64,000 bases of DNA, taken from positions 75,470-139,469 of the forward strand of contig CAZJKJ010000001.1 in NCBI GenBank assembly GCA_964546435.1. Reading direction: 5' to 3'. Below are positions 1 through 64,000 of the stretch, piece by piece. Below the pieces are notes generated by a model. It worked only from the letters and a program-made list of their open reading frames with translations. It ran no database searches and was not told the origin of the DNA. This DNA comes from an uncultured Cellvibrionaceae bacterium (lineage in GTDB: Bacteria; Pseudomonadota; Gammaproteobacteria; Pseudomonadales; Cellvibrionaceae). How positions within the stretch are numbered: the first letter of the stretch is position 1; each line of letters begins with the position of its first letter. The position numbers were made by a program, and so were the translations under genes.

Positions 1-351
1 AAACAGGTCAAAGTCTTTGGCCTGAATTATGTCATCGATCACGTCAGCAGCGACCGCAGCCTCCTTATCGTGGACGACGTGTTCGACTCCGGAAGATCCA
101 TCGTTGCCGTTATCGAGGAGATCAGAAGTAAATCCCTTGCAGACTGCCCGACTGAAATCCGGGTCGCCTGCCCGTGGTACAAACCGCAGCGTAACCGGAG
201 TGAAATCGAACCGGATTATTATCTGCGAACCACGGATCAATGGCTGATTTTTCCCCATGAATTAAACGGGCTGACGCCATTAGAAGTCGCAAATTCCAAA
301 GGAATCGAAATCGCAGAAATGCTATTTGGTACCGGCGAGAATAATCTGTGA
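1..351 (+). CDS. type I phosphoribosyltransferase family protein (purine PRT-like), 5' end outside window
   Basis: Frame 1 is open from nt 1. The translation ...SLLIVDDVFDSGRS... is the PRPP-binding loop of type I phosphoribosyltransferases. Stop at 349-351. Confidence 0.75.
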   Translation, partial: KQVKVFGLNYVIDHVSSDRSLLIVDDVFDSGRSIVAVIEEIRSKSLADCPTEIRVACPWYKPQRNRSEIEPDYYLRTTDQWLIFPHELNGLTPLEVANSKGIEIAEMLFGTGENNL

Positions 352-436
352 TCTGAAGGGAATAACCGGCGGAAGGCTAATGGGAAAAACTGACGGAACG
401 CTGACGAAGGATCGACAGCGTTCCGCACACAACCAT

Positions 437-601
437 CTAAATCCTCGGCCGGCGGCCCATGACGGCAAAGACGATTGCCAATACGATACCGACCACGAAC
501 AGTATCCAGGCGATGTTGGTAGCGGCACCCGCGATACCGGAAAATCCGAAAACGGCTGCAACCAACCCTATGATCAAAAATGTTAAAGCCCAACTAAGCA
601 T
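437..601 (-). CDS. DUF1328/UPF0391 family small membrane protein (54 aa, below ORF-track cutoff)
   Basis: Hand translation of the minus strand gives [54 protein letters not shown]. This is the characteristic two-helix YtjA-like sequence. GGAGGATGAG lies just upstream of the ATG. Confidence 0.8.
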
Positions 602-1016
602 GACTCATCCTCCAAAGGTTTTTACTTTATTAGAGCGATCGTCCAGAAACCGCTGCTGCTCAAACCAAAGCATTCACCGTGCCAGAATTCACGTGCGATA
701 TTTTACGGTAACCGGAAATCCGGCCGGAAGACCTCGGATTGCGGCCCCGACAAGCGATTCTCCCAACAGTTGAAATCAAACCGCGCGGTCTTTATTGCCA
801 TTCATAATGAGGAGCAACAACTCGCATAAATACCGCCATCGCGGGCGTGCGTCCAACAAATGTCAACTTTACAAACCCCCAGCCAAGTCCTGCAACGCAA
901 TCCTTCACTCATGCAACGTTCTACTGCAGCGTTTCCACAAGCGGCACAGGGAAGTGTCCTTCAAATACTCGCAGTGTCGCCATCTCATTTATTCCGAAAT
1001 AATTCTGGCCAAATAA

Positions 1017-1691
1017 TTGCAAAAGGTGACGAAAGATCTAGATTTTACTGTATGGCACTCGCTGAGGGATTCTCTAATGCAGAGCAATATTTTCTCGATG
1101 GAAAAATTTCTTCGCTTCATGAACAGAGCGACCCGGACCGGCATCTTCGACCAGTCCCAGAAGAAGGAATGGTTCCGGATTACCACTGACATCATCGGTC
1201 TGTTGACACCGGACGAACAGCGCGATCTGCGCACTCTGGACATCCCCACACTGGAACAGCGGTACACCGACAGCTTCGCGCAAAAAAATGTGAGCGTCAG
1301 CTCCTGGGCAATTTTCCAGAGAAAAAAATTTCTTACCTTCGCCGTCGGTGAATTCATTGCCTTTTCGGTAAATCCTACCCGGTACCTCAAGGAGCAGAAG
1401 CGCAAGTTTCTGAACCCCGCGACAGCTTTACTCGCTGACAATCAGGTCGTGCGCGTTAATCATGATGAAGAGCTGGAGCTCGCGTCATCAGACTTCAGTC
1501 CTCCGGCCAGGGTCCATGCGCCGGTCATGATGACGGCAACTGCGCGGCAGTCACGCGAACGGCTGGCTCATGAAGGACTGCGCGCCCGCAAGGAAACCGG
1601 GATCGAGTATCAGACCCGCATGCTTAACAATCCGGTGGGTCGCCATTTCCTCGCAGCACCGGCCCAGCAAGTGCTGATGGGGAATTTCTGA
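1017..1691 (+). CDS. hypothetical protein (start uncertain; internal Met candidates)
   Basis: Long ORF with non-shadow amino-acid composition and no strong overlapping gene. I recognised no family motif. Confidence 0.45.
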   Translation: MQKVTKDLDFTVWHSLRDSLMQSNIFSMEKFLRFMNRATRTGIFDQSQKKEWFRITTDIIGLLTPDEQRDLRTLDIPTLEQRYTDSFAQKNVSVSSWAIFQRKKFLTFAVGEFIAFSVNPTRYLKEQKRKFLNPATALLADNQVVRVNHDEELELASSDFSPPARVHAPVMMTATARQSRERLAHEGLRARKETGIEYQTRMLNNPVGRHFLAAPAQQVLMGNF

Positions 1692-1899
1692 TGGTTATTT
1701 CCTTCCCCCGTTAACGACCCCGTTCCAACGGGGCGTGACGGGTTCCATCCCTTATTCCTTAAACCTTCATCTCTGACCGAACAGTTATCCAAAAATCCTG
1801 CACCGACCAGATCCCCGACCAGACCGGTTGTTCTAACGAGCGGTTTTGCTTTAGAGTTCCCGATCTGTGCACCGGCACCGCCGTCCAAGGAAACTGTTT

Positions 1900-3216
1900 A
1901 TGCGGTACATATACAGCCTGCTCCTGATTCTTCTCAGCCCCCTTCTGATCGCCTATACGTTCATGCAGAAAAAACGCCGCGGAGGGGATCGGCGGTTCGT
2001 GCTGCAGCGGCTCGGCCTTTTTGCCCGGACGGCCGCCATCCATGATCAACCAGCCATCTGGTTCCACGCCGCATCGGTGGGTGAAACCAACTCCATCATT
2101 CCACTGGTGCGATCTCTGGGCGCCGCCAACCCCCAGCTGCGCCAGGTTATTACAACCAACACACCGGAAGCGGCCCGTATCGTCCAGAGCGCTTTCGGCA
2201 CCGAGATCCAGCACTATTATTTCACCACGGATTTTCCCGCGGCGGCCAGACGACTGGTGCGCTCCATCCAGCCGCTGGCGTTATTCGTGGTGGAAACGGA
2301 AATATGGCCAAATCTGTATCATCATTGCTTTCATGAACACATTCCGGTTGTCATTGTCAATGCCCGCCTCAGCCCCAAGACGATCAACTCCAACCGTTTT
2401 ATTAAAGCTCTATACCGGCAAACTTTGTCTGGCGTCACGGCCTTTTTGGCGCGATCCCGGACTGATGCGGATCACTACATCAAACTCGGAGCCAAACCGG
2501 AGCGTGTGACTGTACTGGGCAATATCAAATTTTCTGCGGCCCTGCAAAAATCCGCGGCGCCGCTTCCTGAATTAATCAACCGCGAATATCTGCTGGCCAT
2601 TTCTACCCATGCCGGCGAAGAAAAAATTCTGGCGAGCATGTTGCGCGAGTTGCAGCAACAAACCGGGCATACGGACCTGCTTCTGGTAATCGCACCTCGA
2701 CATCCGCAGCGGAGCACAGATATTCGCCGCGAACTGGCCCATCTGGAGCTGAATGTGAGTGTACGCAGCCAGCGCGAAGCCGTGACCGACACGACGGACA
2801 TTTATCTGGTCGATACGGTGGGAGAAATCAATGCGTTGCTCGCCGGACAGGCCAAAGCAGTATTTGTGGGCGGATCGCTGGTTCCCCTCGGCGGGCACAA
2901 CGTCCTGGAGCCTGCAATTTATGGGAAGCCCACACTGACAGGTCCGCACACCGAAAATTTCCGCGATGAAATGCAACTGCTGCGCAGTCACGACGCTGTT
3001 ATTGAAGCGGATTCGGCGACCGCACTGCAGACAGCATTCGATCAGCTGCTGCAGTCACCGGCGCGACAACAGGAACTCGGAGACAATGCACTGGAAGCAA
3101 TCCGATCGTGCCATGGAATTCTGGAGCAGTACCACAACCGCTTGCAAAACCTTTTGCAAGCCGAGCTTGCAACCCGGACTGCCTCGCCGGCATTCGCTGA
3201 TCAATCCGCGCCGTAA
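1900..3216 (+). CDS. waaA: 3-deoxy-D-manno-octulosonic acid (Kdo) transferase
   Basis: N-terminal membrane anchor MRYIYSLLLILLSPLL, then WFHAASVGETNSIIPLV (the WxHxxSVGE motif of KdtA/WaaA). About 438 aa. The ORF opens at 1867, but the Met at 1900 matches the usual N-terminus. Confidence 0.9.
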   Translation: MRYIYSLLLILLSPLLIAYTFMQKKRRGGDRRFVLQRLGLFARTAAIHDQPAIWFHAASVGETNSIIPLVRSLGAANPQLRQVITTNTPEAARIVQSAFGTEIQHYYFTTDFPAAARRLVRSIQPLALFVVETEIWPNLYHHCFHEHIPVVIVNARLSPKTINSNRFIKALYRQTLSGVTAFLARSRTDADHYIKLGAKPERVTVLGNIKFSAALQKSAAPLPELINREYLLAISTHAGEEKILASMLRELQQQTGHTDLLLVIAPRHPQRSTDIRRELAHLELNVSVRSQREAVTDTTDIYLVDTVGEINALLAGQAKAVFVGGSLVPLGGHNVLEPAIYGKPTLTGPHTENFRDEMQLLRSHDAVIEADSATALQTAFDQLLQSPARQQELGDNALEAIRSCHGILEQYHNRLQNLLQAELATRTASPAFADQSAP

Positions 3217-3914
3217 CCACGCTGGAAGTTACTCCAGTCGCTCTCGCTGAAATGAAACGTCGCGGTATTCGCAGTTAATTTTTTTAGCGAACGCAGAAAT
3301 CGGTTCAGATTATCGAGCTTCCATTTTTCTGTCTGTTCCGCACGCACACGACTTTTATCGAAATCGATCAACCAGATGCGACCAGGCGCGTCGATCAGAA
3401 TATTGTTTGCATTAAGATCCGCATGAAAAACGGAATGATCGTGAAATCTCCGGATAGTTTTGCCAACGTCACGCCACTGCGTCGATGACAACGGATTGGC
3501 TTCAAGATGTTGGGCAAGGGTTACGCTTTGGGGGATTTCTTCGGTCACCAATTGTCCGCGATAGCACAATAAAAACTGTCGTTCACACTCCACCGCAATA
3601 ACACGCGGAACCGGCAAATCAAAGGATTTCATGTGCCGCAGCAAGTGAAACTCCTGCCACATCCGGGTGTTTCCGAGGCCGGTATAGACATACCGCGTCT
3701 GCACGATGCGTCCGAACAGACCACCACGGCGGTACCGCTTCCGCACCATGGATACTCCGTGGCGACAAAAAAAGGAAACGGCCGCGCGCCCGCGACGGTT
3801 GTCCCGCTCCCCGCGCGCCGGCGGCGTGCCAGCGAAAAGCGTTTGGTCCCAATGGCCGGAAGCGTCGTTGAACAAATACTGGCGATTCCCGTGGCGGACC
3901 TGTCGATAATTCAT
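3201..3914 (-). CDS. kdkA: 3-deoxy-D-manno-octulosonic acid kinase
   Basis: Kinase-fold motifs HADLNANNILID and WLIDFDKS, with the RRGGLFG region typical of KdkA. The ORF is open up to 4001. The Met at 3914 (MNYRQV...) gives the usual length of about 237 aa; 3968 and 4001 are alternatives. Confidence 0.8.
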   Translation of the reverse strand: MNYRQVRHGNRQYLFNDASGHWDQTLFAGTPPARGERDNRRGRAAVSFFCRHGVSMVRKRYRRGGLFGRIVQTRYVYTGLGNTRMWQEFHLLRHMKSFDLPVPRVIAVECERQFLLCYRGQLVTEEIPQSVTLAQHLEANPLSSTQWRDVGKTIRRFHDHSVFHADLNANNILIDAPGRIWLIDFDKSRVRAEQTEKWKLDNLNRFLRSLKKLTANTATFHFSESDWSNFQRGYGAD

Positions 3915-4001
3915 GATTGCGCTTCCAGTCAGTGATTGAACGTCGACTTCGTCTGACAGTCCCCGCATAATATCGCCCTGCAACCGCAACTGGAGTCGCA
4001 C

Positions 4002-4892
4002 ATGAATTTACCCTCTCAATCTCATTGGACCGACCCTCTGGTCGGTTTGTTTTTGCGCTTTGCTGCGGGGGGGGCCGTGCCGGCGCGGTGGTTCATGAAC
4101 AGAATCCCCACACCGAAAGAACGCCATGCGAAGACCGGCCGGCTCAATATCGAGATCGTCAGCCATTGCTGGAATTATTCACATTTCCTCGCCTACCAGT
4201 TGAGCTCTCTGGTGAAGTTCCCCCCGCAGCGGGTGAATATTACCATGACCGTCTTTTACAGTGATGAAGATGTTAAAACCCGCGAGTTGCTCGATTTTTT
4301 CGGACAGATAGAGCGACCCACCATCAGGTGGAACTGGCAGTCGCTGCCAAAAAGCCAACTTTTTCGGCGCGCCATCGGTCGCAACATGGCCGCACAGCAA
4401 ACCACTGCGGACTGGATCTGGTTTACCGACTGTGATCTGTTATTTCGGGACAATTGTCTGGATGAGCTTTCGCATCGGCTCCAGGGCCGAAAGGACACCC
4501 TGGTTTACCCGCAATATGAAAAGGTCACGTCCCTGTTGCCCGAATCAGACCCGATGCTGAAAAACGGCGCGACCGGGCAGATAGTGGATATAAATCCGCA
4601 ACATTTTTCCCTGCTTAAAAAAAGCCGGGCTACCGGTCCGTTACAGATTACCCATGGCGATGTCGCGCGCGCATGTGGTTATTGCGCCGATCTGAGTTTG
4701 TATCAGAAGCCTTCGGACGTGTGGTGCAAAGCCTATGAAGACCGTGCTTTTCGATGGTTGCTGCGAACCCAGGGCGTACCGATTGATCTGCCCGGCGTCT
4801 ATCGCATCCGCCATGTCAGCAAAGGCCGCTACACCGGAAGTCAGGTCAACACGAGTTTGCGCAGTCGTTTGCGCAGATTGACGTCGCGCTAG
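4002..4892 (+). CDS. glycosyltransferase (GT-A fold, probable LPS core)
   Basis: IEIVSHCWNYSHFL, then a DxD-like FTDCDLLF. Located next to waaA/kdkA. The start may instead be the internal Met at about 4095. Confidence 0.55.
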   Translation: MNLPSQSHWTDPLVGLFLRFAAGGAVPARWFMNRIPTPKERHAKTGRLNIEIVSHCWNYSHFLAYQLSSLVKFPPQRVNITMTVFYSDEDVKTRELLDFFGQIERPTIRWNWQSLPKSQLFRRAIGRNMAAQQTTADWIWFTDCDLLFRDNCLDELSHRLQGRKDTLVYPQYEKVTSLLPESDPMLKNGATGQIVDINPQHFSLLKKSRATGPLQITHGDVARACGYCADLSLYQKPSDVWCKAYEDRAFRWLLRTQGVPIDLPGVYRIRHVSKGRYTGSQVNTSLRSRLRRLTSR

Positions 4893-4955
4893 AAGGACAC
4901 TGTCAAAATGACATTTTAGTAGCGTCGCTTTTGGTAGTGTCGCTTCCGCTGCGAA

Positions 4956-5357
4956 TCAGATTTCAAGTCGCTCCAGAATGGATTCACACGGCTCCGGGAC
5001 TGGATCACCCGCGTCGGATATTTCAGCTGACCAGGACCCGACCTCGGGTTCTACCCAGTCGTCCTCGTCCGTCAAATCTATCGCGTCGACCCGCCCGGAG
5101 TCGGCGACGGAGGTTGCAATTTCTTCCTGCGGCAGTTCGTCAGCATGTTCGATTGCGGCAATCAATTCATCAATAATGCTTTCCGAAATGGTGCTTCCCG
5201 AACGAGGCGGCGCTTCGACCGGCTGCTGCGGTGCATTACCGAGGTTGTGACGTACTACAGATCCGGCAGTTTCACTGACCGATGCTGCGGAGTTTTCGGA
5301 GTTACAGCCAGTAAAAGCCAGGGCTGCCAGAAGTGCGATCGTGATACTGCTTTTCAA
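4956..5357 (-). CDS. acidic lipoprotein, unknown function
   Basis: Signal peptide plus lipobox MKSSITIALLAALAFTGC. The mature part is Asp/Glu-rich. Confidence 0.55.
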   Translation of the reverse strand: MKSSITIALLAALAFTGCNSENSAASVSETAGSVVRHNLGNAPQQPVEAPPRSGSTISESIIDELIAAIEHADELPQEEIATSVADSGRVDAIDLTDEDDWVEPEVGSWSAEISDAGDPVPEPCESILERLEI

Positions 5358-5969
5358 GGTAAATATCCTGCTTTGGTTACATCTGCCTTAAATATAGTAG
5401 CTGCGACACAGCTCCATTAGTCTTAAATGCCATAGCTGCCAGCAGTTCAAACGGGCCGCGATCAACTAAAAAATGTGAACGCGATCGTTCAGGTTTATTT
5501 TGTGCAGCGCGTCACGAACAAACAGTGATGGATGCCCGCTCAAAATGACTTCCGTAATTCTATGGCAGAATTTAAAGCTGAAAATCGCGATAAGGTCCGC
5601 TTTTGGATGATCCGTACCACGGAAAAACGTCTGATAGTGAACTCCAACACGTGCTGAATGCGGCGTGCGTAACGCAGGTCGGAACCGGTCTGGACTGAAA
5701 TGCGCCAAGGGATGCATTCGCTGAAACGGGCGTTCGGGCGTGCTTTTCGATCCAAAGTCGCTTGCTGCTGTGATCCCGCGATCAACTGATTTTTCCGAAT
5801 TGTTAAGCCTGTCGTTAATTTCCACAGACCTCGCTTTCCCAAGAGGGATCTCCTGTGGCAAAATTGCGACCCCACCGGGATATTCCCATGAGACTGCGGG
5901 ATGTCAACGCGAGCGATGCGATTGCGGCATGCCATGGGACTTTGTTTGATTCAAGGGAGAGATACCATT

Positions 5970-6287
5970 TTGAAAACTTTTCTCGTTTCCGTTTTTGCAA
6001 CTCTCGTCGCTACCTCTACCCACCTGCAGGCACAGACAGACGAAGAGCTCAGAGCCATGCAGCAGAGCCTTAACAAAGAAGTGATGGAAAAGCCGTTCTC
6101 CGTTGAGGACGAAGCCAAGATTGATGCATTTATCAAAAACGCGATGGCCAAGGATTTGAAGCCGCAAGCCACGAAAGCGCCGGATGGCTGGAAGCCCGGC
6201 TTCACCTGTGCGGATATTTACAACACCGGCTGGAACAACTATCGCAATTGTCGCCACTACCGCAGCTATTACGGCCGCTATTGGTAG
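5970..6287 (+). CDS. small secreted protein, unknown function
   Basis: TTG at 5970 is preceded by GGGAGAG about 8 nt upstream. It gives MKTFLVSVFATLVATSTHLQA, a signal peptide. The C-terminus is Tyr/Arg/Trp-rich and ends ...YYGRYW. Confidence 0.5.
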   Translation: MKTFLVSVFATLVATSTHLQAQTDEELRAMQQSLNKEVMEKPFSVEDEAKIDAFIKNAMAKDLKPQATKAPDGWKPGFTCADIYNTGWNNYRNCRHYRSYYGRYW

Positions 6288-6449
6288 TAGACGGCATACT
6301 GCGAGGACCCGGAATCGTGGCGTTGTCGCAGCGTGATCCGGTGAAGGGATGCCAGGTATCGGGCTGTCCGCTTCATTACCGTACTGTGTTCGAATGATTC
6401 ATCATCTCCCCGGGGATGATGGCTGTTATACCTATACCTTCCACAAAGG

Positions 6450-7226
6450 ATGAAAACCATGAAAGCCCCAAGCATCGTCTCCATTGGCTGGAAAGCCGCA
6501 CTGCTCACCATCGCTCTTTCAATATTCGCTGGCTGCTCGGCCACTCAGGTTGCGTTGAACAAGAAGAATCTGGACGTGCAGACACGCACGAGCACCGCGG
6601 TATTCGTCGATCCGGTTGCGAGGGAAAAGCGCACGGTATACGTGGACGTTAAAAGCGGCGTGATGGAATTCGATCGACGGGCATTCAAACAGTTTGTCAT
6701 CGAGCAGTTTGGCTTGAATGACAATGGTTATCGGATTGTCGACAACCCTGAGACAGCCCAGTTTTCGCTGGTTGCCTATGTGCTGAACCTGGAGAAAACC
6801 AGCCCGTCCGCAGCTGAAGCTGCCCTGGGTCAGGGCTATATGGGCGGTGCAGTTGTAGCAGGGGCTGCCGTTGGCGCAGTTGCCAATAACTCTTACCCCG
6901 TACGCGGTGCCGTGGCCGGTGGCATTGTCGGCGGGGCTGCAGAGCTGATCAGCGGTGCTTTAGTGAAAGACGTCACCTACATGCTGGTGTGTGATGTTCA
7001 GATTACCGAGCGTACTGCCCACGGCGCCATTGTGCGTAAAGATGTCCAGCTGGACGCCAAAGTTTCCGATTCAGGCTCCGCGCGCCAGACCGTCTCGGAA
7101 GTATCCAACAAGAAAGATTACCGCACTCGCATCGTGACCACGGCCAACAAAGCGAACCTGAAGCTGGAGCAGGCACAGGAACTGATGTTTCAGAAAACCG
7201 CTTACGCCATGTCCAGCTTCTTTTAA
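6450..7226 (+). CDS. traT: TraT-like complement-resistance / surface-exclusion outer-membrane lipoprotein
   Basis: Lipobox SIFAGCS. Collinear similarity to F/R100 TraT as I remember it: KKNLDVQTRTS vs KKRNLEVKTQMS, DVTYMLVCDVQITERT vs DVNYTMITDVQIAERT, YRTRIVTTANKANLK vs YQTRVVSNANKVNLK. Confidence 0.85.
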   Translation: MKTMKAPSIVSIGWKAALLTIALSIFAGCSATQVALNKKNLDVQTRTSTAVFVDPVAREKRTVYVDVKSGVMEFDRRAFKQFVIEQFGLNDNGYRIVDNPETAQFSLVAYVLNLEKTSPSAAEAALGQGYMGGAVVAGAAVGAVANNSYPVRGAVAGGIVGGAAELISGALVKDVTYMLVCDVQITERTAHGAIVRKDVQLDAKVSDSGSARQTVSEVSNKKDYRTRIVTTANKANLKLEQAQELMFQKTAYAMSSFF

Positions 7227-7277
7227 TTACCCGCGTCTGTTAACACTAACGCCGGACCATCCGGCGTGCCTGTCTGT

Positions 7278-7304
7278 CCGCACCCCTGCATCACAGGGGT
7301 GCGG
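7278..7304. terminator. hairpin between convergent traT-like and VWA genes (candidate bidirectional terminator)
   Basis: CCGCACCCCTG (7278-7288) pairs perfectly with CAGGGGTGCGG (7294-7304), with a 5-nt loop. It sits between stop codons at 7226 (+) and 7331 (-). There is no strong U-tract. Confidence 0.5.
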
Positions 7305-7330
7305 GTCACCAATCTGCATCTGACCCCCGC

Positions 7331-9670
7331 TCAGTTCCGTTTCAATCCCGTCAGGGGATCGATATCGTCCGGCATCTGGTTTTGGATGGAATCGTCCATG
7401 TCGTCCGGCTCGCCGTCCAGCTCATCAATCAGATTGGTGATGGCGTCATCCAGCTCGTCGCCCTCCAGGTCGAGCCCCTGGGCTTTCCGCATCTGCGCGG
7501 CAAAATCTTCCTTCTCTCCCGGCGTTGCATCGGCCGTCGCCCAGGCAACGATATCGCTTTCGATGTCATCCATCTCGTAACCGTCTTCGGCGGGAAGCGT
7601 GGGTGTCTCGACTGGATCCGCGACGGGATCCACCAGTTCCGGCGGCGGGTCCATGACCATCGGCTCCGGTTCGAGGGTTTCCATTGAGGGTTCGGAATCG
7701 AGATCTTCCATGCCCGGCTCTTCCTCGGGCACCGCTTCCTCAACATCGAATTCATCCAGTTTCGGCTCGGCGTCCCAGTCCATTTTCATGAGGTCAGTGT
7801 CCGCCATCGCAAAGGATTCCTCTTCGCTCGGCGACGCTGCCTCGGGCGGATTCTCACTCGAGGGGGCACTTTTACGACGCCTGCCAATCAGGTAAACCAA
7901 TCCCAGCGTAGCCCCGCCGCCAGCAACCAGAAGCACTGCCCAAAGCCAGACGGGAATTCCGTCATCCCGTTGCTCGGGGGGAAGCGGTTCCGGTTCCGAC
8001 ACTTCCGGTGGTGACGGAGGCGTCGCGACTACCGGCGGCGCCTCCGGCTCTTCATCATCGGGTACAGCGAACAGCCCATCCGCATTCAGCCCCAGCACCT
8101 GGGGCCCGAGGTCGTACTGAAATGGTTCACCTGCCGTATTTTGGCCGGTGACTTTTGCCGTAAGCAGGTGATCACCATTTGGGCGGGGGGTAATGACGGC
8201 CTGCCAATACCCCTGGGAGTCCCATTGCAATGGGCGAACCTGCTTGCGTCGGTCTGGCCCCAGGACTGACGCCACCACTTGCACCCGTTCAGGTGCAAAG
8301 TCCACCAGATGAGGAACGACCCTGAGCTCAAAGCCGATCTGGCCCTGGCTGTCCGTCAATTCAGTGGATTCAAGACTGAAAGGCGGGCTGACCTGCAGAG
8401 GATGAGAGATGCGGCGCTGAAACGTCTGCCCGTTTACTTCGAGATCAAGGCGATAATCCCCCGCTTCGTCAAGTGAGGGCAGACTGATGGCAAATATGCC
8501 GCGTTCGGGAATGCGCCCGGCGGGCAGTTCGTCTGTCCACACGGGCATATCCGCACGCTCAACCCGCCGGATCAAGGTGGCGCGGGCAGACAGCAGCGCC
8601 AGAAACTGAGGGTCGGTAATCGCTGCATTGCCTTCGGTCACAGCAAATTCAGCGGTGAGCGCTGCTCCCTGCAAGACATTGATCGGCAGCGGTCGCAGGC
8701 GCAATCCGAGATTGCTGATTACCGTCACGCGGCTTTCCGGCGCGATATCGGCCAGTACTTTCCACTCGCCTTCCAGCGGATGCTTCACGGTCATCAAGTC
8801 ATACTGGTCTGTCTGATACCACTGAATATCTGCGTCCTGTTTGTCTGCCAGATAAATGGTGCCGTCCGGGCTCACCAGTTGGGTCGGCTTTTCCGACTGA
8901 CGCCGAAAAATCAGGGCGGTCAGTTCTTCCACGGATGAATCCACCAGGAACGCGTTGCCGTCACCGATTGGCAGCTGGTCGGCGGGTGCCGAAGCATCGA
9001 AGGCTTTAATGAATGCCATCATGAGCGCATCGGCATTGTCCGCCACGGTGTGGGACCCGTCCGTGGCCTGTGCCAGCTTTTTCATCAGGCCCGCATCCGC
9101 GTTTGCAGACAGCGCGATGGTATGCAGCGTCATGCCTCGAGCCTGGATACGGGCCAGCACGTCGTTCTGTATCCGCCCTCTTTCCTGCAGATTTTTGGCG
9201 GGGTCCCGGTCAATATCGACCATGCCATCGGTGAGCAGAATGAGGTGCCCCCTGCCGGCGTCGGCGGGCGAAGGGACGCTGATCGCGTTCTCCAGAGCAC
9301 TACCGATGTTGGTAAACAACCCGGTCGCGTTGATTTGTTCGGCTTGCCGGCGCGCTTCATCGCGCCATGAATCGTCGACCTTCCGAAAGGGCACCAGCAT
9401 GTTGACCTGACGCCCGAAGGTCCAGATACCCGCATGACTGCCGTCGGGAAGGATTCTGACCAGAAGGTCCACCGCCGGTTTACGCAGGTCCGCCGGATCA
9501 TTGCGCTTCATGCTGCCGGAAATGTCGATGATCAGGCGGATATCCGCGTTCGTCGGAGGCCGGGGAAGTTCAGAGGGTCGCTGTGACAACGCCGGCAGCG
9601 ACAGCAGAAGCACCCACAATACCAATGTGAGGCGCGCGGCTCTTCGGGTCGATCGTTGAACGCAGTTCAT
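7331..9670 (-). CDS. von Willebrand factor A domain membrane protein with acidic cytoplasmic tail
   Basis: Signal sequence, then a MIDAS-type DISGSM motif (LIIDISGSMKRND). A single TM (VWLWAVLLVAGGGATLGLVYLIG) precedes a very Asp/Glu/Pro-rich tail of about 190 aa. Confidence 0.8.
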   Translation of the reverse strand: MNCVQRSTRRAARLTLVLWVLLLSLPALSQRPSELPRPPTNADIRLIIDISGSMKRNDPADLRKPAVDLLVRILPDGSHAGIWTFGRQVNMLVPFRKVDDSWRDEARRQAEQINATGLFTNIGSALENAISVPSPADAGRGHLILLTDGMVDIDRDPAKNLQERGRIQNDVLARIQARGMTLHTIALSANADAGLMKKLAQATDGSHTVADNADALMMAFIKAFDASAPADQLPIGDGNAFLVDSSVEELTALIFRRQSEKPTQLVSPDGTIYLADKQDADIQWYQTDQYDLMTVKHPLEGEWKVLADIAPESRVTVISNLGLRLRPLPINVLQGAALTAEFAVTEGNAAITDPQFLALLSARATLIRRVERADMPVWTDELPAGRIPERGIFAISLPSLDEAGDYRLDLEVNGQTFQRRISHPLQVSPPFSLESTELTDSQGQIGFELRVVPHLVDFAPERVQVVASVLGPDRRKQVRPLQWDSQGYWQAVITPRPNGDHLLTAKVTGQNTAGEPFQYDLGPQVLGLNADGLFAVPDDEEPEAPPVVATPPSPPEVSEPEPLPPEQRDDGIPVWLWAVLLVAGGGATLGLVYLIGRRRKSAPSSENPPEAASPSEEESFAMADTDLMKMDWDAEPKLDEFDVEEAVPEEEPGMEDLDSEPSMETLEPEPMVMDPPPELVDPVADPVETPTLPAEDGYEMDDIESDIVAWATADATPGEKEDFAAQMRKAQGLDLEGDELDDAITNLIDELDGEPDDMDDSIQNQMPDDIDPLTGLKRN

Positions 9671-9874
9671 GGCGGCGGTGCTTGCTCTCGGACGTGAGAT
9701 TTAGATTGGCCGCCCGCATATGAAACTTGATGCGTTAACTAATGGAGGCGACGCGCTATATCTACTATTTATAGCAGTCTGAGAGCATTCGTGGGATTAG
9801 CTGCGGGTATTGCCTTGAAACCCGCAGAAGAAATGTCCGGGACGAAAATCGCCCGGAATTGTGCAGCGGCGGGT

Positions 9875-10231
9875 CTAATCCGCTTTCTGAACCCGGATTT
9901 TTCGGAGGGTCTGCACCGCCAACGCAATGCCGATGGTCAGGACAGCGACAACCGTGAGCGCCGACAGTAGTGGTGCGCCGGCGCGCCAGAAACTGCTGTC
10001 ATTGTCGACAATGCCTTCAAAAGCTGCGATCAACCAGGCCGGCGCCAGGTAATCCATGTCCGAAGAGGCGTACCAGGGGACGAGAAAGAAGATCAAGCCC
10101 AGCACTCGCAACAGCGTTCGCACCAGCCGGAAGCGTATGCCTGCGGTGAGATACCACCAGCAGCCCATTACCAAAACAACACCGAGCAAATAGAAAAGCC
10201 AACCGTAAAGATATTCCGACTGCGTGTACAT
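9875..10231 (-). CDS. small integral membrane protein, unknown function
   Basis: 118 aa with 3-4 hydrophobic helices (WLFYLLGVVLVMGCWWYL, VLGLIFFLVPWY, LLSALTVVAVLTIGIALAV). Confidence 0.5.
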   Translation of the reverse strand: MYTQSEYLYGWLFYLLGVVLVMGCWWYLTAGIRFRLVRTLLRVLGLIFFLVPWYASSDMDYLAPAWLIAAFEGIVDNDSSFWRAGAPLLSALTVVAVLTIGIALAVQTLRKIRVQKAD

Positions 10232-10278
10232 AAATTAATCCAGACATGAAAATCCGGCCAAGGCGGTCACCGGGCCGG

Positions 10279-10500
10279 TTAATAGTGTGGCGGTCGCTCG
10301 TCCAGCGGCGGCCTCTCCAACGTTTCGATTTGCTCCCGCAGTTCCAGATTTTTCTGCAGAACGTCTTTGCAGAGAATTCGCAGACGTTCCAGCTCGCCGC
10401 TCTGGCGGAGCAGTTCCATGCTCAAATCCTGAATCGCGTCTTCCTGAAAGGCGACCCGACTCTGCAGATCTTCTGCAACCGCTTGCCAGGATTCCGTCAT
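10279..10500 (-). CDS. slyX: SlyX family protein
   Basis: Met at 10500 gives MTESWQAVAEDLQSRVAFQEDAIQDLS...ERPPHY, a typical SlyX coiled coil of about 73 aa with a C-terminal PPHY. Confidence 0.8.
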   Translation of the reverse strand: MTESWQAVAEDLQSRVAFQEDAIQDLSMELLRQSGELERLRILCKDVLQKNLELREQIETLERPPLDERPPHY

Positions 10501-10513
10501 ATCATTGCACCCA

Positions 10514-10975
10514 TCATTCGTGGACCCACTGCACGATACGCTCTTCCCAGTCGTCTTCATGCACATGCTCTTCGCTCACAACCCGCCCCACGACAGACCA
10601 GCCTTCCCGGATCGTGGAGAAGCGATCACCGGTAACAAGCGGATGCCAGTCCGGTAAATCCCGCGCTTCGAAAATCCGCCGATAACCACAGGTATCGGGC
10701 AGCCAGTCACTCTCTTCCACTGTCTCTGGCGTCAAGCGACTGCACAGGGGCACGTTGATTTGCCGGTTATTGTAGTCACGGCATCGCGCGTTGGACAGAT
10801 CGAGATAACGGCAGGCAATGTCGGTGTGGTACAGCTGTTCGTCATCCTCGTCCAGCAGCTTGACCAGGCAACATTTGCCGCAGCCATCGCACAGGCTTTC
10901 CCATTGCGCCGGGGTCATTTCGTCCAGACGCAGGGTTTTCCAGAACGGCGGCGTAGCCGCAACAGAAATACTCAT
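10514..10975 (-). CDS. ycgN: YcgN family cysteine-cluster protein (UPF0260)
   Basis: FWKTLRLDEMTPAQWESLCDGCGKCCLVKL...DIACRYLD...ARCRDY is the characteristic YcgN Cys pattern. The Met at 10975 gives about 153 aa. Confidence 0.8.
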   Translation of the reverse strand: MSISVAATPPFWKTLRLDEMTPAQWESLCDGCGKCCLVKLLDEDDEQLYHTDIACRYLDLSNARCRDYNNRQINVPLCSRLTPETVEESDWLPDTCGYRRIFEARDLPDWHPLVTGDRFSTIREGWSVVGRVVSEEHVHEDDWEERIVQWVHE

Positions 10976-10985
10976 TGCGGGCCTG

Positions 10986-11273
10986 TCAGTACAGCTTGCT
11001 GTTGCGTTGCGCCATGGCAACCATGTCGCCCCCGGGTAGTGGCGGTACCTGCAGGTAAAAACCCTGTTCCCGCAGGGCGTCGAGTACCGAGTTCACATCC
11101 GCACGGGCGAGCTTGCGCTCGGGCGTGAGTTCAAGGGTCATGGCCAGGGTGGCATTGCCGAAAACCTGCTGGAGTTCCGGGGGTACTTTTGTCAGACCCG
11201 CCCCTTGTACAACATACAGATACAGATCTTCCCGTTTCGAGCTGCGATAAATATCGCTGGTAACTGCGTTCAT
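10986..11273 (-). CDS. ycgL: YcgL domain-containing protein
   Basis: DIYRSSKREDLYLYVVQGAGLTKVPPEL...EQGFYLQVPP is typical of YcgL. Its ATG overlaps the rnd stop as ATGA. Confidence 0.8.
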   Translation of the reverse strand: MNAVTSDIYRSSKREDLYLYVVQGAGLTKVPPELQQVFGNATLAMTLELTPERKLARADVNSVLDALREQGFYLQVPPLPGGDMVAMAQRNSKLY

Positions 11274-12397
11274 ATAACGTCCTGCAAAGCGCGGGTAATG
11301 GCCTCGACCCGCCACGCGGCCATGGATGGTGGCAACAATAGATCGCCATTGGCCCCCTGGCCGATCGCTCTTGCCATAAATTCATAATCACTGCGTTTTG
11401 CCACGAGTTCAGGCGCAATTCCGCATTGGTCGGCCACCCGGGCAATCTGCTCTCGCAATTTCTTGACGGTGGCCCGCTGTTGGCTATCCAGAGGTGGCAG
11501 TGACTGAATTTCGGGCAAGTCACTGTCCGCAACCGCGCGAACCTCATCCAGAACGGCGATAATCTGTTCCCCGAACTTGCGGACGGTGCCGGCATGAATA
11601 CCTTCAAAGCCCTGCAGCTGACTGGTGCTGGTCGGCATCCGTGCGGCCAGATCGTACAGGATACTGTCGCTCAAAACACGCCCTCGCGGAATGTCCCGAC
11701 TGCGCGCCACGGATTCGCGCCAACGGGCCAGTGCCTGCAAAGCAGCCAGGGCACGGCCTTTCAACCGCCAGGCACCCTTCAATCTTTCGCATGCCTTATC
11801 CGGGTGCTGCATCTCGTGGAACCGCTGGGCCATGACCTGGTACTCGTGGTCCAGCCAGGCCATCCGTTCCAGGTCTTCAAGCTCTTTCAGGAGCTGCTCC
11901 GCCACAACAAACAGGAACTCGACGTCCAGCGCCGCATAATTTTCCTGAGCGGGTGTCAACGGCCGCTGCAGCCAATCCGACCGCGTTTCTCCTTTGGGAA
12001 GACTCACGCCGAGCAGCTTTTCCACAAGATTGGCGTACCCTACCGAGAATCCGTAGCCGCACAAGGCGGCCGCTATCTGAGTGTCGATCACCTTGCCGGG
12101 CAGTTCACCCGTGAGGTGATGAAAAACCTCCAGATCTTCGGAACACGAATGCATCACTTTCACAATCGACTCGTTTCGCAGGATCTCGATAAATGCTGAC
12201 AGGTCTTGCAGTTGCAACGGATCGAGCAGAAACGACCCGACCCCATCGTGAACCTGAATCAGCGCGGGTATCGGAAAAAAAGTGTCGGTCCGCATGAACT
12301 CGGTATCGACAGCCAGGAGCGGTGCGGATTTCCAGAGCGCACATTGTGCCTCCAGTGCGGATTCCGTCTGAATCCAGTGGATCGGTTTCAACAACAT
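11270..12397 (-). CDS. rnd: ribonuclease D
   Basis: DEDD exonuclease motifs LLAVDTEFMRTDTFFP, KVMHSCSEDLEV and YAALDV. 375 aa with an HRDC-like C-terminal part. Confidence 0.9.
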   Translation of the reverse strand: MLLKPIHWIQTESALEAQCALWKSAPLLAVDTEFMRTDTFFPIPALIQVHDGVGSFLLDPLQLQDLSAFIEILRNESIVKVMHSCSEDLEVFHHLTGELPGKVIDTQIAAALCGYGFSVGYANLVEKLLGVSLPKGETRSDWLQRPLTPAQENYAALDVEFLFVVAEQLLKELEDLERMAWLDHEYQVMAQRFHEMQHPDKACERLKGAWRLKGRALAALQALARWRESVARSRDIPRGRVLSDSILYDLAARMPTSTSQLQGFEGIHAGTVRKFGEQIIAVLDEVRAVADSDLPEIQSLPPLDSQQRATVKKLREQIARVADQCGIAPELVAKRSDYEFMARAIGQGANGDLLLPPSMAAWRVEAITRALQDVI

Positions 12398-12400
12398 TAT

Positions 12401-12991
12401 CTAAAGTTCCCGGCGACTGGCGAGCGCATGCGCAAGCGTATTGCCATCAATGTATTCAAGTTCTCCCCCCATGGGGACGCCATGGGCAATTCGGCTCGCC
12501 GGAATTCCCAGTTCCCGCGCCCGCTCGCCCAGATAATGGGCGGTGGCCTCGCCTTCCATGGTGGATCCGGTCGCGACAATCATCTCTTGCACACCCTGTT
12601 GCAGTCGCTCCCGCAATTCGACCATTCCGAGTTCGGCAGGGCCTATGCCGTCAATGGGAGACAAATGTCCATGAAGCACGAAATAAAGTCCGTTGAACGA
12701 CCCCGCCTGCTCGAGTGCCAGCACGTCCGCCGGATTTTCCACGACGCACAAGATCCCGGACTCGCGCCGGGGGTTGGCACAGATCCGGCACAAGGGCTGC
12801 TCCGTCAGCGTCCGGCACTGCCGGCAGCGGGCCACCTGGGCTACGGCCCGTTGCAACGCGTGCGCCAGGTTCGAAGCCCCTGCACGGTTACGTTCCAGTA
12901 AATGGAACGCCATTCGCTGTGCGCTTTTGGGCCCGACACCGGGCAATACCCGCAGCGCGGCGATCAGTTCATCGATCAGGGGACTGAACAC
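12401..12991 (-). CDS. recR: recombination protein RecR
   Basis: [17 protein letters not shown] helix-hairpin-helix, a C4 zinc finger ([16 protein letters not shown]) and a Toprim domain. Confidence 0.95.
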
Positions 12992-13000
12992 GCATTGGCC

Positions 13001-13321
13001 TCAGAATGGCATCTTGAAGCCAGGGGGTATTCCCAAACCACCCGCCAGACCTTTCATTTTTTCGTTTTTGGCTTCCTCGACCCGCCGCACCGCATCATTG
13101 ACAGCGGCGGCCAGCAGGTCTTCCAGCATTTCCCGATCTTCGCTCATCAGGCTTTGATCGATCTGTACGCGACGTACATCGTTGCGCCCGTTCATGGTGA
13201 CGCTGACCAACCCTGCGCCGGACTGTCCCTGGATTTCGATATTGGCCAGCTCCTCCTGCATCTGTTGCATTTTTCCCTGCATTTCCTGCACTTGCTTCAT
13301 TACATCGCCCATGTTGAACAT
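13001..13321 (-). CDS. ybaB: YbaB/EbfC family nucleoid-associated protein
   Basis: [19 protein letters not shown]..., 106 aa, in the conserved dnaX-ybaB-recR order. Confidence 0.95.
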
Positions 13322-13489
13322 TGGCCTACCTCTCGCTGTTTTACTGTCCTGAATTCTGTACTGAATTCTGTACTGTCCTGAATGTCCTACTGTCTATGTC
13401 AGTGGACACGCGGCTCGTGTGCCAGTTTCCTCGAAGCCGCTTTATCACGCCTTGCCTGACCCTTCGCTCGACGACTTTTCGTACAGACC

Positions 13490-15406
13490 CTAGTGTTTAA
13501 TCTGGATACTTTCGGGGATCAACCTTCCGCCCAGCTCCTGCTGCAAACTGAGAACCACCGGATCGCCCTGAAACTGATCCAGCACTTCCTGGCGTCGTTG
13601 GATACGCCGTCGTTCCGCTGCCAGAAAAGGCGTCACTGCGCCGTCTGGAAGCGCCTGCACGCGAATGTCTACCTTGACCGGAACATTGAAATACCGGGAC
13701 AACAGCTCAGCCAGTTTCGGTCCGTGAGAATCGTCGTACAGACTCGCCTTCGTCTGGTCCAGAGCAAAAACCAGCCGACCCTGCTCCCGATTCAGCAACA
13801 CGCAGTTGCCAAATGTTGTCTGCAGGATCCCGCGAATACTCAGGGACTGATAAATCGTCAACCAGTCCGCTGGCTGCATGTCCTCCCAAGCGCCAGCCCA
13901 GCCGGCCGGTGGCACGTCGGCTGCGGTTACCGTTACTTCTGTTTCCGGTACTTCTGTTTCTGCTATTTCGGTCTTTGCTGGCGTTGTTTTTGTGTCAGGG
14001 GTTGACCGTGCCGGCGCTGAATACCTTGATGCTTCAGATATTTCCGGCGCTGCCGGTCGGTCCGCCATATCCGAAGCGAGGCGGAGCTCAGCTACCGGCT
14101 TTTTTCCGGTAAGGTCGGCCTCCCGGCCCGACTCCTGGGATACCACGGGCCGGCCGGTAACCTGGGACATGCCCGAATCGTCCATCGGGGGATAACCATC
14201 ATCGGGATAGCCCCTGTCATGAGAGTCCCTGTCATGAGAGTCCCTATCATGAGCGCCCTTGCCATAAGAGGCGTCACCAGAATGATCGTCGGACTGGCCA
14301 TCGCCGGCGAGATCCCCCGGGAACTGGGGCCGAAAGGCGAGCATTCGCAGCAGGATCATTTCGAATCCGGCCCGCGGATCCGGCGCAAGTTCGAGATCCC
14401 GCCGGCCCGTCAAGGCAATCTGGTAAAAAAGCTGCACGTCTTCGGCCGGTATACGACGGGCAAGTGTCACGATGCGCTCACGATCTCCGAAACTGTTGTC
14501 CAGCGCTTCAGGCACTGTCTGGGCGATGGCGATCCGGTGTAGCGCCGTGAGCAGGTCGGCCAATGCTGCGCCGTAATCGGGCGCCTGTTCGGCGAAGGCG
14601 CTGATGGTGGTCAGTACAGCGCGACCGTCGGCGTCGGCCAGAGCATCGATCAGGGTCTCAATAAGGCGGTGGTCGATGGTCCCCAGCATGGCGCTGACAT
14701 CGTCTGTGATCACCTTGCCGCTGCCGAAACCGATGGCCTGGTCTGTCAGGCTCAGGGCGTCCCGCATGCTGCCGTCGGCGGAACGGGCCAGCAGCCACAA
14801 TGCACTCTCTTCAAACGGCAGCTGTTCTTGTCCGAGCACCGTTTTCAAATGCGTCACGATGCGTTCCGGGCTCATGTTCTTGAGATTGAACTGAAGACAG
14901 CGCGACAGGATGGTCACGGGAAGTTTTTGCGGATCGGTGGTGGCCAGCAGGAATTTGACGTGTTCGGGCGGTTCTTCCAGCGTCTTGAGCAACGCATTGA
15001 AGCTGTGACTCGAGAGCATGTGGACTTCGTCGATGAGGTAGATCTTGAAGCGGCCACGGGTCGGTGCGTACTGAACGTTATCAAGAAGCTCGCGGGTATC
15101 CTCAACGCGGGTGCGGGAGGCGGCATCGACTTCGATCAGATCAACAAACCGGCCCGAACCGATTTCAGTACATGCCGAGCATTCTCCACACGGGGTCGAG
15201 GTGATACCGGATTCGCAGTTAAGACATTTGGCAAGGATGCGCGCGATGGTGGTCTTGCCGACACCACGAGTGCCGGTAAACAGGTAGGCGTGATGCAACC
15301 TGTTGTGATCCAGTGCATTAACCAACGCCTTGAGGACATGCTCCTGACCGACCATTTCGCGAAAGTTGCGAGGCCGCCATTTGCGCGCTAACACCTGATA
15401 ACTCAA
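13490..15406 (-). CDS. dnaX: DNA polymerase III subunits tau and gamma
   Basis: SYQVLARKWRP, Walker A GTRGVGKTT, a zinc module (CLNCESGITSTPCGECSAC), and DEVHMLS. TTG at 15406 is preceded by GGAGG at 5-nt spacing and gives the canonical MSYQVLARKWRP. The ORF opens with GTG at 15418. Confidence 0.95.
   Translation of the reverse strand: MSYQVLARKWRPRNFREMVGQEHVLKALVNALDHNRLHHAYLFTGTRGVGKTTIARILAKCLNCESGITSTPCGECSACTEIGSGRFVDLIEVDAASRTRVEDTRELLDNVQYAPTRGRFKIYLIDEVHMLSSHSFNALLKTLEEPPEHVKFLLATTDPQKLPVTILSRCLQFNLKNMSPERIVTHLKTVLGQEQLPFEESALWLLARSADGSMRDALSLTDQAIGFGSGKVITDDVSAMLGTIDHRLIETLIDALADADGRAVLTTISAFAEQAPDYGAALADLLTALHRIAIAQTVPEALDNSFGDRERIVTLARRIPAEDVQLFYQIALTGRRDLELAPDPRAGFEMILLRMLAFRPQFPGDLAGDGQSDDHSGDASYGKGAHDRDSHDRDSHDRGYPDDGYPPMDDSGMSQVTGRPVVSQESGREADLTGKKPVAELRLASDMADRPAAPEISEASRYSAPARSTPDTKTTPAKTEIAETEVPETEVTVTAADVPPAGWAGAWEDMQPADWLTIYQSLSIRGILQTTFGNCVLLNREQGRLVFALDQTKASLYDDSHGPKLAELLSRYFNVPVKVDIRVQALPDGAVTPFLAAERRRIQRRQEVLDQFQGDPVVLSLQQELGGRLIPESIQIKH
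14099..14105 (-). promoter_or_regulatory. candidate programmed -1 ribosomal frameshift heptamer A AAA AAG inside dnaX
   Basis: The zero frame reads GGA AAA AAG CCG GTA GCT GAG. The -1 frame reads AAA AAA GCC GGT AGC TGA, a stop after 3 codons. An SD-like GGGAGG lies 13 nt upstream (14119-14124), and a UCCGCC...GGCGGA hairpin lies downstream. Confidence 0.6.
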
Positions 15407-15642
15407 TCTACCCTCCACTTTGGCGCCATCGTTCGCAAATATGAAACGGCTCCCGAAAAACCTTTAGAGCTTCCGGATGATGCCTCTTGTGCGGCAGATT
15501 TGCGAACGGTCACTACGGAACCTCTGACAAGACACATCAAGCAAGGTTGCCACTCAGACAGATCAGAGCCGCAGGCAATGGTCCTGCTGGTCACAGAAGG
15601 TCGGGGATTATAACGCAAGTGGAGGGCTGGGGCAGAAATGTT

Positions 15643-15757
15643 GGAGGGGACCCTAACCAGCCTTACCCCGGCACACAGTAAAAACTACTACCGTTGCTCC
15701 CTTCCGGGCCTGGCGGGGTTCGCAGCCAACTGTTGCGAGGAGACCGGAAAGGGCCAC
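15643..15757 (-). ncRNA. ffs: signal recognition particle RNA (4.5S-type)
   Basis: The minus strand reads GGUGGCCC...UCUCCUCGCAAC...CCAGGCCCGGAAGGGAGCAACGG...GUGUGCCGGGGUAAGGCUGG...GGGUCCCCUCC. It is collinear with E. coli 4.5S RNA, including the domain IV GGAA tetraloop motif. The 5' and 3' ends can pair, and it sits upstream of dnaX as in many gammaproteobacteria. Ends are approximate. Confidence 0.8.
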
Positions 15758-15857
15758 CATCAAAACCGATTCATATCGGAAGCGCGCATTATCCGGTTTT
15801 TGGGTGCGAATGCAAGAGCAAGGCGCTCTTGCCTGCTCTTGCATTCTCCGTTTGAGC

Positions 15858-17045
15858 TCAGCCCCGGCCGCCTGCACGGATCATGCGCACACGTTTTACA
15901 TGTTCAGTGGCGGCAATGGCCTTGATGACTTCCTCCGACGGCGCCTCCCCCAGATCGATGATGTTGTAGGCCAGATCACCCCGGCTCTTGTTAACCATGT
16001 CGATTACGTTGACAGTGTGCCTGGTAAAAACCGACAGGACATTGCCCAGCACGCCCGAGACGTTGTCGTTGCTGAACGTCAACCGGCAGCAGCCGTTGAT
16101 GGGACCAAGATCCGTCTGGGGGAAGTTGACCGAATTGGTGATATTGCCGTTTTCCAGAAAGTCACACAGCTGGTCTGCCGCCATGACGGCGCAGTTGTCT
16201 TCAGCTTCTGCCGTGCTCGCGCCGATATGTGGCAGAGCAATAACATCTTTACGCCCGCGCATCGCCGGTGTCGGGAAATCACAGATATATTGGCGCAACC
16301 GGCCGGCATCCAGCGCTGCCAGAATGGCCGCATCATCCACAATCGCGTCCCGGGCAAAGTTGACCAGGGTGGCGGACGGCTTCATGGCGACCAGGGTCTC
16401 CGCATTGATCATGTGACGGGTGGCGTCCAGCGCGGGTACGTGCAGGGATACGTAATCGCTGGCGGCCAGCAGCTGAGCCAGGTTTTCCTTGCGCTGAACC
16501 TGACTGGGCAGACGCCAGGCGGCCTCGACCGACAGAGCCGGGTCAAAACCGACCACGCGCATTCCCAGTGCCAGCGCCATTTCTGCAACCATGGATCCGA
16601 TGGCGCCAAGCCCTACAACGCCGAGGGTCTTGCCTTTCAGCTCACGCCCGGCAAACCGCTTTTTTTCCGCCTCGAGCAGCGCCGACAGTTCATCCAGCCG
16701 GTCAAGGGTGAGGCCGTTGACGAACTCTCGTCCACCGAGAATATCGCGGGAACTCAGCAACATCCCCGCCAGCACCAACTCCTTCACCGCGTTGGCGTTA
16801 GCACCGGGCGTATTGAATGCGACTATGCCCCGCTGGCTGTACTCGGCGACCGGCAGATTGTTGACACCTGCCCCGGCCCGGGCCACTGCCAGCAAGGTTT
16901 CGGGAATCGCTTCACCATGAAGTTTATGACTGCGGACGATATATGCATCTGCTCGATCCAGCTCCGGCCCCACTTCATAGTGGGCTGCGGGAAACTGCTC
17001 CAGGCCGATGGGAGAGATTTTGTTATAGGTTTTAACGAAAAACAT
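15858..17045 (-). CDS. serA: D-3-phosphoglycerate dehydrogenase (395-aa type with C-terminal regulatory domain)
   Basis: 2-hydroxyacid dehydrogenase NAD site GVVGLGAIGSMVA, a catalytic-region HIGAST motif, and an adjacent serC. Confidence 0.8.
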   Translation of the reverse strand: MFFVKTYNKISPIGLEQFPAAHYEVGPELDRADAYIVRSHKLHGEAIPETLLAVARAGAGVNNLPVAEYSQRGIVAFNTPGANANAVKELVLAGMLLSSRDILGGREFVNGLTLDRLDELSALLEAEKKRFAGRELKGKTLGVVGLGAIGSMVAEMALALGMRVVGFDPALSVEAAWRLPSQVQRKENLAQLLAASDYVSLHVPALDATRHMINAETLVAMKPSATLVNFARDAIVDDAAILAALDAGRLRQYICDFPTPAMRGRKDVIALPHIGASTAEAEDNCAVMAADQLCDFLENGNITNSVNFPQTDLGPINGCCRLTFSNDNVSGVLGNVLSVFTRHTVNVIDMVNKSRGDLAYNIIDLGEAPSEEVIKAIAATEHVKRVRMIRAGGRG

Positions 17046-17292
17046 GAAGCCTCCTTAAATACTGCGCACCGCGCCTTGAGCTTTGCGCACCCCAATAGAC
17101 ATTCAAGGCCGTGCAAATGAGCGAGGACAAAGCAGTTGTCGGGTTATTTGACACCGGGAAACAGGCGCCGATCTTAGTCCACTGTTTTGCAATACAATTT
17201 TATATGGCACAGTTTGTGCTAAGAGATGAATACCAGCTGGAAAACCTTTTATTGACGTTTTTCAGGAAGGTAAACCTTGTTTCTTCGATTCT

Positions 17293-17318
17293 GCCCTGGC
17301 TTGCCAGGGCTTTTTTTT
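17293..17318 (+). terminator. Rho-independent terminator oriented for the plus strand
   Basis: GCCCTGGC TT GCCAGGGC hairpin followed by eight T residues (17311-17318). It lies in the serC-serA spacer although both genes are on the minus strand. Confidence 0.55.
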
Positions 17319-17356
17319 GCCGCGACGAAAGGATATCCCGCCGCGACGACACTGCG

Positions 17357-18472
17357 TCAGCCGACCACTTCGTGGTAAACCCACTCCAGCCATGGCATTA
17401 ATGCTTGCAGATCGGCCGCTTCGACCGTCGCGCCACACCACAGGCGCAGACCCGGAGGCGCGTCGCGGTAAGCGCCGATATCGTAGGCTACCCCTTCCTT
17501 CTCCAGTCGCTTGGCGATGGCTTTAACCTGATCCGCAGTCGCCTTTAAAGTCAGGCATACGCTAGTATTCGAGCGGATTTGCGCATCGGCGGCGAGAAAC
17601 TCGATCCAGTCCTTGCTCGCCACGAAATCTTCAACCACTTTCAGATTGGCTTCGGACCGGCTGATGGTGCCCTCCACGCCGCCCAGATCGCGCACCCATT
17701 GCAGTGCATCCAGGTAATCCGCCACGCACAGCATGGAAGGCGTATTGATCGTCTCACCTTTGAAGATCCCTTCCACCAGCTTGCCACCCTTGGTCATGCG
17801 GAACAGCTTGGGCATCGGCCAGGCCGGCACCCAGGATTCCAGCCGCTCCACTGCGCGCGGGCTCAGGATCAGCATCCCGTGGGCCCCTTCCCCGCCGAGC
17901 ACTTTCTGCCACGAATAAGTTACGACATCCAGTTTGGACCAGGGCAAGGGCATGGCAAACACGGCCGAGGTGGCATCACAAATGGTCAGCCCGGCGCGAT
18001 CGTCGGGAATCCAGTTGCCGTCGGGCACCTTTACGCCGGAGGTGGTGCCGTTCCAGGTGAAGATGACATCGTTATCGAAGTTGGCTTTCGCCAGATCGGG
18101 AAGCAGACCGTAATCCGCCTCGAACACCCGGGTGTTCTGAAGCTTCAGCTGCTTGGTAACATCCGTGACCCAGCCCGAGCCGAAGGATTCCCACGCAAGG
18201 ATGTCGACGCCGCGACTGCCCAGCAGGGACCACATCGCCATCTCCATGGCGCCGGTATCGGAACCCGCAACAATGCCCACCCGGTAACCTGGCGGCAGCT
18301 CCAGCAGTTCGGCCGTGTCGGTGCAGGCCTTTTCCAGAACCTGTTTGCCCAGCGCGGAACGGTGCGAGCGGCCAAGTGTTTCCAGATCGAGCTTGCTGAC
18401 GTCATATCCGGGTCGCTTGCTGCAAGGACCGGAAGAAAAGTTGGGATTGGCGGGCTTGACCGACGGCTGCAT
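17357..18472 (-). CDS. serC: phosphoserine aminotransferase
   Basis: N-terminus [17 protein letters not shown] and overall class-V aminotransferase features of the 370-aa SerC subtype. Adjacent to serA. Confidence 0.85.
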
Positions 18473-18634
18473 GGGTTTCCTCTCGAAAATGGTAAGAACA
18501 GTGGCAATGGCCGCAAAGACTGCGGCGACACTCTGAAGAAAAAGAGCGGCATTATGCCAGCAACACAGGATTTATCACAGGCGGCGCCGGGAGCAGCGCA
18601 GCCTGCAGTTGCCGGAATTGGAACCGGTAAAAAC

Positions 18635-20749
18635 TCAGCGACGGCGCAGCGTCTGGCGATTCCTGGGCCGGTTGACTCTGACCCCACCGCGGCGCAGTTT
18701 TTTCTCGCCTGGAATAAGGGCGTGCGGGCCGTCGCCGATCAGATCGGGACGTCCCATTTTCAGAAATGCCTCGCGGAGCATCGGCCAGTTGGCTTCGTCA
18801 TGAAACCGCAGCAAAGCTTTCTGGAAGCGCCGCTGGGGCAAGGATTTGGCCGTGTTCACGCCGCGGCTTTTATAAGTCACCTTGCGCAGGGGATCTTTGC
18901 CGGAATAATACATGGCGGTGGCCATCGCCATAGGCGAGGGGTAGAACGTCTGGACCTGATCGAGCCGGTATTTGTTGTCTTTGAGCCAAAGCGCGAGATT
19001 GATCATGTCATCGTCCTCGCACCCCGGATGCGCCGCGATGAAATAAGGAATCAGGTACTGCTTCTTGCCCGCCTCTTTGGAGAATCGCTCGAACATCGCC
19101 TTGAACTTCTCATAGGCGCCAATGCCCGGCTTCATCATCTGGTTCAGCGGGCCGTCTTCGGTGTGCTCCGGTGCAATTTTCAGGTAGCCGCCAACGTGAT
19201 GCGTGACCAGCTCCTTCACATATTCGGGATCTTCGACCGCGAGGTCATAGCGCAACCCCGACGCGATCGCAATGCGTTTGATTCCGGGAAGCGCCCGGGC
19301 TTTGCGATACAGCCGGGTGGTGGGCGAATGGTCGGTAATCAGATTCTTGCAGATACCTGGAAATACACAGGACAAGCGCCGGCAACTTGCCAAAATGGCG
19401 GGGCTGCGGCAGGTCAGGCGATACATGTTCGCCGTGGGGCCGCCGAGATCGGAAATCGTCCCCGTAAAGCCGGGAACCTTGTCGCGGATATCTTCTATTT
19501 CCTGAAGGATCGACTCCTCCGACCGACTCTGGATAATCCGACCTTCGTGTTCAGTAATTGAACAGAAAGTACAACCGCCAAAACACCCCCGCATGATATT
19601 GACTGACGTCTTGATCATGTCGTAGGCGGGAATGGGCGACTTCCCGTAAACCGGGTGCGGAACTCGCGCATACGGAAGACCGAAAACCGCGTCCATTTCG
19701 TCAGTTTCCAGAGGAATCGGCGGCGGATTTATCCAGACCTCCCAGTGACCGTGTTTCTGTATCAGGGCGCGGGCATTATGGGGATTCGATTCGAGATGCA
19801 AGACCCGGGATGCGTGGGAATACAAAGCCCTGTCGTTGCGGACCTTCTCGAAGGACGGCAACCGGATATAAGTGATGGCCGGATCCAGTTCATATTGCCG
19901 GTGAACCGGCATGGGCAGGATCCGCACCGGCACCGGCGCATCCGGGTCTACCGGCGGTTCGTCGCTCTTGCAGGACTGGGTCTGGGTGTCCTTGTATTCG
20001 TAGGGATTCGGAATGGTGTCGATATTTTTGGGCCAGTCGATCCGGGTCGAGTCAATCTCGGTCCACCCCGACGGAGGCAGTTTGCGCAGAAATGCCGTGC
20101 CCCGAACCTCGTCAATCTGCTCGATCGGCTCACCCGCGGCCAGCCGATGAGCTACTTCAATGATCGCCCGCTCGGCATTGCCAAACAGCAGCAGATCCGC
20201 AGCACTGTCCACCAGCACCGACCGCCGCACCTGGTCGCTCCAGTAATCGTACTGGGCAATACGGCGCAGACTCGCTTCAATACCGCCGATCACCACCGGC
20301 ACATCCCCGTAAGCCTCACGGCAGCGGTGGCTGTAGACGGTAACCGCCCGATCGGGCCGCTTGCCGCCTTCGTTATCCGGTGTATAGGCGTCGTCCGAGC
20401 GCTGGCGCAAATCCGAGGTATAACGGTTGATCATCGAATCCATATTGCCGGCGGAGACGCCGAAAAACAGGTTGGGGCGCCCCAGGGCTTTGAACGGCTC
20501 GGCTGAAGTCCAGTCCGGTTGCGCAATAATGCCCACCCGAAACCCCTGGTTTTCCAGAAGACGGCCGATGACGGCGGTTCCGAAACTGGGGTGATCGACA
20601 TAAGCATCCCCGCTCACGATGATCACATCGCAACTATCCCACCCGAGCGCATCCATTTCGGCCTTTGACATGGGCAGAAACGGCGCCGGACCAAAACACT
20701 CGGCCCAGTATTTGGGATAGGTCAGAAGATTCTTTGCAGGTACCAACAT
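18635..20749 (-). CDS. ygiQ: YgiQ family radical SAM protein (UPF0313)
   Basis: N-terminus [31 protein letters not shown]. Radical-SAM cluster region [12 protein letters not shown]. About 700 aa with a basic C-terminus. Confidence 0.9.
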
Positions 20750-20966
20750 AGCGCTATAGCTTTCTCGAGGGAGACCCGCCGAATGCGGGCGCGTATTGTC
20801 CCAGAAATGGATGCATAAGCCTAGCGTCTGTTCCTGTTTTGCGGTACCCCATTGATATATAAGAACAAGCTCGTTTAGCTGTAGCTCTCACACAACAACA
20901 AAGACGAGCTTGCAATGCCCCGATTACTGCTCAGCGGTGAGCTTTGGTCGAAGCTGCGGACAATCA

Positions 20967-23573
20967 TCAAGCTATCGGGTTGGACATGTCAGTCACCACC
21001 AGCGGCTTTGCTGCCAGCGGCGCAGCCACTGGCGTCTTGATCAGCCATGGCGCAAAGACCGCGATCACAAACAATGACATAAGACCGCTTATAGCAAGCG
21101 AGGCAGACACCAGCGCACCCAAATGCACCACAGGTTCATACTCCGCCAGCAATAGCGACAAAAAGCCCAGGGAAAAGACAAGAACGTTAAACATGATCGA
21201 CTTGCCGGAACTGCGCACAGCCTGAATTATTGCATCATCCAACGGCAATTCAAGAACGTCGAGACCGTGGCGTATTCGCAGGTTGAAGTGCACCGCGTAA
21301 TCCACTATCCCCACAACCAGAAAGGCTATGATGGCCGTACCTATGTTCAGATCGATACCAGCCAATGGCATCATCCCGTAGAAAAAGACGAGTGTTACCG
21401 CCAACGGTAACGTCGTCATCAATGCGCTACGCAGTGATTTCATCCAGATCGCAACCACGACAAACACTGCGAACAAGGCCAGCAATGTGCTCTGCACCTG
21501 ACCGTTGAGAATTTCATCAAGAACACCGGTCCAGATTACCGGTGTGCCCGCGAGCGTTACGGTCAGATACTCCGGCTTGTTCTCGGCCAACCAGTCATTG
21601 AGCGTAGCCAGGAGAGCCTGGTATTGCGTCGCACGGGTGGTGTTCATGGTGAATAACACTGCCGTTTTGGAAAAATCACTGTTCAATACGTTGGTAAGAT
21701 CAGCACCGCCACCGTTTTCATAAAGCACAATTGACTGACGCACGATGTCATCACCGCGGACGGTTTCAGTCGTCACGTCACCGTTCTCGTCACGATCGCT
21801 AAAAATTTCCTCTGCGTCAGGTACGCGGTTGTAGGCGGGATTCATGTCATTCATAACATAGAAAATCCGCTTTATATAGGTTGCGAGTGAGTAGGTATAG
21901 GTCACGTTTTCCTGGGTCAGCAGAAATTTGTCCAGCTCGTCGATAAACTTCACTGTCTCTACCGAGAAAATTTCACTGTCTGATTGCGCTTCAAACATAA
22001 TCCAGCCCGGGCTGGTACCCGCTACATGGGAATTCACGAAGTCGTCCGATATTCGATACTGGTTGTCTGGTTTGAAATACTCCGCACCTGCATCTTCGAT
22101 ATTGATTCTGCTTGCGCTGGCTGCCGCACCTGCAAGTAATATAAAAAACCCGGCCATAGCCAGGCGACGATGCTGCAATAGACCTGACATAACACGGGCA
22201 AGAAACTCTGCCAGTCGGTCTGGACGTACCCGTTCCTTTTCACTGACGGGCTTTTTAGTCGCCCAGATGCTCAACCAGGCAGGAATCAGAAGCAGTGAGA
22301 TGATCTGCGCTGTTACCAATCCTGCCGCCATGTAAATTCCGAAGTTGCGAATGCCCTCAATATCGGTTGCGGACGACACAAGAAATGCGACCACGGTCGT
22401 AACTGTGGTCAAGAGAACCGGCGACACCATCACTCTCATCGTGTTGTCCACCGCTGCCCGGTTATCGATACCCGATTTTTTCTCTGAAAAGTATTCCGCC
22501 ATGATATGGATGGCATCGGCGCCGCAAATGGTAATGAGAAATACCGGCAACACGCTGGTGATCAAATCCAGCGGAGTGCCGAACAGTGCCATCATCCCGA
22601 GTGTCCAGATACTGCACATAATTACATTTATCAGCGGCAACGCAATGCCTAAAGGCTTTCTGAAAAATGCGATTAGAATGATCGCCACGATCAGGATAAC
22701 CAGGGGAAACAGGACGGCCATTTCCTTATCAATCAGGCGTTTTTGCTCCGCGAAAAAAATCGGTACGCCGGCTATATGAATCTGATCCGTAAATTCCGGA
22801 TGTCCTTGCTGATAATCCGCAACAATTTTTGAGAAAGCTCCGTAGGCACGTAACTGGCCTTCTGCATCATCCTGCTTTATACCCAGTTCGACGACAGTCA
22901 GCGCAACCTTTCCGTCCTCGGAAATGACGCCGTTCAACAGCATTTCGTTTTCCATAACTTCCCGGCGTACCGCGTCCGGATCTACCTCGAAACTGTTCAC
23001 GCTCGGTCTCGCGACGAGCGTGCCCTGTTCATCAATAAATATGTTTTCACTCGCCGCTATGCCGGCCAGTTCCTCTATTGGATTCAGCCTGTGCGGAAGA
23101 AATCTAAAAAAGCTCGATTCCGCTCGCTGCAAAGGCAGGGTACTCGCAACTTGTAACAGGCGCTGAGCGTCAAAAAAATCGCTTTGTTGAAAACCGTCGG
23201 CCAGTATGGCGTTGCCGATTTCCCCCAGCGCGGGGTACTTCTTTATCAAGGCTTCCAGCTGTCGCTGATCACTGTCGTTGGTCAATATCATGGTGCGCGA
23301 TGTTTGTGCAAAGTGAAACGCAGCGTGCAGAGACTCACGATTGAACACATCAATCTCGTTTACCTGAGCAATGAGAACCGCGTCAAATGTGCCGGTGAAC
23401 ATCGATTGCATGTCGATAATCGATTTCCGTGCGGGATGACTCTCTGGCAACAGGTATGGATTGCTATCCGCAGTTAATCCTCCCAGCGCATAGATAAAGA
23501 ACCCTGTTAGTATCGCGAGCCCGGCGAGGATCAGCTTTGCGAATTTGTGGACAAAATTCAGGTACCTGCTCAT
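20967..23573 (-). CDS. MMPL/RND-superfamily (HAE3-like) inner-membrane exporter
   Basis: 868 aa with two blocks of about 6 TM helices, each preceded by a large periplasmic loop. Adjacent to a LolA-like gene, as in aryl-polyene-type export modules. Confidence 0.8.
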   Translation of the reverse strand: MSRYLNFVHKFAKLILAGLAILTGFFIYALGGLTADSNPYLLPESHPARKSIIDMQSMFTGTFDAVLIAQVNEIDVFNRESLHAAFHFAQTSRTMILTNDSDQRQLEALIKKYPALGEIGNAILADGFQQSDFFDAQRLLQVASTLPLQRAESSFFRFLPHRLNPIEELAGIAASENIFIDEQGTLVARPSVNSFEVDPDAVRREVMENEMLLNGVISEDGKVALTVVELGIKQDDAEGQLRAYGAFSKIVADYQQGHPEFTDQIHIAGVPIFFAEQKRLIDKEMAVLFPLVILIVAIILIAFFRKPLGIALPLINVIMCSIWTLGMMALFGTPLDLITSVLPVFLITICGADAIHIMAEYFSEKKSGIDNRAAVDNTMRVMVSPVLLTTVTTVVAFLVSSATDIEGIRNFGIYMAAGLVTAQIISLLLIPAWLSIWATKKPVSEKERVRPDRLAEFLARVMSGLLQHRRLAMAGFFILLAGAAASASRINIEDAGAEYFKPDNQYRISDDFVNSHVAGTSPGWIMFEAQSDSEIFSVETVKFIDELDKFLLTQENVTYTYSLATYIKRIFYVMNDMNPAYNRVPDAEEIFSDRDENGDVTTETVRGDDIVRQSIVLYENGGGADLTNVLNSDFSKTAVLFTMNTTRATQYQALLATLNDWLAENKPEYLTVTLAGTPVIWTGVLDEILNGQVQSTLLALFAVFVVVAIWMKSLRSALMTTLPLAVTLVFFYGMMPLAGIDLNIGTAIIAFLVVGIVDYAVHFNLRIRHGLDVLELPLDDAIIQAVRSSGKSIMFNVLVFSLGFLSLLLAEYEPVVHLGALVSASLAISGLMSLFVIAVFAPWLIKTPVAAPLAAKPLVVTDMSNPIA

Positions 23574-23585
23574 AACCGTTATTCC

Positions 23586-24452
23586 TTATTTTATTAATAT
23601 TTTTCCGGATTTCAGCGCGGTCTTCAGCGCAGGGAGCGCAAACAATGCCTCATCGATCCCGACGTTGTATTTTACCTTCGAGAATATCAAGCGAGACTTG
23701 TCTCCCGAGACATGGTTAACCGCCTCGCTCGTCAGGACTGTCCATACTCCGTCGATTTCATCTACATCCAGGGCAGTAATGGTTTTAAAGGCGATACCCT
23801 TTACGTCAAAATAGGTCTCCCGCAACAGAATATTCCGTTCCTTGTCGACCCAGACAATGCCTTTGTGGTAGCCGGTTTTGCGGATGATCGCATCGGAAGC
23901 CGGTGTCCGCTCGATCTTATAGGAGGGACGCCCGCCAACCTCTTCCTCTCCAGCCAGTGTCTGCCGATAATCCCCGACACGCACCTTATCCAGATCAATG
24001 TATGCATATTCACTCCCCATAAACGCACCGCGTTTATCACTGGCCGACACTCTGCGGTTTTGCCTGAACGCCGGGAGATACATCCACTGGTCGGCCTCCT
24101 GCTGTTTGCTTTCCTCGTAATTGATCGTCTGGAAACCCACGCCCTTGACGTCGGCGGGACTGGTAAAATAAATCGCCATTGCTGAATCCTGGCCCTGGTC
24201 TTTTTGCAGGTAATACATTTCCCGTTTGCGAATCTTGCCTTTGCTGTCTTCCAGCTCCATCACGACCTCGGAGTAGATATCTTTGCCGTCATCACGGTCC
24301 CTGACCTGCTCCAGAATCTTGTCGGCAGTCGGAGGCGATGTCTTTGCGAAGTCGGCGGCGAGGGCGCCGGTCATCGAGAGTATGAGAGGGGCAAGCAACA
24401 GCGGACGCGCGCACCGAGACGAAATTCTCTTCATGGCAGAAGTTCTCTTCAT
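23586..24452 (-). CDS. LolA-like outer-membrane lipoprotein-sorting protein family
   Basis: Signal peptide, then the motif WMYLPAFRQNRRVSASDKRGAFMGSEYAYIDL, typical of the LolA_like family. An alternative ATG lies at 24434. Confidence 0.75.
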   Translation of the reverse strand: MKRTSAMKRISSRCARPLLLAPLILSMTGALAADFAKTSPPTADKILEQVRDRDDGKDIYSEVVMELEDSKGKIRKREMYYLQKDQGQDSAMAIYFTSPADVKGVGFQTINYEESKQQEADQWMYLPAFRQNRRVSASDKRGAFMGSEYAYIDLDKVRVGDYRQTLAGEEEVGGRPSYKIERTPASDAIIRKTGYHKGIVWVDKERNILLRETYFDVKGIAFKTITALDVDEIDGVWTVLTSEAVNHVSGDKSRLIFSKVKYNVGIDEALFALPALKTALKSGKILIK

Positions 24453-25663
24453 GGCAATAGGTATCCAATAGTCATTTTGATTCGGTCGGAGTCTGCGAAC
24501 TGCCCCATAAGGCTGCCGCGCTCCCCGGATAATAGGTCCAGTGCAAGTTCGACCTTTAAATGGTCGCTCAGGCTGTACGTGCTCTGGATCTGAAAGAGTG
24601 AATCCTCACCATGCGCCAGGAATTGTGCATGACTGATGCGGGCTTCGAGTTTGCCGTCGAGGATGATCCCCTGCAATGAGAGCGTCATGAGCGGGTTGTC
24701 CTCTGTCTGGGTAAAATCAGCTTGCCAGTCGTGCGTCAGACGATCGTTGTACTGAAAGGTCACCATCCAGTCCCGGATGAGGTAATCCCATCCGATCAGC
24801 CAGTTCGAAACATCACTTGTCGCGATGCTGCTGGCCGTGTTCATCGACATCCCCAGATTTCGCGCAACCTCTGCGCGAATAACGTGTCCGCCCAGTGCAA
24901 AACTGGTCGAGGCGCCCAGCATGTCGTAGCGGTGGAATTCCTCCTGCAAAACAAAGCTGTTCTCCGCCTGCATCACCAGCCGGTATACGGGATTGTCATC
25001 ATAGCTGCGCAGTGCAACGGCGCTGAAATCAAAACGGCCGAACTGGCGTGATACCCGTAACCCCGCTTCATCGCCCAGACTATCCGTGTCAGCTTCAATT
25101 ACCGGCATTGCCGCTACAACCGGATCACGACTGAACAAGGAAAATTCTGCTCCCTGCGCTGCCTGACGGTTTTCGCGGAATTCAGGGATGTATAAAATCT
25201 CGAGTTCCCAGTCGCTGATGTAGCCATTTACCTTCAGCATGGGAATCGCAAGCCGGCGTTCGCTCAATTCGGGCAATATGAATTCACGCAGATCCTCCGG
25301 ATTGACCTGATCTATGACCCGCAGCTCGTCGGCCCGCCCCCAGACAACCTGCTGCCATCCCAGAGCGAAATCCCATCCGTACATGCTGGTTCCGACATAC
25401 AGGTCGCGCCAGTCGAAATGGTCGGTGCGCTCACCGTCACTGGCGATTGCGTCCCAGCTGTCTTCCCGATACCGTGCAGCCGCAACCCAATAAAATTTAT
25501 CGTAGTGGTCTTCAGCCCCCAGACGGACGGTGAATTCCGAATGATCCGAAATCGCCATATCCTGAAGATTTCTGGAGACGCCGGCATCGATACGGCCTTG
25601 CAGATCCAGAGCCTGCGCGGATTGCACGACGCATATCATCCACACAAACCTCAGGCTCCGCAC
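24449..25663 (-). CDS. secreted protein, candidate outer-membrane beta-barrel (DUF1302-like)
   Basis: Signal peptide MRSLRFVWMICVVQSAQA. Alternating hydrophobic strands rich in aromatic and Gly residues. ATGA overlap with the LolA-like gene. Confidence 0.5.
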   Translation of the reverse strand: MRSLRFVWMICVVQSAQALDLQGRIDAGVSRNLQDMAISDHSEFTVRLGAEDHYDKFYWVAAARYREDSWDAIASDGERTDHFDWRDLYVGTSMYGWDFALGWQQVVWGRADELRVIDQVNPEDLREFILPELSERRLAIPMLKVNGYISDWELEILYIPEFRENRQAAQGAEFSLFSRDPVVAAMPVIEADTDSLGDEAGLRVSRQFGRFDFSAVALRSYDDNPVYRLVMQAENSFVLQEEFHRYDMLGASTSFALGGHVIRAEVARNLGMSMNTASSIATSDVSNWLIGWDYLIRDWMVTFQYNDRLTHDWQADFTQTEDNPLMTLSLQGIILDGKLEARISHAQFLAHGEDSLFQIQSTYSLSDHLKVELALDLLSGERGSLMGQFADSDRIKMTIGYLLP

Positions 25664-26397
25664 AGGCTGCCTCCGTCTACTACCCAGCTTTGCGCGGTAA
25701 TTCCGGCGGCTTGATCGCTGGCAAGAAAAGCCACGACGCTGGCCACCTCCCCGGAATCGATCAAGCGCCGCAGGGGTATCCGCTTTCGCGCCTGCCTTAT
25801 AACATTCCTCAAATCCGAGCCAATGGAATCGGCGCGATGCTGCAGCTCATCACGCAACATCGGTGTGTCAACCCAGCCGGGCAAAACCGCATTTACCGTA
25901 GTTCCTTGCGGTGCCAGATCAAGCGCAAGCGCTTTGGTAAATCCGATTAGCCCGTGCTTTGAGGCGCAGTAGGCGGTATTACGGGTGCCGCCAACCTTCC
26001 CCAGAACGGACGCAATATTTATGACGCGGCCATTAGGGGCAAGAAAAGGCAGCACACCGCTGGTTATATAGAACGCGCCGCTGAGATTAACGCCGATGAC
26101 GCGATTCCAGAGTTTACGGTCAGCCGGATCATTCTCGTCAGAAATGCCCGCACTGTTTACCAATATGTGCACCTGCCCAAATCTGCTTATGACGGGCAGC
26201 AAATCGGCGTCAATGTCCGCTGCATTGCTTACATCGAGACAGACGCAGGTGTGTTCGATCTGCAGTGAGGCGCTGAGTGATTCCAGGCGTTCTTCATTTT
26301 TATCAATGGCGATGACATGATCCACCGCATGTTGCAGTTGTGCAGTTATCGCTTCGCCTATGCCACTGGCTGCGCCAGTAATGACCAATACTTTCAT
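25651..26397 (-). CDS. SDR family oxidoreductase (ketoreductase-like)
   Basis: MKVLVITGAASGIGEAI (TGxxxGxG), NSAG, and YCASKHG (YxxxK). The ORF opens at 26421, but the ATG at 26397 has AAGGGA upstream. Confidence 0.85.
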   Translation of the reverse strand: MKVLVITGAASGIGEAITAQLQHAVDHVIAIDKNEERLESLSASLQIEHTCVCLDVSNAADIDADLLPVISRFGQVHILVNSAGISDENDPADRKLWNRVIGVNLSGAFYITSGVLPFLAPNGRVINIASVLGKVGGTRNTAYCASKHGLIGFTKALALDLAPQGTTVNAVLPGWVDTPMLRDELQHRADSIGSDLRNVIRQARKRIPLRRLIDSGEVASVVAFLASDQAAGITAQSWVVDGGSLCGA

Positions 26398-26420
26398 TGC
26401 ATTTTCCCTTTGCCCAAACA

Positions 26421-27161
26421 TCAGGCCATCTTCAGCCCGCCATTAACGTGCAGTATTTCGCCGGTTATATACGCTGCTTCATCACTGGCCAGATAGGCGA
26501 CCGCGCCGGCGATTTCATCGGGGCGCCCGTATCGCTTTGTCAGCAACCGGTTGAATATCTCGACTTCGCCAAGTTCACGCACTTGAGACGACATGTCGGT
26601 CGCAATGACTCCCGGTGCAACGGCATTGACCCGAATATTTCTGGGCGCCAGCTCGACCGCCATCGCTTTAGTAAACGATTCAAGACCTCCTTTTGAAGCG
26701 GCATAATTGGACTGCCCTTTGCCCGGCCGTGTCGCAGAAACTGACGAAATATTGACAATGCACCCCTGCCTGCGACGCATCATTGGCCGGGACGCGGCTT
26801 GTGTGCAGTAGATCGGACCCAGCAAATTCGCCTGTATTACGGCTTCCAGATCCGAAATATCCATCATGCTTAACAAATTGTCGCGGTTAATACCGGCGTT
26901 ATTAACGAGAACATCAATTTGTCCAAAGCGGTCAAGCGTGAAATCAATCAGCATCTGCGCTTCATCCGCGCAACTGACATCGGCTTTGCATTTAACCGCT
27001 TTGCCGTTTTTGCTTTCAATTTCGGCCACCACTTCCAGTGCAGCCATTTCGTGCCGGGCGTAGTTGACGATCACTTGATAGCCCAACCCGGACAGTCTGA
27101 TTGCAATTGCTTTGCCTATACCACGGCTCGCACCCGTTACAATCGCTATTTTGGGTAACAT
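26421..27161 (-). CDS. fabG: 3-oxoacyl-ACP reductase
   Basis: IAIVTGASRGIGKAIA, NNAGI, YAASKGG, 246 aa. Classic FabG layout. Confidence 0.85.
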   Translation of the reverse strand: MLPKIAIVTGASRGIGKAIAIRLSGLGYQVIVNYARHEMAALEVVAEIESKNGKAVKCKADVSCADEAQMLIDFTLDRFGQIDVLVNNAGINRDNLLSMMDISDLEAVIQANLLGPIYCTQAASRPMMRRRQGCIVNISSVSATRPGKGQSNYAASKGGLESFTKAMAVELAPRNIRVNAVAPGVIATDMSSQVRELGEVEIFNRLLTKRYGRPDEIAGAVAYLASDEAAYITGEILHVNGGLKMA

Positions 27162-27389
27162 CTATATAGCCTCCATCACCTGGTTTTCCATTGTGCAAGG
27201 AAGTCCCTGCCTTCTTTCTCAAAAACATAAGAAAAAGCACGGATTTTTTTGCTCGTAGTCTCAATCACGCGCGGGATTTCTGGCGACGAATTTTTACATC
27301 GCGTTGCAGCGTCTTGCGTAATTGTCGGCACGCGTTTTGTTTATAGGATGAAGCGATTTCGGACGCGCTTAATTGCAAGATTCGGAAGG

Positions 27390-30281
27390 TCACAGTGACG
27401 CATCCACCTTGATTGCTGCCAGACGGAAGCCGTGCAGCCGTGCATATTCGGCAATTTCTTTGACCTGACGCTTGGAGATGTCGCCGAAGGAGTAGCACCG
27501 GCTATAGCGGTTCATACCGAGAACCACACTCTCAGCCATACAGGCGTACAGCTCTCCCTCGCTCAGGAACGCGCGCGCGCGCGTATCCAGACTTTCGCCA
27601 TTGGGCGTCGCTACAATTCCGCCCTGCAGGTAACGCACGTCTGGCCGGCGCTGCCCAATGTCGGTCACAACGTTGTGCGGCACGGCAATATCGCAGACGA
27701 TCGCATTGGCCTTGAAGTGCTCGCTGTTCAGAAAGGCCTCTGGTGCATTGGCCGCGCACAAGACAATTTCACCTTTGCTCACTTCATGCAGACGGGAGGT
27801 GACGTGAAAAAATGGATCCTGGCCGAAATGCGCCACGATTTTTTCTGCGAGCACTCGGCCCGGATCTGGAATGGTCGGGTTGGCTACGACAAAAGACCTG
27901 ATTTCCGCAATTTCGGCGACGCGCGCGCCGATGCCCGAATGAACCAGGTTAGCGAGTATTTCTGCATAGATATCGTCGTAAATTTTGTGTACCGTTTTCC
28001 ACAAGCGGCGGTCGGAACCCTCTCTCTGGCTTCCGACCAGGCTTACTTTGGCCACCCTGTCACACAGCGTCGAGGTAAAGGTTGAGGCAATATTGCCGGC
28101 GGCCCCTACGACCACGAGATGCGCACTGGCCAGATCGATCCCGGCTTCGCGCGCGGCCTGTTCGATCGCCTCCAGGCCCATGGCGATGGTCAAGGCATTA
28201 CCGCTGGTAACGGCTGTGCCCCGTCTGGAGAGAGACTGCCCGTTATTGGTGACGATGGACGTGTACATCCCGAGCCCGACCACTTCACAACCGTCTTTCC
28301 GAGCGGCATTCAGTCGATCCTGTACCGCGTCCCTGATCGATTCCACGTCGCCCGAGCTCAGGTAATCCGACATTTGCCCGGAATCGACGCACAGCGGGTA
28401 GAGAATAAAATCAACGAGAGCACCGGTGGTCGACTGGATTCGAACCGGAGGAAACGGGGCTGCAGTCCGGTTGACTTCCATCCTGCCCACAAACTCACAG
28501 CACTCCTGCTCGGTCAGATCAGCCAGAGAAGGGTCTACCGCAATGAGGTCGTGCGCCTTGATCAGGTGATTGACGAAACCCACTTTCGTCACTTTCTGAC
28601 CGGCTGGCGTGGCCTGAAGCCCCAGATGCGTAGGCGCCGGGTTTGCCGGCCGGAAATCGTTGATTACAGCTCTCAGGGTACTTCTGCGGCAATTAATGGC
28701 TGCGGCAACAAATGGCAGAGCGTCGGCGTTTCGCAGTGCAAGACATAGCTGCTCGAACGACAAAAATATTTTCTGGATATTGTCATCGGCGAGAAACGCC
28801 GAAGGTTCAATACGAATGACATTCGACGCACTCGCGGGTGCGGAGACACGGATGCCATGCCGGTGCAACAGAAACCCCGCCATCAGGTATCCCAGCGATT
28901 TAGAATAGGCGGCCCCGCGAATGATCATCGACGGCGACTGGCGCTGATCGTAGAACTCGATACCAAGAAGCAGGCCCCGGCCCCGGACTGACTTGATCAA
29001 CTCCGGATATTCATTTTGCAACCGAGCGAATCCTTCCTGCAGACTGGCGCCCGCCAGCGATATCTGGCGATACAGTGCGCCTTCGTTCTGTTCCAGCAGT
29101 TCCAGCGTCTTCAGTGCAATTGTGGAGCTGAAATCGTCTTCGGCGAAGGTCGAACTGTGAATCAGTGAAAAATTTTCCTCGTACAGTGTCTTCCGGATCG
29201 CCGTCGCCGCTATTTTTGCAATTCCGCCTCCCAGGGACTTTGACAACGCGTAGTAATCACCCGTGAGTTGCAAGTGACTGCTGGCGAGAAAACGCCCACT
29301 GCGTCCCATCCCGCTCTGGATTTCATCCACTATCAAGGGACACTTCTGCTGGTTGCAAAACCGCTTCAGCGCGAGTGCAAAGTCGCGCTCAAGCAGGTTG
29401 ATGCCACCCTCCCCTTGTATCGGTTCAATCACGACAGCGGTAAACATCGGCAATGGTGTTTCAGTCAAAACGGCAACGCCGTTCCTGACTTTCAGGCCAT
29501 AGAGATAGCGATCCTTTTGTTGCTCCGCCAAACGGCCCAGCTCTGCCTCGTCGCCAGCTCTGACAAACCGGACGTTCAGGCCGAGTGACTTGAACGGCGC
29601 GCGGTAGTTTTCTCCATACGTCAGTTGCACACTGCCCATCAGCTTACCGTGAAAGGAGTTTTCCAGCGCCACAATGACGGGGGGATGCTGCAGTTGACCT
29701 GCATTGAACGCGGTCAAGGCCATGGCCGCATGATCGACACCCTGAATCTTTTCGAACATGCCGACCAGCTCAGTTTTGCGGAACAGATCCTCAGGGATTA
29801 CCAGACCGACGTCGGCAACCGCCAGCCTGATTTCATCCAGTTCATCCTCAAGGTTTTCGATAATCTTCTGCAGGCGTAGTACCCGTGCCAGTTCGGCATG
29901 CTTCAACGCGACTTCAATGGCTTCGGCACCGCTATTTGAAAAGGTGGTAATAAAACCTTCCTGCAGCCCGGTCTCGCATTGAAGTATCCCGCTCAACATT
30001 TCGGCCAGAGCACCGGATACCCGCCGCTCGGAAAACTGGGCATGCACCACCCCTTGCCGATCCAGAAATGCCTTGGCCGCATTTACCAGTTCGGGGTGGT
30101 TGTGCCCCAGAATCGTAGCGCCGTAGCCGCCGAGCAGATCCAAAACCGGAACTTCCCTATCCGCTTCATCCCGATAAAAGAGGGTGTCACCTTCGGCACG
30201 GCAGTAGGCAACATCCTGCCCAAGTGCTTTGAGTACCTGTGCAAGCCTGGGCTTCACGAATTGTCCGTAGGGGGTTGGCAT
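27390..30281 (-). CDS. bifunctional fusion: class-III PLP aminotransferase (about residues 1-520) plus acyl-ACP reductase-like NAD(P)H domain (about residues 563-963)
   Basis: N-terminal part has GHNHPELV, DEIQSGMGRSGRF and YALSKSLGGG (Schiff-base Lys348). The C-terminal part is collinear with cyanobacterial AAR as I remember it: VGFVNHL vs FGLIGHL, GLGMYTSIV vs LGGFTSII, TSGNALT...HLVVVGAAGNIAS vs TTGNTHT...TVAVVGATGDIGS, and LYACMAESVVL vs MFACFAEAMLL (catalytic Cys conserved). Confidence 0.8.
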   Translation of the reverse strand: MPTPYGQFVKPRLAQVLKALGQDVAYCRAEGDTLFYRDEADREVPVLDLLGGYGATILGHNHPELVNAAKAFLDRQGVVHAQFSERRVSGALAEMLSGILQCETGLQEGFITTFSNSGAEAIEVALKHAELARVLRLQKIIENLEDELDEIRLAVADVGLVIPEDLFRKTELVGMFEKIQGVDHAAMALTAFNAGQLQHPPVIVALENSFHGKLMGSVQLTYGENYRAPFKSLGLNVRFVRAGDEAELGRLAEQQKDRYLYGLKVRNGVAVLTETPLPMFTAVVIEPIQGEGGINLLERDFALALKRFCNQQKCPLIVDEIQSGMGRSGRFLASSHLQLTGDYYALSKSLGGGIAKIAATAIRKTLYEENFSLIHSSTFAEDDFSSTIALKTLELLEQNEGALYRQISLAGASLQEGFARLQNEYPELIKSVRGRGLLLGIEFYDQRQSPSMIIRGAAYSKSLGYLMAGFLLHRHGIRVSAPASASNVIRIEPSAFLADDNIQKIFLSFEQLCLALRNADALPFVAAAINCRRSTLRAVINDFRPANPAPTHLGLQATPAGQKVTKVGFVNHLIKAHDLIAVDPSLADLTEQECCEFVGRMEVNRTAAPFPPVRIQSTTGALVDFILYPLCVDSGQMSDYLSSGDVESIRDAVQDRLNAARKDGCEVVGLGMYTSIVTNNGQSLSRRGTAVTSGNALTIAMGLEAIEQAAREAGIDLASAHLVVVGAAGNIASTFTSTLCDRVAKVSLVGSQREGSDRRLWKTVHKIYDDIYAEILANLVHSGIGARVAEIAEIRSFVVANPTIPDPGRVLAEKIVAHFGQDPFFHVTSRLHEVSKGEIVLCAANAPEAFLNSEHFKANAIVCDIAVPHNVVTDIGQRRPDVRYLQGGIVATPNGESLDTRARAFLSEGELYACMAESVVLGMNRYSRCYSFGDISKRQVKEIAEYARLHGFRLAAIKVDASL

Positions 30282-30296
30282 CGGGCGGGTTCCGTA

Positions 30297-31553
30297 TCAA
30301 TATTCTGGTGAAAGTTTTTCGAGGAGGACGCCTGATACAGCGTTCGTCTGCTCCCGGTTAAGTACCAGGGCACCGGTACAGGCATACGACCGGCTCTTAC
30401 CGGCGATAAAGTTCAGGTCGTAGCTGATGGGCTTTTGCAGCGCGGACATTGCAGGAATACTTTGATTCTTTAACGCCAGTGACGCGGCCACGACCGACAG
30501 CAGCCCGCGTGCCGGCCCCAGTACACCGGTCGGACCGTTGACGCAGGTTGTTCTGACGTCGGGCAGCACACGTGCAATTTCCCGGGCGGTTTGCTGATCC
30601 TGCTCAGGTACTCCGATTCCGTCAGCGACGATAAAGTCGGCGGCCGGGCTTCCAGCGAGGTTTGCCATCAGCGCTGGAAAAATCGCTCCGCCCCTGCTCA
30701 TGACATCCGCCGTGCTCGCGATGGAACGCACACAGATATCACTGTTCTGCCCACGATACGCGCTCCTTTCTGCGCGTTCGAGCACAAGCGCACAGGCGCC
30801 GTCCGCCAGAATCAGGCCGTCCGCAGTCTGGTCAAATGGTCTGCACACGGTTCCTCGCGCCCGCCCCTGCTGAATGAAGTGGGCGAGCGTGTTCGGGTTG
30901 AGGTAGCTTCCGGTTGCAATCACCACGGCGACATCGGCGCTTGCCGACCCGAGCGCGGCCACCGCGGCGTTCAGGGCCGCCGTGGCCGCGATGGCATCTC
31001 CCGTGAAAGATCCGCAATCACCTCTGAGACCCAGAGAAATACTGGCCATGCCGAGCACGTTGTTGTCCAGCGACTTGATTACCGTAAACGGGTCTGCGCC
31101 CCGGCGCTGCATAAAGCATTCTGTAAGGAAAGGCCGGTCATGCAGTGCGCCGCGATCGCTGGCGGTCTTCAACCCGTCGATCAGGCTGAAAATGCCCGGA
31201 TGCAGATAGTCGTAGGACGCAGTGAAAATGCCGATTCTCTCCGGTGGACAGTCGCCCGCCCGCAGACCGGCATCACGCAATGCCTGTTCGGCGGCTGATA
31301 CTCCCCATAAACTGGAATCCAGCGCAAACCGTCTCTGTTTACGTGGCACCAAGTCTCGACCAGCCTGCGTTTGCCGCTCGCTGATATGGCCGTAGCGGGT
31401 GATCGTTTCGCTGCGCATGCGGGCGCACTCAAATGGACTGGTCAAGTCTTTTCCGGATTCCAGCGCTTGCCACCAGTCTTCAAGACCAGTGCTACCCGGC
31501 AGCACGCAGCCCATACCCGAAATCACCACTGAGCCGTCTCTAACTGGCTGCAT
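30297..31553 (-). CDS. beta-ketoacyl synthase-like protein lacking active-site Cys (chain-length-factor type)
   Basis: Thiolase-fold KS similarity. Where the KS motif xACxx sits, the sequence reads GSFTGDAIAAT. 14-nt overlap with the upstream KS. Confidence 0.7.
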   Translation of the reverse strand: MQPVRDGSVVISGMGCVLPGSTGLEDWWQALESGKDLTSPFECARMRSETITRYGHISERQTQAGRDLVPRKQRRFALDSSLWGVSAAEQALRDAGLRAGDCPPERIGIFTASYDYLHPGIFSLIDGLKTASDRGALHDRPFLTECFMQRRGADPFTVIKSLDNNVLGMASISLGLRGDCGSFTGDAIAATAALNAAVAALGSASADVAVVIATGSYLNPNTLAHFIQQGRARGTVCRPFDQTADGLILADGACALVLERAERSAYRGQNSDICVRSIASTADVMSRGGAIFPALMANLAGSPAADFIVADGIGVPEQDQQTAREIARVLPDVRTTCVNGPTGVLGPARGLLSVVAASLALKNQSIPAMSALQKPISYDLNFIAGKSRSYACTGALVLNREQTNAVSGVLLEKLSPEY

Positions 31554-32823
31554 AAGGCGCCACCACCAGGCTGGTATTCAGGCCGCCAAAACCAAAGGAA
31601 TTAGTCATGGCGTGGCGTATTTTCATGGGCCGGGCCTGTAGAGGGACGTAGTCCAGATCACAGCCATCGTCAGGATTGTCCAGATTGAGGGTGGGAGGCG
31701 CCGTCTGTTGCTCAACTGCCAGAACCGTCGCCACAAACTCCGCCGCACCTGCAGCCGCAATCAGGTGGCCTATATGAGCCTTGATCGAGGAAACGGCGAG
31801 CTGCCGGTAATGCTGTGCTTCCGCAAATACTGATTTAATCGCCAGCGTTTCGGCCAGATCGTTAAGTGGCGTCGAGGTACCATGGGCGTTGATGTAATCG
31901 ATGGATGCAGGCGGGAGACCTGCCTGCCCGAGGGCCCGTGACATGGCGCGTGCCTGCCCTTCTCCTTCAGGGTGCGGCGCGGTAATCTTGTAAGCGTCCA
32001 TGGACGCACCATAGCCGAGAACCTCGGCATAAACTCGCGCACCGCGCCTACGTGCATGTGATTCGCTTTCAAGCACCACCATCGCTCCGCCTTCACCCGC
32101 TACAAGCCCACTGCGATCACGGTCAAACGGTCGGCACAGGCGTTCTGCGAGCGTTTCTTTGGTTGACGGTGCGCCCAACAGGTAAAGGCCGATCATTGTG
32201 ACGGTGTTAAGCACTGAATCCGCTCCGCCTGCCAGCATCACAGAGGTTTCGCCTCTGCGGATCATCCGGGAAGCAATGCCGATCGCCTGCGCTGCGCCCG
32301 CGCAGGCCGTACTAATATTCAGCACCGGTCCGGTTATGCTGAATTCCCTGGCCAAAGTGACACCAAGGTGATCATTGCTCAGCCAGGTACCGGAATTCTT
32401 ATCTGCCTGAATCCGGTTGTCCCACCAGCGATTCCAGTCCAGCCCCGAGCGGGTGTAAGCTGCGATGTCAAACGCTTCATCCCGCTCTGGCACACCAGAA
32501 CCGACAATGACACCTGCGGAGCGGGACCGGCGTGCGGCATCGGTCAAACCCGCGTCACGCAATGCCTCTGCGGCGGCGACCAGTCCGAAGGCCGTCCGCT
32601 TTTCCATGTTGTGTGCTAAAGCAGAATAATCGGCAAACTGCTCGCGAAAGCGCTGCCAATCCACCTCGGCCACGTAAGAAACCGGCAGGCCCTTGGCGAT
32701 GCCCCCCGGCCAGTGTCGTATGGCGGACTCACCGGCGATCATCTTTCGCCAAAAATCTGCGGCATTGTTGGCTAGACCGTTAACCGAGCCTAAACCGGTG
32801 ACGAACACGCGTTCATGTTTCAT
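31540..32823 (-). CDS. beta-ketoacyl-ACP synthase (KAS II-like, catalytic)
   Basis: MKHERVFVTGLG, active-site NISTACAGAAQAI, His motifs INAHGTSTPLND and KAHIGHLIAAAG. Its ATG shares one nt with the upstream stop (TAATG). Confidence 0.9.
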   Translation of the reverse strand: MKHERVFVTGLGSVNGLANNAADFWRKMIAGESAIRHWPGGIAKGLPVSYVAEVDWQRFREQFADYSALAHNMEKRTAFGLVAAAEALRDAGLTDAARRSRSAGVIVGSGVPERDEAFDIAAYTRSGLDWNRWWDNRIQADKNSGTWLSNDHLGVTLAREFSITGPVLNISTACAGAAQAIGIASRMIRRGETSVMLAGGADSVLNTVTMIGLYLLGAPSTKETLAERLCRPFDRDRSGLVAGEGGAMVVLESESHARRRGARVYAEVLGYGASMDAYKITAPHPEGEGQARAMSRALGQAGLPPASIDYINAHGTSTPLNDLAETLAIKSVFAEAQHYRQLAVSSIKAHIGHLIAAAGAAEFVATVLAVEQQTAPPTLNLDNPDDGCDLDYVPLQARPMKIRHAMTNSFGFGGLNTSLVVAPYAAS

Positions 32824-33962
32824 TATTGATTCCACCCCAGGATCACGACGGCGCACTGGCCCGAGAAGCCCTGAGCGGATACGAGTGCATAATGGATCTG
32901 CCGACTGGCTTCACGAACGCAGTCGGATGAGTCGGTGAACAAGCACATTCCACGGCGGCAGGCGTCCTGGATAAGTGCGATCTTGACCCAGGGGCTCGCA
33001 GCCCCAAAGTGTCCCGCAAGGTGATCGATCGTCAGTAGTGGCAGAGTTTCTGAGGAACGGCTTCCGAGTTGTGCCAGCGCGCGGCGCATATCGGCCTGGC
33101 TGCCACCGACGACCGATGGATGTTCCAGTGCCAGGAGGTCCAGATCATCGAAGGCAATGCCTGCCTGCTCCAATGCCTGCTTTATCGCTTCAGGTGCAGC
33201 ATCCGACGGGTCTTCGTTGAAACACCGGCCATAACCCGCAATAAACAGCGACCGGGGCTTTTCCACATCAGACAGTAATGCCACCGCTGCGCTTTCGGCG
33301 GGAACCAGCAACGGCTCACGATTGAACATTTCCGCTGACTCCCAGACAGGTGCCAGACCCGGGCCGGCAACCGGGCTTACGCCACCCGCCAGCACCTGAA
33401 TCGAGTCATTTTCGAAAATCGCCAGACTGCCCTCAATCAATGCCTGCAATCCCGCATCGGCATGATCCGAAAATCCGCCGACTGCTCCTGATAAATGAAA
33501 ATGCTCGGCGAGATGCGCCAGTACACTTGAATTCAACAGCCTCAGCCCGGACAGGGGTTCGGTATTGCGCAAAATCGATGCAGTGATTTCTCTTGCTGAA
33601 ATCGATGTCTCGATTTTTAAATCAAGGCAACTGTCGACCGCGTGAGCGATGCTGGGTATCGCGAAAAAAAGGCCGGTGTCCTCTGGCGCTCGCAATTCAA
33701 AGTGCTCGTCACGCTGCAGCTCGATTGCAGCCCAGATCGCCGCCGCTGCCTGTCTCTCCATCATTCGCAGGCTTTTCCGGTTTATCCCCATCCTGTCGAG
33801 TTGCGGCAGCGAGAGTTTGAAACCATGCGTGAGCGGTCCTACCGCCGGTTGCAGGCGCGTTGGCGTTTCGCGTGGATTGAGCAGCTGCGTCAACAAGCCG
33901 TCCAGACCTTTCCCCCAAGGCGTTACAACGCTCAGTGCCTCAATGAAAATTCGCTTTTTCAC
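32823..33962 (-). CDS. beta-ketoacyl synthase-like protein, non-catalytic
   Basis: KS-like N-terminus (IFIEALSVVTPWG) and thiolase-fold length. There is no Cys at the nucleophile position (FSDHADAGLQAL) and no HGT/GH motifs. Confidence 0.65.
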   Translation of the reverse strand: MKKRIFIEALSVVTPWGKGLDGLLTQLLNPRETPTRLQPAVGPLTHGFKLSLPQLDRMGINRKSLRMMERQAAAAIWAAIELQRDEHFELRAPEDTGLFFAIPSIAHAVDSCLDLKIETSISAREITASILRNTEPLSGLRLLNSSVLAHLAEHFHLSGAVGGFSDHADAGLQALIEGSLAIFENDSIQVLAGGVSPVAGPGLAPVWESAEMFNREPLLVPAESAAVALLSDVEKPRSLFIAGYGRCFNEDPSDAAPEAIKQALEQAGIAFDDLDLLALEHPSVVGGSQADMRRALAQLGSRSSETLPLLTIDHLAGHFGAASPWVKIALIQDACRRGMCLFTDSSDCVREASRQIHYALVSAQGFSGQCAVVILGWNQ

Positions 33963-35224
33963 GTCACCGCCTCCAAAACAATAGATGCATTTTCGCCACC
34001 GAAGCCAAAGCTGTTGGACAGGATTCGTTTCACAACCCGTTCCTCTTCAGTGCGCGTAAATGGCAGTGAAAATTGACTTTCAAGCGGCTTATCCAGATTG
34101 AGGACCGGCGGTATTTTTGCTTGTTGCAAAACCATTATTGAAAGTGCGGCTTCAACTACGCTGCTGGCGCCCAGCGAATGCCCGAAGTTTGATTTGTTCG
34201 CGGTGATCGTAATATTGTCCAGGTTTGTGCCGAATAACTGCCCTATCGCAAGCGCTTCGCTGCGATCGTTCACCGGAGTAGAGGTACCGTGAGCATTAAC
34301 ATGGTCAATTTCTGTGACCTGCAGACCCACATTGTCTAGGCAGGCGCGCATGCACCGCAGATATTCCTCGCCACCTTCCGCAGTCGCGGTCATTTTGAGG
34401 GCCTCGGCCATTTTGGCTCCGCCTTTAAGGCGGGCCAAAGGTCGGCCGGCATCCGCGGCTCGCTGCAATATAAGACAACCAGCTGCTTCACCCATTACAA
34501 AACCAGACCGCGCTTCATCAAACGGCCGGCTAAGCGTGTCAGGCGGGTTTGAGTCGCTTCGCGCCAAAGCGCCGAGCAGTCCGAAAAAAAGCAAAGCAAT
34601 ATAGTTGGCCATGGCATCAACCCCCGCAACCACGGCAATATCAATCTGGTGATCCAGCAACGCACGCTGTGCGTTAAGCAAGCCGAAATTGCCTGCGGCG
34701 CAGGCGTCACTGTTCGACATGATCAACGCGCAGTTCGTGAATCGGCTCGCCAGCAACTGCGCTGGATAATCGGAGCGCAGTGCGAGATTGTTTGTCACAT
34801 TTCCGGCGTTTCTCGTTCGCGCCAGTGCGTCCAGGTCGAAACAGTCATCGGCATCATTGAAGCAGGAATAGGCGGTGACGATATCGTCTAAATCCTCGCT
34901 GATGCGATTGCTGCCAACAAACACACCGACCCTCTGCTCATGTATTTCCAGTCCGCTACTTTCGATTGCCCTGTGGGCGACCTCAAGAAGCAGGGCTGCA
35001 TTGCTTCCCAAACTGTCGGCGGGCGCGCACTGCACCCACTTTTGTTTCAGCGCTTCAATATATTGCGGATCAAAATGCGAAGTGGAAGAAAATGGGAGAT
35101 GAGCTGCCTCAAGTGGCAGATTCTGTCGCACGGCGGTTTGTCCGGCACATACCTGCGAGAAGGTGTGTGCAATATTATCCGAAAGGGGCGTGAGTACCTC
35201 TAAACCGACGATGGCGACATCCAT
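33959..35224 (-). CDS. beta-ketoacyl-ACP synthase (catalytic)
   Basis: MDVAIVGLEVLTP from the ATG at 35224 (the ORF opens at 35323). Active-site SNSDACAAGNFGL, VNAHGTSTPVND and KSNFGHSLGASS. Confidence 0.85.
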   Translation of the reverse strand: MDVAIVGLEVLTPLSDNIAHTFSQVCAGQTAVRQNLPLEAAHLPFSSTSHFDPQYIEALKQKWVQCAPADSLGSNAALLLEVAHRAIESSGLEIHEQRVGVFVGSNRISEDLDDIVTAYSCFNDADDCFDLDALARTRNAGNVTNNLALRSDYPAQLLASRFTNCALIMSNSDACAAGNFGLLNAQRALLDHQIDIAVVAGVDAMANYIALLFFGLLGALARSDSNPPDTLSRPFDEARSGFVMGEAAGCLILQRAADAGRPLARLKGGAKMAEALKMTATAEGGEEYLRCMRACLDNVGLQVTEIDHVNAHGTSTPVNDRSEALAIGQLFGTNLDNITITANKSNFGHSLGASSVVEAALSIMVLQQAKIPPVLNLDKPLESQFSLPFTRTEEERVVKRILSNSFGFGGENASIVLEAVT

Positions 35225-35405
35225 GCGTTTAGTCTCAGGTTTGCACTGCTGGTTATAGAATGGTTGATTAATCGACCGAATAATCACCACGGATACTCCG
35301 AAACCTGACCGAGGTTGCTTCACGTCTGAACCTGGTCAGTTTGCCCGAGGTAATAATTTTTAATCTGAACCGCGGCTGTTCGCGCTTTCTGGCGAAATAA
35401 CCAAG

Positions 35406-35990
35406 CTAGACAACTGAGGTCAGAGCTTCACTTTCCATTGTGGATTCTATTCTCATCAGTTGCGCCTCGTTGCCCGACAGAGGGCGCAGAAGAGAACTGC
35501 AAGAGGCACAGGCAACCTTTCCAGCGGAATTAATCTCCGCGGAATTGTGCCCGCACTCTGGGCATGCGGATGGCAGAAAATCAAATAACGCATGAACGGT
35601 GTTTATCCAGTTTCTCAATGTGACGGCATAAAACAGGGCGGCGGGATACATACCCACAGAAACCTGGCTCTCGGTGAATTTACCCAGACTGTTAAAGAGT
35701 ATTTGCGCACCAGCTTCAGTCAGCCGTCCTGAATGCACAAAGCGGTCTGCATCACTCACACTTTCCGCAGCCGCTTCAAGAATGTTTTTTTTAGGAAATT
35801 CAATATTAAAATGCTTTTCCGCCTTGTATATAAGCTCTGCCAGATCCAGTGAATCCAGATCCAAATCATTAACTAGCGAAGATTCCGGAGATATTCTGGA
35901 AGGGTCATCACCTGTTAGATCGGCAAGGGAGGTGATCATAAAAGAGGTTATTTCACTGATAGATGTGGGATTATCCATATGCTGATCCAT
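35406..35990 (-). CDS. acyl carrier protein domain fused to a C-terminal CxxC...CxxC (zinc-ribbon-like) extension
   Basis: Phosphopantetheine site LVNDLDLDSLDLAELIY (Ser47). The C-terminal part has CPEC (residues 143-146) and CASC (161-164). First gene of the operon. Confidence 0.7.
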   Translation of the reverse strand: MDQHMDNPTSISEITSFMITSLADLTGDDPSRISPESSLVNDLDLDSLDLAELIYKAEKHFNIEFPKKNILEAAAESVSDADRFVHSGRLTEAGAQILFNSLGKFTESQVSVGMYPAALFYAVTLRNWINTVHALFDFLPSACPECGHNSAEINSAGKVACASCSSLLRPLSGNEAQLMRIESTMESEALTSVV

Positions 35991-36172
35991 ATTTATTTAA
36001 CGAAGTAACATCGGCTTCAAACATGCGTGCTGGTGACTGGACAGCAGATTACTCCTCTGATATTTCGATTCTGTGAAATATTTGCCAAGCGCCAGAGAAC
36101 CAATTCACAAAACCTGTTCATTAACAATCAATAGGTTGTTTTATGTTCAGGCGAATAATCCTAAAGCCAGAT

Positions 36173-36754
36173 TCATTTCTGCTTTCTGGCAAAACCCTCG
36201 ACAGCTTTTAGCCACTGCGCACGCTGTTTCGAAGATGAGCCGCGCACGGGTCCGAACGTGCTGATCCGGACAGGCTTGATGCCGCAGAACCCCAGTATGG
36301 TCTTCTTTATCTGGTTATGGCCCGGAGATCGGTAGATCAGGCGGAAGTACCAAGCAGGCGTATCCATTGTGGCAATGGCGTGGGCGCTCCGCCCGATTAG
36401 CAGTTTGTCCCACAAAGCTGAATTCGGACGGTACCGGAATGCATATCCTGGCAGGAACACCCGGTCGAAAAAGCCTTTCAGAATAGCGGGAATTCCACCC
36501 CACCATATTGGATAAACAAATACCAGATGTTCGGCCCAGGTGATGGCCTGTTGTATTTCAATCAAGCCTGCTTCCAGTTCTTGGCGCTGAGCATATCCAT
36601 GCCGCAGGACCGGATCGAAGTCCAGATCGCCAAGGCGGAACAGTTTCACCTGATGACCCGCTTCGCGCGCGGCTGCCACGTAGGTGTCGGCCAACGCTGC
36701 ACAAAAGCTCTCCGCGCTGGGGTGCCCAAGAATGACCAGAATTTTGCGTGACAT
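36173..36754 (-). CDS. NAD(P)H dehydrogenase (quinone), flavodoxin-like fold family
   Basis: ILVILGHPSAESFCAAL...YPIWWGGIPAILKGFFDRVF is typical of NQO1/KefF/MdaB-like FMN reductases. Confidence 0.8.
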   Translation of the reverse strand: MSRKILVILGHPSAESFCAALADTYVAAAREAGHQVKLFRLGDLDFDPVLRHGYAQRQELEAGLIEIQQAITWAEHLVFVYPIWWGGIPAILKGFFDRVFLPGYAFRYRPNSALWDKLLIGRSAHAIATMDTPAWYFRLIYRSPGHNQIKKTILGFCGIKPVRISTFGPVRGSSSKQRAQWLKAVEGFARKQK

Positions 36755-37196
36755 AAAATCTCCTATGATAAAAACGGCAAGGTGGGATGGATTCTGACTA
36801 CGAAATTAGTCCATAAATATCCCTAACCTACTTCACGAGTGCCTCATCGACTGCATATCTATTAGCCCGATGGGGAAGCACTACAACCCGGGCTCGCGAA
36901 AAGCTGACGCATGGTAAACACATCCCCGTAAAATGAAAATCCTGGGTTTTGAGTTAACAGGTTAAGGTATCGATGAGGCATCGCGCCCAGACGCCAGACT
37001 CAGCGCCGGCCGTATCGACTGGCCATTCTGGCACTGCATGACCCAGCTCTGCTGGCTTCTGCAATGTACCGCTGCTTGCCGAGCCCTCTCCTGTGGAGGC
37101 CTTTATCCACAGGGGTCGGCACCCCCGGCCGCGTCGACAGGTCCTTGACGTTACTCCGTGCAGCCGTTTAAATGCTGGTCTTTTTGGAGCGAAGCC

Positions 37197-38138
37197 ATGT
37201 GGTTCAAAAACCTGCGAATCTATCGCATGACCAAACCCTTTTCGCACACTGCGGAGCAACTGGATGAGCTGTTGCGGGAGCGCTGCTTCAAGCCCTGTGC
37301 CGGCCAGGACCTGGTACGGATTGGCTGGGCGCCGCCGTTAGGGGAAGAAGGCCGTCCCTTCGTCCATGTCGCCGGCGACTTCGTTATGCTCTGTACCAAA
37401 CGCCAGGAACGCCTGCTGCCCTCCTCGGTTGTGAACGAGCAATTGCAGGAAAAGATCGAAGAGATCCGCATCGAGGAGGATCGCAAGGTCAGTCGGCGCG
37501 AACGTCAGGATCTGAAAGACGAAATCACCTTTTCTCTGCTACCCAGAGCCTTCACCCGGTCCCAGCTGGACTTCGCCTATCTCGATCTCAAAAGCGACCT
37601 GATTGTCGTCAACACGGGTTCGGCCAAACGGGCCGAAGAGATATTGAACCTGCTGCGGGACACTCTGGGCAGCCTGCCCGTAGTACCCCTGAGCGCGCCC
37701 AGTCCGCCCACCCAGTCCATGACCGCCTGGGTCCAGCACGGCGAACTGCCGCCGGGATTTGCTCTCGGCGATGAATGCGAACTGACAGCGCCCCGCGATG
37801 AAGGTCGCACCATCCGCTGTAAAAAGCAGGAACTGACCGCCGCCGAGATGCTCAACCACCTGGCCACGGGCATGCATGTGAAGAAGCTCGCGCTCCAGTG
37901 GCAGGACGCCATCCAGTTTGTCATTGATGAAGAGCTGAGCGTCAGGCGAGTGAAGTTTTCCCAGGAGCTTCTGGACAAGGCCGACGAACGCCAGCCGGAA
38001 AGTGCCGCCGAAGTCTTCGATCTGGATTTTTCCATCATGACTCTGGAACTGCGCAATTTTATCGAGGCGCTCAGCGAGGCTTTTGGCAGCAATGCCAGAG
38101 CGGCCGCCGAACCTGAGCCGGAAGCGGCGCTTGCCTGA
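37197..38138 (+). CDS. rdgC: recombination-associated protein RdgC
   Basis: MWFKNLRIYRM... is the canonical RdgC N-terminus, about 313 aa. The ORF opens at 37158, but the ATG at 37197 matches the family. Confidence 0.9.
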   Translation: MWFKNLRIYRMTKPFSHTAEQLDELLRERCFKPCAGQDLVRIGWAPPLGEEGRPFVHVAGDFVMLCTKRQERLLPSSVVNEQLQEKIEEIRIEEDRKVSRRERQDLKDEITFSLLPRAFTRSQLDFAYLDLKSDLIVVNTGSAKRAEEILNLLRDTLGSLPVVPLSAPSPPTQSMTAWVQHGELPPGFALGDECELTAPRDEGRTIRCKKQELTAAEMLNHLATGMHVKKLALQWQDAIQFVIDEELSVRRVKFSQELLDKADERQPESAAEVFDLDFSIMTLELRNFIEALSEAFGSNARAAAEPEPEAALA

Positions 38139-38184
38139 GTGAGCGCACCTCGACCCCGCTTTTCCGGCAGAGCGTGAAGGGCTA

Positions 38185-40692
38185 TTGATGTCGAACCTGC
38201 CGGTTGACGCGGTTCTGTCCGATATCTTCGCAAGTCTCGAAATCCGGGACGAACTGGTGCTGGTGGCGCCTCCGGGGGCGGGCAAATCAACCCGGGTGCC
38301 CCTTGAACTGCTGCGGCACGCCGGCATTCACGGCAAAATCCTCCTGCTTGAGCCCCGCCGGGTCGCCGCGCGGGCACTGGCGCAATACATGGCCGACTGC
38401 CTCGGGGAATCACCGGGTGGACAGGTGGGTTTGCGCATGCGCCAGGAAACCCGGGTCAGCCGGGCAACCCGACTGGAAGTGGTCACCGGCGGTGTCTTGC
38501 TCCGCTTGATGCAGGAAGATCCGGCACTCGCCGGTTACGGTCTGGTTATCTTCGACGAGTTTCACGAACGCAGTCTAGACAGTGATCTGGGCCTGGCCCT
38601 GGCACTGCAGGGTCGCAGTCTGTTCCGGGATGCATCCGACCCCCTGAAAATAATGGTCATGTCGGCAACCTTGCAGGATGAAGCCATCGCACAGCACCTG
38701 GGCGGCGCGCCGGTTATCCGCAGTGAAGGTCGGGCCTGGCCGGTGACCGTCGGCTATCGCTCCGGCGCGCGCGCGCTCGACACCGTCGATCAGTGTGCGG
38801 CGGCCATTACCGAGGCCATGGAGCAGCACGAAGGGCATATTCTGGTGTTCCTTCCGGGCCAGCGGGAAATAGAGCAACTCTTCCGCACGGTGCAGGGTCG
38901 GCTGCCGGCAAGCGTCTGCGTTTGTCGCCTTTACGGCGCACTGGAACTGGCCGCACAACGATCTGCGCTGGCACCTCTGGATCCCGCCGGCCCGTTCCGC
39001 CGCAAGATCATTCTTGCGACTGATATCGCCGAAACCAGCCTGACCATCGACGGCGTCACGGTTGTCATCGACGCGGGCTTTCGCCGGGAACCCCAGTTCG
39101 ACACTCGCACCGGCATGAGTCGCCTGACCACCACCCGCATTTCCCGGGCGTCGGCAGAGCAACGAGCGGGCCGTGCCGGCCGGACCGGCCCCGGTCACTG
39201 CTACCGGCTGTGGCCGCGGGAGCTGGGGTTGAAGCCTTTCGACGCCGCTGAAATTGAACAGGCCGACCTGGCGCCGGCCGCACTGCAGCTATTGGCCTGG
39301 GGGATTAATCAGCCCGGTGACTTGCACTGGCTGACATCACCGCCGGCCGACGCCTGGCGCCAGGCCATTGGTCTACTACACGAACTGAACGCTGTGACCG
39401 TGTCCGACGAGCTGCCCCGCCTCACCGCCCACGGCGCCACCATGGCCCGCTTTCCCGCGCATCCCCGACTGGCGCACATGATGATCCGCGGGTCCGTGAA
39501 CGGCGTGCACTCCCAGGCATGTCGGCTCGCCGCCATTCTGACGGAAACGGGCGGCCCGCAAACGCTGGATGTGGAACTCCTGCTCTGGAACGACGGGGGC
39601 CCTCGCTTCCGCCCCTGGAGTGAACGCGTCAAACGGCTGTCTGCGTCGTTTGCAAAGCTCTGCCCAAACAACAGCACGGGCGCTCCGATTGCGCGTGAAC
39701 TCGTCACCGGCTTCCTGCTTGCATCGGCCTATCCGGATCGAATCGCCCGGCGCCGTTCCCACGACACCACAATATATTTAATGAGCAATGGCCGGGCCGC
39801 ACGGCTTGACGCCAAGGCCGATCTCGCCAGACACGAATGGCTTGCAATCGCCGAAGTCGGCGGCAGCACGGGCAATACGGAAGACAGGATTTTTGCCGCA
39901 GCCGCCTTTGACCCGGCGTTATTGCATAACCGGCTAGCGCATTTGGTGCGGGAAGAACGGGTCGCCGACTGGGACGATGACAAAAAGCGGTTTGTGGCCG
40001 AATCGGTGCGTCGCTGCGGCGCCATTACTTTAAGTACCCAGCGGCTGGAGGATCCGCCGTCAGCGTTGCGCGTAGAAGCGCTTTGTGCCTGGCTGCGCCG
40101 TCGCGATCTGGGCGCTCTGAACTGGCGCGAAGAGGTGCGCCAATGGCTGGCGCGTGTCGAACTGTTGCGCCGGCATCAGATCCGTGAGGGCGACCTGCCG
40201 CCCTGGCCGGATCTGTCTGTGCGGGCATTGGCGGATTGCCTGGATCAATGGCTGGCGCCGTATCTTGCGGATGTCCGGAATCTGGCGGACCTGCAGAAAC
40301 TGGATTTGCTACCGTTGCTGACGGGCTTGCTCCCCTGGCCGCTGGCAGCGCGGCTGGACGACTGGGCACCTGCAAAAATCCGGCTACCTTCGGGTAACAC
40401 CGCATCCATCGACTATCTTCACGATCCACCGATTCTGCCGGTCAAGCTGCAGGAAATGTTCGGTTGTCGCCAGACGCCGGTGATTGCCGGCGGACAGATC
40501 AAACTCACCCTTCATTTATTGTCACCGGCCCGCAGACCGCTGCAGATAACCCAGGACCTTGAGCACTTCTGGGCGCATGGATACGAGGCGGTAAAAAAGG
40601 AAATGAGAGGGCGCTATCCGAAGCATCCCTGGCCTGATGATCCGCTTAGCGCCTTGCCCACCAGTCTTACCAAGCGCAGGCTGAATTCGTAG
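38185..40692 (+). CDS. hrpB: ATP-dependent RNA helicase HrpB
   Basis: DEAH-box motifs APPGAGKST, FDEFHERS, SATL and TDIAETSLTIDGV, with the HrpB-type C-terminal domain. 835 aa. Confidence 0.9.
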   Translation: MMSNLPVDAVLSDIFASLEIRDELVLVAPPGAGKSTRVPLELLRHAGIHGKILLLEPRRVAARALAQYMADCLGESPGGQVGLRMRQETRVSRATRLEVVTGGVLLRLMQEDPALAGYGLVIFDEFHERSLDSDLGLALALQGRSLFRDASDPLKIMVMSATLQDEAIAQHLGGAPVIRSEGRAWPVTVGYRSGARALDTVDQCAAAITEAMEQHEGHILVFLPGQREIEQLFRTVQGRLPASVCVCRLYGALELAAQRSALAPLDPAGPFRRKIILATDIAETSLTIDGVTVVIDAGFRREPQFDTRTGMSRLTTTRISRASAEQRAGRAGRTGPGHCYRLWPRELGLKPFDAAEIEQADLAPAALQLLAWGINQPGDLHWLTSPPADAWRQAIGLLHELNAVTVSDELPRLTAHGATMARFPAHPRLAHMMIRGSVNGVHSQACRLAAILTETGGPQTLDVELLLWNDGGPRFRPWSERVKRLSASFAKLCPNNSTGAPIARELVTGFLLASAYPDRIARRRSHDTTIYLMSNGRAARLDAKADLARHEWLAIAEVGGSTGNTEDRIFAAAAFDPALLHNRLAHLVREERVADWDDDKKRFVAESVRRCGAITLSTQRLEDPPSALRVEALCAWLRRRDLGALNWREEVRQWLARVELLRRHQIREGDLPPWPDLSVRALADCLDQWLAPYLADVRNLADLQKLDLLPLLTGLLPWPLAARLDDWAPAKIRLPSGNTASIDYLHDPPILPVKLQEMFGCRQTPVIAGGQIKLTLHLLSPARRPLQITQDLEHFWAHGYEAVKKEMRGRYPKHPWPDDPLSALPTSLTKRRLNS

Positions 40693-40699
40693 ATCTGTC

Positions 40700-41130
40700 T
40701 ATACATACAGTTCGAGACTGCCTTAAAGGTTCGGAGTAGGTTGAAAATCCTTTGTCGGTAACCTTCCGTTGTAATTCTAACTCCCGAACGTTTTCTCCGG
40801 TAATCCCCCCGGAAACTGACCGGTGCCAAAAGTAGATTTTTCTCGTACCCTACGCGCAGGAGATCCCGCTCTGGCAGGATAGTTGACCAACAAATTCGGC
40901 TGAATGACGCCGCCCCTTCGCTCTATGGCCATTACAGCCACTTCATCGCTACTACGAGCGCTCCGTCCCTTGATGGCACATCGATACTATCGGCCTCGTG
41001 TTGTGCACTTGCGCCTTTCCCTTCACATTGTCATCGAAGGTTCCCGCAGTTCCGTGAGAGAACCCGGAACACGATCACGCTGCGTCTATACCGAGCACCA
41101 TGCGGCCCATCAACAGGCACTGTCCGCACT
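40700..41130 (-). mobile_element. group II intron-like RNA fragment (5' ribozyme domains plus the first codons of the reverse-transcriptase ORF), truncated
   Basis: The minus strand contains AAGGGACGGAGCGCTCGTAGTAGCGATGAAG, closely matching the domain III core of Ll.LtrB (AAGGGTACGGAGTACTCGTAGTAGTCTGAGAAG). A GTGCG lies at 41129-41125. A downstream reading frame ...RIFNLLRTFKAVSN resembles the RT N-terminus ENLLxAFKRVKANKG, then breaks off about 10-20 nt from the hrpB stop. No RT body or domains V/VI are present. Confidence 0.5.
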
Positions 41131-41233
41131 GATCCCGGGGAACATCACTCCCCGGGTTTGATGCTATCTGATTTTGCGGTGATTTAAACCAGATAAGCCA
41201 GCCGTGTGCTCAAAAAGCGATTGAAAAACTGGT

Positions 41234-43129
41234 CTACAAACCAAATCGCTTGCCTAGTACTACTAGACTGGTGATTTGACACAATGCCACATCCAGACTG
41301 CCTCTGAATTTTTCCGGCAATTGATCTGCGCCATCGAGCGCGGCACGTATTTTATTCATGTCGAAAAATGGGCAATCCTGATTCAGCGTCTCACGCATGT
41401 ATTCAAATAACCGCCCCTTGGTATTGATCAATGCGGGGGGGGCCGTAAAGGGGTGCTTCTGACGTTTATAAACCTCATCGGTAATAAAAGGTTTGGCAGC
41501 CTCTTTTAAAATCCACTTTTCAGAAAGATTTCGAATCTTATATGTAACCGGAAGACGCTGTACGAGCTCAACCAAATCTCGATCTAGAAACGGCACTCTC
41601 GCCTCGATGGAGTGTGCCATTTCCATACGATCTCCCAAGACATTAAGTACATAAGTCGGAAAATTGGTCTTAGACCATAAGTACATTGACTTATTGACCG
41701 GGTGAGAGTTCTTTAGAGGTCGCAAATCAATAGCACTATAGAGTCGCTCGAGACTATCAACACCACCAAGAGATTGTCTAAAGTCTTTCGAGAGGAATCT
41801 GTTAAGATGCTTACGACCCTGCAACTGAACCTTTAGAAATGACGGGGTCATACCAATCGTATGATCAAGCACGTCGAGTGTGTCATCAGTAAGTGCCACA
41901 GTAAAACCTTGGGTCGCCCTATTCATATCACCCAGCTTTGCAAGCAAATCATTTCGTTCAATTTCTGAATTGCATTGTAGTATCAAATCTTGGCGAAAAT
42001 GAGGATACCCAGCAAAAATTTCATCGGCTCCCTCTCCAGTCATCACCACCTTTAGACCGTGATCTCGCACATGTCGGCTCAATAGAAATTTTGCAATTCC
42101 ATGCGTGTTGAAAAACACGAACTCACTATGGAAAATTGCTGCTTCAAAATTGTCAGCAAGATCGTCTTCGTAAATTTTAAGTACGATTGGATCCGCGCCA
42201 TACCGGCGCGACGTCGCTTCGGCGATCTTCAATTCATCATAGTCCTGGTGATCAAAACTGATGCAAAACGGCTTAATTGGTCTCCCAAGTTCGACACTTG
42301 CGATACCAAATATTGAACTCGAATCCAAACCACCGCTAAGATAACATCCAACTTCAACATCGGCGCGAAGTCTTCTTCTGACCGCCTTCTGAAGAGACTC
42401 TCGCACCCTCAGGATGGCTTCATCGATGCTCCCTTCTTTCAAATCTGCAGTATCGCGATAATCAAAATTCCAATACTCGTGAAAGGAGATATCTGCGGTG
42501 CTTGCTAGCATCATGACATGCGCTGGTGGCACCTGATAGATGTCTTTGAAAAGACTTCGCCTAGCATCTTGGGCAAGTCCGGAAACAAGATTGCCAACCG
42601 TTTGTTCGTCCCAGGCTAGAGGCTCTCCCAAGCTCGCCATCGATTTGACTTCCGATGCAAATACGATTTCGTGATTTCTTAATGCGTAATATAGAGGCTT
42701 AATTCCAAACCGATCTCGTCCTGCAATAAGACGCTGGTTCACGCTATCCCAGAGTACAAATGCAAACTCACCTTCAAGATGATCCAAAGCAGAGATTCCG
42801 TAGCGCTGATAAAGATGCACCAAAATTTCCGAGTCACCGTTAGTCTGAAATCCGACTCCAGACTGCTCAAGGTCTCTGCGAATTCTCTCAAACTCGTAAA
42901 ACTCTCCGTTTACAACGGCATGAATCCCGTTGCAGTGGATTGGCTGTTGCGCGTTCACTGGGTCCATAACACTAAGTCGCGTGTGGCCAAGCGCAACTCT
43001 GCCGCAGGGACTTATCCAGGAGGCTCGCTCGTCTGGCCCCCTGCAATTTAAACCATCGAGCGCCCTCTCAATTCTGCGCCCGTAGTCTCTTCCTCTAGAA
43101 CTAGTAAAAACTGCAATGATGCCGCACAT
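41234..43129 (-). CDS. asnB: asparagine synthase (glutamine-hydrolysing) family amidotransferase
   Basis: N-terminal nucleophile MCGIIAVF, GHTRLSVMD, NGEFYEF and the PP-loop CYLSGGLDSS. 631 aa. Confidence 0.9.
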   Translation of the reverse strand: MCGIIAVFTSSRGRDYGRRIERALDGLNCRGPDERASWISPCGRVALGHTRLSVMDPVNAQQPIHCNGIHAVVNGEFYEFERIRRDLEQSGVGFQTNGDSEILVHLYQRYGISALDHLEGEFAFVLWDSVNQRLIAGRDRFGIKPLYYALRNHEIVFASEVKSMASLGEPLAWDEQTVGNLVSGLAQDARRSLFKDIYQVPPAHVMMLASTADISFHEYWNFDYRDTADLKEGSIDEAILRVRESLQKAVRRRLRADVEVGCYLSGGLDSSSIFGIASVELGRPIKPFCISFDHQDYDELKIAEATSRRYGADPIVLKIYEDDLADNFEAAIFHSEFVFFNTHGIAKFLLSRHVRDHGLKVVMTGEGADEIFAGYPHFRQDLILQCNSEIERNDLLAKLGDMNRATQGFTVALTDDTLDVLDHTIGMTPSFLKVQLQGRKHLNRFLSKDFRQSLGGVDSLERLYSAIDLRPLKNSHPVNKSMYLWSKTNFPTYVLNVLGDRMEMAHSIEARVPFLDRDLVELVQRLPVTYKIRNLSEKWILKEAAKPFITDEVYKRQKHPFTAPPALINTKGRLFEYMRETLNQDCPFFDMNKIRAALDGADQLPEKFRGSLDVALCQITSLVVLGKRFGL

Positions 43130-43189
43130 AAATTTCCCAGTTTCGTAGCTTTCAATGGAATCGTTCTCTCAAACCGCCCAGAAGCTGCT

Positions 43190-43960
43190 TCATAATTTAC
43201 CTATTGAAATCAACATGCAAGCGATATTGAAAAAGGCTCTGTATATGCTCACTTGCCTCTCCCGGCGAACAACATGTCGCCTGAAGTTACCGAACTATGC
43301 AACTGTCCGTCTCACTTTCCAACGTCGGGCATACCTCCTTAAAGCTCTACCATCTTGCTTTAATGGCTTTATTCGATTGTGCCTGTTGGGGGCGAATCAG
43401 TTCGATATTCCGTTGACTCAGACTTTCTCGTAGCGGGTCTGAATCCGCGGCCTTGTCGTGTATAAATCGTCATATTTTGCTTTTTCCATACGTCACATCA
43501 TCAAGAAGTGGTTCGATTAGCTTTACCTCCGCAGGTGAAGCCGAGGTAATGGTGCTTTCAAGAGGAACACCTTCGCCGTGGACCACCACCATCCACTTTG
43601 CGCCCTTGCCGCGCTTGGTTTTGCCGATCTCTGGGCTCTTTTTTGGAGAAGTAATACTTCCGCCAGAAAATACTTCCTCCCAGTTCAGTAACGATTGTCG
43701 ATCCAGTTGCCTCAAAAATGTTCTCCAAGCTTTTAGCCCACAATCATTTCTTCCCAGTATTGCAGCCTGCGCCACAAGTACTGGGGAAAGGATAGCAAGC
43801 AGGCAGATCGATCCAGCGAGCCCCCCGGGCGAAGGATCCATAAGATACCTTCAAAACAAGCTCGATTAGCTATTGGCTTCGAGCCGCCCTCGTTCCTGAC
43901 TCAGCGGTGGTAAGCAAGGCTCAATCAGCTCCACTGATCATCAGTTATCTCTGAAGCAGC
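43190..43960 (-). mobile_element. IS5-family transposase pseudogene (frameshifted, with a nonsense mutation)
   Basis: Minus-strand pieces in different frames: ITDDQWELIEPCLPP, ACFEGILWILR, then GKTKRGKGAKWMVVVHGEGVPL...SASPAEVKLIEPLLDD, then DSDPLRESLSQRNIELIRP...QDGRALRRYARRWKVRRTVA*FGNFRRHVVRRER...YRAFFNIACMLI. The TAG replaces the conserved Trp of AWLGNFRR. Confidence 0.75.
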
Positions 43961-44272
43961 TGATACCGGTTATAGTGCTATCCATCGGGATGCACTGGAT
44001 ACTCAGCGAGCGTTGCTGCAAGCATTTTTCCTATGACGGCCGCTGTGCCGTTAATATCGCTACATCCGGCTTAAACTCGGTGGAATCATCGAGCGCGTCG
44101 GTGTAGATGGTAACCGAACCAGGTTCTGACTTTGGAGTACCGAACAACATGACCCTGTCCAACGTGCAAAACGTTGAGAATTTAGAAGCATTGATACCTT
44201 GGAATGTGATTCTTGAATAGAGCGTGATTGGCTTGATACTTACTCTCATTTTTAAAACTTGGCAACAGCCTG

Positions 44273-45421
44273 CTAGCTGTACGACAATGGTCCCGCAGTA
44301 TCACTCACGACCCCATGGGCATATTTTGTCAATAACATCTCCACGTCTTTCTGGTAGATCTTTAACATGGGATAGTAGCGAACGAAAGCGTTCCTTGCTT
44401 CATCAGTTTGAACCCAAACATCCAGCGATGAGCATGTACTGTAATCATATATAACAGCTTCTCCGCCCCCGAAAAGCGCTTTCTCAACAGAATTTTTGAG
44501 TTCAATTGTATCGCCGGAAATATGGGTGAACACGAATACACTGGTTGAATGTATCTTATTCTCGGGGACGCATAAATCCTCTCCTGTGGTAAGCAGATCA
44601 ATGGCTTTCTCTCGCGCCATATCCAGCGCAAATGGATGCTTCTTCAAAAAATATTGGATATTCCGTCGATATTGGAGCAGGCGTTCCCCTCCACCCAATA
44701 GATCATCCCGGGTATCTCTTCCTTGATGAACAACCTGCATAAATGGATTGACACACATCAATGCCCCGTACTGTTGGCAGCGATAGCCGAACTCGAGATC
44801 TTCCAGCCCCCACTCAACGAATTTCTCATCAAACCCGCCCAATGCTTCGATAATGCTTCGTTTAATCGCCATGTTACACGTGTAGACCATGGCCCATGGA
44901 TACTTCATTGCTCTTACATTGAAAGAATTACCCAAACAGATATTGTACCGAAAATCTAAATCGTCCTGAGGAATACCAAAATCATGCTGCTCAGCAAACG
45001 ATACGCTTCCGCTGGAAAAGGTACGGTTGCCAACGACTAAAAAATAGCTACTCTCATTAAAATACCGGTCGAGTTGCAGAAGGTGGTCTACATAAACCAA
45101 TATATCGGCATCAACGAATACAACAAATTCACCTGACGATGCTCTTATTCCTGCATTTCGCGCCCTCGCTCTACAAGAAACGCTAGTACGTTCCAAGCGT
45201 ACAAAGCTGACCTCCGCCTCTGGAACATTTTGCCTTACATACAGCTCACTTCCATCGGTTGAACCATCATCAACCACTACGATTTCATATGTATAATCAT
45301 GACCTGTTTTAACGCCCATGATCGATCTCAAGCAGTTTTCCAGCCGATACTTACTATTGTAAGCTGGTATTATGAAGCTGTACTTTATCGGCCGATTGGC
45401 TCGCGTCATACTAGTGTCCAT
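44273..45421 (-). CDS. glycosyltransferase family 2
   Basis: YSFIIPAYNSKYRLENCLRSI, VVVDDGSTDGS and a DxD motif (VFVDADIL). Confidence 0.85.
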   Translation of the reverse strand: MDTSMTRANRPIKYSFIIPAYNSKYRLENCLRSIMGVKTGHDYTYEIVVVDDGSTDGSELYVRQNVPEAEVSFVRLERTSVSCRARARNAGIRASSGEFVVFVDADILVYVDHLLQLDRYFNESSYFLVVGNRTFSSGSVSFAEQHDFGIPQDDLDFRYNICLGNSFNVRAMKYPWAMVYTCNMAIKRSIIEALGGFDEKFVEWGLEDLEFGYRCQQYGALMCVNPFMQVVHQGRDTRDDLLGGGERLLQYRRNIQYFLKKHPFALDMAREKAIDLLTTGEDLCVPENKIHSTSVFVFTHISGDTIELKNSVEKALFGGGEAVIYDYSTCSSLDVWVQTDEARNAFVRYYPMLKIYQKDVEMLLTKYAHGVVSDTAGPLSYS

Positions 45422-45639
45422 TGGATCCTGTAGCCCTCACTCCACAAACGCCTGTTGTGTTTCTCTAGAAGCCATTTCATAACCGCTACAATTGCAGATG
45501 CAGCGATAAAAAGCTTATCAAAATACTCATTTACTTCATGTAAAATCTGCTTTTTAAGCCATTCTTCTCTGTCTCACCTTCGCTCGCGAGCTGTGAAATC
45601 TCCTCCAGCCAGATCTTAATTTGCACTTTAAGCACGACT

Positions 45640-46368
45640 TTATATTCTGCACTCGCGCTCTATATTCACCTCAAAGGCGAGATCATTGTGCTCGCATTCA
45701 TATCGGTAGCACCAATGATCTTCTTCGCCAAGCCGCGCTAATAAATCGATCTTCTCGGCTTGTTTATGCCAAGCATCACTTACATCATTGGGTCCCGCAT
45801 TCACTTTCTGCTTCCGGGATACGGAGATCAATGGTAAATTTTCGTCCGGGCCTTGATGAGCGACAATTTTTAACCAGAGCGCTAAGCCGGGTTCTGAACC
45901 AAATATGTTTGCATCGGCCGGCGAACCACCCAAAAACTGATTTAAATAGAACAACCACACCTCATGACACTTCTCATCTTTAATCGCTAGACTGATGTAC
46001 TCAAGTGCACCACTGAACACCCCGATCCCACTTTCGCTCAACACAATGGTCTGCTCTGCATTGACGTTATATTTGGCACGGATCGCTGAAACCAGCGAAT
46101 CGCCGCCATACATATCCAGATCAGGCATCCAGTAACAGAGGGCGATCAGATCAGGGTCGCCTTCTGGAGCAAGAGCTTCCACCATCTCAGTATGCGATGG
46201 GGCCGGAACAGAGTTCATCCTTTCGATATCACCTGGCGTAAGGTTCAGAGGCGCTGCCGTTCCGAGACTCACCAGCAAGTTACGATATGCCATCAAACGG
46301 TCATGATCGATTTTTACGGATCCCTCGCCGATAGCAAACCTTTCCACTCTAACTGTCTTTAGGTACAT
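45640..46368 (-). CDS. hypothetical protein (island-specific)
   Basis: 242-aa ORF in the same orientation and composition as its neighbours. I recognised no catalytic motif. Confidence 0.45.
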   Translation of the reverse strand: MYLKTVRVERFAIGEGSVKIDHDRLMAYRNLLVSLGTAAPLNLTPGDIERMNSVPAPSHTEMVEALAPEGDPDLIALCYWMPDLDMYGGDSLVSAIRAKYNVNAEQTIVLSESGIGVFSGALEYISLAIKDEKCHEVWLFYLNQFLGGSPADANIFGSEPGLALWLKIVAHQGPDENLPLISVSRKQKVNAGPNDVSDAWHKQAEKIDLLARLGEEDHWCYRYECEHNDLAFEVNIERECRI

Positions 46369-46451
46369 ATGTTCCTTCCTTATAGGTCCGGGAACCTCAC
46401 GTCTAAGCCCCGAACGACTTCTGTGCGGATTAATATAGTGTCAACGTCGGA

Positions 46452-47378
46452 CTAGCACTGAATCAAGGCCGATGTATAAAAAAATCCAGACCCCAATGAC
46501 ACACATAGGCATAGGTCGCCCGGTTGAACACTTCCGTCTTCCTCAGCCGTACGAAGGTTGATAAAATTGTCTGCCGTAAAGCAGTGACCAGTCTTCGGAA
46601 CATTTTTCAAATATACTTTGGATCGGTCCAAACCAAGATTCTTTGCAGCCTGAAGCCAGGCTGTTCTATTTATATTGTGAGGCAATATGAATTTTACCTC
46701 ATCAAACGTCCGCCCTCCCTTTTTAACACTATCGGTTAAGAATTCAGTAAGCAGGCGAGGATGATCTTCATTAAACCGTTCTATAATTTTTGGATCATGG
46801 AATCCCATATAGAAACGGCTATCAATTTTAAGATTGGTGGTAATGAGATAATTCTTGGTCGCGTTTTTGGTGATCAGTGCAGCGGCAGCGCCATCGCCTG
46901 TAATCGTGTTACCTGGCTGTACTCGCCAACTACCAATACCCCGATCACCGCACAGAATTAAAACCGCGTCGTTCTCTTCCCCATGTTCAAGTACCGTCTT
47001 CGCGTACTTCAACGCCATAACACCGGAGGCGCAATTTGCTTGAGTAACAGCCATGGCGCTGCACTCCCGCAAGTCATAGCGTCTGATAATTTCGCCAAGA
47101 ACCGGCTTTAGCGGATCTTGATTAACTCCAACGGTATGTGTGTAGAAAAGGTGTTTGATCTTATGATCGGCTGCCTTAGGACTGTCGAGCAACTTATCCA
47201 GAGCACCCGTGAGCAAATCCTGCAAAGTCTGTTGTGGATCATAAGCTATCTCCCGTTGCCCGTGATAAGTGGTGTGCAAAAACACATCCTTGTCGGATAG
47301 ACCCAGTTCCTGCGCAAGATCTGCAATCGTGACCCTCCGCTTGGGCAAATAGTAAGCGACTTCGTCAATTCCAATCAT
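46452..47378 (-). CDS. 3-oxoacyl-ACP synthase III (KAS III/FabH)-like condensing enzyme
   Basis: MIGIDEVAYYLPKRRVT, nucleophile region VTQANCASGVMAL, His region ILPHNINRTAW, and C-terminal SLGSGFF. The third triad position reads GHC rather than the GNT of FabH. Confidence 0.75.
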   Translation of the reverse strand: MIGIDEVAYYLPKRRVTIADLAQELGLSDKDVFLHTTYHGQREIAYDPQQTLQDLLTGALDKLLDSPKAADHKIKHLFYTHTVGVNQDPLKPVLGEIIRRYDLRECSAMAVTQANCASGVMALKYAKTVLEHGEENDAVLILCGDRGIGSWRVQPGNTITGDGAAAALITKNATKNYLITTNLKIDSRFYMGFHDPKIIERFNEDHPRLLTEFLTDSVKKGGRTFDEVKFILPHNINRTAWLQAAKNLGLDRSKVYLKNVPKTGHCFTADNFINLRTAEEDGSVQPGDLCLCVSLGSGFFYTSALIQC

Positions 47379-47487
47379 CTGTCATCCTCGTCAATTCGTA
47401 CTACATTGCCGCTATCGCTCAAGCATTCCATCTTCGTAGATCGTGCAGCGAAGGCTGATTATTAATAATCTAAGGAATATTCTTATG

Positions 47488-48978
47488 CTATATTGTTGCG
47501 ATTAATTGCGCCGTATCGATTTTTCCATGACTTGACAACGGTATTTGAGGTAGAAAGGATACCCCTCGCTGGATGTATTCTCGATCGAACCTCGTATCAA
47601 GCCAGGCTGAGAAATCCTTCTGATCATTGGGATGATTTTCCTTTAGCACAACGAATAAATGAGCCACCTCGTTGCCATCTCTGTCATTGACGCCGACTAC
47701 TTTGCATATTTCGACGTTGTCGTTCTCATAAATGATAGCTTCCATATCCTTAGGGAAAATGCAGAATCCGGCCTGCTTTATCAGCTCCTTAACTCGTCCT
47801 TTAAAATAGAGAAGTCCGCTATCATCTTGTAAAAATAAATCACCTGTCGCCAACCAGTTGTCATCCCTATAGCTGCCGGCTATCACCTCTGCGCCCGCTG
47901 TACCCTCAGCGCGAAAATATTGCTGGAAAACAGACGTTCCTCGGACATATAGCTGTCCGATCTGTCCTCGCGGCATTTCTCTCAGGTGGCGCTCACCGTT
48001 CTCTGCCACCACTTCTTCAAAGATCTTTGCATCTAACCCTGGCATAGCAATACCAACGGAATCAGCATTTTCTAACGAGAGCTCATGCGGCAAATACGAC
48101 ACGCGCTTAGATTCGGTAAGTCCATACATTTTGCAGATGTGGACGTCGCTGTGAACCAGCTTGCGAAGGGCGTTGAACGACTTGACTGGAAAAGCCCCGC
48201 CAGTACTGGTTATGAGCCTTACGCTGTCAATCCTCTTCTTGAAGGCATCCATATACTTAATCATGCTGGTAGCCAACGCCGGAACTAAAGGAAACACTGT
48301 GACGGAGTAGTTATTCACAGCGTTAACTAGATTTATAGGATTGACCGGCCCCTCGTAGAGAACGAAGCGACATCCGGTGGCCAAACAAAAAAGTAGTTGA
48401 TATAGGCCATAATCAAACGATAAGGGAGATATGCCGATGATCACATCGTCCTTTGTGATATGAAGATAAGCAAGAATCCCCCTCAAAGCTGAAATCACGT
48501 TCGCGTGCGTCAGCATGATGCCCTTCGGCTGACCAGTACTGCCCGATGTATAGATTATTAACGCTAAATCGACGCCGGTTAACTTAGGCTTCGACAGAAA
48601 CTCGACTCGTGCGCGACCCGTCGATCTACCGCCGGCTTCTTGAAGCAATTGAAGCCTGGGGTCCAAAATATAACGAGCTCCACAATCATCTACTATCCGT
48701 TGTAGAGATTCCCTCGCGGTTTCCCGCTTGACCGGTACCACGATACCACCGACACTCCAGATGGTCATCAAAGACTCAATGGTGCTCACCGAATTTTCTA
48801 CCAATACGATGATTTTATCCTGATGTGAAATGGATTCGTATGCAGCAATCGAATGTTTCACGGCCTCTTTTAATCCCTCGCCAGCAACTACATCTCCGCC
48901 GGTTGATGATATATGTCCGCTCCATCCATCAGTCAACGCAGCATCCACCAAGTCTTTGATCGTGAAAATACTGTCCAT
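47488..48978 (-). CDS. AMP-dependent synthetase/ligase (acyl-ACP or acyl-CoA ligase)
   Basis: Adenylation core motifs IIYTSGSTGQPKGIMLTH, YGLTE and GDL...D.GLLYFKGRVKELIK. Confidence 0.85.
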   Translation of the reverse strand: MDSIFTIKDLVDAALTDGWSGHISSTGGDVVAGEGLKEAVKHSIAAYESISHQDKIIVLVENSVSTIESLMTIWSVGGIVVPVKRETARESLQRIVDDCGARYILDPRLQLLQEAGGRSTGRARVEFLSKPKLTGVDLALIIYTSGSTGQPKGIMLTHANVISALRGILAYLHITKDDVIIGISPLSFDYGLYQLLFCLATGCRFVLYEGPVNPINLVNAVNNYSVTVFPLVPALATSMIKYMDAFKKRIDSVRLITSTGGAFPVKSFNALRKLVHSDVHICKMYGLTESKRVSYLPHELSLENADSVGIAMPGLDAKIFEEVVAENGERHLREMPRGQIGQLYVRGTSVFQQYFRAEGTAGAEVIAGSYRDDNWLATGDLFLQDDSGLLYFKGRVKELIKQAGFCIFPKDMEAIIYENDNVEICKVVGVNDRDGNEVAHLFVVLKENHPNDQKDFSAWLDTRFDREYIQRGVSFLPQIPLSSHGKIDTAQLIATI

Positions 48979-48990
48979 AATAGCTCACCC

Positions 48991-49740
48991 CTATTCCCAG
49001 CGGAACGTCTTAATAGCAAGACCAAAAAGAACTATCGTTGTTACTAACAAAACTGTGAATGGCATTAAATTGGCCGATAATGCCTCGCCATAATATATCT
49101 GAGCTTCTAACACATCGTATAAGTACGAGGCTGGGAGCGCCCTCGAAATCATATCTAACCAGTGAGGAAACAGTGTTTTGGGGAAAGTTGAACCGCTAAG
49201 AAATAGCATAATGAGAAAAACAACATTGCCGACAGCAATTGCCGTTTGAGGCTTTTCACAAAATCGGACAATCAGAAAGCCTAAAGAACAGAACATCACT
49301 GTACCGATAAAAATCGTCAACAATAAAGAAAGGCCATTTCCGTTGATCGACGCCGAAAATAGGAATCTCGCGGCAATTACCACCAGTAAACTGCCGAGGA
49401 TAGTAATGAGAACCTGTCGAAGTATTAACCCGCTGACAACATGGATGCTCGATAAATCCGTGACCTTAAGTCGCTTATAGACACCGCTGCACAGGTCAGC
49501 AGGAATGACGGTTACAATCGCAAAAAGCCCTCCAGACATAACTGTGATGACCACAACTCCAGCAACTAACGTTAACCGAGTATCGCCGCCGACTGCCTCT
49601 GGATCTAGAAGCATGCCTCCAAAGACCGACATCATCAGTATGAGCATGAGTAAAGGGTACATAAAAGACCAGAACAGTGCCTGCTTGCTTCTGGACGCGA
49701 CGACACACTGCATTGAAAAAAAGCTTGTCAGCTGATTCAC
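48991..49740 (-). CDS. ABC-2 type transporter permease
   Basis: 249 aa with about 6 TM helices. 4-nt overlap with the upstream ABC ATPase gene. Confidence 0.7.
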   Translation of the reverse strand: MNQLTSFFSMQCVVASRSKQALFWSFMYPLLMLILMMSVFGGMLLDPEAVGGDTRLTLVAGVVVITVMSGGLFAIVTVIPADLCSGVYKRLKVTDLSSIHVVSGLILRQVLITILGSLLVVIAARFLFSASINGNGLSLLLTIFIGTVMFCSLGFLIVRFCEKPQTAIAVGNVVFLIMLFLSGSTFPKTLFPHWLDMISRALPASYLYDVLEAQIYYGEALSANLMPFTVLLVTTIVLFGLAIKTFRWE

Positions 49741-50642
49741 GTGTAAGAACCCTCACCTGTAAGCTCTACGAACACATCCTCAAGAGAAGATTTCCCTATT
49801 TTCAGATCCCTAATATTGAATGCGTCCGATAATTCCTTGATCGACTGGAATAGCGTTGAGCTTAGACATGGAACCGAAAAATGATAAACGCCGTTTACAT
49901 ATCGCACGTTGTTAAATCCGAAGCCGTGCAAGCTAGTAACCTCAATCTCCCTCTCCGTCTTAACTTCGACTCGGTAATGATTATTGTGGTTGCTAATGAT
50001 ATCGCTGGGCTTGTCCGTTACTACTATTTCTCCGCTCTTTAGAATTGACACGCGGTCAGCCAAGGCTTCCGCTTCTTCTATGTAATGAGTGGAAAATACA
50101 ATAGCTTTCCCCTGCTGCTTTAGTGAACGGATCAAGTCCCATATCTGGTGTCTCACCTGAGGATCCAAAGCCGTTGAAGGTTCATCAAAAAACAGCACGT
50201 CAGGATCATTGATGAGCGACAGAACAATAGATATCTGTTGTTTTTGGCCTCCGGAAAGGTCTTTAAACTGCACATCTAACTTATCCGAAAGATTCACTGC
50301 TTCCAGATAGCTATCAATACTATTCGATTGAGATTTATAGAATTTACGGTAGAACTTGAGCAGCTCTTTAACAGTTAGAGTGTCGTAATAAACAGGGGTC
50401 TGAAATACGGTCCCTATCTCGAGTTTCCGCTTTGGAGCGCCAGTTTTGGAGTCATAGAGATTAATAGTCCCGTCGTCGTAGCTCCTCAGCCCCATAAGGA
50501 TCTCGAGCGTTGTAGTTTTTCCAGAGCCGTTCGGACCCAACAAACCAAATATTTCGCCGCGATTGACGTCAATGGAAATTCCCTTCAAGACCCGCTTTTT
50601 GCCATAGCTCTTGGACAAATTTCCTACACTTATTATTTTCAT
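49737..50642 (-). CDS. ABC transporter ATP-binding protein
   Basis: Walker A GLLGPNGSGKTT, signature LSGGQKQ and Walker B VLFFDEPS. Confidence 0.9.
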   Translation of the reverse strand: MKIISVGNLSKSYGKKRVLKGISIDVNRGEIFGLLGPNGSGKTTTLEILMGLRSYDDGTINLYDSKTGAPKRKLEIGTVFQTPVYYDTLTVKELLKFYRKFYKSQSNSIDSYLEAVNLSDKLDVQFKDLSGGQKQQISIVLSLINDPDVLFFDEPSTALDPQVRHQIWDLIRSLKQQGKAIVFSTHYIEEAEALADRVSILKSGEIVVTDKPSDIISNHNNHYRVEVKTEREIEVTSLHGFGFNNVRYVNGVYHFSVPCLSSTLFQSIKELSDAFNIRDLKIGKSSLEDVFVELTGEGSYT

Positions 50643-50668
50643 TTCCGTTATCTCTTAATGAGAAAGCG

Positions 50669-50941
50669 CTAGACCAACACTTCGAATGAGATCATTTGAT
50701 TATGCATATCCGCAAGCGTCGTCATTTCATCGAACTGCAACTCAGACGCATCAATTGCAAAGTCACCATATATTTCTTCACAGGCTATGATAATCTCCAC
50801 TATATTCAGAGAGTCGATCCCGATTTCCGACAAAGGTACAGTGTGATCAACCGTATCTGTGTTTAAGGCTTCAGCTGTACTTGTGATCAATTTTCCCAGT
50901 AATTCTGGGTAGGCTACGGAAGCGTCATTTCCGTCTCTCAT
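50669..50941 (-). CDS. acyl carrier protein
   Basis: 90 aa, acidic, with phosphopantetheine site SEIGIDSLNIVEII. Confidence 0.8.
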   Translation of the reverse strand: MRDGNDASVAYPELLGKLITSTAEALNTDTVDHTVPLSEIGIDSLNIVEIIIACEEIYGDFAIDASELQFDEMTTLADMHNQMISFEVLV

Positions 50942-50972
50942 ATCATTCTCCGATTATTTTTAACTAATACCA

Positions 50973-52253
50973 TTAAAAAACACTAATTTTAAGTGTCCCC
51001 TCTACCGCGATATCTTTTGTGACAGCGCCAAACTCTGAAGTATCACTACCCGCATACTGGATGAACCTCAAGGCAAGCTCAGAACGGCCCCAGAACGCCC
51101 TTTTTAAACCTAGAGAACCTACATAGCTTTCGTCGTCTATACCTGCCAGCACTCGGGACTCGACCTCCACTTTAAAGGCCGAGGCGAAGGCAACATACGA
51201 AACCGAAAGATAATTTTCTCGAAGATAATTCTCACTAAAGACCGACCCAGAAATAGGAACTTCGGTGTAGCCAAAGCGAGCGAACTCCGCCACTGCCTTG
51301 CCGACTTCCTCGTTTATTTCATCTTCAAAACCTCTTCCATTATGGAAGTACTCCAGTTGAACTCTTTGCCGCTCATCAATAAAATGAGATACCACTACAA
51401 GAAGATCCAAGTAAGTTGATTCTTGGCTGAGGCTCTCCAATGTTGTTCCAAAATAGGCCGGGTACATAAGGCGCTCTTTGTCTATCTCGACGTATATCGC
51501 TTCTACGGCCAAGGTCGTGTCAAGCGGTAGTGAGCTGTCGAATACAGCACCTACCTTCTCCGAATATTTGCCTATCTTCCCCAAGAGCAGAGAAAATTCG
51601 GCGCCTCTTCTGACGTTTATCTTTACCGCGAATTGGTCACCGTCGTAAAAATCGCGGTCTTGGTTCGATGCAATTAGAGAAAAGTCGACATAACTTCCTA
51701 ATTTTTCATATTGAATCTGGTCGACTCCTCGATAGCGTCGGGGATCGAAGACATCGACATCCTTGGTAACAAAGTCGTTGCTGATGAGATCGGCGGGGCG
51801 CCACTGGAAGCCGGCGCTCCATCCCATATACTTACGCCCCACAGATAGATACTGGCCGGTCGCTTTATGGCCCGCTTCATAGAATCCTTCCAGTAACTCG
51901 GATTCAGTATCATATTGACTTTGGTCGGATACACGATCATGACTCCAAATACCGACTCCACGTGCAATCAATCTCGAACTGTCAGTCGGCAGATATTTCA
52001 ATCCCAGATCGCCAAAGACCTGATGTGTGGTTAGATCGAGGCCGTCATTGCGAATCAGCCCCGCCGTATGCTTGACTCGATAGGCCAAATCCAGACTAGT
52101 ACTTCCTTTTGGCGGCATACCACCAGAACTCACCTCTTCTAACTTAAACTGCTCTTGCTCAAATGGATCGAATGGATCGAATTTATCTGCGTGACAATTC
52201 AAAGCCTGTAGTATAAGTAGAAAAAGCAGATAGACCTTTGCAGTCATAGACAT
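50973..52253 (-). CDS. secreted protein, candidate outer-membrane beta-barrel
   Basis: Signal peptide MSMTAKVYLLFLLILQALNCHA. Alternating-strand composition and a C-terminal ...LKISVF (terminal Phe, typical of OMPs). Confidence 0.55.
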   Translation of the reverse strand: MSMTAKVYLLFLLILQALNCHADKFDPFDPFEQEQFKLEEVSSGGMPPKGSTSLDLAYRVKHTAGLIRNDGLDLTTHQVFGDLGLKYLPTDSSRLIARGVGIWSHDRVSDQSQYDTESELLEGFYEAGHKATGQYLSVGRKYMGWSAGFQWRPADLISNDFVTKDVDVFDPRRYRGVDQIQYEKLGSYVDFSLIASNQDRDFYDGDQFAVKINVRRGAEFSLLLGKIGKYSEKVGAVFDSSLPLDTTLAVEAIYVEIDKERLMYPAYFGTTLESLSQESTYLDLLVVVSHFIDERQRVQLEYFHNGRGFEDEINEEVGKAVAEFARFGYTEVPISGSVFSENYLRENYLSVSYVAFASAFKVEVESRVLAGIDDESYVGSLGLKRAFWGRSELALRFIQYAGSDTSEFGAVTKDIAVEGTLKISVF

Positions 52254-52257
52254 CGGC

Positions 52258-54147
52258 TTAGGCGCTTCTTTGATTCATAAAATTTTTTGCAGATAATCCT
52301 TTGAAATTCTCGTCAACCGTTGATATCGAAGCTAACTTCGACGGAACTAAAGATATTGTGTTCTTAAAGAAATACCCTGCCGAGCAGATTTTGCCTTGAT
52401 AAAATTCCTTCTCATAATTTCTTTGGGGATTCTCCATTTCCTGTTCGGCTACCAGAGCGTTTTCGAGGAGAAGCCATCCAAGCATAAAATCTCCGAATGC
52501 TTCCAGAAAGCGCGTGGCCATTAGGTAGATTTGCTCAATCTGCCCTCCGGACAGCCACGTACCGAAAATCTTTAATGTGTCTTCAATACCTATGAATGCG
52601 TTCTCCAGCATGGCAAAATGTTCGCCAAAACTCGCACGCGACTTGCGGAGTTCGTAGAAATCAATAAACTCCTCTCGGAGATACTCAAACAGTCGCGATC
52701 GCTTTCCCAGGCACAGCTTGTTACGTAAAAAATCTGCACTCTGTATATAGTTGGTCCCCTCCCATATGCTCAAAATCTTTACATCTCGAGCATTCTGTTC
52801 CACCGGGAAATCGCTCGTATAGCCATAACCCCCGTGGACTTGAATCGCCGTTTCACATATCCGCCATGCACAATCAGAACAATATGCTTTAACTATTGGT
52901 GTAAGGAGGTCAGCAAGACCTTCATATTTCCGCATCTGCGCCTTTAGCTCAGGATCGTCCGCCTTGAAAGTCGCAGCCAGCGATTGGTAGTGAGCGGCCT
53001 TGAAAACAAGAGCTCTCAACCCTTCGACTTTCGATTTCATATCTAACAGCATCCGCTGTACATCCATGTGCATAATGATGGGCAAACGTTCTGCTTGACT
53101 GGAAGCCATTGCTCGTACGCTGGTACCCTGGATGCGACAGTTTGCATATTCGACTGCTGAATAGTAGGACGACGCGGCCAAACCCAGTGCGTAGGTTCCT
53201 GTAGCCATTCTTGCCATATTCATCAACAAAACAATCTGGGACAATCCCTTATTTTCTTGTTCGCCGAGCAAGGTTCCATAACTAGGGCCCTCTCGGCCGA
53301 AGCTCAGTTGGACAGTTGCGTTTCCTTTGAGCCCCATCTTTCGCTCAACTCTATCGCAACTGACGTTATTGATCACGCCTGGTTCACCCTCAAGTTCAGT
53401 CATAACTTTAGGGACTACGAAACAGCTCAACCCTGCAGTACCAGCCGGCGCACCCTCGACTCTAGCAACCACGAAATAAACAATGTTTTCGGATAGATTG
53501 TGCATTCCAGATGAAATGAATATCTTGTCACCTTCTATTCGATAGCGGCCGCACGGCTCGCGATAGGCCTTCGTTCTCAATACACCGACATCTGAACCGG
53601 CTCCTGCCTCCGTCATGACCAGCGCCGCAGTCATGCTCGGGATGGAGAGCGCTTGGCAGTACGCCTTTCTCTGCTGTGCGCTCCCGTGTTTTTCCAGGAG
53701 ATATACTGCGCCAATATTAAAGCCTGGGTAGATACAAAAAGATGGGTCAGCACCGTACAGCACGCTGTACACCGCTTGATTAATTACGTAGGGAGTACCG
53801 GCACCGCCGTATTCTAGAGGTGCCGACACGCCGCACAGTCCGAGCTCCCGAAACCGTCTCCAAACGTGATGGTATATTTCGGGAACACGCACGTCATATC
53901 CCGATCTCCTTTTACACCCTTCTTTGTCGGCAAGCTGATATGACTTGCCAAGGTATTCCTTGGCGAATTTCACCGCGAGTTCAATTATTTGAACACAGCT
54001 GTTTTTATCGACATGAGCAAACGCCCTACCGTCCAGTAAAGCTTCATCAACCCGCAAGACGTCAAACAATTGGTAATAGACGTCACGTTCGTCTATTTTG
54101 TAAGATGATAAATGGTCTAGCACCGACTCTCTCGACTCGTTATTCAT
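52258..54147 (-). CDS. acyl-CoA dehydrogenase family protein (long, about 630-aa type)
   Basis: ACAD middle-domain motif MTEAGAGSDVGVLRTKA, C-terminal helical region QVHGGYGYTSDFPVEQ, and an extra C-terminal domain. Confidence 0.8.
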   Translation of the reverse strand: MNNESRESVLDHLSSYKIDERDVYYQLFDVLRVDEALLDGRAFAHVDKNSCVQIIELAVKFAKEYLGKSYQLADKEGCKRRSGYDVRVPEIYHHVWRRFRELGLCGVSAPLEYGGAGTPYVINQAVYSVLYGADPSFCIYPGFNIGAVYLLEKHGSAQQRKAYCQALSIPSMTAALVMTEAGAGSDVGVLRTKAYREPCGRYRIEGDKIFISSGMHNLSENIVYFVVARVEGAPAGTAGLSCFVVPKVMTELEGEPGVINNVSCDRVERKMGLKGNATVQLSFGREGPSYGTLLGEQENKGLSQIVLLMNMARMATGTYALGLAASSYYSAVEYANCRIQGTSVRAMASSQAERLPIIMHMDVQRMLLDMKSKVEGLRALVFKAAHYQSLAATFKADDPELKAQMRKYEGLADLLTPIVKAYCSDCAWRICETAIQVHGGYGYTSDFPVEQNARDVKILSIWEGTNYIQSADFLRNKLCLGKRSRLFEYLREEFIDFYELRKSRASFGEHFAMLENAFIGIEDTLKIFGTWLSGGQIEQIYLMATRFLEAFGDFMLGWLLLENALVAEQEMENPQRNYEKEFYQGKICSAGYFFKNTISLVPSKLASISTVDENFKGLSAKNFMNQRSA

Positions 54148-54165
54148 TCTTATTCATTCCTTATT

Positions 54166-54993
54166 TTACAGCGGCCGGTGAATCAACTGCGCGTTAACAG
54201 TAGGTGGTGTTTCGATAACCGCAAAGCAATAGTATCCCCGCAGTGCCAGTGAACCGAACAGAATCGTTTCAGGAAGCTGGCGTTGGTTACAGATGTCTTT
54301 GATGAAAGATATCCATGGATCACTGCCAAACGCATGCCCAAACTCAGTATGGTAGCAGGTTAATTGATCTACCATCTTCAAAGACCGACGAATAGGAATT
54401 GACATATTGGCAGGAAAAAACGGTAAGGATATAGTATCTGATTTAGTTATCCTTGCCACAGTCTTAGCAAAGCTGGCAAAGCTAATAATATTGTTCCCGC
54501 CGCTTGCCATCCCGGTGTAGATCGGGTAGCAATCCGGGTCACCTTCCATATTTTCAAAAAACAATGTTGTTATTCCAAAGCCAGATTTACCCCAATGGTC
54601 ATTGAAATCCCAGTATTTCATTTCCATCGAGTTTACGTCTACGATACTGATTGCAAAATATCTGTCTCCGCGTTTGTGCTGATAATGGTGACGCATACAG
54701 TAGCCCCAGCAGGCGCACTCATATGCATTTGTGAAGCATATCTCCGGCCTACTCGCGAACGGCGCGATATCCATCAGAGCCATACTACCGGATGAAAAGA
54801 CAGTATCCATCATCGTGCTACAGAAGTAGTGTTGGCTCGAATCAGAATAATCATATTCCTTCCCGCTACCAATATTTGAAACCTGCATACTTATTACGTC
54901 ACGGATCTCAACTGCACTGTCAGCAATAGTAAAGCCTCGCGCGGGGAAATTCATTGGCGTATAGAGCGCGTCACGCAATACAATCCTAGCCAT
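54166..54993 (-). CDS. hypothetical protein (possibly a degenerate thiolase-fold protein)
   Basis: 275-aa ORF overlapping the thioesterase gene by 8 nt. Only weak resemblance to condensing enzymes (ECACWGY, FGHAFGSDPW). No confident family call. Confidence 0.45.
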   Translation of the reverse strand: MARIVLRDALYTPMNFPARGFTIADSAVEIRDVISMQVSNIGSGKEYDYSDSSQHYFCSTMMDTVFSSGSMALMDIAPFASRPEICFTNAYECACWGYCMRHHYQHKRGDRYFAISIVDVNSMEMKYWDFNDHWGKSGFGITTLFFENMEGDPDCYPIYTGMASGGNNIISFASFAKTVARITKSDTISLPFFPANMSIPIRRSLKMVDQLTCYHTEFGHAFGSDPWISFIKDICNQRQLPETILFGSLALRGYYCFAVIETPPTVNAQLIHRPL

Positions 54994-55402
54994 GAACGTC
55001 CGGCACCTGAACTTCGTCTGGTAGACTGAACGCTACGATAATATCATCCGGAACTGGAATTACTTTTCTCGCCTTGCTGTCAACGCATACCATTCTTACT
55101 GCCATTTCGCACATCGGCTTTTCCTTCCTTACAAACTGTGTTCTCCATTCCATTCCGCTACGATCTATGTTAGCCAAGCGTGTTATCACTCCGATTTCAT
55201 CTTCCAAAAATATCGCGCTGATGTACCGAGCACTGACCGCGCGGACAGTCAAGGATATTCCGTACGTCTCGCTCAGGCCAGTAAAGGACTGATTGCGACC
55301 CCTAAGCCACCAGTGACGGCTACTCTCGGCCAACTCCAGGTACTTCGCATGATGCAACACTCCTCCCGCGTCCGTATCGGCATATGCCACCAAATATTCC
55401 AT
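54986..55402 (-). CDS. acyl-CoA/acyl-ACP thioesterase (4HBT hotdog, YbgC-like)
   Basis: N-terminal VAYADTDAGGVLHHAKYLELAE motif. 138 aa. Confidence 0.75.
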   Translation of the reverse strand: MEYLVAYADTDAGGVLHHAKYLELAESSRHWWLRGRNQSFTGLSETYGISLTVRAVSARYISAIFLEDEIGVITRLANIDRSGMEWRTQFVRKEKPMCEMAVRMVCVDSKARKVIPVPDDIIVAFSLPDEVQVPDVHG

Positions 55403-55407
55403 AACGG

Positions 55408-57804
55408 CTACACCACACGACGCAGAACAATCGCGCTGTGCTCGAATGTTACCGACGAAAACAGAATTAAAATGTGGCTAACCTTATCACCAGACACTTT
55501 CGATGTCGGACGCCAAAGCGCATTGCCGGTAATAGATGCTTTCCAGTAGTCCTGACCATTCAATATAGCGGCACCATAGCTCAACATTTGTGGAAAAATC
55601 GCGGAGGGTGCGTATCCATGGTGCATCGCCACCGACGTCAGGTCGGGCAATTTATCGGCAAAAATTCGATGAATTACTGAACGCTCGGCATCGAGGAATA
55701 AAGAAGTCCCTTGTCCAACGCCAATGACCAGATCGATGTCTTCGGGCTGTGTTCCGGAGTCAGCTAAGGCGCTTTTTGCAATGCGCTCCAAGCACCGGCC
55801 GTCCAGATCGAGAGTGTGGCCTAGCCCATCCTGAGCGGTGGCAATGCTTACAACCTCGGCAAGCTTCCTTCCCTCCCGTCGGTCAATTGCTTGGCCGGAT
55901 TCCAGCATCAATACATTTGCGCCTTCGTTCAAAAAGAATCCCGGTACAGGACTGCCTGATTCGAAACGCCCGAGTACCCCTAACTGATCGCACACTTGCA
56001 AAACCATGGGACTCAGTTCATCCGTCGAAAAAGCGAAAATTCTTTCCTGACGTCTTAAGGAAACCATATCGCATGCGAATTTAACTGCCCCTACTGGTCC
56101 GCATAGAGTGGTATTGAACCCTTTAATGCCAAAATGTATGGATACTTCGCCCGCAGCTGCGTTTAAAGTAGTCAATGGAAACTGCGTCGAACTGGCATAT
56201 GCCAAGCCGTCTTTCATAATTGAACGCATGTATTTCTCAAGAGCATTTTGTGCGCCGTGAAGCAGGCCAGCAACCAGCCCCGTTTCATAACGCTTCTCCT
56301 GCATGAGCGACGCTAAGTCAAAATGTGTAATTGCATCCTGAACTGCTTCTACCGCAAATCTAATACTTGGCGAAGAGCGGCGCGAATTTCTTGCTCCTCG
56401 GCCTATCGCTTTTTCAACAGTACCGACAAAGGTATGCAGTGCATTATCATTTTCTTCAATGACGACTCCATTGTCTAACGATGCGAGCCATGCATTACCA
56501 CCCAATGCATTAGCCGAATAGTTTCCGAAGGCGCTGATGTAGACCTTTTCCTGATCCGGCTGTCGCCCATTGCGCCTTCCACTCGCTCGGGAAACTACCA
56601 GCGACGAGTTGTTTCCACCAAAGCCGTAATTATTACAGAGGAACGTAGACACATCCGCCGGGCACGGGTCACTGCCGACATAATTAAGATGAGCGCAGCC
56701 GGGCCTAACGTTTTTAAAGTTAGCCGTGGGTGGCAAGAATCCCTTCTCTGTGTTAAGCAGGGTAATGATCAATTCGATCACCCCACTGGCACCCAATGTG
56801 TGCCCGACTATGGACTTGGCACTACTAACAGGTACCTCTCGGCCAAAAATTCGCTCCATAGCCAAGGATTCTGCAACATCGTTACTGTCCGTTCCAGTGC
56901 CGTGCGCGGAAATGTAATCGATATCCTTCGGCTCAATACCGGCATCTTTTATTGCGTTCTGAATTGCCGCTGCAATTCCTTCGCCGGTCTCGTCTACAGA
57001 AGTTGCATGAAATGCATCACTCGATAACGCGTAGCCTATTATTTCACCACGGTGAGAGATACCGCGCGACTTGCACGCAGCGTGTTGTTCTAGAATGACG
57101 ACGCCGGCTCCCTCTCCCAATGTAATTCCCGATGGCTCGGAAAAGGGCGCAGCGACTTCTTCGCTCAGTACCTTGAGACTGTTAAACCCGGCTACGATGC
57201 TTTCCGATACGGTATCAGTTCCCACCACTATAACGGTATCTGCCTGGCCCGTTAATATCAGATCGTGGCCGTAACCGACCGCAGTGTTACTTGAAGAGCA
57301 CGCGGAAGAAATGGTAATCTTTATGCCTGTTAATCCGAGATATTGACATACTTTCGTCGCGACATGGTCAGTAAGTGCTGCGAAAAAATCAGCAGCTTCC
57401 AAGCTTACAGCGTTGCCAGAGTTAACTGCCTTGAATATTTTCTCTACGTGCTGTATTCCGCTATGAGAAGTGCCGACAACTACGGCCGTTCTGCTAGAAT
57501 TGATGCTTTCCTTTTTCAAATTCGCGTTCGCTAACGCCTCATCCAAAGATTTAATCGTGAACCAAACTCCACGATCCGTCCCCGCTATTATCTCCGACCC
57601 GAGATCGAATGTGTCAGACCAGGAAAACTCGGATATTCTATCGCCCAGCAGCTTGCTGGCATCATAATTTACGGCCGGAGCAACGCTACTTTCCTTTCTT
57701 AACACGGCTTCACATAATGCTTCGGAATTTCTCCCAAGCGGAGTAAAAACCCCAATACCGGAGATTACGACTGCACTTTTTTTTTGGTTTATCTTGTTCA
57801 TCAT
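55408..57804 (-). CDS. fused beta-ketoacyl synthase plus chain-length-factor-like domain (KS-CLF)
   Basis: N-terminal half: VISGIGVFTPLG, ITISSACSSSNTAVG, ISAHGTGTDSND, KSIVGHTLGASG and NNYGFGGNNSSLVV. The C-terminal half of about 380 aa is KS-like without the Cys/His/His residues. Confidence 0.85.
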   Translation of the reverse strand: MMNKINQKKSAVVISGIGVFTPLGRNSEALCEAVLRKESSVAPAVNYDASKLLGDRISEFSWSDTFDLGSEIIAGTDRGVWFTIKSLDEALANANLKKESINSSRTAVVVGTSHSGIQHVEKIFKAVNSGNAVSLEAADFFAALTDHVATKVCQYLGLTGIKITISSACSSSNTAVGYGHDLILTGQADTVIVVGTDTVSESIVAGFNSLKVLSEEVAAPFSEPSGITLGEGAGVVILEQHAACKSRGISHRGEIIGYALSSDAFHATSVDETGEGIAAAIQNAIKDAGIEPKDIDYISAHGTGTDSNDVAESLAMERIFGREVPVSSAKSIVGHTLGASGVIELIITLLNTEKGFLPPTANFKNVRPGCAHLNYVGSDPCPADVSTFLCNNYGFGGNNSSLVVSRASGRRNGRQPDQEKVYISAFGNYSANALGGNAWLASLDNGVVIEENDNALHTFVGTVEKAIGRGARNSRRSSPSIRFAVEAVQDAITHFDLASLMQEKRYETGLVAGLLHGAQNALEKYMRSIMKDGLAYASSTQFPLTTLNAAAGEVSIHFGIKGFNTTLCGPVGAVKFACDMVSLRRQERIFAFSTDELSPMVLQVCDQLGVLGRFESGSPVPGFFLNEGANVLMLESGQAIDRREGRKLAEVVSIATAQDGLGHTLDLDGRCLERIAKSALADSGTQPEDIDLVIGVGQGTSLFLDAERSVIHRIFADKLPDLTSVAMHHGYAPSAIFPQMLSYGAAILNGQDYWKASITGNALWRPTSKVSGDKVSHILILFSSVTFEHSAIVLRRVV

Positions 57805-57812
57805 TGTTACGC

Positions 57813-58565
57813 CTAACGTAATTGACCGCCATCAACCTTGATTGTGGTTGCCTGAACATAACCAGGCGCAAGTAAGCTCAGCACGACTCTCGCCACATCG
57901 GCTACCTTACCCATATTCCCTGTCGATGTACTGTTCAGCGTGTGAGCAAACATTTTTGAATCAAGCTCAGTGACCATATCCGTCTCAATAAAACCTGGAG
58001 CCACCGCATTAACCTGAAGCCCCCGATCAGAGAATCGCCGACCAAGTAGCTGGCAATAGCCAATTAATCCTCCCTTGGTAGTAGAATAAGGAACCTGCCC
58101 TTCTTTCCCATATACACCGGCGGCTGACGAAATCAGGACAACAGCCGGCTTGTCGGCGCGCAGCAAGCATTCCATTAATCTTTCGGTAAGGTACATGCTG
58201 CCGGAGAGATTCGTTCTAATCAGACTATGGACTCTTTCGTCATCCATCATCAAGAATGAACCATCGTCAGCCATTCCAGCGTTATTGATAAGTCCATCAA
58301 TCCGTTCATATCTCTGCACGATGGTCGACACAAAATGATCGATCGATTCCCTGTCAGATAGATCCAAGCGTTGCACATCGCAATCAACGCCCTGCTGCAT
58401 CAAGTCAGCCTTTAATCGATCGGCGTCGTCCATCCGACTCCGGTAGGTTGCGATGACGCGTAGTTCTCTCGGATCGATACCGGCATGCACGTCTCCTGCA
58501 CTGAGCGCGTCAACTATCGCTCTACCGATGCCCCGGGTCCCACCTGTAACAACGACGGTTTTCAT
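57813..58565 (-). CDS. 3-oxoacyl-ACP reductase (SDR)
   Basis: VVVTGGTRGIGRAI, NNAGM and YSTTKGG (YxxxK). Confidence 0.85.
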   Translation of the reverse strand: MKTVVVTGGTRGIGRAIVDALSAGDVHAGIDPRELRVIATYRSRMDDADRLKADLMQQGVDCDVQRLDLSDRESIDHFVSTIVQRYERIDGLINNAGMADDGSFLMMDDERVHSLIRTNLSGSMYLTERLMECLLRADKPAVVLISSAAGVYGKEGQVPYSTTKGGLIGYCQLLGRRFSDRGLQVNAVAPGFIETDMVTELDSKMFAHTLNSTSTGNMGKVADVARVVLSLLAPGYVQATTIKVDGGQLR

Positions 58566-58573
58566 AGTGATCC

Positions 58574-59245
58574 CTATATATTATGCTCAATTATTCCCGT
58601 ACCAACCGGGATCACTACGCCGGAAGTATGCGAATTCCCTAGCTCTGAATACATATGGATTACCCGGCATATGCTATCGACAGGCTGTGGCCGATACTTC
58701 ATGGCGTATATCTTCATATTATTTTTCGAGCCACGCCATATTTCATTATCAAACTGCTCTTTGGGCGGATGAACTAGAAAGACATTTACCGATATCTCAA
58801 ACCTGTGGACTTCCTTTGCCAAGCTCCGAACAGCCGCAATTAGCGCATTATTGATGACAGGATTGGCTCCGCACGCCAAACTGAACTCGACGCTATGATC
58901 CATGCATATGACCCATATACCCCCGCCATTACTACGGGAAAGGTGTTGGCAACCGTACCTCATAGCCTTTAATAGTTCACAGATCTTCGATTCAATATCA
59001 TTAATCGCCGTTAAAGGATCTTCAGTAAAAGCATTGATTTCGTCAAACCCGTCTATCGTGTTAATAAAGATATTCTGATAGTACCGTCCCATGTCACTGG
59101 CATTTTCAAAGTGCTTTCGCATTTCGTCGCTACCGTTCGGGGTAAGGTTCAATGGCAAAGAATCTAAAGTGTGATCACTAGCGACTAGTCTGGTCGCTAA
59201 GGAATTAGCTATCAAGCCATTGTTATTAATGATTAAATCTCTCAT
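58574..59245 (-). CDS. SDR-like protein with degenerate cofactor and catalytic motifs
   Basis: Length and position are SDR-like, but the N-terminus reads LIINNNGLIANSL instead of TGxxxGxG, and no clear YxxxK is present. Confidence 0.45.
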   Translation of the reverse strand: MRDLIINNNGLIANSLATRLVASDHTLDSLPLNLTPNGSDEMRKHFENASDMGRYYQNIFINTIDGFDEINAFTEDPLTAINDIESKICELLKAMRYGCQHLSRSNGGGIWVICMDHSVEFSLACGANPVINNALIAAVRSLAKEVHRFEISVNVFLVHPPKEQFDNEIWRGSKNNMKIYAMKYRPQPVDSICRVIHMYSELGNSHTSGVVIPVGTGIIEHNI

Positions 59246-59257
59246 TTCGATGTCCGC

Positions 59258-59557
59258 TTATGCTTCGGCGGCTTTCGTGGATCGTTCAATCACCATATCC
59301 ACCAAGGTCGAAATCGATCGGCATTTTTCTGAAATGTAATTGCTGTCAATTGACATCGCTCTAAATCCGTATTCTTTTTCAATACCCACTATAAGATCCA
59401 GCATATCGACGGAATCAAGATCCAATCCACCGTCTCCCATAATCAGGGTATCCTCGTTAAAGTCTTCTTCCGAATAGCCATCATCTTCAAGCTCCAATCG
59501 GTCTAGCAGTATCCGGTTAACTATAAAACTCACCACCTCGGCTCGGTCTGCATTCAT
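59258..59557 (-). CDS. acyl carrier protein
   Basis: 99 aa, acidic, with phosphopantetheine site GGLDLDSVDMLDLIV. Confidence 0.8.
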   Translation of the reverse strand: MNADRAEVVSFIVNRILLDRLELEDDGYSEEDFNEDTLIMGDGGLDLDSVDMLDLIVGIEKEYGFRAMSIDSNYISEKCRSISTLVDMVIERSTKAAEA

Positions 59558-59606
59558 TTTTTCATCATCTCCATTTTTTATGTTTTAACATCTGGCCTTA
59601 CAACCA

Positions 59607-60107
59607 TTAACTGTGCGGCGGGTTGTTATTAGCTTGGACAGCCAAAGGGGCCGACACAGCAGCCGCTTGATAAAGGGTTAATGTTGCCTTGGCAATGCGC
59701 TCCCCACGGCACCATGATACGCATGAAAATGTACAGAACCGCGAGACTTCAACCGGGCCATCATCGATATCATGTTTCGGCGTCGCCTCAATAATCACTA
59801 TATCTTTGGGTCTCACTGGCTTTATGAATTTTGCACGATCAATTGATGCGATAAATCCTTCTGCTTTACTACCCACACGTTTGTTTAACCATGCCCGACA
59901 GCATTGCGCCATGCTCTCAACCAGGATGACACCTGGAACCAATGGATCTCCCGGAAAGTGCCCCTTAAAGAACTCTTCGTCCCCGCTGTAGTGCTTCATT
60001 CCTCTGACCACCGTGTCTGCGTCTAGGAATGCTACTTCATCGATAAAACGAAAAGGATCTGATTGTCGCAGATACGCGTCTAAATCTATCGACTGCAATT
60101 TACTCAC
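59607..60107 (-). CDS. 3-hydroxyacyl-ACP dehydratase (FabZ/FabA-like hotdog)
   Basis: FRFIDEV...HFPGDPLVPGVILVESMAQ is the canonical FabZ active-site region. Confidence 0.8.
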   Translation of the reverse strand: MSKLQSIDLDAYLRQSDPFRFIDEVAFLDADTVVRGMKHYSGDEEFFKGHFPGDPLVPGVILVESMAQCCRAWLNKRVGSKAEGFIASIDRAKFIKPVRPKDIVIIEATPKHDIDDGPVEVSRFCTFSCVSWCRGERIAKATLTLYQAAAVSAPLAVQANNNPPHS

Positions 60108-60561
60108 CAGTAAATATGTTGATTATTCCGCTAGCAATATTGACTGTTTGCGCAAAAATACTAAATTCAAAGCTGTACATTGGGCTGCGACATTCAATAA
60201 TTCTCGATTCAACCATAATCGGATATGTCGCACCCGCGAGGTCTTTCATCGTCACGTCTCTGAAAGAGGAAATAACGCCACGCCCCCCACGCTTTCTATC
60301 TGCGATTAGGATACCGGATGCCTGTGCCGCAAATTCGAGAATAACGTAACCTTCCACATTGCGGTCGGCAATAAAATGATGAGGAAGCAGTCCACCGCAA
60401 AATTCCGCCACAATCTTATCATTGTCAAGACTAATAATATGGTCAACAAATTGAAATGGCGGCTTTTGCGCCAGAGAGAACACGCTGCGCCTTAAGGCTC
60501 CTTCTCTATGACCCGGCGGCCTTATTTTCAGTTCTACATGTTCAGCAACATTCGAATTCAT
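60100..60561 (-). CDS. hotdog-fold dehydratase-like protein (second, divergent)
   Basis: FQFVDHIISLD...GYVILEFAAQASG resembles the FabZ-like fold but lacks the HxxxxPxxPG motif. It overlaps both neighbours. Confidence 0.5.
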   Translation of the reverse strand: MNSNVAEHVELKIRPPGHREGALRRSVFSLAQKPPFQFVDHIISLDNDKIVAEFCGGLLPHHFIADRNVEGYVILEFAAQASGILIADRKRGGRGVISSFRDVTMKDLAGATYPIMVESRIIECRSPMYSFEFSIFAQTVNIASGIINIFTGE

Positions 60562-61379
60562 AATCTTTTGAAACCATTTTTGGTAAACATGGAATCGGGA
60601 TGATTGTCCTTTCTAAATTCGTGCATTCTTATCCAGATCACCATTTCTTTTTTGAGCGCATCTTTAATCTTGATCTTTTCCATTTTTACCTGGCCGCCGT
60701 ACTCACTAAACGAAACATACTCAATTGTCTTTAGGAGCCGGCCAGATCGGGTATAATGCTTGGTTATCACTGGACGCTGGCTACGCAAATCATACTGCAC
60801 ATCGATTTTCGCATATGTTGCATCACCTTCCTTGCTAGTCAATTCCATAAATAGCAGATCGCCTTCCTGGTCAATTTCCTGACGAGTCACCTGGTAGTCA
60901 TGAATATAAGAGGTATTTAAAACGTCCGCGATCGATGCCTGTCCAAAAACCTTTTGTAATGGCGCAATCCTGATCACATTAACGCTGCTTGGAAGATACA
61001 GCCACATATCTGTATCTCGCACTAGAGTGCGCCTCCCTTTTTGATCCTCTGGTGACAGTATTTCAATGACGGAGTAGCCCTTTTCGCTCACCTTTATCGA
61101 AAGCCAGTGCGTCGCAACAACGTCTTCACCTTCGACGGTGATTACCTCCGACATGAAGGAAAAGCCGGAATCCCTGAAGCCGCGCAAATACTCCATGTTT
61201 CTGATAGCTTCGGTGACCTGAGTCGACAGATCCTCTACGCTCGTACCTACTTTTCTGGGTTGAAGGCTCTCTTCCTGAACCACTGTCTCGGCAACGGAAT
61301 TTGAAGAGACAGTCTGGCCAAAGATAAGACCGGTCATCAAAGCGCTCGATAAAATTTTTCGCATAAACAAGCCTTCCAA
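60558..61379 (-). CDS. LolA-like outer-membrane lipoprotein-sorting protein family
   Basis: Signal peptide, then MWLYLPSSVNVIRIAPLQKVFGQASIADV. This is the same family motif as the protein at 23586-24452. Confidence 0.7.
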   Translation of the reverse strand: MEGLFMRKILSSALMTGLIFGQTVSSNSVAETVVQEESLQPRKVGTSVEDLSTQVTEAIRNMEYLRGFRDSGFSFMSEVITVEGEDVVATHWLSIKVSEKGYSVIEILSPEDQKGRRTLVRDTDMWLYLPSSVNVIRIAPLQKVFGQASIADVLNTSYIHDYQVTRQEIDQEGDLLFMELTSKEGDATYAKIDVQYDLRSQRPVITKHYTRSGRLLKTIEYVSFSEYGGQVKMEKIKIKDALKKEMVIWIRMHEFRKDNHPDSMFTKNGFKRL

Positions 61380-61381
61380 CC

Positions 61382-62605
61382 TCAGCGCTGTATAGATTCA
61401 TTTATAGGAAGACTACCTGCCCGTAAGGCAGGAAGAAGCCCACCCACCAGGGTGGCTCCCAGTGTCAGCACCGCCGGATACCATACTACACTGTGATCTA
61501 GCAGAATTCTTAATGGATAGGAAAAAGTGGAACCGGGAGGTTTCGGCATAGAAATTTCTGCATAATTGACCGCGACCGACACCAAAACTCCTCCGAGTAC
61601 TCCTATAGCCACTCCAACTAAACCCACGACTATGCCTTCCGCGATTATTAACAGTATGACTTCTCTACTGGAGCATCCCAGTGCTCTAATCGTCGAGAGT
61701 TCCGATACCCTTTCCATTACCCCCATTGTCATGGTATTTACTATCGCTGCAAAAACCACAATAACGACCAGGGCTGTGACGAAACCGAAGATGTTGTCAA
61801 ACATTCTCACGATCTGGTGATACTGTTCTGACATGTCAGACCAAGATTTCACAGTAAGAGTACTGCTTACTTTTCCTGTCGCGTCTTCAATGCGGGTACC
61901 GCTCTCGGCGGACAGCTTCTCCTCATCCGCTAAGACGACGAGGTTGGTGATATCATCGTTATAAAGTACTTCATTCATAATCGGCAAATTGATCTTGATG
62001 AATCGCTTATTCAACTCTTTGATACCCGTATCCATGATACCAACGATAACGATGTCAACGGCGTTGATGGCGCCACTGCTAGTAGTGGTCAGGAACGTCA
62101 TTACATCTCCGAGTGAACCTCCAAGCTCCTCCATCAGTTCCTTCCCAATCAGCGCTCCTTCCGGACGTTCTGAAAACAGCCCCGTACCTTGTACTATTGA
62201 CACGGCTACGCTGACTTCAGCGTCTTCGTCGGCCTCGACTCCATAAGCCAAAACTCCTACTGATTTATCGCCGAACGATATCAGCCCTTGTGCTTCTATA
62301 CGGGGAGTCACGAGTTTTACTTCTTCGAGCTTTTCAATCTCTCTCTTTACCTCGTCAGCCAGGTCTTTGGCGATAAATCTTTTTGCGTACTCACTGCCGC
62401 CAGAACCGCTGTCTTGTACCTGGTAGTGTCCTAGTTGAGAATAAATGCTACCGAGACGTATGCCTTCGTACATTTGCGAGACATAGCCTCCAAACAAAAT
62501 CAGACTGATAGTTCCAATCGTAATTGCGCTGCAAGCGATCAGGTTTTTTCTCCAATCGCGCAGCACATTAAGAAGCACTAGTTTTGTGAAAAATAGAATG
62601 TACAT
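61382..62605 (-). CDS. ABC transporter permease, FtsX/LolC/LolE-like
   Basis: N-terminal TM, a periplasmic domain of about 220 aa, then three C-terminal TMs. The family-typical RALGCS region is present (STIRALGCSSREV). Confidence 0.8.
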   Translation of the reverse strand: MYILFFTKLVLLNVLRDWRKNLIACSAITIGTISLILFGGYVSQMYEGIRLGSIYSQLGHYQVQDSGSGGSEYAKRFIAKDLADEVKREIEKLEEVKLVTPRIEAQGLISFGDKSVGVLAYGVEADEDAEVSVAVSIVQGTGLFSERPEGALIGKELMEELGGSLGDVMTFLTTTSSGAINAVDIVIVGIMDTGIKELNKRFIKINLPIMNEVLYNDDITNLVVLADEEKLSAESGTRIEDATGKVSSTLTVKSWSDMSEQYHQIVRMFDNIFGFVTALVVIVVFAAIVNTMTMGVMERVSELSTIRALGCSSREVILLIIAEGIVVGLVGVAIGVLGGVLVSVAVNYAEISMPKPPGSTFSYPLRILLDHSVVWYPAVLTLGATLVGGLLPALRAGSLPINESIQR

Positions 62606-62675
62606 TGCTTTCTCAAATACCTGTGACAGTGAGCCCTAAGAAATAACTTGTAGTGGAGCGACAGACAGATACTAT

Positions 62676-63296
62676 TTACTTCGATTCTTTCGCTTTAATA
62701 CGTCCATACACTTCCTCTAAAGAGGAGCGAACCAATGCTTTAGTTTCATCATTTAGATTGTTAAACGCATCACTGCCTTTCACATACTCAAGATCTTCTT
62801 TGGCGATTAGAGTTCTATTGAGAAACTCAGGGGCTCGAAGGGATACAATGCCCCGATTCATCCGTGCAGTAATATTGTCCGGGTATTTACCGACAGCTTT
62901 ATCCAAGTAACGAAATCCCTTTGAAGCTAGCGTTCCCGCCTTGTTAACGTCTTGTGAGTGAAAGCCTGCCAAGCGTGCGTATAGAGCGCCCAATGTTGAC
63001 ATAAGCTCGGCTTCCATCAACACTCCAGTTCCGTCTTGCAGAGATTCGCCGTACGCCATTTTCTGCTCAACTTCACGAATCAAATCGGCGACTGTCTCCT
63101 CTTGTAAGTCGGCCGTTCTCAATGCACTACTAGCTTTTACCACCAATTCTCTAGTATTTTCCTGAAAATCCTCTGGGCTTTCATTCACCGCTTCGACGCT
63201 TGCTCTATCGGCATTTCTGGTTTCAGTTACAGCTGCCTTATCACTACAGGCAACCAGTCCCAACATTACGAAACCAATCATTATTATCTGCAACAT
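62676..63296 (-). CDS. lipoprotein, unknown function
   Basis: Lipobox MLGLVACS. The mature part looks helical. Confidence 0.5.
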   Translation of the reverse strand: MLQIIMIGFVMLGLVACSDKAAVTETRNADRASVEAVNESPEDFQENTRELVVKASSALRTADLQEETVADLIREVEQKMAYGESLQDGTGVLMEAELMSTLGALYARLAGFHSQDVNKAGTLASKGFRYLDKAVGKYPDNITARMNRGIVSLRAPEFLNRTLIAKEDLEYVKGSDAFNNLNDETKALVRSSLEEVYGRIKAKESK

Positions 63297-63423
63297 ACAT
63301 CCCCCATTTATAATACAGTTTCATGGATAACAGTCCCTGTCGCGATATTGAAAAGCAAGTAGATGAAGCACCGGCGCAGGAAAAACTACCGCAATAGTTT
63401 ACCGCTTAGTCCGGCGTAATATT

Positions 63424-64000
63424 TTAAACACCTTCGACTTTTCCATCCTTCACATGCACTTTCCTAATTCCGCTGTTCGATAGGTGTTGATCATGTGATG
63501 CAATTACAACCGTAACGCCCTTTTCGGCGTTTAATTTTCTTATCAATCCATAGACCAAATTCGAATTTTGACTGTCCAGATTTGCAGTTGGCTCGTCTGC
63601 GATTATCAGTTTCGGTGATTTTACAAAAGCGCGCGCTATAGATACCCTCTGCATTTGCCCACCTGAAAGTTGTTTCGGTCTTCGATTCGCATATTCTTCC
63701 ATACCAACTTCACGCAGAGCTGCAATAGATTTTTCTCTCGCCGATTTGTCTCGTAACATGTAAAGCGGATACATTACATTTTCCAACGCTGTCAGCGCCG
63801 CATGTAAATTGAAATGCTGGAAGACAATACCAATTTTGTTTCTTCTAATGGCAGCTAACTTACGGTCGCCAAGATTGGACACCACCGTGTTCTCGAAACG
63901 TATTTCACCTGACGTGGGGATATTTATAAGGCCAAGCATGCTCAACAAAGTACTCTTTCCACTACCACTCTGTCCTGTCAAGCAGACTAGCTCACCTTCC
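63424..64000 (-). CDS. ABC transporter ATP-binding protein (LolD/MacB-type), 5' end outside window
   Basis: Walker A GQSGSGKSTLL, signature LSGGQMQR and Walker B LIIADEPT. The frame stays open to the window edge. Confidence 0.85.
   Translation of the reverse strand, partial: EGELVCLTGQSGSGKSTLLSMLGLINIPTSGEIRFENTVVSNLGDRKLAAIRRNKIGIVFQHFNLHAALTALENVMYPLYMLRDKSAREKSIAALREVGMEEYANRRPKQLSGGQMQRVSIARAFVKSPKLIIADEPTANLDSQNSNLVYGLIRKLNAEKGVTVVIASHDQHLSNSGIRKVHVKDGKVEGV

Follow-up and report, generated by a model that had tools for sequence, protein, structure and literature searches.

A horizontally acquired gene cluster, probably of a divergent koreenceine type, in a marine Cellvibrionaceae bacterium

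The 64,000-nucleotide stretch of DNA analysed here (the window) carries an operon of eleven closely spaced minus-strand genes. We consider it, with a probability of about 80%, to be a divergent, horizontally acquired koreenceine-type (kecA-K) biosynthetic gene cluster of a marine Cellvibrionaceae bacterium. Cellvibrionaceae are a new host for this type of cluster. The author of the earlier note knew of no characterised cluster with this architecture, but the eleven genes kecA-K of Pseudomonas koreensis CI12 have the same order and assignments (Lozano et al. 2019, PMC6498172): an acyl carrier protein (ACP), a ketosynthase (KS), a CLF-like protein, a second KS, a second CLF-like protein, a fused aminotransferase and reductase, two SDRs, a pair of envelope proteins and a drug-transporter-like RND protein. 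Both clusters lack dehydratase, enoyl reductase, acyltransferase and thioesterase genes, and the same reductive release and transamination is proposed for both. Deletion of kecA-K abolishes koreenceines A-D, which are hemlock-like C14 2-alkyl-tetrahydropyridine alkaloids with structures established by NMR (PMC6498172). Equivalents of kecA-K are PP_2777-PP_2787 of P. putida KT2440 and the soil clone pEAF66, and the koreenceine cluster was taken from MIBiG as a reference in a 2026 paper (PMC12823289).

Gene products and layout of the operon

Recomputed junctions and the ORF listing of the window bore out the earlier description of eleven packed genes at 20967-35990. From kecB to kecF the junctions measure -4, -1, -14 and 15 nt (negative values are overlaps), and from kecG to kecK -1, -13, -4 and 12 nt. 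The two long spacers, after kecA and kecF, distinguish the operon from that of CI12. Neither gave an Rfam match, and promoter and terminator signals in the kecA-kecB spacer did not rise above those of shuffled sequence. The gap between kecF and kecG measures 228 nt; in the other loci with gene calls across this junction, nine in all, it is 3-54 nt. Such a length is atypical of the kec family and was counted against the koreenceine-type reading. The probable starts of KecB (35224) and KecD (32823) are both shorter than the longest ORF and agree with the alignment of homologues; that of KecD also agrees with a 427-aa gene call in an independent assembly. Pfam and NCBIfam matches, together with the retained catalytic residues, supported the protein assignments made earlier gene by gene. 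As had also been claimed, these searches of the 11 genes found no dehydratase, enoyl reductase, AMP-ligase, thioesterase, acyltransferase or methyltransferase domain.

Table 1. Features of the kec operon and of the inserted block, with window coordinates.
Feature	Coordinates	Strand	Evidence or size
KecA, ACP with a helical extension and a zinc-ribbon-like Cys4 tail	35406..35990	-	PP-binding 1.1e-08
kecA-kecB spacer	35225..35405	-	181 nt
KecB, ketosynthase (KS-alpha)	33959..35224	-	Pfam ketoacyl-synt and Ketoacyl-synt_C
KecC, CLF-like KS-fold partner without catalytic Cys	32823..33962	-	family profile-profile comparison
KecD, FabF-like ketosynthase	31540..32823	-	Pfam 6.8e-41 and 1.8e-36 (both KS domains)
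KecE, CLF-like KS partner	30297..31553	-	Pfam ketoacyl-synt 4.4e-25, C-terminal domain weak
KecF, class-III aminotransferase fused to acyl-ACP-reductase-like domain	27390..30281	-	Aminotran_3 4.6e-61
kecF-kecG spacer	27162..27389	-	228 nt
KecG, FabG-type ketoacyl-ACP reductase	26421..27161	-	adh_short_C2 8.7e-64
KecH, second classical SDR (YxxxK)	25651..26421	-	adh_short_C2 1.9e-53
KecI, DUF1302-family putative outer-membrane barrel	24449..25663	-	PF06980 55.3 bits (cut-off 23.2)
KecJ, LolA-like periplasmic protein	23586..24452	-	PF17131 LolA_like 4.7e-49
KecK, MMPL/HAE3-type RND inner-membrane transporter	20967..23573	-	MMPL 2.5e-30, Sterol-sensing 2.1e-14
Flavodoxin_2/FMN_red NAD(P)H oxidoreductase-like gene	36173..36754	-	Pfam Flavodoxin_2 1e-40
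Inserted block (kecA-K and flavodoxin-like gene, between ygiQ and rdgC)	20826..37140	.	16,315 bp, blastn against relatives

KecA extends about 110 aa beyond its PP-binding domain, and PDB matches cover the ACP part only. In an alignment of 40 family sequences, invariance is limited to the columns of Ser47 (DSL), Cys143, Cys146, Cys161 and Cys164; judged from this alignment, the invariance of the four tail cysteines across KecA-family representatives is a new observation. The AF2 model (pLDDT 96.5, pTM 0.91) is a single compact fold in which a β-hairpin (151-161) sits between the two CxxC motifs. The KT2440 ACP PP_2777, equally oversized in architecture, has been described as having an 'unusual predicted structure' (PMC12490732).

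Among KecB-KecE, the Cys-His-His triad is limited to KecB and KecD. In KecB the alignment places the active-site Cys, the HGTST His and the GH His; in KecD, Cys185, His325 and His364 are invariant in the family alignment, and the match to TIGR03150 (fabF, 390 bits) lies under the cut-off. KecC (379 aa) gave no match in a Pfam search, but its orthologues do match ketoacyl-synt, and hhalign aligned the KecC and KecD families over 363 columns (probability 99.0%, E 3.6e-18). Alanine replaces the active-site cysteine in both KecC and KecE, and KecE has neither the HGTST nor the GH motif, so that both histidines are missing.

KecF has PigE as its best NCBIfam match, at 320 bits and thus far under the cut-off of 850. 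Its C-terminal 403 aa match the N-terminus of PigE (4PPM), including the CMAE cysteine motif, and cyanobacterial acyl-ACP reductase (AAR; 6JZQ/6JZU). PigE and TamH, the thioester-reductase/transaminase di-domain enzymes of prodigiosin and tambjamine biosynthesis, possess the same two catalytic domains; however, the domain order of PigE is reversed relative to KecF, TamH shares only about 28-32% identity with this fusion family, and both enzymes belong to clusters that make pyrrole pigments and are not KS/CLF systems. PP_2782 of KT2440 is as long as KecF and has the same arrangement of domains; its modelled catalytic residue C910 is the counterpart of Cys914 (mapping of the AAR cysteine: PMC10829540). 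Lys348, the NAD(P)-binding motif GAAGN (726-730) and Cys914 (CMAE) are invariant in the family alignment. KecF is 38-49% identical to its counterparts in the fetched loci, 43-46% to Pseudomonas KecF proteins in general, and 50% over the full length to ABW82987.1 of pEAF66, a forest-soil metagenomic clone. In a rough NJ tree it stands alone on a long branch and, on this evidence, appears to be a deep, solitary branch of its own family, new here. The published host list for PP_2782-type fusions includes Cellvibrio and pEAF66 (PMC10829540). An antifungal activity conferred by the clone has been reported (Chung et al. 2008, as cited in PMC6498172 and PMC10829540), and no report names its product.

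The top PDB match of KecG is 9NG1 (E 5e-79), the structure of PpFabG4 (PP_2783) from the koreenceine-type cluster of KT2440, an enzyme specific for medium chains (PMC12490732). KecG is, as judged from sequence, the orthologue of PP_2783, and a reading of their alignment shows differences at some positions discussed for the chain-length selectivity of PpFabG4, for example Arg in place of Pro125 and Met in place of Thr99. The N-terminus of KecI resembles a signal sequence, and DUF1302 is matched by 6 of 8 KecI orthologues; an AF2 model built from the single sequence reached a pLDDT of 32.5 and was uninformative.

Orthologous loci and acquisition of the block

All eleven genes are collinear in seven loci, those of P. 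marginalis, Cellvibrio, Tahibacter and Photobacterium and three from MAGs or metagenomes. Xenorhabdus and Streptomyces carry kecA-H and lack only kecIJK. A positional counterpart was found in kec loci for every protein of the operon, at low identity (24-60%): 30-44% for KecB, 47-58% for KecD, 41-60% for KecH, 46-50% for KecJ and 47-54% for KecK. Synteny with a characterised cluster, named earlier as an outcome that would speak against a novel architecture, was thus found in gene order, but not at high similarity. The link to the koreenceine cluster was made not with CI12 sequences but with orthologous loci of Pseudomonas, the FabG structure from KT2440 and pEAF66; proteins of P. marginalis, the Pseudomonas locus compared here, are 29-54% identical to those of the window, whose host is not a Pseudomonas. 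Because identities are this low and the KecF branch is solitary, the product could differ from koreenceines in chain length, oxidation or even cyclisation.

The kec block is a horizontally acquired island, because the two nearest relatives (L088 and L089) lack it and its GC3 lies below that of core genes. In blastn comparisons of these relatives with the window, homology ends at 37141 in both; at the opposite border it ends at 20825 in L088 and at 20807 in L089. In both genomes rdgC adjoins ygiQ. The block has a GC content of 0.541, its flanks 0.579 and 0.621, and its GC3 is 0.45-0.65, against 0.66-0.74 in neighbouring core genes. The composition had been described as native-looking, which this 16.3-kb insert and its lower GC and GC3 contradict. 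The borders of the block showed no direct repeats, and no integrase was seen among its ORFs and domain matches.

Proposed pathway and alternative readings

Holo-KecA (Ser47) would carry the malonyl and acyl units, with loading probably by host FabD, since the cluster encodes no acyltransferase. A medium-chain fatty acyl starter, C10 in Pseudomonas, would gain one malonyl unit from each of the two KS/CLF-like pairs, KecB-KecC and KecD-KecE, and KecG and KecH would process the β-keto groups. In vitro, the KT2440 orthologue of KecG accepts β-keto-decanoyl-ACP and longer chains and refuses short ones (PMC12490732). The AAR-like domain of KecF would then take the chain onto Cys914 and release it with NAD(P)H as an aldehyde, a type of release demonstrated for the more distant TamH, which reportedly reduces an ACP thioester and transaminates the resulting aldehyde, and modelled for PP_2782. 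The N-terminal PLP domain (Lys348) would convert the aldehyde to a primary amine; PP_2782 has transaminase activity on aliphatic aldehydes in vitro. Spontaneous closure of the 5-oxo-amine would yield a 2-alkyl-2,3,4,5-tetrahydropyridine, an analogue of γ-coniceine, and ring-product structures have been solved for P. koreensis. The hydrophobic product may leave the cell via KecK in the inner membrane, KecJ in the periplasm and the KecI barrel in the outer membrane. The chemical logic put forward earlier, from a dedicated ACP and KS/CLF pairs through ketoreduction, AAR release and transamination to export, coincides with the published koreenceine proposal (PMC6498172). The sequence of polyketide aldehyde, amine and spontaneous cyclic imine also recalls actinobacterial polyketide alkaloids and plant γ-coniceine (PMC6498172, PMC10829540); there, however, chain building falls to a modular type I PKS, which ends in a reductase domain and works with a separate transaminase, or, in plants, to a type III PKS with separate enzymes, whereas the window encodes discrete type II proteins and a fused enzyme.

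A further point against the koreenceine-type reading is that the ring needs a fully reduced C3, although the operon encodes no dehydratase or enoyl reductase; the published pathway has the same gap.

By analogy, the product is expected to serve as a secreted antibiotic in interbacterial competition: koreenceine cyclic imines are recovered from culture supernatant and act on neighbouring bacteria (PMC6498172). The earlier note had instead envisaged a primary amine delivered to the envelope, and the characterised product argues against this. Such a reading, in which MMPL, LolA-like and barrel proteins deliver a linear hydroxy or keto fatty or polyketide primary amine to the outer membrane, where it becomes an envelope lipid instead of a secreted alkaloid, is unlikely. 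KecK does resemble lipid-trafficking RND proteins (158 bits to TIGR00921 HAE3, with HpnN-like and BstA matches, all under cut-off), KecJ is LolA-like and KecI belongs to DUF1302; divergence also leaves space for other keto-processing, and reduction of both keto groups would prevent cyclisation. Yet the only characterised homologues make the supernatant imines, the enzyme set, with two SDRs and nothing added, is identical to that of the koreenceine cluster, and the Xenorhabdus and Streptomyces clusters do without kecIJK; the export module is therefore not needed to define the product.

It is very improbable that the island is a decaying or silent remnant, productless in its present host. Its absence from close relatives, the atypically long 228-nt spacer and the lack of a visible regulator gene in the block would fit, but 12 of 12 ORFs are full-length, catalytic residues are conserved, the eleven kec ORFs are intact and translationally coupled, and independent public read assemblies contain a near-identical copy, with KecF at 99% in one cluster and matched exactly in another. 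Hardly credible is a type II PKS cluster of an aryl-polyene (APE)-like kind, or one for another pigment or lipid, with only a superficial resemblance to kec: APE clusters also carry KS/CLF-like pairs, a dedicated ACP, a ketoreductase and a LolA-like and MMPL export pair, but the operon encodes no dehydratases, adenylation enzyme, thioesterase, acyl- or glycosyltransferase or methyltransferase, and it has the aminotransferase-AAR fusion and positional orthology to kec loci over all 11 genes.

A co-inserted flavodoxin-like gene

A twelfth same-strand gene lies inside the inserted block, 182 nt upstream of the ACP gene, and matches an NCBIfam NAD(P)H oxidoreductase model under its cut-off. It is absent within 10 kb of the kec cluster in six other loci. 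Its kec-adjacent counterparts in P. marginalis and Cellvibrio fibrivorans are 62% and 66% identical, and in Xenorhabdus a 29%-identical flavodoxin-like gene immediately follows kecH. This gene is a possible accessory gene, co-inserted with the cluster.

Gene content and domain architecture of the kec block

The eleven consecutive minus-strand ORFs at 20967-35990, here named kecA-K after the koreenceine cluster of Pseudomonas koreensis CI12, had been read in the earlier note as one packed array with two spacers, and the ORF listing and recomputed junctions bear this out. The coupled junctions measure -4, -1, -14, +15, -1, -13, -4 and +12 nt, and the block is interrupted by spacers of 181 nt (35225-35405) and 228 nt (27162-27389). 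The latter separates kecF from kecG, which lie only 3-54 nt apart in the nine other loci with gene calls there. This spacer shows no sign of an RNA family, promoter or terminator: an Rfam search of 20000-38000 gave zero matches, and consensus scans for promoters and terminators scored no better than shuffles.

Features of the kec block and the neighbouring flavodoxin-like gene, with tblastn identities to positional counterparts in other loci
Feature	Coordinates	Strand	Assignment	Basis	Identity (%)
KecA	35406-35990	-	PP-binding ACP, 194 aa	Pfam/NCBIfam	30-38
KecB	33959-35224	-	complete ketosynthase	Pfam/NCBIfam	30-44
KecC	32823-33962	-	KS fold, 379 aa, no Pfam hit	profile-profile comparison	26-36
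KecD	31540-32823	-	complete ketosynthase	Pfam/NCBIfam	47-58
KecE	30297-31553	-	KS-like, weak C-terminal domain	Pfam/NCBIfam	24-41
KecF		-	Aminotran_3 plus extra C-terminal domain, 963 aa	Pfam/NCBIfam	38-49
KecG		-	SDR	Pfam/NCBIfam	44-57
KecH		-	SDR	Pfam/NCBIfam	41-60
KecI		-	DUF1302	Pfam/NCBIfam	34-37
KecJ		-	LolA_like	Pfam/NCBIfam	46-50
KecK		-	MMPL/HAE3 RND transporter	Pfam/NCBIfam	47-54
Flavodoxin-like gene	36173-36754	-	Flavodoxin_2/FMN_red, 193 aa; 182 nt upstream of kecA, inside the insert		

Pfam and NCBIfam searches supported the gene assignments proposed from the sequence. KecC was placed by profile-profile comparison: its family aligns with that of KecD over 363 columns (hhalign, 99.0% probability, E 3.6e-18), and it thus has a KS fold. 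The Cys-His-His residues are retained in only the two full KS proteins, KecB and KecD. At the KS Cys column, KecC and KecE have Ala in the window and Ser or Val in Pseudomonas. Each catalytically complete KS thus precedes a KS-fold partner without the active-site Cys, as is typical of kec clusters. The single-sequence structure model of KecI, with a pLDDT of 32.5, was uninformative.

The C-terminal domain of KecF matches the acyl-ACP reductase (AAR) structures 6JZQ and 6JZU and PigE (4PPM). Lys348, a GAAGN nucleotide-binding motif and Cys914 (in CMAE) are invariant in 11 family members. As in other kec-type clusters, KecF joins a class-III transaminase at its N-terminus to an AAR-like reductase at its C-terminus, and both the PLP lysine and the catalytic Cys are present. 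Assignment to the PigE equivalog (NCBIfam NF053554) was rejected, the score being 319.7 bits in 4 stretches against a cut-off of 850. In PigE the reductase is N-terminal and the transaminase C-terminal, whereas KecF has the reverse order.

KecA has the oversized build (~190 aa) with a C-terminal extension that characterizes kec-type ACPs; its Pseudomonas putida KT2440 equivalent PP_2777 is noted for an 'unusual predicted structure' (PMC12490732). A HMMER search through all 1.84 billion representatives gave 405 hits; of the best 150 listed, the strongest are mostly full-length, at ~185-200 aa. The zinc-ribbon-like tail suspected in the earlier note proved real and common to most of the family: an alignment of 40 representatives, all of the long form, leaves only the phosphopantetheine Ser47 and Cys143, Cys146, Cys161 and Cys164 invariant, and this Cys4 motif is shared by the aligned Pseudomonas, Cellvibrio and Streptomyces proteins. 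The KecA of Photobacterium (L085, 4928-5386) and Xenorhabdus (L086, 5031-5495), of 152-154 aa, keep the helical extension and are missing the four Cys. AlphaFold2 modelled KecA with very high confidence as one compact fold (pLDDT 96.5, pTM 0.91): behind the ACP helices come a helical extension and, flanked by the two CxxC motifs, a beta-hairpin (151-161). Foldseek against the PDB matched the ACP portion alone (query-normalised TM-score <=0.34), so that the extension is without a solved counterpart. One possible role of the Cys4 tail is that of a metal-binding docking module peculiar to the kec family. The tail is not simply a device for docking to the transporter, because Streptomyces retains it without kecIJK.

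The structural matches of KecA include several cryo-EM complexes of the mycobacterial ACP AcpM with the MMPL transporter MmpL5 (9U51, 9RFU, 9DP6 and 9MVZ among them), which provide a precedent for ACP-MMPL docking. That the pairing of a special ACP with an MMPL protein in the kec cluster might reflect such docking is only an idea, drawn by analogy.

None of the domain matches in the eleven genes corresponds to a dehydratase (DH), enoyl reductase (ER), AMP-ligase, thioesterase, acyltransferase or methyltransferase, which confirms the absences noted from the sequence. Aryl-polyene (APE) clusters are defined by FabZ-like dehydratases, an adenylating starter enzyme, a thioesterase and acyl-/glycosyltransferases alongside KS/CLF. 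The 12 block proteins contain no such domain, and this class was rejected. Zeamine/fabclavine clusters encode PUFA-synthase-like multidomain PKSs of the PfaA type with NRPS/PKS partners; this class was likewise rejected, since the block encodes discrete KS proteins only and no NRPS domains. The PfaA model matches the block at the KS level only, with at most 146 bits against a cut-off of 1010. The defining domains being absent, neither of these two classes, which the earlier note had named as examples of characterized clusters that would refute its reading, accounts for the cluster. Canonical aromatic type II PKSs combine a CLF having Gln at the KS Cys position with cyclase/aromatase genes. They were rejected on the Ala of KecC and KecE and on the lack of cyclase/aromatase domains.

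Relationship to koreenceine-type clusters

The earlier note knew of no characterized cluster with this architecture. This is refuted by the published kecA-K order of P. koreensis CI12, in which kecA encodes an ACP, kecB and kecD KS-alpha proteins, kecC and kecE partial KSs or CLFs, kecF an aminotransferase with an AAR-like reductase, kecG and kecH reductases and kecIJK membrane/export proteins (PMC6498172). Deletion of kecA-K in CI12 abolished koreenceines A-D, C14 2-alkyl-tetrahydropyridine alkaloids of solved structure that are akin to gamma-coniceine and inhibit Flavobacterium and other Bacteroidetes (PMC6498172). The CI12 cluster is present in MIBiG and served as reference in a 2026 paper (PMC12823289). 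Its antiSMASH match to PP_2777-PP_2784 of KT2440 is 100% (PMC12490732), and the transaminase-reductase fusion of that strain, PP_2782, has been described (PMC10829540).

For synteny we used the genomic loci of KecF homologues, retrieved by exact-protein look-up. All eleven genes are collinear in seven loci, namely those of Pseudomonas marginalis (L081), Cellvibrio fibrivorans (L082), Tahibacter amnicola (L084) and Photobacterium (L085) and three on MAG or metagenome contigs (L087, L090, L091). The Xenorhabdus (L086) and Streptomyces (L001) loci comprise kecA-H only, as in clades C and D of the koreenceine paper (PMC6498172). Every window Kec protein finds a positional counterpart in the fetched loci, and identities to Pseudomonas kec loci other than CI12 are 29-54%. 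The best solved-structure match of KecG is 9NG1 (E 5e-79). This is PpFabG4, the PP_2783 product of the KT2440 cluster and a ketoreductase acting on beta-keto-decanoyl-ACP and longer chains (PMC12490732), so that the match links the window cluster directly to a characterized protein. Because gene order, positional counterparts and the KecG-9NG1 match agree, we assign the window cluster, on sequence evidence, to the koreenceine-type BGC family as a divergent member. Koreenceine-type clusters are thereby extended to marine Cellvibrionaceae.

The closest KecF homologues are full-length and 37-51% identical, setting aside one 99% match from a public read assembly. They come from Cellvibrio, Tahibacter, Noviherbaspirillum, Streptomyces, Pseudomonas, Photobacterium, Pseudoalteromonas, Xenorhabdus and the uncultured bacterium of the forest-soil clone pEAF66. 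In a rough NJ tree, which reflects distance only and is not robust, KecF forms a long solitary branch between a Streptomyces/soil and freshwater proteobacteria/pEAF66 group and a Pseudomonas/Vibrionaceae/Xenorhabdus group. The window cluster stands for a deep branch of this tree and could be a source of new gamma-coniceine-like alkaloids. Among the matches listed in a generic aminotransferase-motif scan of genome contigs, only the Streptomyces locus is a true cluster, the others being mostly unrelated transaminases. Four distant fusions from Firmicutes and Planctomycetota (L002, L006, L007, L013) have no kec neighbours and were left out of the comparison.

The metagenome-assembled cluster L090 carries four SDR genes in a row (12901-16177) instead of the usual two, which suggests that keto-processing varies within the family.

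Predicted pathway and product

The chemistry proposed in the earlier note, with a chain built on the ACP, reductive release and transamination, agrees with the published homologous pathway. PP_2782 was shown to have transaminase activity on aliphatic aldehydes, and its more distant homologue TamH to carry out thioester reduction followed by transamination (PMC10829540). PP_2783 does not act on short chains (PMC12490732). The best-supported model for the window cluster is the published koreenceine pathway. Malonyl loading would be performed by the host FabD, and a medium-chain starter would undergo one elongation for each KS/CLF pair. The KecF reductase would follow an AAR-type mechanism through Cys914, the resulting 5-oxo-amine would cyclise spontaneously, and the product would probably leave through KecK, KecJ and KecI. 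One gap is common to the whole family: the ring needs C3 fully reduced with the C5 ketone kept, and no DH or ER is encoded.

An amine destined for the envelope lipids, as the earlier note had pictured it, is possible but disfavoured. It would need keto-processing to differ in the divergent window copy, whereas the enzyme set of the window is identical to that of kec and the known kec products are secreted. A silent remnant is unlikely, the ORFs being intact and the catalytic residues conserved.

An inserted segment and its neighbours

Housekeeping genes border the kec block: one flank holds dnaX, a serA-like gene, serC and ygiQ, the opposite flank rdgC and hrpB. The window YgiQ is 72-78% identical to those of Agaribacterium, Marinagarivorans, Saccharophagus, Agarilytica and Pseudoteredinibacter, by which the host is assigned to Cellvibrionaceae. 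To the YgiQ of its two nearest database relatives it is 95% and 84% identical. In both relatives hrpB, rdgC, ygiQ, serC, serA and dnaX are contiguous and rdgC adjoins ygiQ. By blastn, homology to them ends at 37141 at the upper border and, at the lower one, at 20825 or 20807 depending on the relative. This places the kec cluster on a 16,315-bp segment (20826-37140) missing from both relatives. The segment has a GC content of 0.541, whereas its flanks reach 0.579 and 0.621; GC3 is 0.45-0.65 in the segment genes and 0.66-0.74 in neighbouring core genes. These values, together with the absence from both relatives, contradict the native-looking composition reported earlier. No direct or meaningful inverted repeats were found at the borders, and no integrase or tRNA with the segment (the Rfam search of the region being empty); consequently no integration mechanism can be proposed, and acquisition or loss in the relatives are both conceivable. 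Judged from these sequence features, the kec cluster is a putative horizontally acquired island, with loss in the relatives as the alternative route. A patchy, mobile distribution has also been described for the Pseudomonas clade B kec clusters (PMC6498172). As an indel with clean, defined borders, the 16.3-kb segment is a ready-made unit for heterologous expression.

The flavodoxin-like gene of the segment is not included in the published kecA-K definition (PMC6498172). Its counterpart in P. marginalis (19835-20413, 62% identical) lies downstream of the kec cluster on the opposite strand, and that in Cellvibrio (19249-19827, 66% identical) runs in the direction of kecK and overlaps its end. 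These identities exceed those of all Kec proteins to the same two loci. A family member of 29% identity directly follows kecH in Xenorhabdus (14494-15060). The gene thus accompanies kec-type clusters in four genera at differing positions, and none was found within 10 kb in six other kec loci. It is at best a facultative accessory gene. We consider it rather unlikely that the window product is a congener unlike koreenceines A-D and that the Flavodoxin_2 gene encodes an unrecognised enzyme of its pathway, both together. Such a congener may differ in starter length or oxidation state, and possibly be a non-cyclised amine. The flavodoxin-like enzyme may, for example, act on an intermediate that is an enone or imine and thereby perform the reduction that the DH/ER-free kec clusters seem to be without.

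A second minus-strand gene cluster (41234-64000) starts ~540 nt after hrpB and has a GC content of 0.463 with a strong negative GC skew. It encodes an AsnB-type asparagine synthase, a GT2 glycosyltransferase, a FabH-like KS III, an AMP-ligase, an acyl-CoA dehydrogenase, a 798-aa KS-containing protein and a MacB/FtsX permease. Both nearest relatives have ATP-grasp and GNAT genes after hrpB instead, so that this second cluster likewise lies at a synteny break.

What the first reader, a model, noticed from the sequence alone, without database searches (positions are those of the whole stretch)
27390..30281. 963-aa fusion of a class-III PLP aminotransferase with a cyanobacterial-type acyl-ACP reductase-like domain
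Residues about 1-520 carry class-III aminotransferase signatures. These include DEIQSGMGRSGRF and the Schiff-base lysine in YALSKSLGGG.

Residues about 563-963 (nt 27393-28595) align block by block with my recollection of Synechococcus AAR, the alkane-pathway acyl-ACP reductase. The matching blocks include the Rossmann segment VVVGAAGNIAS and the segment LYACMAESVVL. That second segment matches MFACFAEAMLL, which holds the catalytic acyl-thioester cysteine.

An AAR makes a fatty aldehyde from acyl-ACP. A fused aminotransferase would convert that aldehyde directly to a fatty amine. Thioester-reductase plus aminotransferase logic is known from PKS/NRPS termination. An AAR-type domain in that role, fused to the aminotransferase and outside cyanobacteria, is unusual to my knowledge.
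Basis: partly seen in the sequence, partly recalled or inferred. Interest (0 to 1): 0.85.

Follow-up and report, generated by a model that had tools for sequence, protein, structure and literature searches.

The report
KecF-type aminotransferase–reductase, koreenceine-like cluster
The 963-residue protein really is an aminotransferase fused to an acyl-ACP-reductase-like domain, but it is an ordinary member of the published KecF/PP_2782 family and sits in a complete 11-gene koreenceine-type alkaloid gene cluster.

Summary
ORF 27390-30281 (-) encodes 963 aa. Its N-terminal half is a class-III PLP aminotransferase (Pfam E 4.6e-61; best solved relative CrmG, E 1.7e-103; PLP Lys348). Its C-terminal domain's best matches are the PigE reductase domain and Synechococcus AAR (profile E 1.6e-28 and 3.7e-20; Foldseek top hit 6JZU, TM 0.76). 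Cys914 aligns with AAR Cys294. Shikimate dehydrogenase is only a marginal Rossmann match.

The claim of rarity is wrong. The same fusion is KecF of Pseudomonas koreensis (2019), PP_2782 of P. putida KT2440 (2024; 44% identical to the window protein end to end) and PtTamH (2022, where the acyl-ACP-to-amine conversion was shown). PigE carries the same two domains in reverse order.

The window holds the whole kecA-K set in the published order: ACP, two KS/CLF pairs, KecF, two SDRs and a three-gene exporter. The same order is found in Cellvibrio, Pseudomonas, Pseudoalteromonas, Photobacterium and Tahibacter. The host looks like a Cellvibrionales-type gammaproteobacterium.

The likely product is a 2-alkyl-tetrahydropyridine alkaloid related to koreenceine, but the exact structure is unknown. 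This is a new, divergent (about 50% identity) member of a known kind, of low interest.

The parts
27390..30281 (-). kecF-like gene: 963-aa aminotransferase + AAR-type thioester reductase fusion
   Evidence: ORF. It is 44% identical over its full length to P. putida KT2440 PP_2782 (P0155). The 120 best homologues listed are near full length (95-100% of the query covered).
28704..30281 (-). N-terminal class-III (omega) transaminase domain, residues about 1-526
   Evidence: Pfam Aminotran_3 E 4.6e-61, residues 28-511. The best solved relative is the aldehyde-aminating CrmG, 5DDS, E 1.7e-103 over residues 17-521.
29238..29240 (-). Codon of Lys348, the PLP Schiff-base lysine (in ALSKSLG)
   Evidence: Translation. 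The column is invariant in 24 homologues.
28596..28703 (-). Interdomain linker, residues about 527-562
   Evidence: Poorly conserved stretch in alignment A1. Its position matches the 527-562 linker defined for PP_2782 (PMC10829540).
27393..28595 (-). C-terminal AAR-type NAD(P)H thioester reductase domain, residues 563-963
   Evidence: PDB single-sequence and profile searches. TIGR04058 E 3.4e-19 and PigE model E 9.9e-33. AlphaFold2 model with pLDDT 88.1. The top Foldseek hits are AAR structures 6JZU, 6JZY and 6JZQ, E about 1e-19, TM 0.76.
28083..28106 (-). Nucleotide-binding motif GAAGNIAS (Gly726-Ser733)
   Evidence: Translation. Conserved as G(A/G/S)AGN(I/V)(A/G) in 22 of 24 homologues.
27540..27542 (-). 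Codon of Cys914, the predicted acyl-thioester catalytic cysteine
   Evidence: Translation. It aligns with AAR Cys294 and is conserved in 22 of 24 homologues.
35406..35990 (-). kecA-like acyl carrier protein (DLDLDSL motif) with a C-terminal Cys-rich extension
   Evidence: PP-binding E 1.1e-8. DSL motif found. Same position and size (152-192 aa) in related loci. tblastn gives 36-38% identity to the Cellvibrio and Pseudomonas genes.
33959..35323 (-). kecB-like ketosynthase (KS alpha)
   Evidence: Pfam ketoacyl-synt N and C domains. DACAAG Cys, HGTST and GHSLG are visible in the sequence. Syntenic.
32823..33962 (-). kecC-like chain-length-factor-like protein (no catalytic triad)
   Evidence: No Pfam or NCBIfam hit. 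No Cys/His/His motifs. Syntenic homologue of the second gene in all compared loci.
31540..32856 (-). kecD-like ketosynthase (FabF-like)
   Evidence: fabF model E 7.6e-117. TACAG, HGTST and GHLIAAAG motifs. 47-56% identity to homologues.
30297..31553 (-). kecE-like chain-length-factor-like protein
   Evidence: Only the N-terminal KS domain is detected. No catalytic motifs. Syntenic.
26421..27161 (-). kecG-like FabG-type ketoreductase
   Evidence: 3-oxoacyl-ACP reductase model E 7e-80. 46-55% identity to homologues.
25651..26421 (-). kecH-like SDR reductase
   Evidence: adh_short_C2 E 1.9e-53. 39-50% identity to homologues.
24449..25663 (-). kecI-like DUF1302/porin-like outer-membrane protein
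   Evidence: DUF1302 E 8.1e-15. Syntenic, 31-37% identity.
23586..24452 (-). kecJ-like LolA-like lipoprotein-sorting-fold protein
   Evidence: LolA_like E 4.7e-49. 45-50% identity.
20967..23573 (-). kecK-like MMPL/RND (HAE3-type) exporter
   Evidence: MMPL E 2.5e-30 and the HAE3 model. 45-53% identity.

Best explanation
The gene is an orthologue of kecF (P. koreensis) and PP_2782 (P. putida). It is the chain-release and amination enzyme of a koreenceine-type, non-canonical type II polyketide pathway.

Proposed mechanism:
1. The ACP (KecA) carries a medium-chain acyl starter. Two KS/CLF pairs (KecB/C and KecD/E) extend it by malonyl units. The two SDRs (KecG and KecH) adjust the oxidation state.
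2. The C-terminal AAR-type domain of KecF takes the acyl chain from the ACP phosphopantetheine onto Cys914. It reduces the thioester with NAD(P)H and releases an aldehyde.
3. The N-terminal omega-transaminase domain (PLP on Lys348) converts the aldehyde to a primary amine, with an amino acid as donor. The aldehyde is probably channelled within the homodimer.
4. The amine condenses spontaneously with a remaining keto group to give a 2-alkyl-tetrahydropyridine (cyclic imine) alkaloid.
5. KecI, KecJ and KecK export the alkaloid.

Shown here: domain identity, catalytic residues, fold, orthology and gene order.

Shown in the literature for homologues:
- The cluster is required for koreenceine production (P. 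koreensis).
- PP_2782 has transaminase activity.
- PtTamH converts acyl-ACP to amine.

Inferred: the reductase activity of this protein, the starter and chain length, and cyclisation in this organism.
For: Domains:
- Aminotran_3 E 4.6e-61.
- CrmG is the best solved relative of the N-terminal domain, E 1.7e-103.
- The C-terminal domain matches PigE and AAR far above any other PDB family and matches TIGR04058.
- The AlphaFold2 model (pLDDT 88.1) has AAR structures as top fold hits, TM 0.76.

Catalytic residues:
- Lys348 is invariant in 24 homologues.
- Cys914 and the GxxGN motif are kept in 22 of 24.
- Cys914 aligns with AAR Cys294.

Orthology: 44% identity over the whole length to PP_2782. P0155 was identified as AAN68390.1 of KT2440.

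Gene order:
- All eleven genes occur in the published kecA-K order.
- They are collinear by tblastn with Cellvibrio (L082) and Pseudomonas (L083), and for ten genes (kecB-K; kecA gave no hit at 1e-5) with Pseudoalteromonas (L085).
- The same gene calls appear in L086, L087 and L088.
- KecB and KecD keep the Cys-His-His triad while KecC and KecE lack it, as described for the kec cluster.

Literature: PMC6498172 (kec cluster, koreenceines A-D, KecF proposal); PMC10829540 (PP_2782); PMC9594044 (PtTamH); PMC12490732 (the KT2440 cluster matches the koreenceine PKS).
Against: - No product has been observed for this organism.
- The window proteins are only 26-56% identical to the Pseudomonas ones. 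Starter, chain length and final structure could therefore differ.
- Thioester reductase activity has not been shown in vitro for any KecF-clade protein. Only the transaminase activity of PP_2782 was assayed, and PtTamH is a more distant relative (28-32% identity to PP_2782 and its homologues according to PMC10829540).
- I could not obtain the P. koreensis CI12 KecF sequence itself for a direct comparison.
- No dehydratase or enoyl reductase is encoded in the cluster. Part of the chemistry must rely on housekeeping FAS enzymes or is not yet understood.
Confidence: 0.85

Rival explanations
1. TamH-like role. The enzyme makes a linear alkyl- or alkenyl-amine from a fatty acyl-ACP. That amine is then condensed with a bipyrrole aldehyde (MBC) to give a tambjamine-type pigment.
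For: - The domain order is the same as PtTamH, for which acyl-ACP to amine conversion was demonstrated.
- A second lipid/polyketide-like gene set lies 5 kb away. It includes an acyl-CoA dehydrogenase, an AMP-ligase and a KS didomain that weakly hit the PigA and PigJ models.
Against: - The PigA and PigJ hits are far below their cut-offs (55.7 vs 500 bits; 71 vs 900 bits).
- No PigC/TamQ, PigH, PigF or PigM equivalents were seen.
- There is no TamA-like ANL-ACP next to the gene.
- The gene sits in a complete kecA-K operon, and housekeeping rdgC and hrpB lie between the two gene sets.
- The closest homologues all sit in kec-type clusters.
Confidence: 0.04
2. The cluster makes an acyclic amino-lipid or polyamine-like lipid destined for the outer membrane. 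In this reading the transaminase may also aminate beta-keto positions, as in zeamine/fabclavine logic. The LolA-like, MMPL and DUF1302 proteins would act as a lipid-localisation system rather than as a drug exporter.
For: - The LolA-like + MMPL + DUF1302 trio resembles the lipid-export modules of aryl-polyene-type clusters (my own knowledge).
- The sequences are strongly diverged from the Pseudomonas ones.
- No product is known outside Pseudomonas.
Against: - The same three export genes belong to the P. koreensis cluster that makes secreted koreenceines.
- No PUFA-type synthase is present.
- Gene content is identical to the characterised cluster.
Confidence: 0.08
3. The C-terminal domain is a generic amino-acid, shikimate or saccharopine-type dehydrogenase, not a thioester reductase. 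Alternatively, the fusion is an assembly artefact joining two genes.
For: - A weak Pfam Shikimate_DH hit, E 4.4e-4.
- Automated annotations call the domain a 'predicted amino acid dehydrogenase' (COG5322).
Against: - The Shikimate_DH score is below the gathering threshold (20.8 vs 24.3) and covers only residues 795-877.
- PDB profile hits to PigE and AAR are 17 or more orders of magnitude better than the next family.
- Foldseek gives AAR E about 1e-19 and TM 0.76, against shikimate DH E about 1e-5 and TM 0.3-0.46.
- The catalytic Cys is conserved.
- Near full-length homologues (95-100% coverage) occur across many independent genomes.
Confidence: 0.02

Closest known systems
KecF of the koreenceine (kecA-K) cluster, Pseudomonas koreensis CI12 (Lozano et al. 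2019, PMC6498172), and its P. putida KT2440 orthologue PP_2782 'PpKTFusion' (Prout, Hailes & Ward 2024, PMC10829540)
   Same: - Same length: 963 aa here, 956-959 aa in the published proteins.
- Same domain order (transaminase then AAR), a linker at the same position, and the same catalytic Lys and Cys.
- 44% identity to PP_2782 from end to end.
- The same 11-gene operon in the same order.
   Different: - The host is a Cellvibrionales-like gammaproteobacterium, not Pseudomonas.
- Proteins of the cluster are only 26-56% identical to the Pseudomonas ones.
- The nearest KecF homologue from a different organism is about 50% identical.
- The product is unknown.
PtTamH, tambjamine YP1 pathway, Pseudoalteromonas tunicata (PMC9594044)
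   Same: An N-terminal class-III transaminase fused to a C-terminal AAR-type thioester reductase, with a GxxGxxG motif and a catalytic Cys. It was shown to turn ACP-bound acyl groups into primary amines.
   Different: - The partner is the ANL-ACP fusion TamA, and the context is a bipyrrole (MBC) cluster. Neither is present here.
- It is more distant in sequence (28-32% to PP_2782 and its homologues according to PMC10829540).
- Its product stays linear.
PigE, prodigiosin MAP pathway, Serratia (PDB 4PPM; PMC8341465)
   Same: - The same two domains and the same reduce-then-transaminate logic, with the product cyclising to a cyclic imine (H2MAP).
- It is the best NCBIfam and PDB hit for the window's C-terminal domain.
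   Different: - The domain order is reversed (reductase N-terminal, transaminase C-terminal).
- The score is far below the PigE equivalog cut-off (319.7 vs 850 bits).
- There is no PigD or PigB context.
Cyanobacterial acyl-ACP reductase (AAR, Synechococcus elongatus orf1594; PDB 6JZQ/6JZU/6JZY)
   Same: - The fold (TM 0.76).
- A Rossmann motif.
- An acyl-accepting Cys at the aligned position.
   Different: - About 18% identity in the structural alignment.
- Far below the TIGR04058 cut-off (69.4 vs 449.7 bits).
- The domain is fused to a transaminase instead of partnering with the aldehyde-deformylating oxygenase.
- It carries extra helical insertions (residues about 755-830).
Separate TR-domain + transaminase release in type I PKS alkaloid pathways (coelimycin and cyclizidine type), and the carmabin 'terminal amidation domain' (PDB 9E4S/9E4X; bioRxiv 10.1101/2024.10.28.620694)
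   Same: Reductive or related off-loading from a carrier protein, followed by introduction of nitrogen. The carmabin TAD is the second-best structural neighbour of the window domain.
   Different: - The type I PKS TR domains are SDR-type, not AAR-type, and the transaminase is a separate protein (as stated in PMC6498172).
- The TAD is embedded in an NRPS and has only 13% identity.

Membership tests
KecF / PP_2782-type transaminase-AAR fusion (koreenceine-type clusters) | N-terminal class-III PLP transaminase domain with the Schiff-base lysine | tested here: met
   Aminotran_3 E 4.6e-61. CrmG E 1.7e-103. Lys348 is invariant.
KecF / PP_2782-type transaminase-AAR fusion (koreenceine-type clusters) | C-terminal AAR-type (COG5322) domain with a nucleotide-binding glycine motif and a catalytic Cys | tested here: met
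   GAAGNIAS and Cys914 are conserved in 22 of 24 homologues.
KecF / PP_2782-type transaminase-AAR fusion (koreenceine-type clusters) | Collinear full-length homology to a characterised member | tested here: met
   44% identity and 58% positives over 971 columns to PP_2782 (P0155 = AAN68390.1). The P. koreensis CI12 sequence itself was not available.
KecF / PP_2782-type transaminase-AAR fusion (koreenceine-type clusters) | Located between kecE (CLF-like) and kecG (FabG-like) within a kecA-K operon: ACP, KS, CLF, KS, CLF, F, SDR, SDR and three export genes | tested here: met
   Searches give the domain content. One search gives collinear tblastn hits in L082 and L083, and for kecB-K in L085. Searches show the same gene calls in six proteobacterial loci.
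KecF / PP_2782-type transaminase-AAR fusion (koreenceine-type clusters) | The cluster yields tetrahydropyridine alkaloids, and the enzyme performs thioester reduction then transamination | not testable with these tools
   This needs metabolite analysis and enzyme assays. It rests on the literature for homologues.
Cyanobacterial long-chain acyl-ACP reductase (TIGR04058 equivalog) | Score at or above the curated equivalog cut-off | tested here: not met
   69.4 bits against a 449.7 cut-off. The domain is homologous but is not an AAR orthologue.
Cyanobacterial long-chain acyl-ACP reductase (TIGR04058 equivalog) | AAR fold with the acyl-accepting Cys (Cys294 in S. elongatus) | tested here: met
   Foldseek 6JZU E 2.5e-19, TM 0.76 relative to the target. 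Cys914 aligns with Cys294.
Cyanobacterial long-chain acyl-ACP reductase (TIGR04058 equivalog) | Stand-alone protein paired with an aldehyde-deformylating oxygenase | tested here: not met
   The domain is fused to a transaminase. None of the neighbouring genes scanned is an ADO-like ferritin-fold protein.
PigE (prodigiosin MAP aminotransferase, NF053554) | Reductase domain N-terminal and transaminase C-terminal; score at or above the 850-bit cut-off | tested here: not met
   The domain order is reversed. The score is 319.7 bits in 4 stretches.
PtTamH (tambjamine alkylamine synthase) | Transaminase-AAR domain order | tested here: met
   and the description of PtTamH in PMC9594044.
PtTamH (tambjamine alkylamine synthase) | Works with the TamA ANL-ACP fusion inside an MBC bipyrrole cluster | tested here: not met
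   No ANL-ACP fusion or MBC genes lie in or next to the operon. The distant PigA/PigJ-like hits are far below cut-off.
Shikimate/quinate dehydrogenase (PF01488) | Pfam gathering score reached; shikimate-DH fold is the best structural match | tested here: not met
   20.8 bits against 24.3, on residues 795-877 only. Foldseek E about 1e-5 and TM 0.3-0.46, far behind AAR.

The most novel reading that the evidence does not exclude
Every protein in this Cellvibrionales-type cluster is only 26-56% identical to its Pseudomonas counterpart. KecF forms a lineage about equally distant (about 50% identity) from the pEAF66/Cellvibrio, Streptomyces and Pseudomonas clades. The pathway might therefore use a different starter or number of extensions. 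It would then give an alkaloid or amino-lipid distinct from koreenceines A-D, possibly with a different ecological role in an aquatic polysaccharide degrader.
Probability: 0.3. Interest if true: 0.35.

Novelty: new member of a known kind. Interest (0 to 1): 0.15.

Why it matters
The finding has limited importance. It extends the known range of koreenceine-type clusters to another, so far unnamed, Cellvibrionales-like lineage. It also adds a divergent natural transaminase-reductase fusion to a family that interests biocatalysis groups for one-pot conversion of fatty acids or thioesters to amines. It does not reveal a new enzyme architecture or new chemistry. The reduce-then-aminate fusion has been described, named and partly characterised since 2019-2024.

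Tried and rejected
1. The first genome-contig scan used the single protein and found no relatives.

2. The second scan used alignment A1, but its two patterns were generic class-III transaminase motifs. It returned mostly unrelated aminotransferases. Only L001 (Streptomyces yunnanensis, kecA-H present), L002, L006 and L007 were close to full-length relatives (L013 matched only the transaminase part).

3. I considered that the low-GC gene set at 41-64 kb might be an MBC bipyrrole pathway, which would make the enzyme TamH-like. I rejected this because the PigA and PigJ model scores are far below their cut-offs and the other MBC genes are absent. That set looks more like an aryl-polyene/flexirubin-type lipid cluster.

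4. I considered zeamine/fabclavine-type polyamine synthesis because of the Xenorhabdus homologues. I rejected it because the Xenorhabdus locus (L084) is a kecA-H type cluster with discrete KS/CLF genes, not a PUFA-type synthase.

5. I could not name the organism from the look-ups. The records gave only an NCBI contig of 154,932 bp and an SRA-derived contig. Taxonomy was inferred from YgiQ homologues only.

6. I did not obtain the P. koreensis CI12 KecF or the PtTamH sequences for direct pairwise comparison.


Full report
**1. Observation**

The minus strand carries one uninterrupted ORF at 27390-30281 (963 aa, ATG start). Their key residues map as follows:
- Lys348 in ALSKSLG: codon 29238-29240.
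- GAAGNIAS, Gly726-Ser733: nt 28083-28106.
- Cys914 in LYACMAE: codon 27540-27542.

Pfam assigns residues 28-511 to class-III aminotransferases (E 4.6e-61). On the C-terminal part it sees only a sub-threshold Shikimate_DH match, 20.8 bits against a 24.3 cut-off, on residues 795-877.

**2. Nature of the two domains**

The N-terminal 530 residues are closest among solved structures to CrmG, the aldehyde-aminating omega-transaminase of caerulomycin biosynthesis (E 1.7e-103). Next come PigE and the putrescine aminotransferase YgjG.

The C-terminal domain (residues 563-963) gives these matches:
- As a single sequence: the N-terminal reductase domain of PigE (PDB 4PPM, E 9e-17) and Synechococcus acyl-ACP reductase (6JZQ, E 4e-10).
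- As a profile of twelve homologous C-terminal domains (A2): 1.6e-28 and 3.7e-20, while the next PDB family (malate/lactate dehydrogenases) is at 0.011.
- In NCBIfam: the PigE model (E 9.9e-33) and TIGR04058 AAR (E 3.4e-19), with glutamyl-tRNA reductase a distant third.

An AlphaFold2 model of residues 556-963 reached mean pLDDT 88.1 and pTM 0.87. Its best Foldseek matches in the PDB are the four AAR entries 6JZU, 6JZY, 6JZZ and 6JZQ (E 2.5e-19 to 7e-17, TM 0.76 relative to the target). The carmabin 'terminal amidation domain' follows. Shikimate dehydrogenases, FolD and glutamate dehydrogenases appear only at E about 1e-5 with TM 0.3-0.46.

In the HMMER alignment the window's Cys914 falls on AAR Cys294. 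I counted this from the chain numbering. PMC9594044 describes Cys294 as the acyl-accepting residue.

In an alignment of 24 full-length homologues, Lys348 is invariant. Cys914 and the G-x-x-G-N motif are kept in 22 of them.

**3. It is not a sequencing artefact and not rare**

A search of the 5.8-billion-protein collection returned 1551 proteins at E <= 1e-10. The 120 best are 910-1022 aa long and cover 95-100% of the query. They come from Pseudomonas, Xenorhabdus, Streptomyces, Cellvibrio, Photobacterium, Pseudoalteromonas, Tahibacter and many metagenomes. Two Pseudomonas clusters alone hold 468 and 365 member sequences.

**4. Genomic context**

All neighbours on the same strand form one operon-like block from 35990 down to 20967:

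| Gene | Coordinates | Evidence |
|---|---|---|
| ACP with a DLDLDSL motif and a Cys-rich C-terminal extension | 35406-35990 | |
| Ketosynthase | 33959-35323 | |
| KS-like protein with no detectable family | 32823-33962 | |
| FabF-like ketosynthase | 31540-32856 | |
| Second KS-like protein | 30297-31553 | |
| The fusion protein | 27390-30281 | |
| FabG-type reductase | 26421-27161 | |
| SDR reductase | 25651-26421 | |
| DUF1302/porin-like protein | 24449-25663 | |
| LolA-like protein | 23586-24452 | |
| MMPL/RND transporter | 20967-23573 | |

The first and third KS genes keep the Cys-His-His catalytic residues. The second and fourth do not, so they are chain-length-factor-like.

Flanking genes are housekeeping: YgiQ radical SAM on one side; a flavodoxin-like quinone reductase, rdgC and hrpB on the other.

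**5. Identification**

The literature search shows that this is the koreenceine (kec) cluster type.

Lozano et al. 2019 (PMC6498172) described an 11-gene cluster in Pseudomonas koreensis:
- kecA: ACP.
- kecB and kecD: KS alpha.
- kecC and kecE: partial KS / CLF.
[quoted passage not shown] COG5322 at the C terminus', explicitly compared with cyanobacterial acyl-ACP reductases.
- kecG and kecH: reductases.
- kecIJK: export.

A kecF transposon mutant and a kecA-K deletion lose the antibiotic activity. The products are the tetrahydropyridine alkaloids koreenceine A-D, analogues of plant gamma-coniceine. That study counted 179 such clusters, including partial ones (without kecIJK) in Xenorhabdus and Streptomyces.

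Prout, Hailes and Ward 2024 (PMC10829540) characterised the P. putida KT2440 orthologue PP_2782:
- It is 959 aa, with the transaminase at 1-526, a linker at 527-562 and the reductase at 563-959.
- They showed its transaminase activity.
- They recognised the fused domain as an AAR.
- They listed 230 comparable clusters, including Cellvibrio, Pseudoalteromonas, Photobacterium and the metagenomic antifungal clone pEAF66.

Other published relatives:
- PtTamH of the tambjamine pathway has the same domain order. It was shown to convert ACP-bound acyl chains to amines (PMC9594044).
- PigE has the two domains in reverse order and is now regarded as a reductase-transaminase (PMC8341465).

**6. Direct tests of membership**

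- The window protein aligns with PP_2782 (P0155 = AAN68390.1, found) over its entire length, at 44% identity and 58% positives.
- tblastn of the eleven window proteins gives collinear hits in the same order for all eleven in Cellvibrio fibrivorans (L082) and Pseudomonas sp. (L083). In Pseudoalteromonas (L085) ten genes hit (kecB-K); kecA gave no hit at 1e-5.
- In Streptomyces yunnanensis (L001) all eight of kecA-H hit. In Xenorhabdus (L084) kecB-H hit, and an ACP gene is called at the kecA position.
- Independent gene calls show the same 11-gene layout in a Pseudomonadota MAG (L086), Tahibacter amnicola (L087) and Photobacterium (L088).

Identities to the Pseudomonas proteins range from 26% (KecC) to 51% (KecG). 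The nearest KecF homologues from other organisms are only about 50% identical: a Noviherbaspirillum MAG, pEAF66, Cellvibrio and Chitinolyticbacter. The window therefore carries a divergent lineage of the family.

The host is probably a Cellvibrionales-like gammaproteobacterium. The best named homologues of its YgiQ protein are from Agaribacterium, Marinagarivorans and Saccharophagus, at 73-75% identity.

**7. Mechanism**

The best-supported reading is the published one.
1. KecA-bound polyketide or fatty intermediates are built by the two KS/CLF pairs and trimmed by KecG and KecH.
2. The intermediate is transferred to Cys914 of the AAR-type domain.
3. It is reduced by NAD(P)H to an aldehyde.
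4. The CrmG-like domain transaminates the aldehyde, with PLP on Lys348.
5. The amino-ketone cyclises spontaneously to a 2-alkyl-tetrahydropyridine.
6. KecIJK export the product.

What I showed here is domain identity, catalytic residues, fold, orthology and synteny. What is known from homologues is the genetic requirement for koreenceine, the transaminase activity of PP_2782, and the acyl-ACP-to-amine conversion by PtTamH. The following are inferred:
- the reductase activity of this protein (not yet shown in vitro for any KecF-clade enzyme);
- the starter and chain length;
- the final structure.

**8. Rivals**

- A TamH-like role in tambjamine synthesis is unlikely. There is no TamA-like partner and no MBC genes. 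The gene set at 41-64 kb hits the PigA and PigJ models only far below cut-off, and housekeeping genes separate it from the kec cluster.
- An outer-membrane amino-lipid or polyamine product cannot be excluded. However, the same export genes accompany secreted koreenceines in P. koreensis.
- A generic dehydrogenase domain or an assembly artefact is excluded.

**9. Verdict**

The finding is a new, divergent member of a known kind and deserves a low interest score.

Noticed in passing
window 41234-62605 (minus strand): A second lipid/polyketide-like gene set lies in a region of clearly lower G+C (0.45-0.48, against 0.55-0.60 to the left). It holds an asparagine synthase, a GT2 glycosyltransferase, a FabH-like KSIII, an AMP-dependent ligase, an ABC-2 transporter pair, a 629-aa acyl-CoA dehydrogenase, a 798-aa KS/KS-like didomain, a FabG/FlxB-like reductase and a LolCE-like permease. 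It resembles aryl-polyene/flexirubin-type clusters rather than a bipyrrole pathway. It may be a horizontally acquired island.
   Followed up: partly
window 36173-36754 (minus strand): A flavodoxin-like FMN/NAD(P)H quinone reductase (Flavodoxin_2, E 1e-40) lies next to kecA. Homologues lie beside the kec-type cluster in Cellvibrio (66% identity), Pseudomonas sp. HLS-6 (63%) and Xenorhabdus (30%). None is present in the Pseudoalteromonas, Tahibacter, Photobacterium, MAG L086 or Streptomyces loci. It is more conserved than any kec protein. It could be an accessory tailoring or self-protection gene, or the adjacency could be coincidence.
   Followed up: partly
window 35406-35990 (minus strand): The KecA-like ACP is 194 aa, about twice the normal ACP size. 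It has a C-terminal extension carrying CPECGH...CASCSS, a possible Cys4 zinc ribbon. Homologues of 152-192 aa occupy the same position in all related loci. The P. putida counterpart PP_2777 was noted to have 'an unusual predicted structure' and did not work with FAS enzymes (PMC12490732).
   Followed up: no
P0104 (Sphaerisporangium sp.) and P0120 (Streptomyces caeruleatus), alignment A1: Two actinobacterial full-length homologues have lost the AAR catalytic cysteine (Ala or Gly in its place) and have a degenerate nucleotide-binding motif. They keep the PLP lysine. In these lineages the reductase domain may be inactive or repurposed.
   Followed up: no
model m54286ef8ed2e vs PDB 9E4S/9E4U/9E4X/9E50/9E56: The second-best structural neighbours of the C-terminal domain are the 'TAD' domains of the carmabin NRPS/PKS pathway (E about 1e-16, TM about 0.6). 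A 2024 preprint describes them as putative terminal amidation domains related to AAR. AAR-like domains are therefore also used in assembly-line termination.
   Followed up: no
window 32823-33962 (minus strand): The KecC-like protein has no Pfam or NCBIfam hit at all. It is nevertheless conserved at this position in every related cluster, at 25-33% identity. Some homologues show a weak ketoacyl-synt match. It is a very divergent chain-length-factor-like protein that current family models miss.
   Followed up: partly

What the first reader, a model, noticed from the sequence alone, without database searches (positions are those of the whole stretch)
44273..64000. Cluster B: AT-rich island with a non-canonical aryl-polyene-like lipid pathway
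About 20 minus-strand genes are present, and the operon continues past the window edge:
- LolD-like ATPase, lipoprotein, LolC/E-like permease and LolA-like protein
- two hotdog dehydratases, ACP, a degenerate SDR, KR and a KS-CLF fusion
- thioesterase, an unknown 275-aa protein and a 629-aa acyl-CoA dehydrogenase
- barrel candidate, a second ACP and an ABC-2 exporter pair
- AMP-ligase, KAS III-like enzyme, an unknown 242-aa protein and a GT2

AMP-ligase, ACPs, KS/CLF, KR, two DHs, thioesterase, GT and a LolA-like protein form the APE toolkit.

Several parts are not typical of the E. coli/Vibrio APE clusters I know. These are the ABC-type rather than MMPL export, the large ACAD, the KAS III-like enzyme, a second transporter and a nearby AsnB-type amidotransferase. 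A KAS III partner is reminiscent of flexirubin/dialkylresorcinol hybrids.
Basis: partly seen in the sequence, partly recalled or inferred. Interest (0 to 1): 0.7.

Follow-up and report, generated by a model that had tools for sequence, protein, structure and literature searches.

The report
Orphan amino-acid plus polyene lipid cluster
The AT-rich island holds one real, conserved operon of about 25 genes for an uncharacterised exported lipid or pigment that resembles aryl-polyene clusters only in outline and combines a polyene-type fatty-acid machine with an amino-acid-processing cassette made partly of enzyme families no database recognises.

Summary
After hrpB (about 40.7 kb), GC falls from about 64% to about 45%. 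Twenty-one co-directional, tightly packed minus-strand genes fill 44273-64000. An identical metagenome contig shows five more genes beyond the window edge.

The same gene order recurs in Rheinheimera maricola and Pseudomonas costantinii at 38-75% protein identity, so this is one biosynthetic cluster.

It is not a canonical aryl-polyene (APE) cluster. Compared with the E. coli CFT073 APE genes:
- the ketosynthase (KS) is no closer to ApeO than to FabF;
- the ketoreductase and dehydratase are closer to FabG and FabZ;
- the AMP-ligase is unrelated to ApeH and carries an amino-acid-type adenylation motif;
- no MMPL exporter, ApeD or DarB equivalent is present.

The cluster is a composite of two modules.
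- Module B is a type II polyketide synthase (PKS) set with no enoyl reductase: a fused KS and chain-length-factor (CLF) protein, each catalytic subunit paired with a degenerate partner.
- Module A holds the adenylating enzyme, a carrier protein, a PLP decarboxylase, two acyl-CoA-dehydrogenase-fold proteins and cryptic KAS III-fold proteins. It occurs alone in Xenorhabdus, Microbulbifer, Thalassomonas and Ramlibacter.

The product is unknown. My best guess is an amino-acid-derived head group on a polyunsaturated acyl chain, exported to the envelope.

The parts
41234..43129 (-). AsnB-type glutamine amidotransferase (631 aa). It lies on the island but is an accessory gene, not part of the conserved core.
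   Evidence: TIGR01536 scores 418.6 bits against a cutoff of 267. It sits inside the low-GC block. It was not seen within the DNA fetched from Rheinheimera or P. costantinii. An AsnB homologue lies next to module B in Undibacterium.
44273..45421 (-). GT2 glycosyltransferase (382 aa), an accessory gene.
   Evidence: Pfam Glycos_transf_2 at 1.1e-23. No BLASTP hit to E. coli ApeJ. Not seen in the DNA fetched from the syntenic clusters. A 218-nt gap separates it from the upstream gene.
45640..46368 (-). Unknown 242-aa protein.
   Evidence: No Pfam or NCBIfam hit. A 41%-identical orthologue holds the same position in Rheinheimera.
46452..47378 (-). KAS III-like thiolase-fold enzyme (308 aa) with a Cys116/His234/His265 triad.
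   Evidence: Pfam ACP_syn_III_C and ACP_syn_III. It is 24.5% identical to E. coli FabH, with His at the Asn274 position. The StlD/DarB model scores only 22 bits against a cutoff of 450. In P. costantinii the KAS III-like gene lies upstream of the decarboxylase gene.
47488..48978 (-). Standalone adenylating enzyme (496 aa) of the amino-acid A-domain type. It belongs to module A.
   Evidence: Pfam AMP-binding. The best PDB relatives are the LgrA A domain (1e-43) and the 3wv4/3wvn chains (VinN, from memory) and beta-aminoacyl-ACP synthetases (1e-35 to 1e-37), ahead of FadD and 4CL. The A4 motif PLSFDYGL and the A10 Lys are conserved in all seven module A ligases and absent from ApeH.
48991..49740 (-). 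ABC-2 exporter permease (249 aa).
   Evidence: Pfam ABC2_membrane at 6.6e-20. Its start overlaps the ATPase gene by 4 nt.
49737..50642 (-). ABC-2 exporter ATPase (301 aa).
   Evidence: Pfam ABC_tran at 1e-28, with a weak DrrA1-3_C hit.
50669..50941 (-). Carrier protein ACP90, the module A carrier with a DSL serine motif.
   Evidence: Pfam PP-binding at 26.6 bits. It is 44-48% identical to the carrier proteins of the Xenorhabdus and Microbulbifer module A loci.
50973..52253 (-). Secreted 426-aa protein, a possible outer-membrane barrel (unverified).
   Evidence: It has a signal peptide and a C-terminal Phe in the translation. It has no Pfam, NCBIfam or PDB match. Orthologues are 36-39% identical in the syntenic clusters, and a 22%-identical counterpart follows the ACAD in Xenorhabdus.
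52258..54147 (-). FadE5/DmdC-type long acyl-CoA dehydrogenase (629 aa), part of module A.
   Evidence: Four ACAD Pfam domains including Acyl-CoA_dh_C. PDB FadE5 6kse at 2.7e-88 over the full length. It is 41-42% identical to the ACADs of the Xenorhabdus and Microbulbifer loci.
54166..54993 (-). Cryptic KAS III-fold protein (275 aa) with invariant Cys93, His220 and Asp225. It is a paralogue of the 324-aa protein encoded beyond the window edge.
   Evidence: No Pfam, NCBIfam or PDB sequence hit. The AlphaFold2 model has pLDDT 84. Foldseek top hits are FabH enzymes with TM 0.6-0.69 at about 10% identity. Only 112 family representatives were found among 1.84 billion proteins. Relatives occur fused to the 182-aa family in both orders.
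54986..55402 (-). YbgC-type 4HBT thioesterase (138 aa), part of module B.
   Evidence: Pfam 4HBT_2 at 3.6e-16. No BLASTP hit to ApeK.
55408..57804 (-). Fused ketosynthase and chain-length-factor-like protein (798 aa), the core of module B.
   Evidence: Two ketoacyl-synthase regions. The N-terminal Cys169/His301/His335 are invariant and the C-terminal equivalents vary. More than 100 full-length fusion homologues of 35-59% identity were found.
57813..58565 (-). Ketoreductase (250 aa) with an intact Ser147/Tyr160/Lys164 triad.
   Evidence: Pfam adh_short at 2.4e-43. It is closer to E. coli FabG (33%, 133 bits) than to ApeQ (27%, 102 bits). Triad mapped.
58574..59245 (-). Pseudo-ketoreductase (223 aa), probably a non-catalytic partner of the KR.
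   Evidence: No Pfam hit. The profile hits FabG/MabA structures at 1e-5 over the full length. Tyr is replaced by Pro, Lys by Asn, and there is no Gly-rich motif. It is conserved next to the KR in Undibacterium and Fodinicurvata.
59258..59557 (-). Elongation carrier protein ACP99, part of module B.
   Evidence: NCBIfam PRK09184 at 30.8 bits, below its cutoff. Its best BLASTP hit among the APE and FAS proteins is ApeE (29%, 8e-7).
59607..60107 (-). FabZ-type dehydratase (166 aa) with His50 and Glu64 intact.
   Evidence: Pfam FabA at 63 bits; ApeI-like at 19.8 bits against a cutoff of 28.5. It is 38.5% identical to E. coli FabZ. Active site mapped.
60100..60561 (-). Hotdog-fold paralogue of the dehydratase (153 aa), probably its partner subunit.
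   Evidence: No Pfam hit. Profile comparison with the dehydratase alignment gives 98% probability and E 2e-13. The catalytic His position is not invariant among its four aligned orthologues, while Glu76 is invariant.
60558..61379 (-). Periplasmic LolA_like protein (273 aa).
   Evidence: Pfam PF17131 at 2.4e-27. No BLASTP hit to ApeL.
61382..62605 (-). MacB/LolCE-type permease (407 aa).
   Evidence: Pfam FtsX and MacB_PCD. The lolCE model scores 107.8 bits against a cutoff of 362.
62676..63296 (-). Lipoprotein (206 aa) with an LVAC lipobox.
   Evidence: Seen in the translation. No family match. Orthologues are 36-39% identical in the syntenic clusters.
63424..64000 (-). MacB/LolD/DevA-type ABC ATPase, cut by the window edge. 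The full gene encodes 220 aa.
   Evidence: LolD model at 180 bits against a cutoff of 308, and DevA at 170 against 296. The full gene is present in L002.

Best explanation
The region is one horizontally acquired biosynthetic operon of about 25 genes. It spans the island from about 41 kb to roughly 3.8 kb past the window end. It makes and exports a specialised envelope lipid or pigment that has not been characterised.

**Two separable modules.**
- Module B is a highly reducing type II PKS/FAS set. It holds the fused KS-CLF, KR with a pseudo-KR, a FabZ-type dehydratase with a hotdog partner, ACP99 and a 4HBT thioesterase. It has no enoyl reductase, so it should build an unsaturated (polyene-type) acyl chain on ACP99.
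- Module A supplies or attaches a nitrogen-containing unit. An A-domain-like ligase loads an amino acid onto ACP90. A DAP-decarboxylase/BtrK-like PLP enzyme decarboxylates it. Two ACAD-fold proteins (the 629-aa FadE5-like enzyme and a cryptic 343-aa protein) dehydrogenate thioester intermediates. KAS III-fold proteins (the 308-aa enzyme and the cryptic 275- and 324-aa paralogues with their 182-aa partner) prime, condense or transfer.

**Export.** A MacB/LolCDE-type ABC system with a LolA-like protein and a lipoprotein, an ABC-2 exporter and a probable outer-membrane protein move the product to or across the outer membrane. GT2 and AsnB are strain-specific additions that may decorate it.

**Shown versus inferred.** Shown here: gene content, folds, active-site status, synteny and modularity. 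Inferred: every chemical step, the identity of the amino acid, and the polyene nature of the chain.
For: **One unit.**
- The same gene order holds from the decarboxylase gene to the AMP-ligase or KAS III gene in Rheinheimera maricola and P. costantinii, at 38-75% protein identity.
- Start and stop codons overlap or lie 2-31 nt apart from the permease gene to the ligase gene.
- No terminator signal rises above chance.

**Modularity.**
- Module A occurs without KS-CLF, KR or dehydratase genes in Xenorhabdus kozodoii, Microbulbifer variabilis, Thalassomonas actiniarum and Ramlibacter.
- Module B occurs alone in Undibacterium and Fodinicurvata.

**Module B chemistry.**
- Intact KS, KR and dehydratase sites sit beside degenerate partners.
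- No enoyl-reductase family appears in any gene.

**Amino-acid logic.**
- The ligase's best solved relatives are NRPS A domains and beta-aminoacyl-ACP synthetases. The Asp-containing A4 motif is invariant in module A ligases and absent from ApeH.
- The decarboxylase matches BtrK (Glu-ACP decarboxylase) as well as it matches DAP and Lys/Orn decarboxylases.
- The ligase or carrier-protein gene lies directly upstream of the decarboxylase gene in all four module-A-only loci.
- The Ramlibacter variant adds an AurF-like N-oxygenase and a GNAT, which fits an amine intermediate.
- The A-enzyme, ACP and PLP-decarboxylase logic is established for vicenistatin (PMC11284099).

**New folds.**
- The 275-aa protein has a FabH fold.
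- The 343-aa protein has an ACAD fold, and its hits include the acyl-ACP dehydrogenases TcsD and FkbI.
Against: - No product, mutant or expression data exist.
- NCBIfam scores the ligase slightly higher against fatty-acid-CoA ligase models (222 bits) than against the amino-acid adenylation model (175 bits), all below their cutoffs. A fatty or other acid substrate is therefore not excluded.
- The decarboxylase could act on a free amino acid.
- The FadE5-type ACAD is typical of beta-oxidation.
- The absence of an enoyl reductase does not prove a polyene, because host FabI or an ACAD working in reverse could reduce the chain.
- The decarboxylase, the 343-aa ACAD-fold protein and two other module A genes lie outside the window. 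They are known only from an identical metagenome contig.
- The modelled 343-aa protein is a 63%-identical orthologue, not the protein of this organism.
Confidence: 0.5

Rival explanations
1. A divergent but true aryl-polyene cluster. The ligase loads 4-hydroxybenzoate or another aryl acid. KS-CLF, KR and the dehydratases build the polyene. The thioesterase, GT2 and Lol-like proteins anchor it in the outer membrane, as in E. coli and Vibrio APE systems.
For: The enzyme classes match: KS/CLF, KR, a paired dehydratase, two carrier proteins, a 4HBT thioesterase, an AMP-ligase, GT2 and a LolA-like protein. ACP99's best match among the APE and FAS proteins is ApeE. Orthologues of the dehydratases give faint or weak ApeP-like and ApeI-like Pfam hits.
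Against: - The KS is equidistant from ApeO, ApeR and FabF.
- The CLF half, thioesterase, LolA-like protein and GT2 have no hit to ApeC, ApeK, ApeL or ApeJ.
- KR and the dehydratase are closer to FabG and FabZ.
- The ligase is unrelated to ApeH and carries the amino-acid FD motif.
- There is no MMPL, DUF3261, ApeD or methyltransferase gene.
- GT2 was not seen next to the conserved cluster in the fetched DNA.
- A PLP decarboxylase and two ACAD-fold proteins have no role in APE synthesis (PMC8253772).
Confidence: 0.1
2. A pyrrole-primed variant with prodiginine/pyoluteorin-like logic. The ligase loads proline on ACP90. An ACAD-fold enzyme oxidises it to pyrrolyl-2-carboxyl-ACP. The double ketosynthase, which resembles PigJ, extends it to a pyrrolyl polyene.
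For: - The set of ligase, carrier protein, ACAD-fold dehydrogenase and two-domain ketosynthase mirrors PigI/PigG/PigA/PigJ.
- Sub-threshold NCBIfam hits to PigJ (6.5e-20), RedW (2.5e-22) and PigA (4.3e-15) were found.
- The Thalassomonas and Microbulbifer module A variants carry a FAD halogenase-like gene and an alpha/beta hydrolase gene, as halopyrrole pathways do.
Against: - All these scores are far below the curated cutoffs (PigJ 71 against 900; PigA 56 against 500).
- No proline-specific adenylating enzyme appears among the 60 best solved relatives of the ligase.
- The model leaves the conserved PLP decarboxylase without a role.
- The 629-aa ACAD is of the FadE5 type, not the roughly 380-aa prolyl-carrier dehydrogenase type.
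Confidence: 0.12
3. A chance juxtaposition of unrelated operons on an island: lipoprotein or drug exporters, beta-oxidation genes (ACAD, acyl-CoA ligase, thioesterase) and spare FAS paralogues, with no common product.
For: Several parts have housekeeping-like relatives: FadE5-like ACAD, FabG-like KR, FabZ-like dehydratase and LolCDE-like ABC proteins. Gaps of 83-218 nt occur near the KAS III, 242-aa and GT2 genes.
Against: - Full synteny of about 24 genes holds across three genera at only 38-75% identity.
- Reading frames overlap along the operon.
- Rare families found almost only in this context are present: the 275-aa family has 30 clusters among 5.8 billion proteins and 112 representatives among 1.84 billion.
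- Every component scores below the curated cutoff for its housekeeping equivalent.
Confidence: 0.05

Closest known systems
Aryl-polyene (APE) clusters of E. coli CFT073 and Xenorhabdus (ApeA-ApeR)
   Same: Type II, FAS-like logic without an enoyl reductase: a KS with a non-catalytic CLF partner, KR, a two-subunit hotdog dehydratase, two carrier proteins, an ACP-loading ligase, a 4HBT thioesterase and Lol-like proteins for outer-membrane delivery.
   Different: - No specific sequence relationship, apart from the elongation ACP resembling ApeE.
- KS and CLF are fused here.
- An extra pseudo-KR is present.
- The ligase is an amino-acid-type A domain, not ApeH.
- Export uses MacB/Lol-type and ABC-2 systems instead of MMPL and DUF3261.
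- There is no ApeD acyltransferase or ApeB methyltransferase.
- A PLP decarboxylase, two ACAD-fold and three KAS III-fold proteins are added.
Highly reducing type II PKS of actinomycetes (the ishigamide Iga11-Iga12 type; cited in PMC8358021)
   Same: A discrete KS/CLF, KR, dehydratase and ACP iterate without an enoyl reductase to give polyenoyl-ACP. An amide-forming step is associated with these systems; here an AsnB gene lies nearby in the window and in Undibacterium.
   Different: This is a Gram-negative system. KS and CLF are fused. Dedicated envelope export genes are present, and it is coupled to module A. No sequence comparison with the Iga proteins was possible here.
Aminoacyl-ACP starter pathways: vicenistatin VinN/VinL/VinO and butirosin BtrI/BtrJ/BtrK
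   Same: A standalone adenylating enzyme, a standalone carrier protein and a DAP-decarboxylase-family PLP enzyme. Chains 3wv4/3wvn (which I recall to be VinN; the tool labels them only 'Non-ribosomal peptide synthetase') and the beta-aminoacyl-ACP synthetase chains rank among the ligase's best solved relatives, and BtrK ranks among the decarboxylase's.
   Different: E-values are modest (1e-17 for BtrK) and no better than for free-substrate decarboxylases. The downstream machinery is a type II system rather than a type I PKS or an aminoglycoside pathway. There are no VinM/VinJ-type protection and deprotection genes.
Prodiginine bipyrrole branch (PigI/PigG/PigA/PigJ)
   Same: A ligase, a carrier protein, an ACAD-family dehydrogenase and a two-domain ketosynthase with an inactive second half.
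   Different: All family scores are far below the cutoffs. The extra decarboxylase, KR, dehydratase set and exporters have no counterpart in the Pig pathway.
MacB / LolCDE / DevBCA type VII ABC exporters
   Same: An ATPase plus an FtsX permease with a MacB periplasmic domain. The DevA and LolD models are the best ATPase hits. DevBCA exports heterocyst glycolipids, which is a lipid-export precedent.
   Different: Scores are below the cutoffs for LolD, LolCE and DevA. The system is paired with a PF17131 LolA_like protein and a dedicated lipoprotein rather than a membrane-fusion protein.

Membership tests
Aryl-polyene (APE) cluster | An ApeH-type ligase that loads 4-hydroxybenzoate on the carrier protein | tested here: not met
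   BLASTP against CFT073 ApeH gives E 0.007 over 102 residues. ApeH lacks the PLSFDYGL motif that all module A ligases share. The best solved relatives are amino-acid A domains.
Aryl-polyene (APE) cluster | An ApeO/ApeC-type KS-CLF pair | tested here: not met
   The KS half scores 196, 177 and 173 bits against ApeR, FabF and ApeO, so it has no special affinity for ApeO. The CLF half has no hit to ApeC. NCBIfam PRK09185 (280 bits against a cutoff of 407) and PRK09116 (276 against 470) rank below the fabF model's 354 bits. A KS with an inactive partner does exist functionally.
Aryl-polyene (APE) cluster | An ApeI/ApeP dehydratase pair | tested here: inconclusive
   Two hotdog paralogues are present. 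The Pfam ApeI-like score is 19.8 bits against a cutoff of 28.5, while FabA scores 63 bits. The dehydratase is 38.5% identical to FabZ against 31% over 65 residues to ApeI.
Aryl-polyene (APE) cluster | An MMPL/RND exporter (ApeM) with DUF3261 (ApeN), and an ApeD acyltransferase | tested here: not met
   No gene in 41-64 kb or in the L002 extension carries these domains. An MMPL/HAE3 gene exists only in the separate cluster at 20967-23573.
Aryl-polyene (APE) cluster | An aryl-headed polyene pigment as the product | not testable with these tools
   This needs chemistry on a producer or a heterologous host.
Flexirubin / dialkylresorcinol cluster | A DarB (StlD/DarB family) ketosynthase and a FlxB reductase | tested here: not met
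   NF005293 scores 22.3 bits against a cutoff of 450 for the KAS III-like protein. NF053542 (FlxB) scores 157.9 against 340 for the KR.
Highly reducing type II PKS (a functional class) | A Cys-His-His KS with a non-catalytic partner, a discrete ACP, KR and dehydratase, and no enoyl reductase | tested here: met
   Active-site mapping and conservation. Domain content. No enoyl-reductase family in any cluster gene.
Aminoacyl-ACP decarboxylation starter logic (VinN/L/O, BtrI/J/K) | A standalone amino-acid-type adenylating enzyme, a standalone carrier protein and a fold-type III PLP decarboxylase encoded together | tested here: met
   See (ligase; ACP90; decarboxylase; BtrK at 6e-17). The genes are adjacent in the module-A-only loci.
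Aminoacyl-ACP decarboxylation starter logic (VinN/L/O, BtrI/J/K) | The decarboxylase acts on the carrier-bound substrate, not the free amino acid | not testable with these tools
   Sequence similarity to BtrK equals that to free-substrate DAP and Lys/Orn decarboxylases.
Prodiginine MBC pathway | PigJ and PigA equivalogs | tested here: not met
   NF053555 scores 71 bits against a cutoff of 900. NF053553 scores 55.7 against 500.
Housekeeping LolCDE / LolA | LolD and LolCE equivalog scores, and the LolA family | tested here: not met
   TIGR02211 scores 180 against 307.75. TIGR02212 scores 107.8 against 362.45. The periplasmic protein is PF17131 LolA_like, with no NCBIfam match.

The most novel reading that the evidence does not exclude
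Module A is a previously unrecognised biosynthetic cassette. It consists of an A-domain-like ligase, a carrier protein, a PLP decarboxylase, a cryptic ACAD-fold protein, cryptic KAS III-fold proteins with their 182-aa partner, and a FadE5-like ACAD. In about 100 proteobacterial lineages, including Xenorhabdus, Pseudomonas, Microbulbifer and Rheinheimera, it would turn a carrier-bound amino acid into a new nitrogen-containing head group. In the window it is wired to a fused KS-CLF type II PKS, which would give a new class of outer-membrane amino- or N-heterocycle-capped polyene lipids distinct from APEs, flexirubins and xanthomonadins.
Probability: 0.3. Interest if true: 0.75.

Novelty: new variant of a known kind. 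Interest (0 to 1): 0.55.

Why it matters
**A gap in current mining rules.** APE-type clusters are the most widespread BGC family in Gram-negative bacteria, and their products protect against oxidative stress and affect biofilm formation (PMC8253772). This cluster shows that the same style of polyene machine has been recombined with a separate amino-acid-processing cassette. Several of that cassette's enzymes are invisible to Pfam and NCBIfam, and the folds of two could be assigned here only from predicted structures. Domain-based genome-mining rules would therefore mislabel the cluster or miss part of it.

**A testable system.** The cassette also occurs in cultivable, genetically tractable bacteria: P. 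costantinii, Rheinheimera and Xenorhabdus. The product and the roles of the new thiolase-fold and ACAD-fold families can be tested directly. If the product is a new envelope lipid or pigment, it widens the known repertoire of outer-membrane specialised lipids.

Tried and rejected
- **Canonical APE.** Rejected by direct comparison with the CFT073 APE proteins and with E. coli FabF, FabG, FabZ and FabH.
- **Flexirubin/DAR hybrid.** Rejected by the DarB and FlxB model scores.
- **The 343-aa protein as a diverged copy of the 629-aa ACAD.** Profile comparison found nothing. Only the predicted structure revealed the ACAD fold.
- **The 326/339-aa proteins of Xenorhabdus and Microbulbifer as members of the 275/324-aa family.** hhalign found no link, but with only two sequences on one side, so this stays open.
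- **PDB profile searches** for the 275/324-aa, 343-aa, 426-aa and 182-aa families gave nothing significant.
- **Pfam on fused 409-538-aa relatives** gave no domains.
- **Organism identification failed.** Exact look-ups carry no names, the window has no tRNA or rRNA, and the NCBI source contig was not returned.
- **Look-up of the lipoprotein** to fetch the first 1.6 kb of the Logan contig found no record, so the operon start remains unknown.
- **Literature searches** for a fused KS-CLF, for this gene combination, or for a Xenorhabdus product linked to it found nothing relevant.
- **Glaukothalin**, the blue pigment reported from Rheinheimera strains (PMC2775678), was considered because Rheinheimera species carry the cluster. 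Its reported formula (a symmetric dimer of a five-carbon N-heterocycle with aliphatic chains) does not obviously need this machinery, and nothing links them.
- **The 1.1-kb ORF-poor spacer at 43130-44272** has no Rfam match and no notable repeats.
- **Promoter and terminator scans** were uninformative.

Full report
**1. Observation**

The composition shift is real. Two-kilobase windows give 43-50% GC from about 41 kb to the end of the window, against 52-64% before it. At 400-nt resolution, GC falls from 64% to about 45% between 40.4 and 41.4 kb. This is immediately after a plus-strand HrpB-type helicase gene that ends at 40692.

Twenty complete minus-strand ORFs and one cut ORF fill 44273-64000. 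From the FtsX-type permease gene to the AMP-ligase gene, neighbours overlap by 4-8 nt or lie 2-31 nt apart, apart from one 49-nt gap. Consensus scans show no promoter or terminator signal above the shuffled expectation.

A 31-kb Logan contig (L002) is 100% identical to window 45408-64000 over 18,593 nt and runs 3.8 kb further. The operon therefore continues upstream. L002 completes the ABC ATPase gene cut by the window edge (220 aa) and adds a 182-aa protein, a 324-aa protein, a 343-aa protein and an Orn/DAP/Arg-decarboxylase-family gene.

**2. One conserved cluster**

The KS-CLF protein has more than 100 full-length fusion homologues. The closest are only 54-59% identical.

In Rheinheimera maricola and Pseudomonas costantinii the whole gene order is preserved, at 38-75% protein identity. 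The order runs as follows:
- decarboxylase, 343-aa, 324-aa and 182-aa proteins;
- ABC ATPase, lipoprotein, permease and LolA-like protein;
- hotdog partner, dehydratase, ACP, pseudo-KR, KR, KS-CLF and thioesterase;
- 275-aa protein, ACAD, 426-aa protein, ACP, the ABC-2 pair and the ligase.

In P. costantinii the KAS III-like gene is moved to the front.

GT2 and AsnB are on the island, but they were not seen within the DNA fetched from those genomes (10 kb either side of the KS-CLF gene). They are accessory genes.

**3. Parts examined in detail**

*Ketosynthase.* The N-terminal domain keeps Cys169/His301/His335 in all 13 aligned homologues. The equivalent positions in the C-terminal domain vary freely, so it is a CLF-like inactive partner.

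*Reductase pair.* The KR keeps Ser147/Tyr160/Lys164. The adjacent 223-aa protein matches FabG/MabA structures at 1e-5 but has Pro and Asn in place of Tyr and Lys, and no glycine-rich motif. It is a pseudo-KR.

*Dehydratase pair.* The 166-aa dehydratase keeps the FabZ His and Glu. The 153-aa neighbour is a hotdog paralogue (hhalign 98%, E 2e-13). Its His position is not invariant among its four aligned orthologues.

Every catalytic elongation subunit is thus paired with a degenerate copy. No enoyl-reductase family is present.

*Cryptic thiolase-fold proteins.* The 275-aa and 324-aa proteins are paralogues (24-28% identity) that share invariant Cys, His and Asp residues. They have no Pfam, NCBIfam or PDB sequence match. 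An AlphaFold2 model of the 275-aa protein (pLDDT 84) matches FabH enzymes with TM 0.6-0.69 at about 10% identity.

The family is small: 30 clusters among 5.8 billion proteins, and 112 representatives among 1.84 billion. Some members are fused to the 182-aa family in either order, which suggests the two act together, perhaps as a complex.

*Cryptic ACAD-fold protein.* A 63%-identical orthologue of the 343-aa protein was modelled (pLDDT 94). It has the acyl-CoA dehydrogenase fold, and its hits include the acyl-ACP dehydrogenases TcsD and FkbI. Profile comparison with the 629-aa ACAD found nothing.

*Canonical ACAD.* The 629-aa enzyme is FadE5-like (2.7e-88).

**4. Comparison with APE**

I fetched the E. 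coli CFT073 APE cluster and the K-12 fabH-fabF and fabZ genes and ran BLASTP against them.

| Window protein | Result |
|---|---|
| KS half | 196, 177 and 173 bits against ApeR, FabF and ApeO |
| CLF half | no hit to ApeC |
| KR | FabG 133 bits, ApeQ 102 bits |
| Dehydratase | FabZ 38.5% identity; ApeI 31% over 65 residues |
| Thioesterase, LolA-like, GT2 | no hits to ApeK, ApeL or ApeJ |
| AMP-ligase | ApeH at E 0.007 |
| ACP99 | prefers its APE counterpart, ApeE (8e-7) |

There is no MMPL, DUF3261, ApeD or methyltransferase gene.

The APE pathway starts with 4-hydroxybenzoate loaded by ApeH, and export goes through ApeM, ApeL and ApeN (PMC8253772). Those defining features are not met here. 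The DarB and FlxB models also fail.

**5. Modularity**

The 343-aa family has about 106 clusters, from marine and soil Proteobacteria.

In Xenorhabdus kozodoii, Microbulbifer variabilis, Thalassomonas actiniarum and Ramlibacter it sits in a cassette with no KS-CLF, KR or dehydratase within the fetched flanks. The cassette holds:
- the ligase, decarboxylase and ACAD-fold protein;
- a KAS III-fold protein and a 182-aa family member;
- a long ACAD or a FAD halogenase-like protein;
- a carrier protein and a MacB-type exporter.

The ligase gene (or, in Ramlibacter, the carrier-protein gene) lies directly upstream of the decarboxylase gene. Ramlibacter adds an AurF-like N-oxygenase, a GNAT and LuxI/LuxR genes.

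Conversely, the elongation set alone is found in two other genomes:
- in Undibacterium, with an AsnB homologue, a KAS III and a weak match (below Pfam's cutoff) to a phosphopantetheinyl-transferase domain;
- in Fodinicurvata.

The window cluster is therefore a composite of two separable modules.

**6. Mechanism**

*The ligase.* Its best solved relatives are the LgrA A domain (1e-43) and beta-aminoacyl-ACP synthetases (1e-35 to 1e-37), ahead of FadD and 4CL. The 3wv4 and 3wvn chains in that list I recall to be VinN; the tool labels them only 'Non-ribosomal peptide synthetase'.

All seven module A ligases share the A4 motif PLSFD(Y/A)GL and the A10 lysine, while ApeH lacks the motif. From established knowledge of adenylation domains, this Asp is the residue that binds the substrate amino group. 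This is suggestive, not proof.

*The decarboxylase.* It matches BtrK, the Glu-ACP decarboxylase, as well as it matches DAP and Lys/Orn decarboxylases (about 1e-17).

*Precedent.* The sequence of adenylating enzyme, standalone ACP and PLP decarboxylase acting on the ACP-bound amino acid is established for vicenistatin (PMC11284099).

*Proposed pathway, all steps inferred:*
1. An amino acid is loaded on ACP90.
2. It is decarboxylated.
3. The ACAD-fold proteins may dehydrogenate it.
4. KAS III-fold proteins hand it on or condense it.
5. KS-CLF, KR and the dehydratase extend it on ACP99 to an unsaturated chain.
6. The thioesterase releases it.
7. The MacB-type system with its LolA-like protein and lipoprotein, the ABC-2 pair and the probable outer-membrane protein export it.

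*Main doubts.*
- The ligase scores slightly higher against fatty-acid-CoA ligase models than against the amino-acid adenylation model.
- The decarboxylase may use a free substrate.
- Host enzymes could reduce the chain.

A proline-to-pyrrole version with prodiginine logic is a sub-variant with weaker support.

**7. Novelty and verdict**

No curated NCBIfam model (release of June 2026) reaches its cutoff for any cluster protein except AsnB. Literature searches found no description of a fused KS-CLF or of this gene combination.

I rate it a new variant of a known kind. It is an APE-style envelope-lipid cluster rebuilt around an amino-acid cassette, with several unannotated protein families. It is a good, experimentally accessible genome-mining lead, because cultivable carriers exist. 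Its chemistry is unknown, and orphan clusters of this general type are common. Interest is moderate at 0.55.

Noticed in passing
window 20967-36754 (minus strand): A second FAS/PKS-like lipid cluster lies at normal GC. It holds an MMPL/HAE3 transporter (868 aa) and a 963-aa protein whose aminotransferase part matches prodigiosin PigE (4.6e-95, below the cutoff). It also has at least three FabF-like KS or CLF-like genes.
   Followed up: partly
P0277, P0279, P0291, P0314 (KAS III-fold then 182-aa family); P0321, P0332, P0341, P0345 (reverse order): Natural fusions join the cryptic KAS III-fold family to the 182-aa unknown family in both orders. This suggests the two act together, perhaps as a complex. 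No Pfam domain is found in any of the fusions.
   Followed up: yes
L097 (Ramlibacter) 5373-17034; L096 (Thalassomonas) 7339-21074; L091 (Microbulbifer) 7031-20839: Module A variants differ in their extras. Ramlibacter has an AurF-like diiron N-oxygenase, a GNAT and adjacent LuxI/LuxR genes. Thalassomonas and Microbulbifer have a 645-667-aa FAD halogenase-like protein and an alpha/beta hydrolase. This suggests a family of related amine-derived products.
   Followed up: partly
L005 (Undibacterium sp. Ji67W) 4267-13405: A compact ten-gene version of module B: AsnB, the two hotdog proteins, ACP, KAS III, pseudo-KR, KR, KS-CLF, thioesterase and a last ORF with only a weak, sub-cutoff match to a phosphopantetheinyl-transferase domain. 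It may be the minimal polyene(amide) system, and it is the only other place where AsnB is linked to this machinery.
   Followed up: partly
window 43130-44272: A 1.1-kb stretch between the GT2 and AsnB genes has only short, low-quality ORFs, no Rfam match and no notable repeats. It may be a decayed gene or a promoter region.
   Followed up: partly
window 15652-15749 (minus strand): A bacterial small SRP RNA (78 bits). There are no tRNA genes in the whole window.
   Followed up: no
L001, L087, L088 (Logan runs SRR24963214 and SRR24963219) and L002, L089 (SRR10083318): The same cluster occurs at 99.6-100% nucleotide identity in three independent sequencing runs, so the organism recurs in sampled environments.
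   Followed up: no
P0125 (Rheinheimera baltica) and L003/L004 (R. maricola): The cluster is present in Rheinheimera, a genus in which some strains make the blue pigment glaukothalin (PMC2775678). No link is shown, and the reported formula does not obviously fit this machinery.
   Followed up: partly
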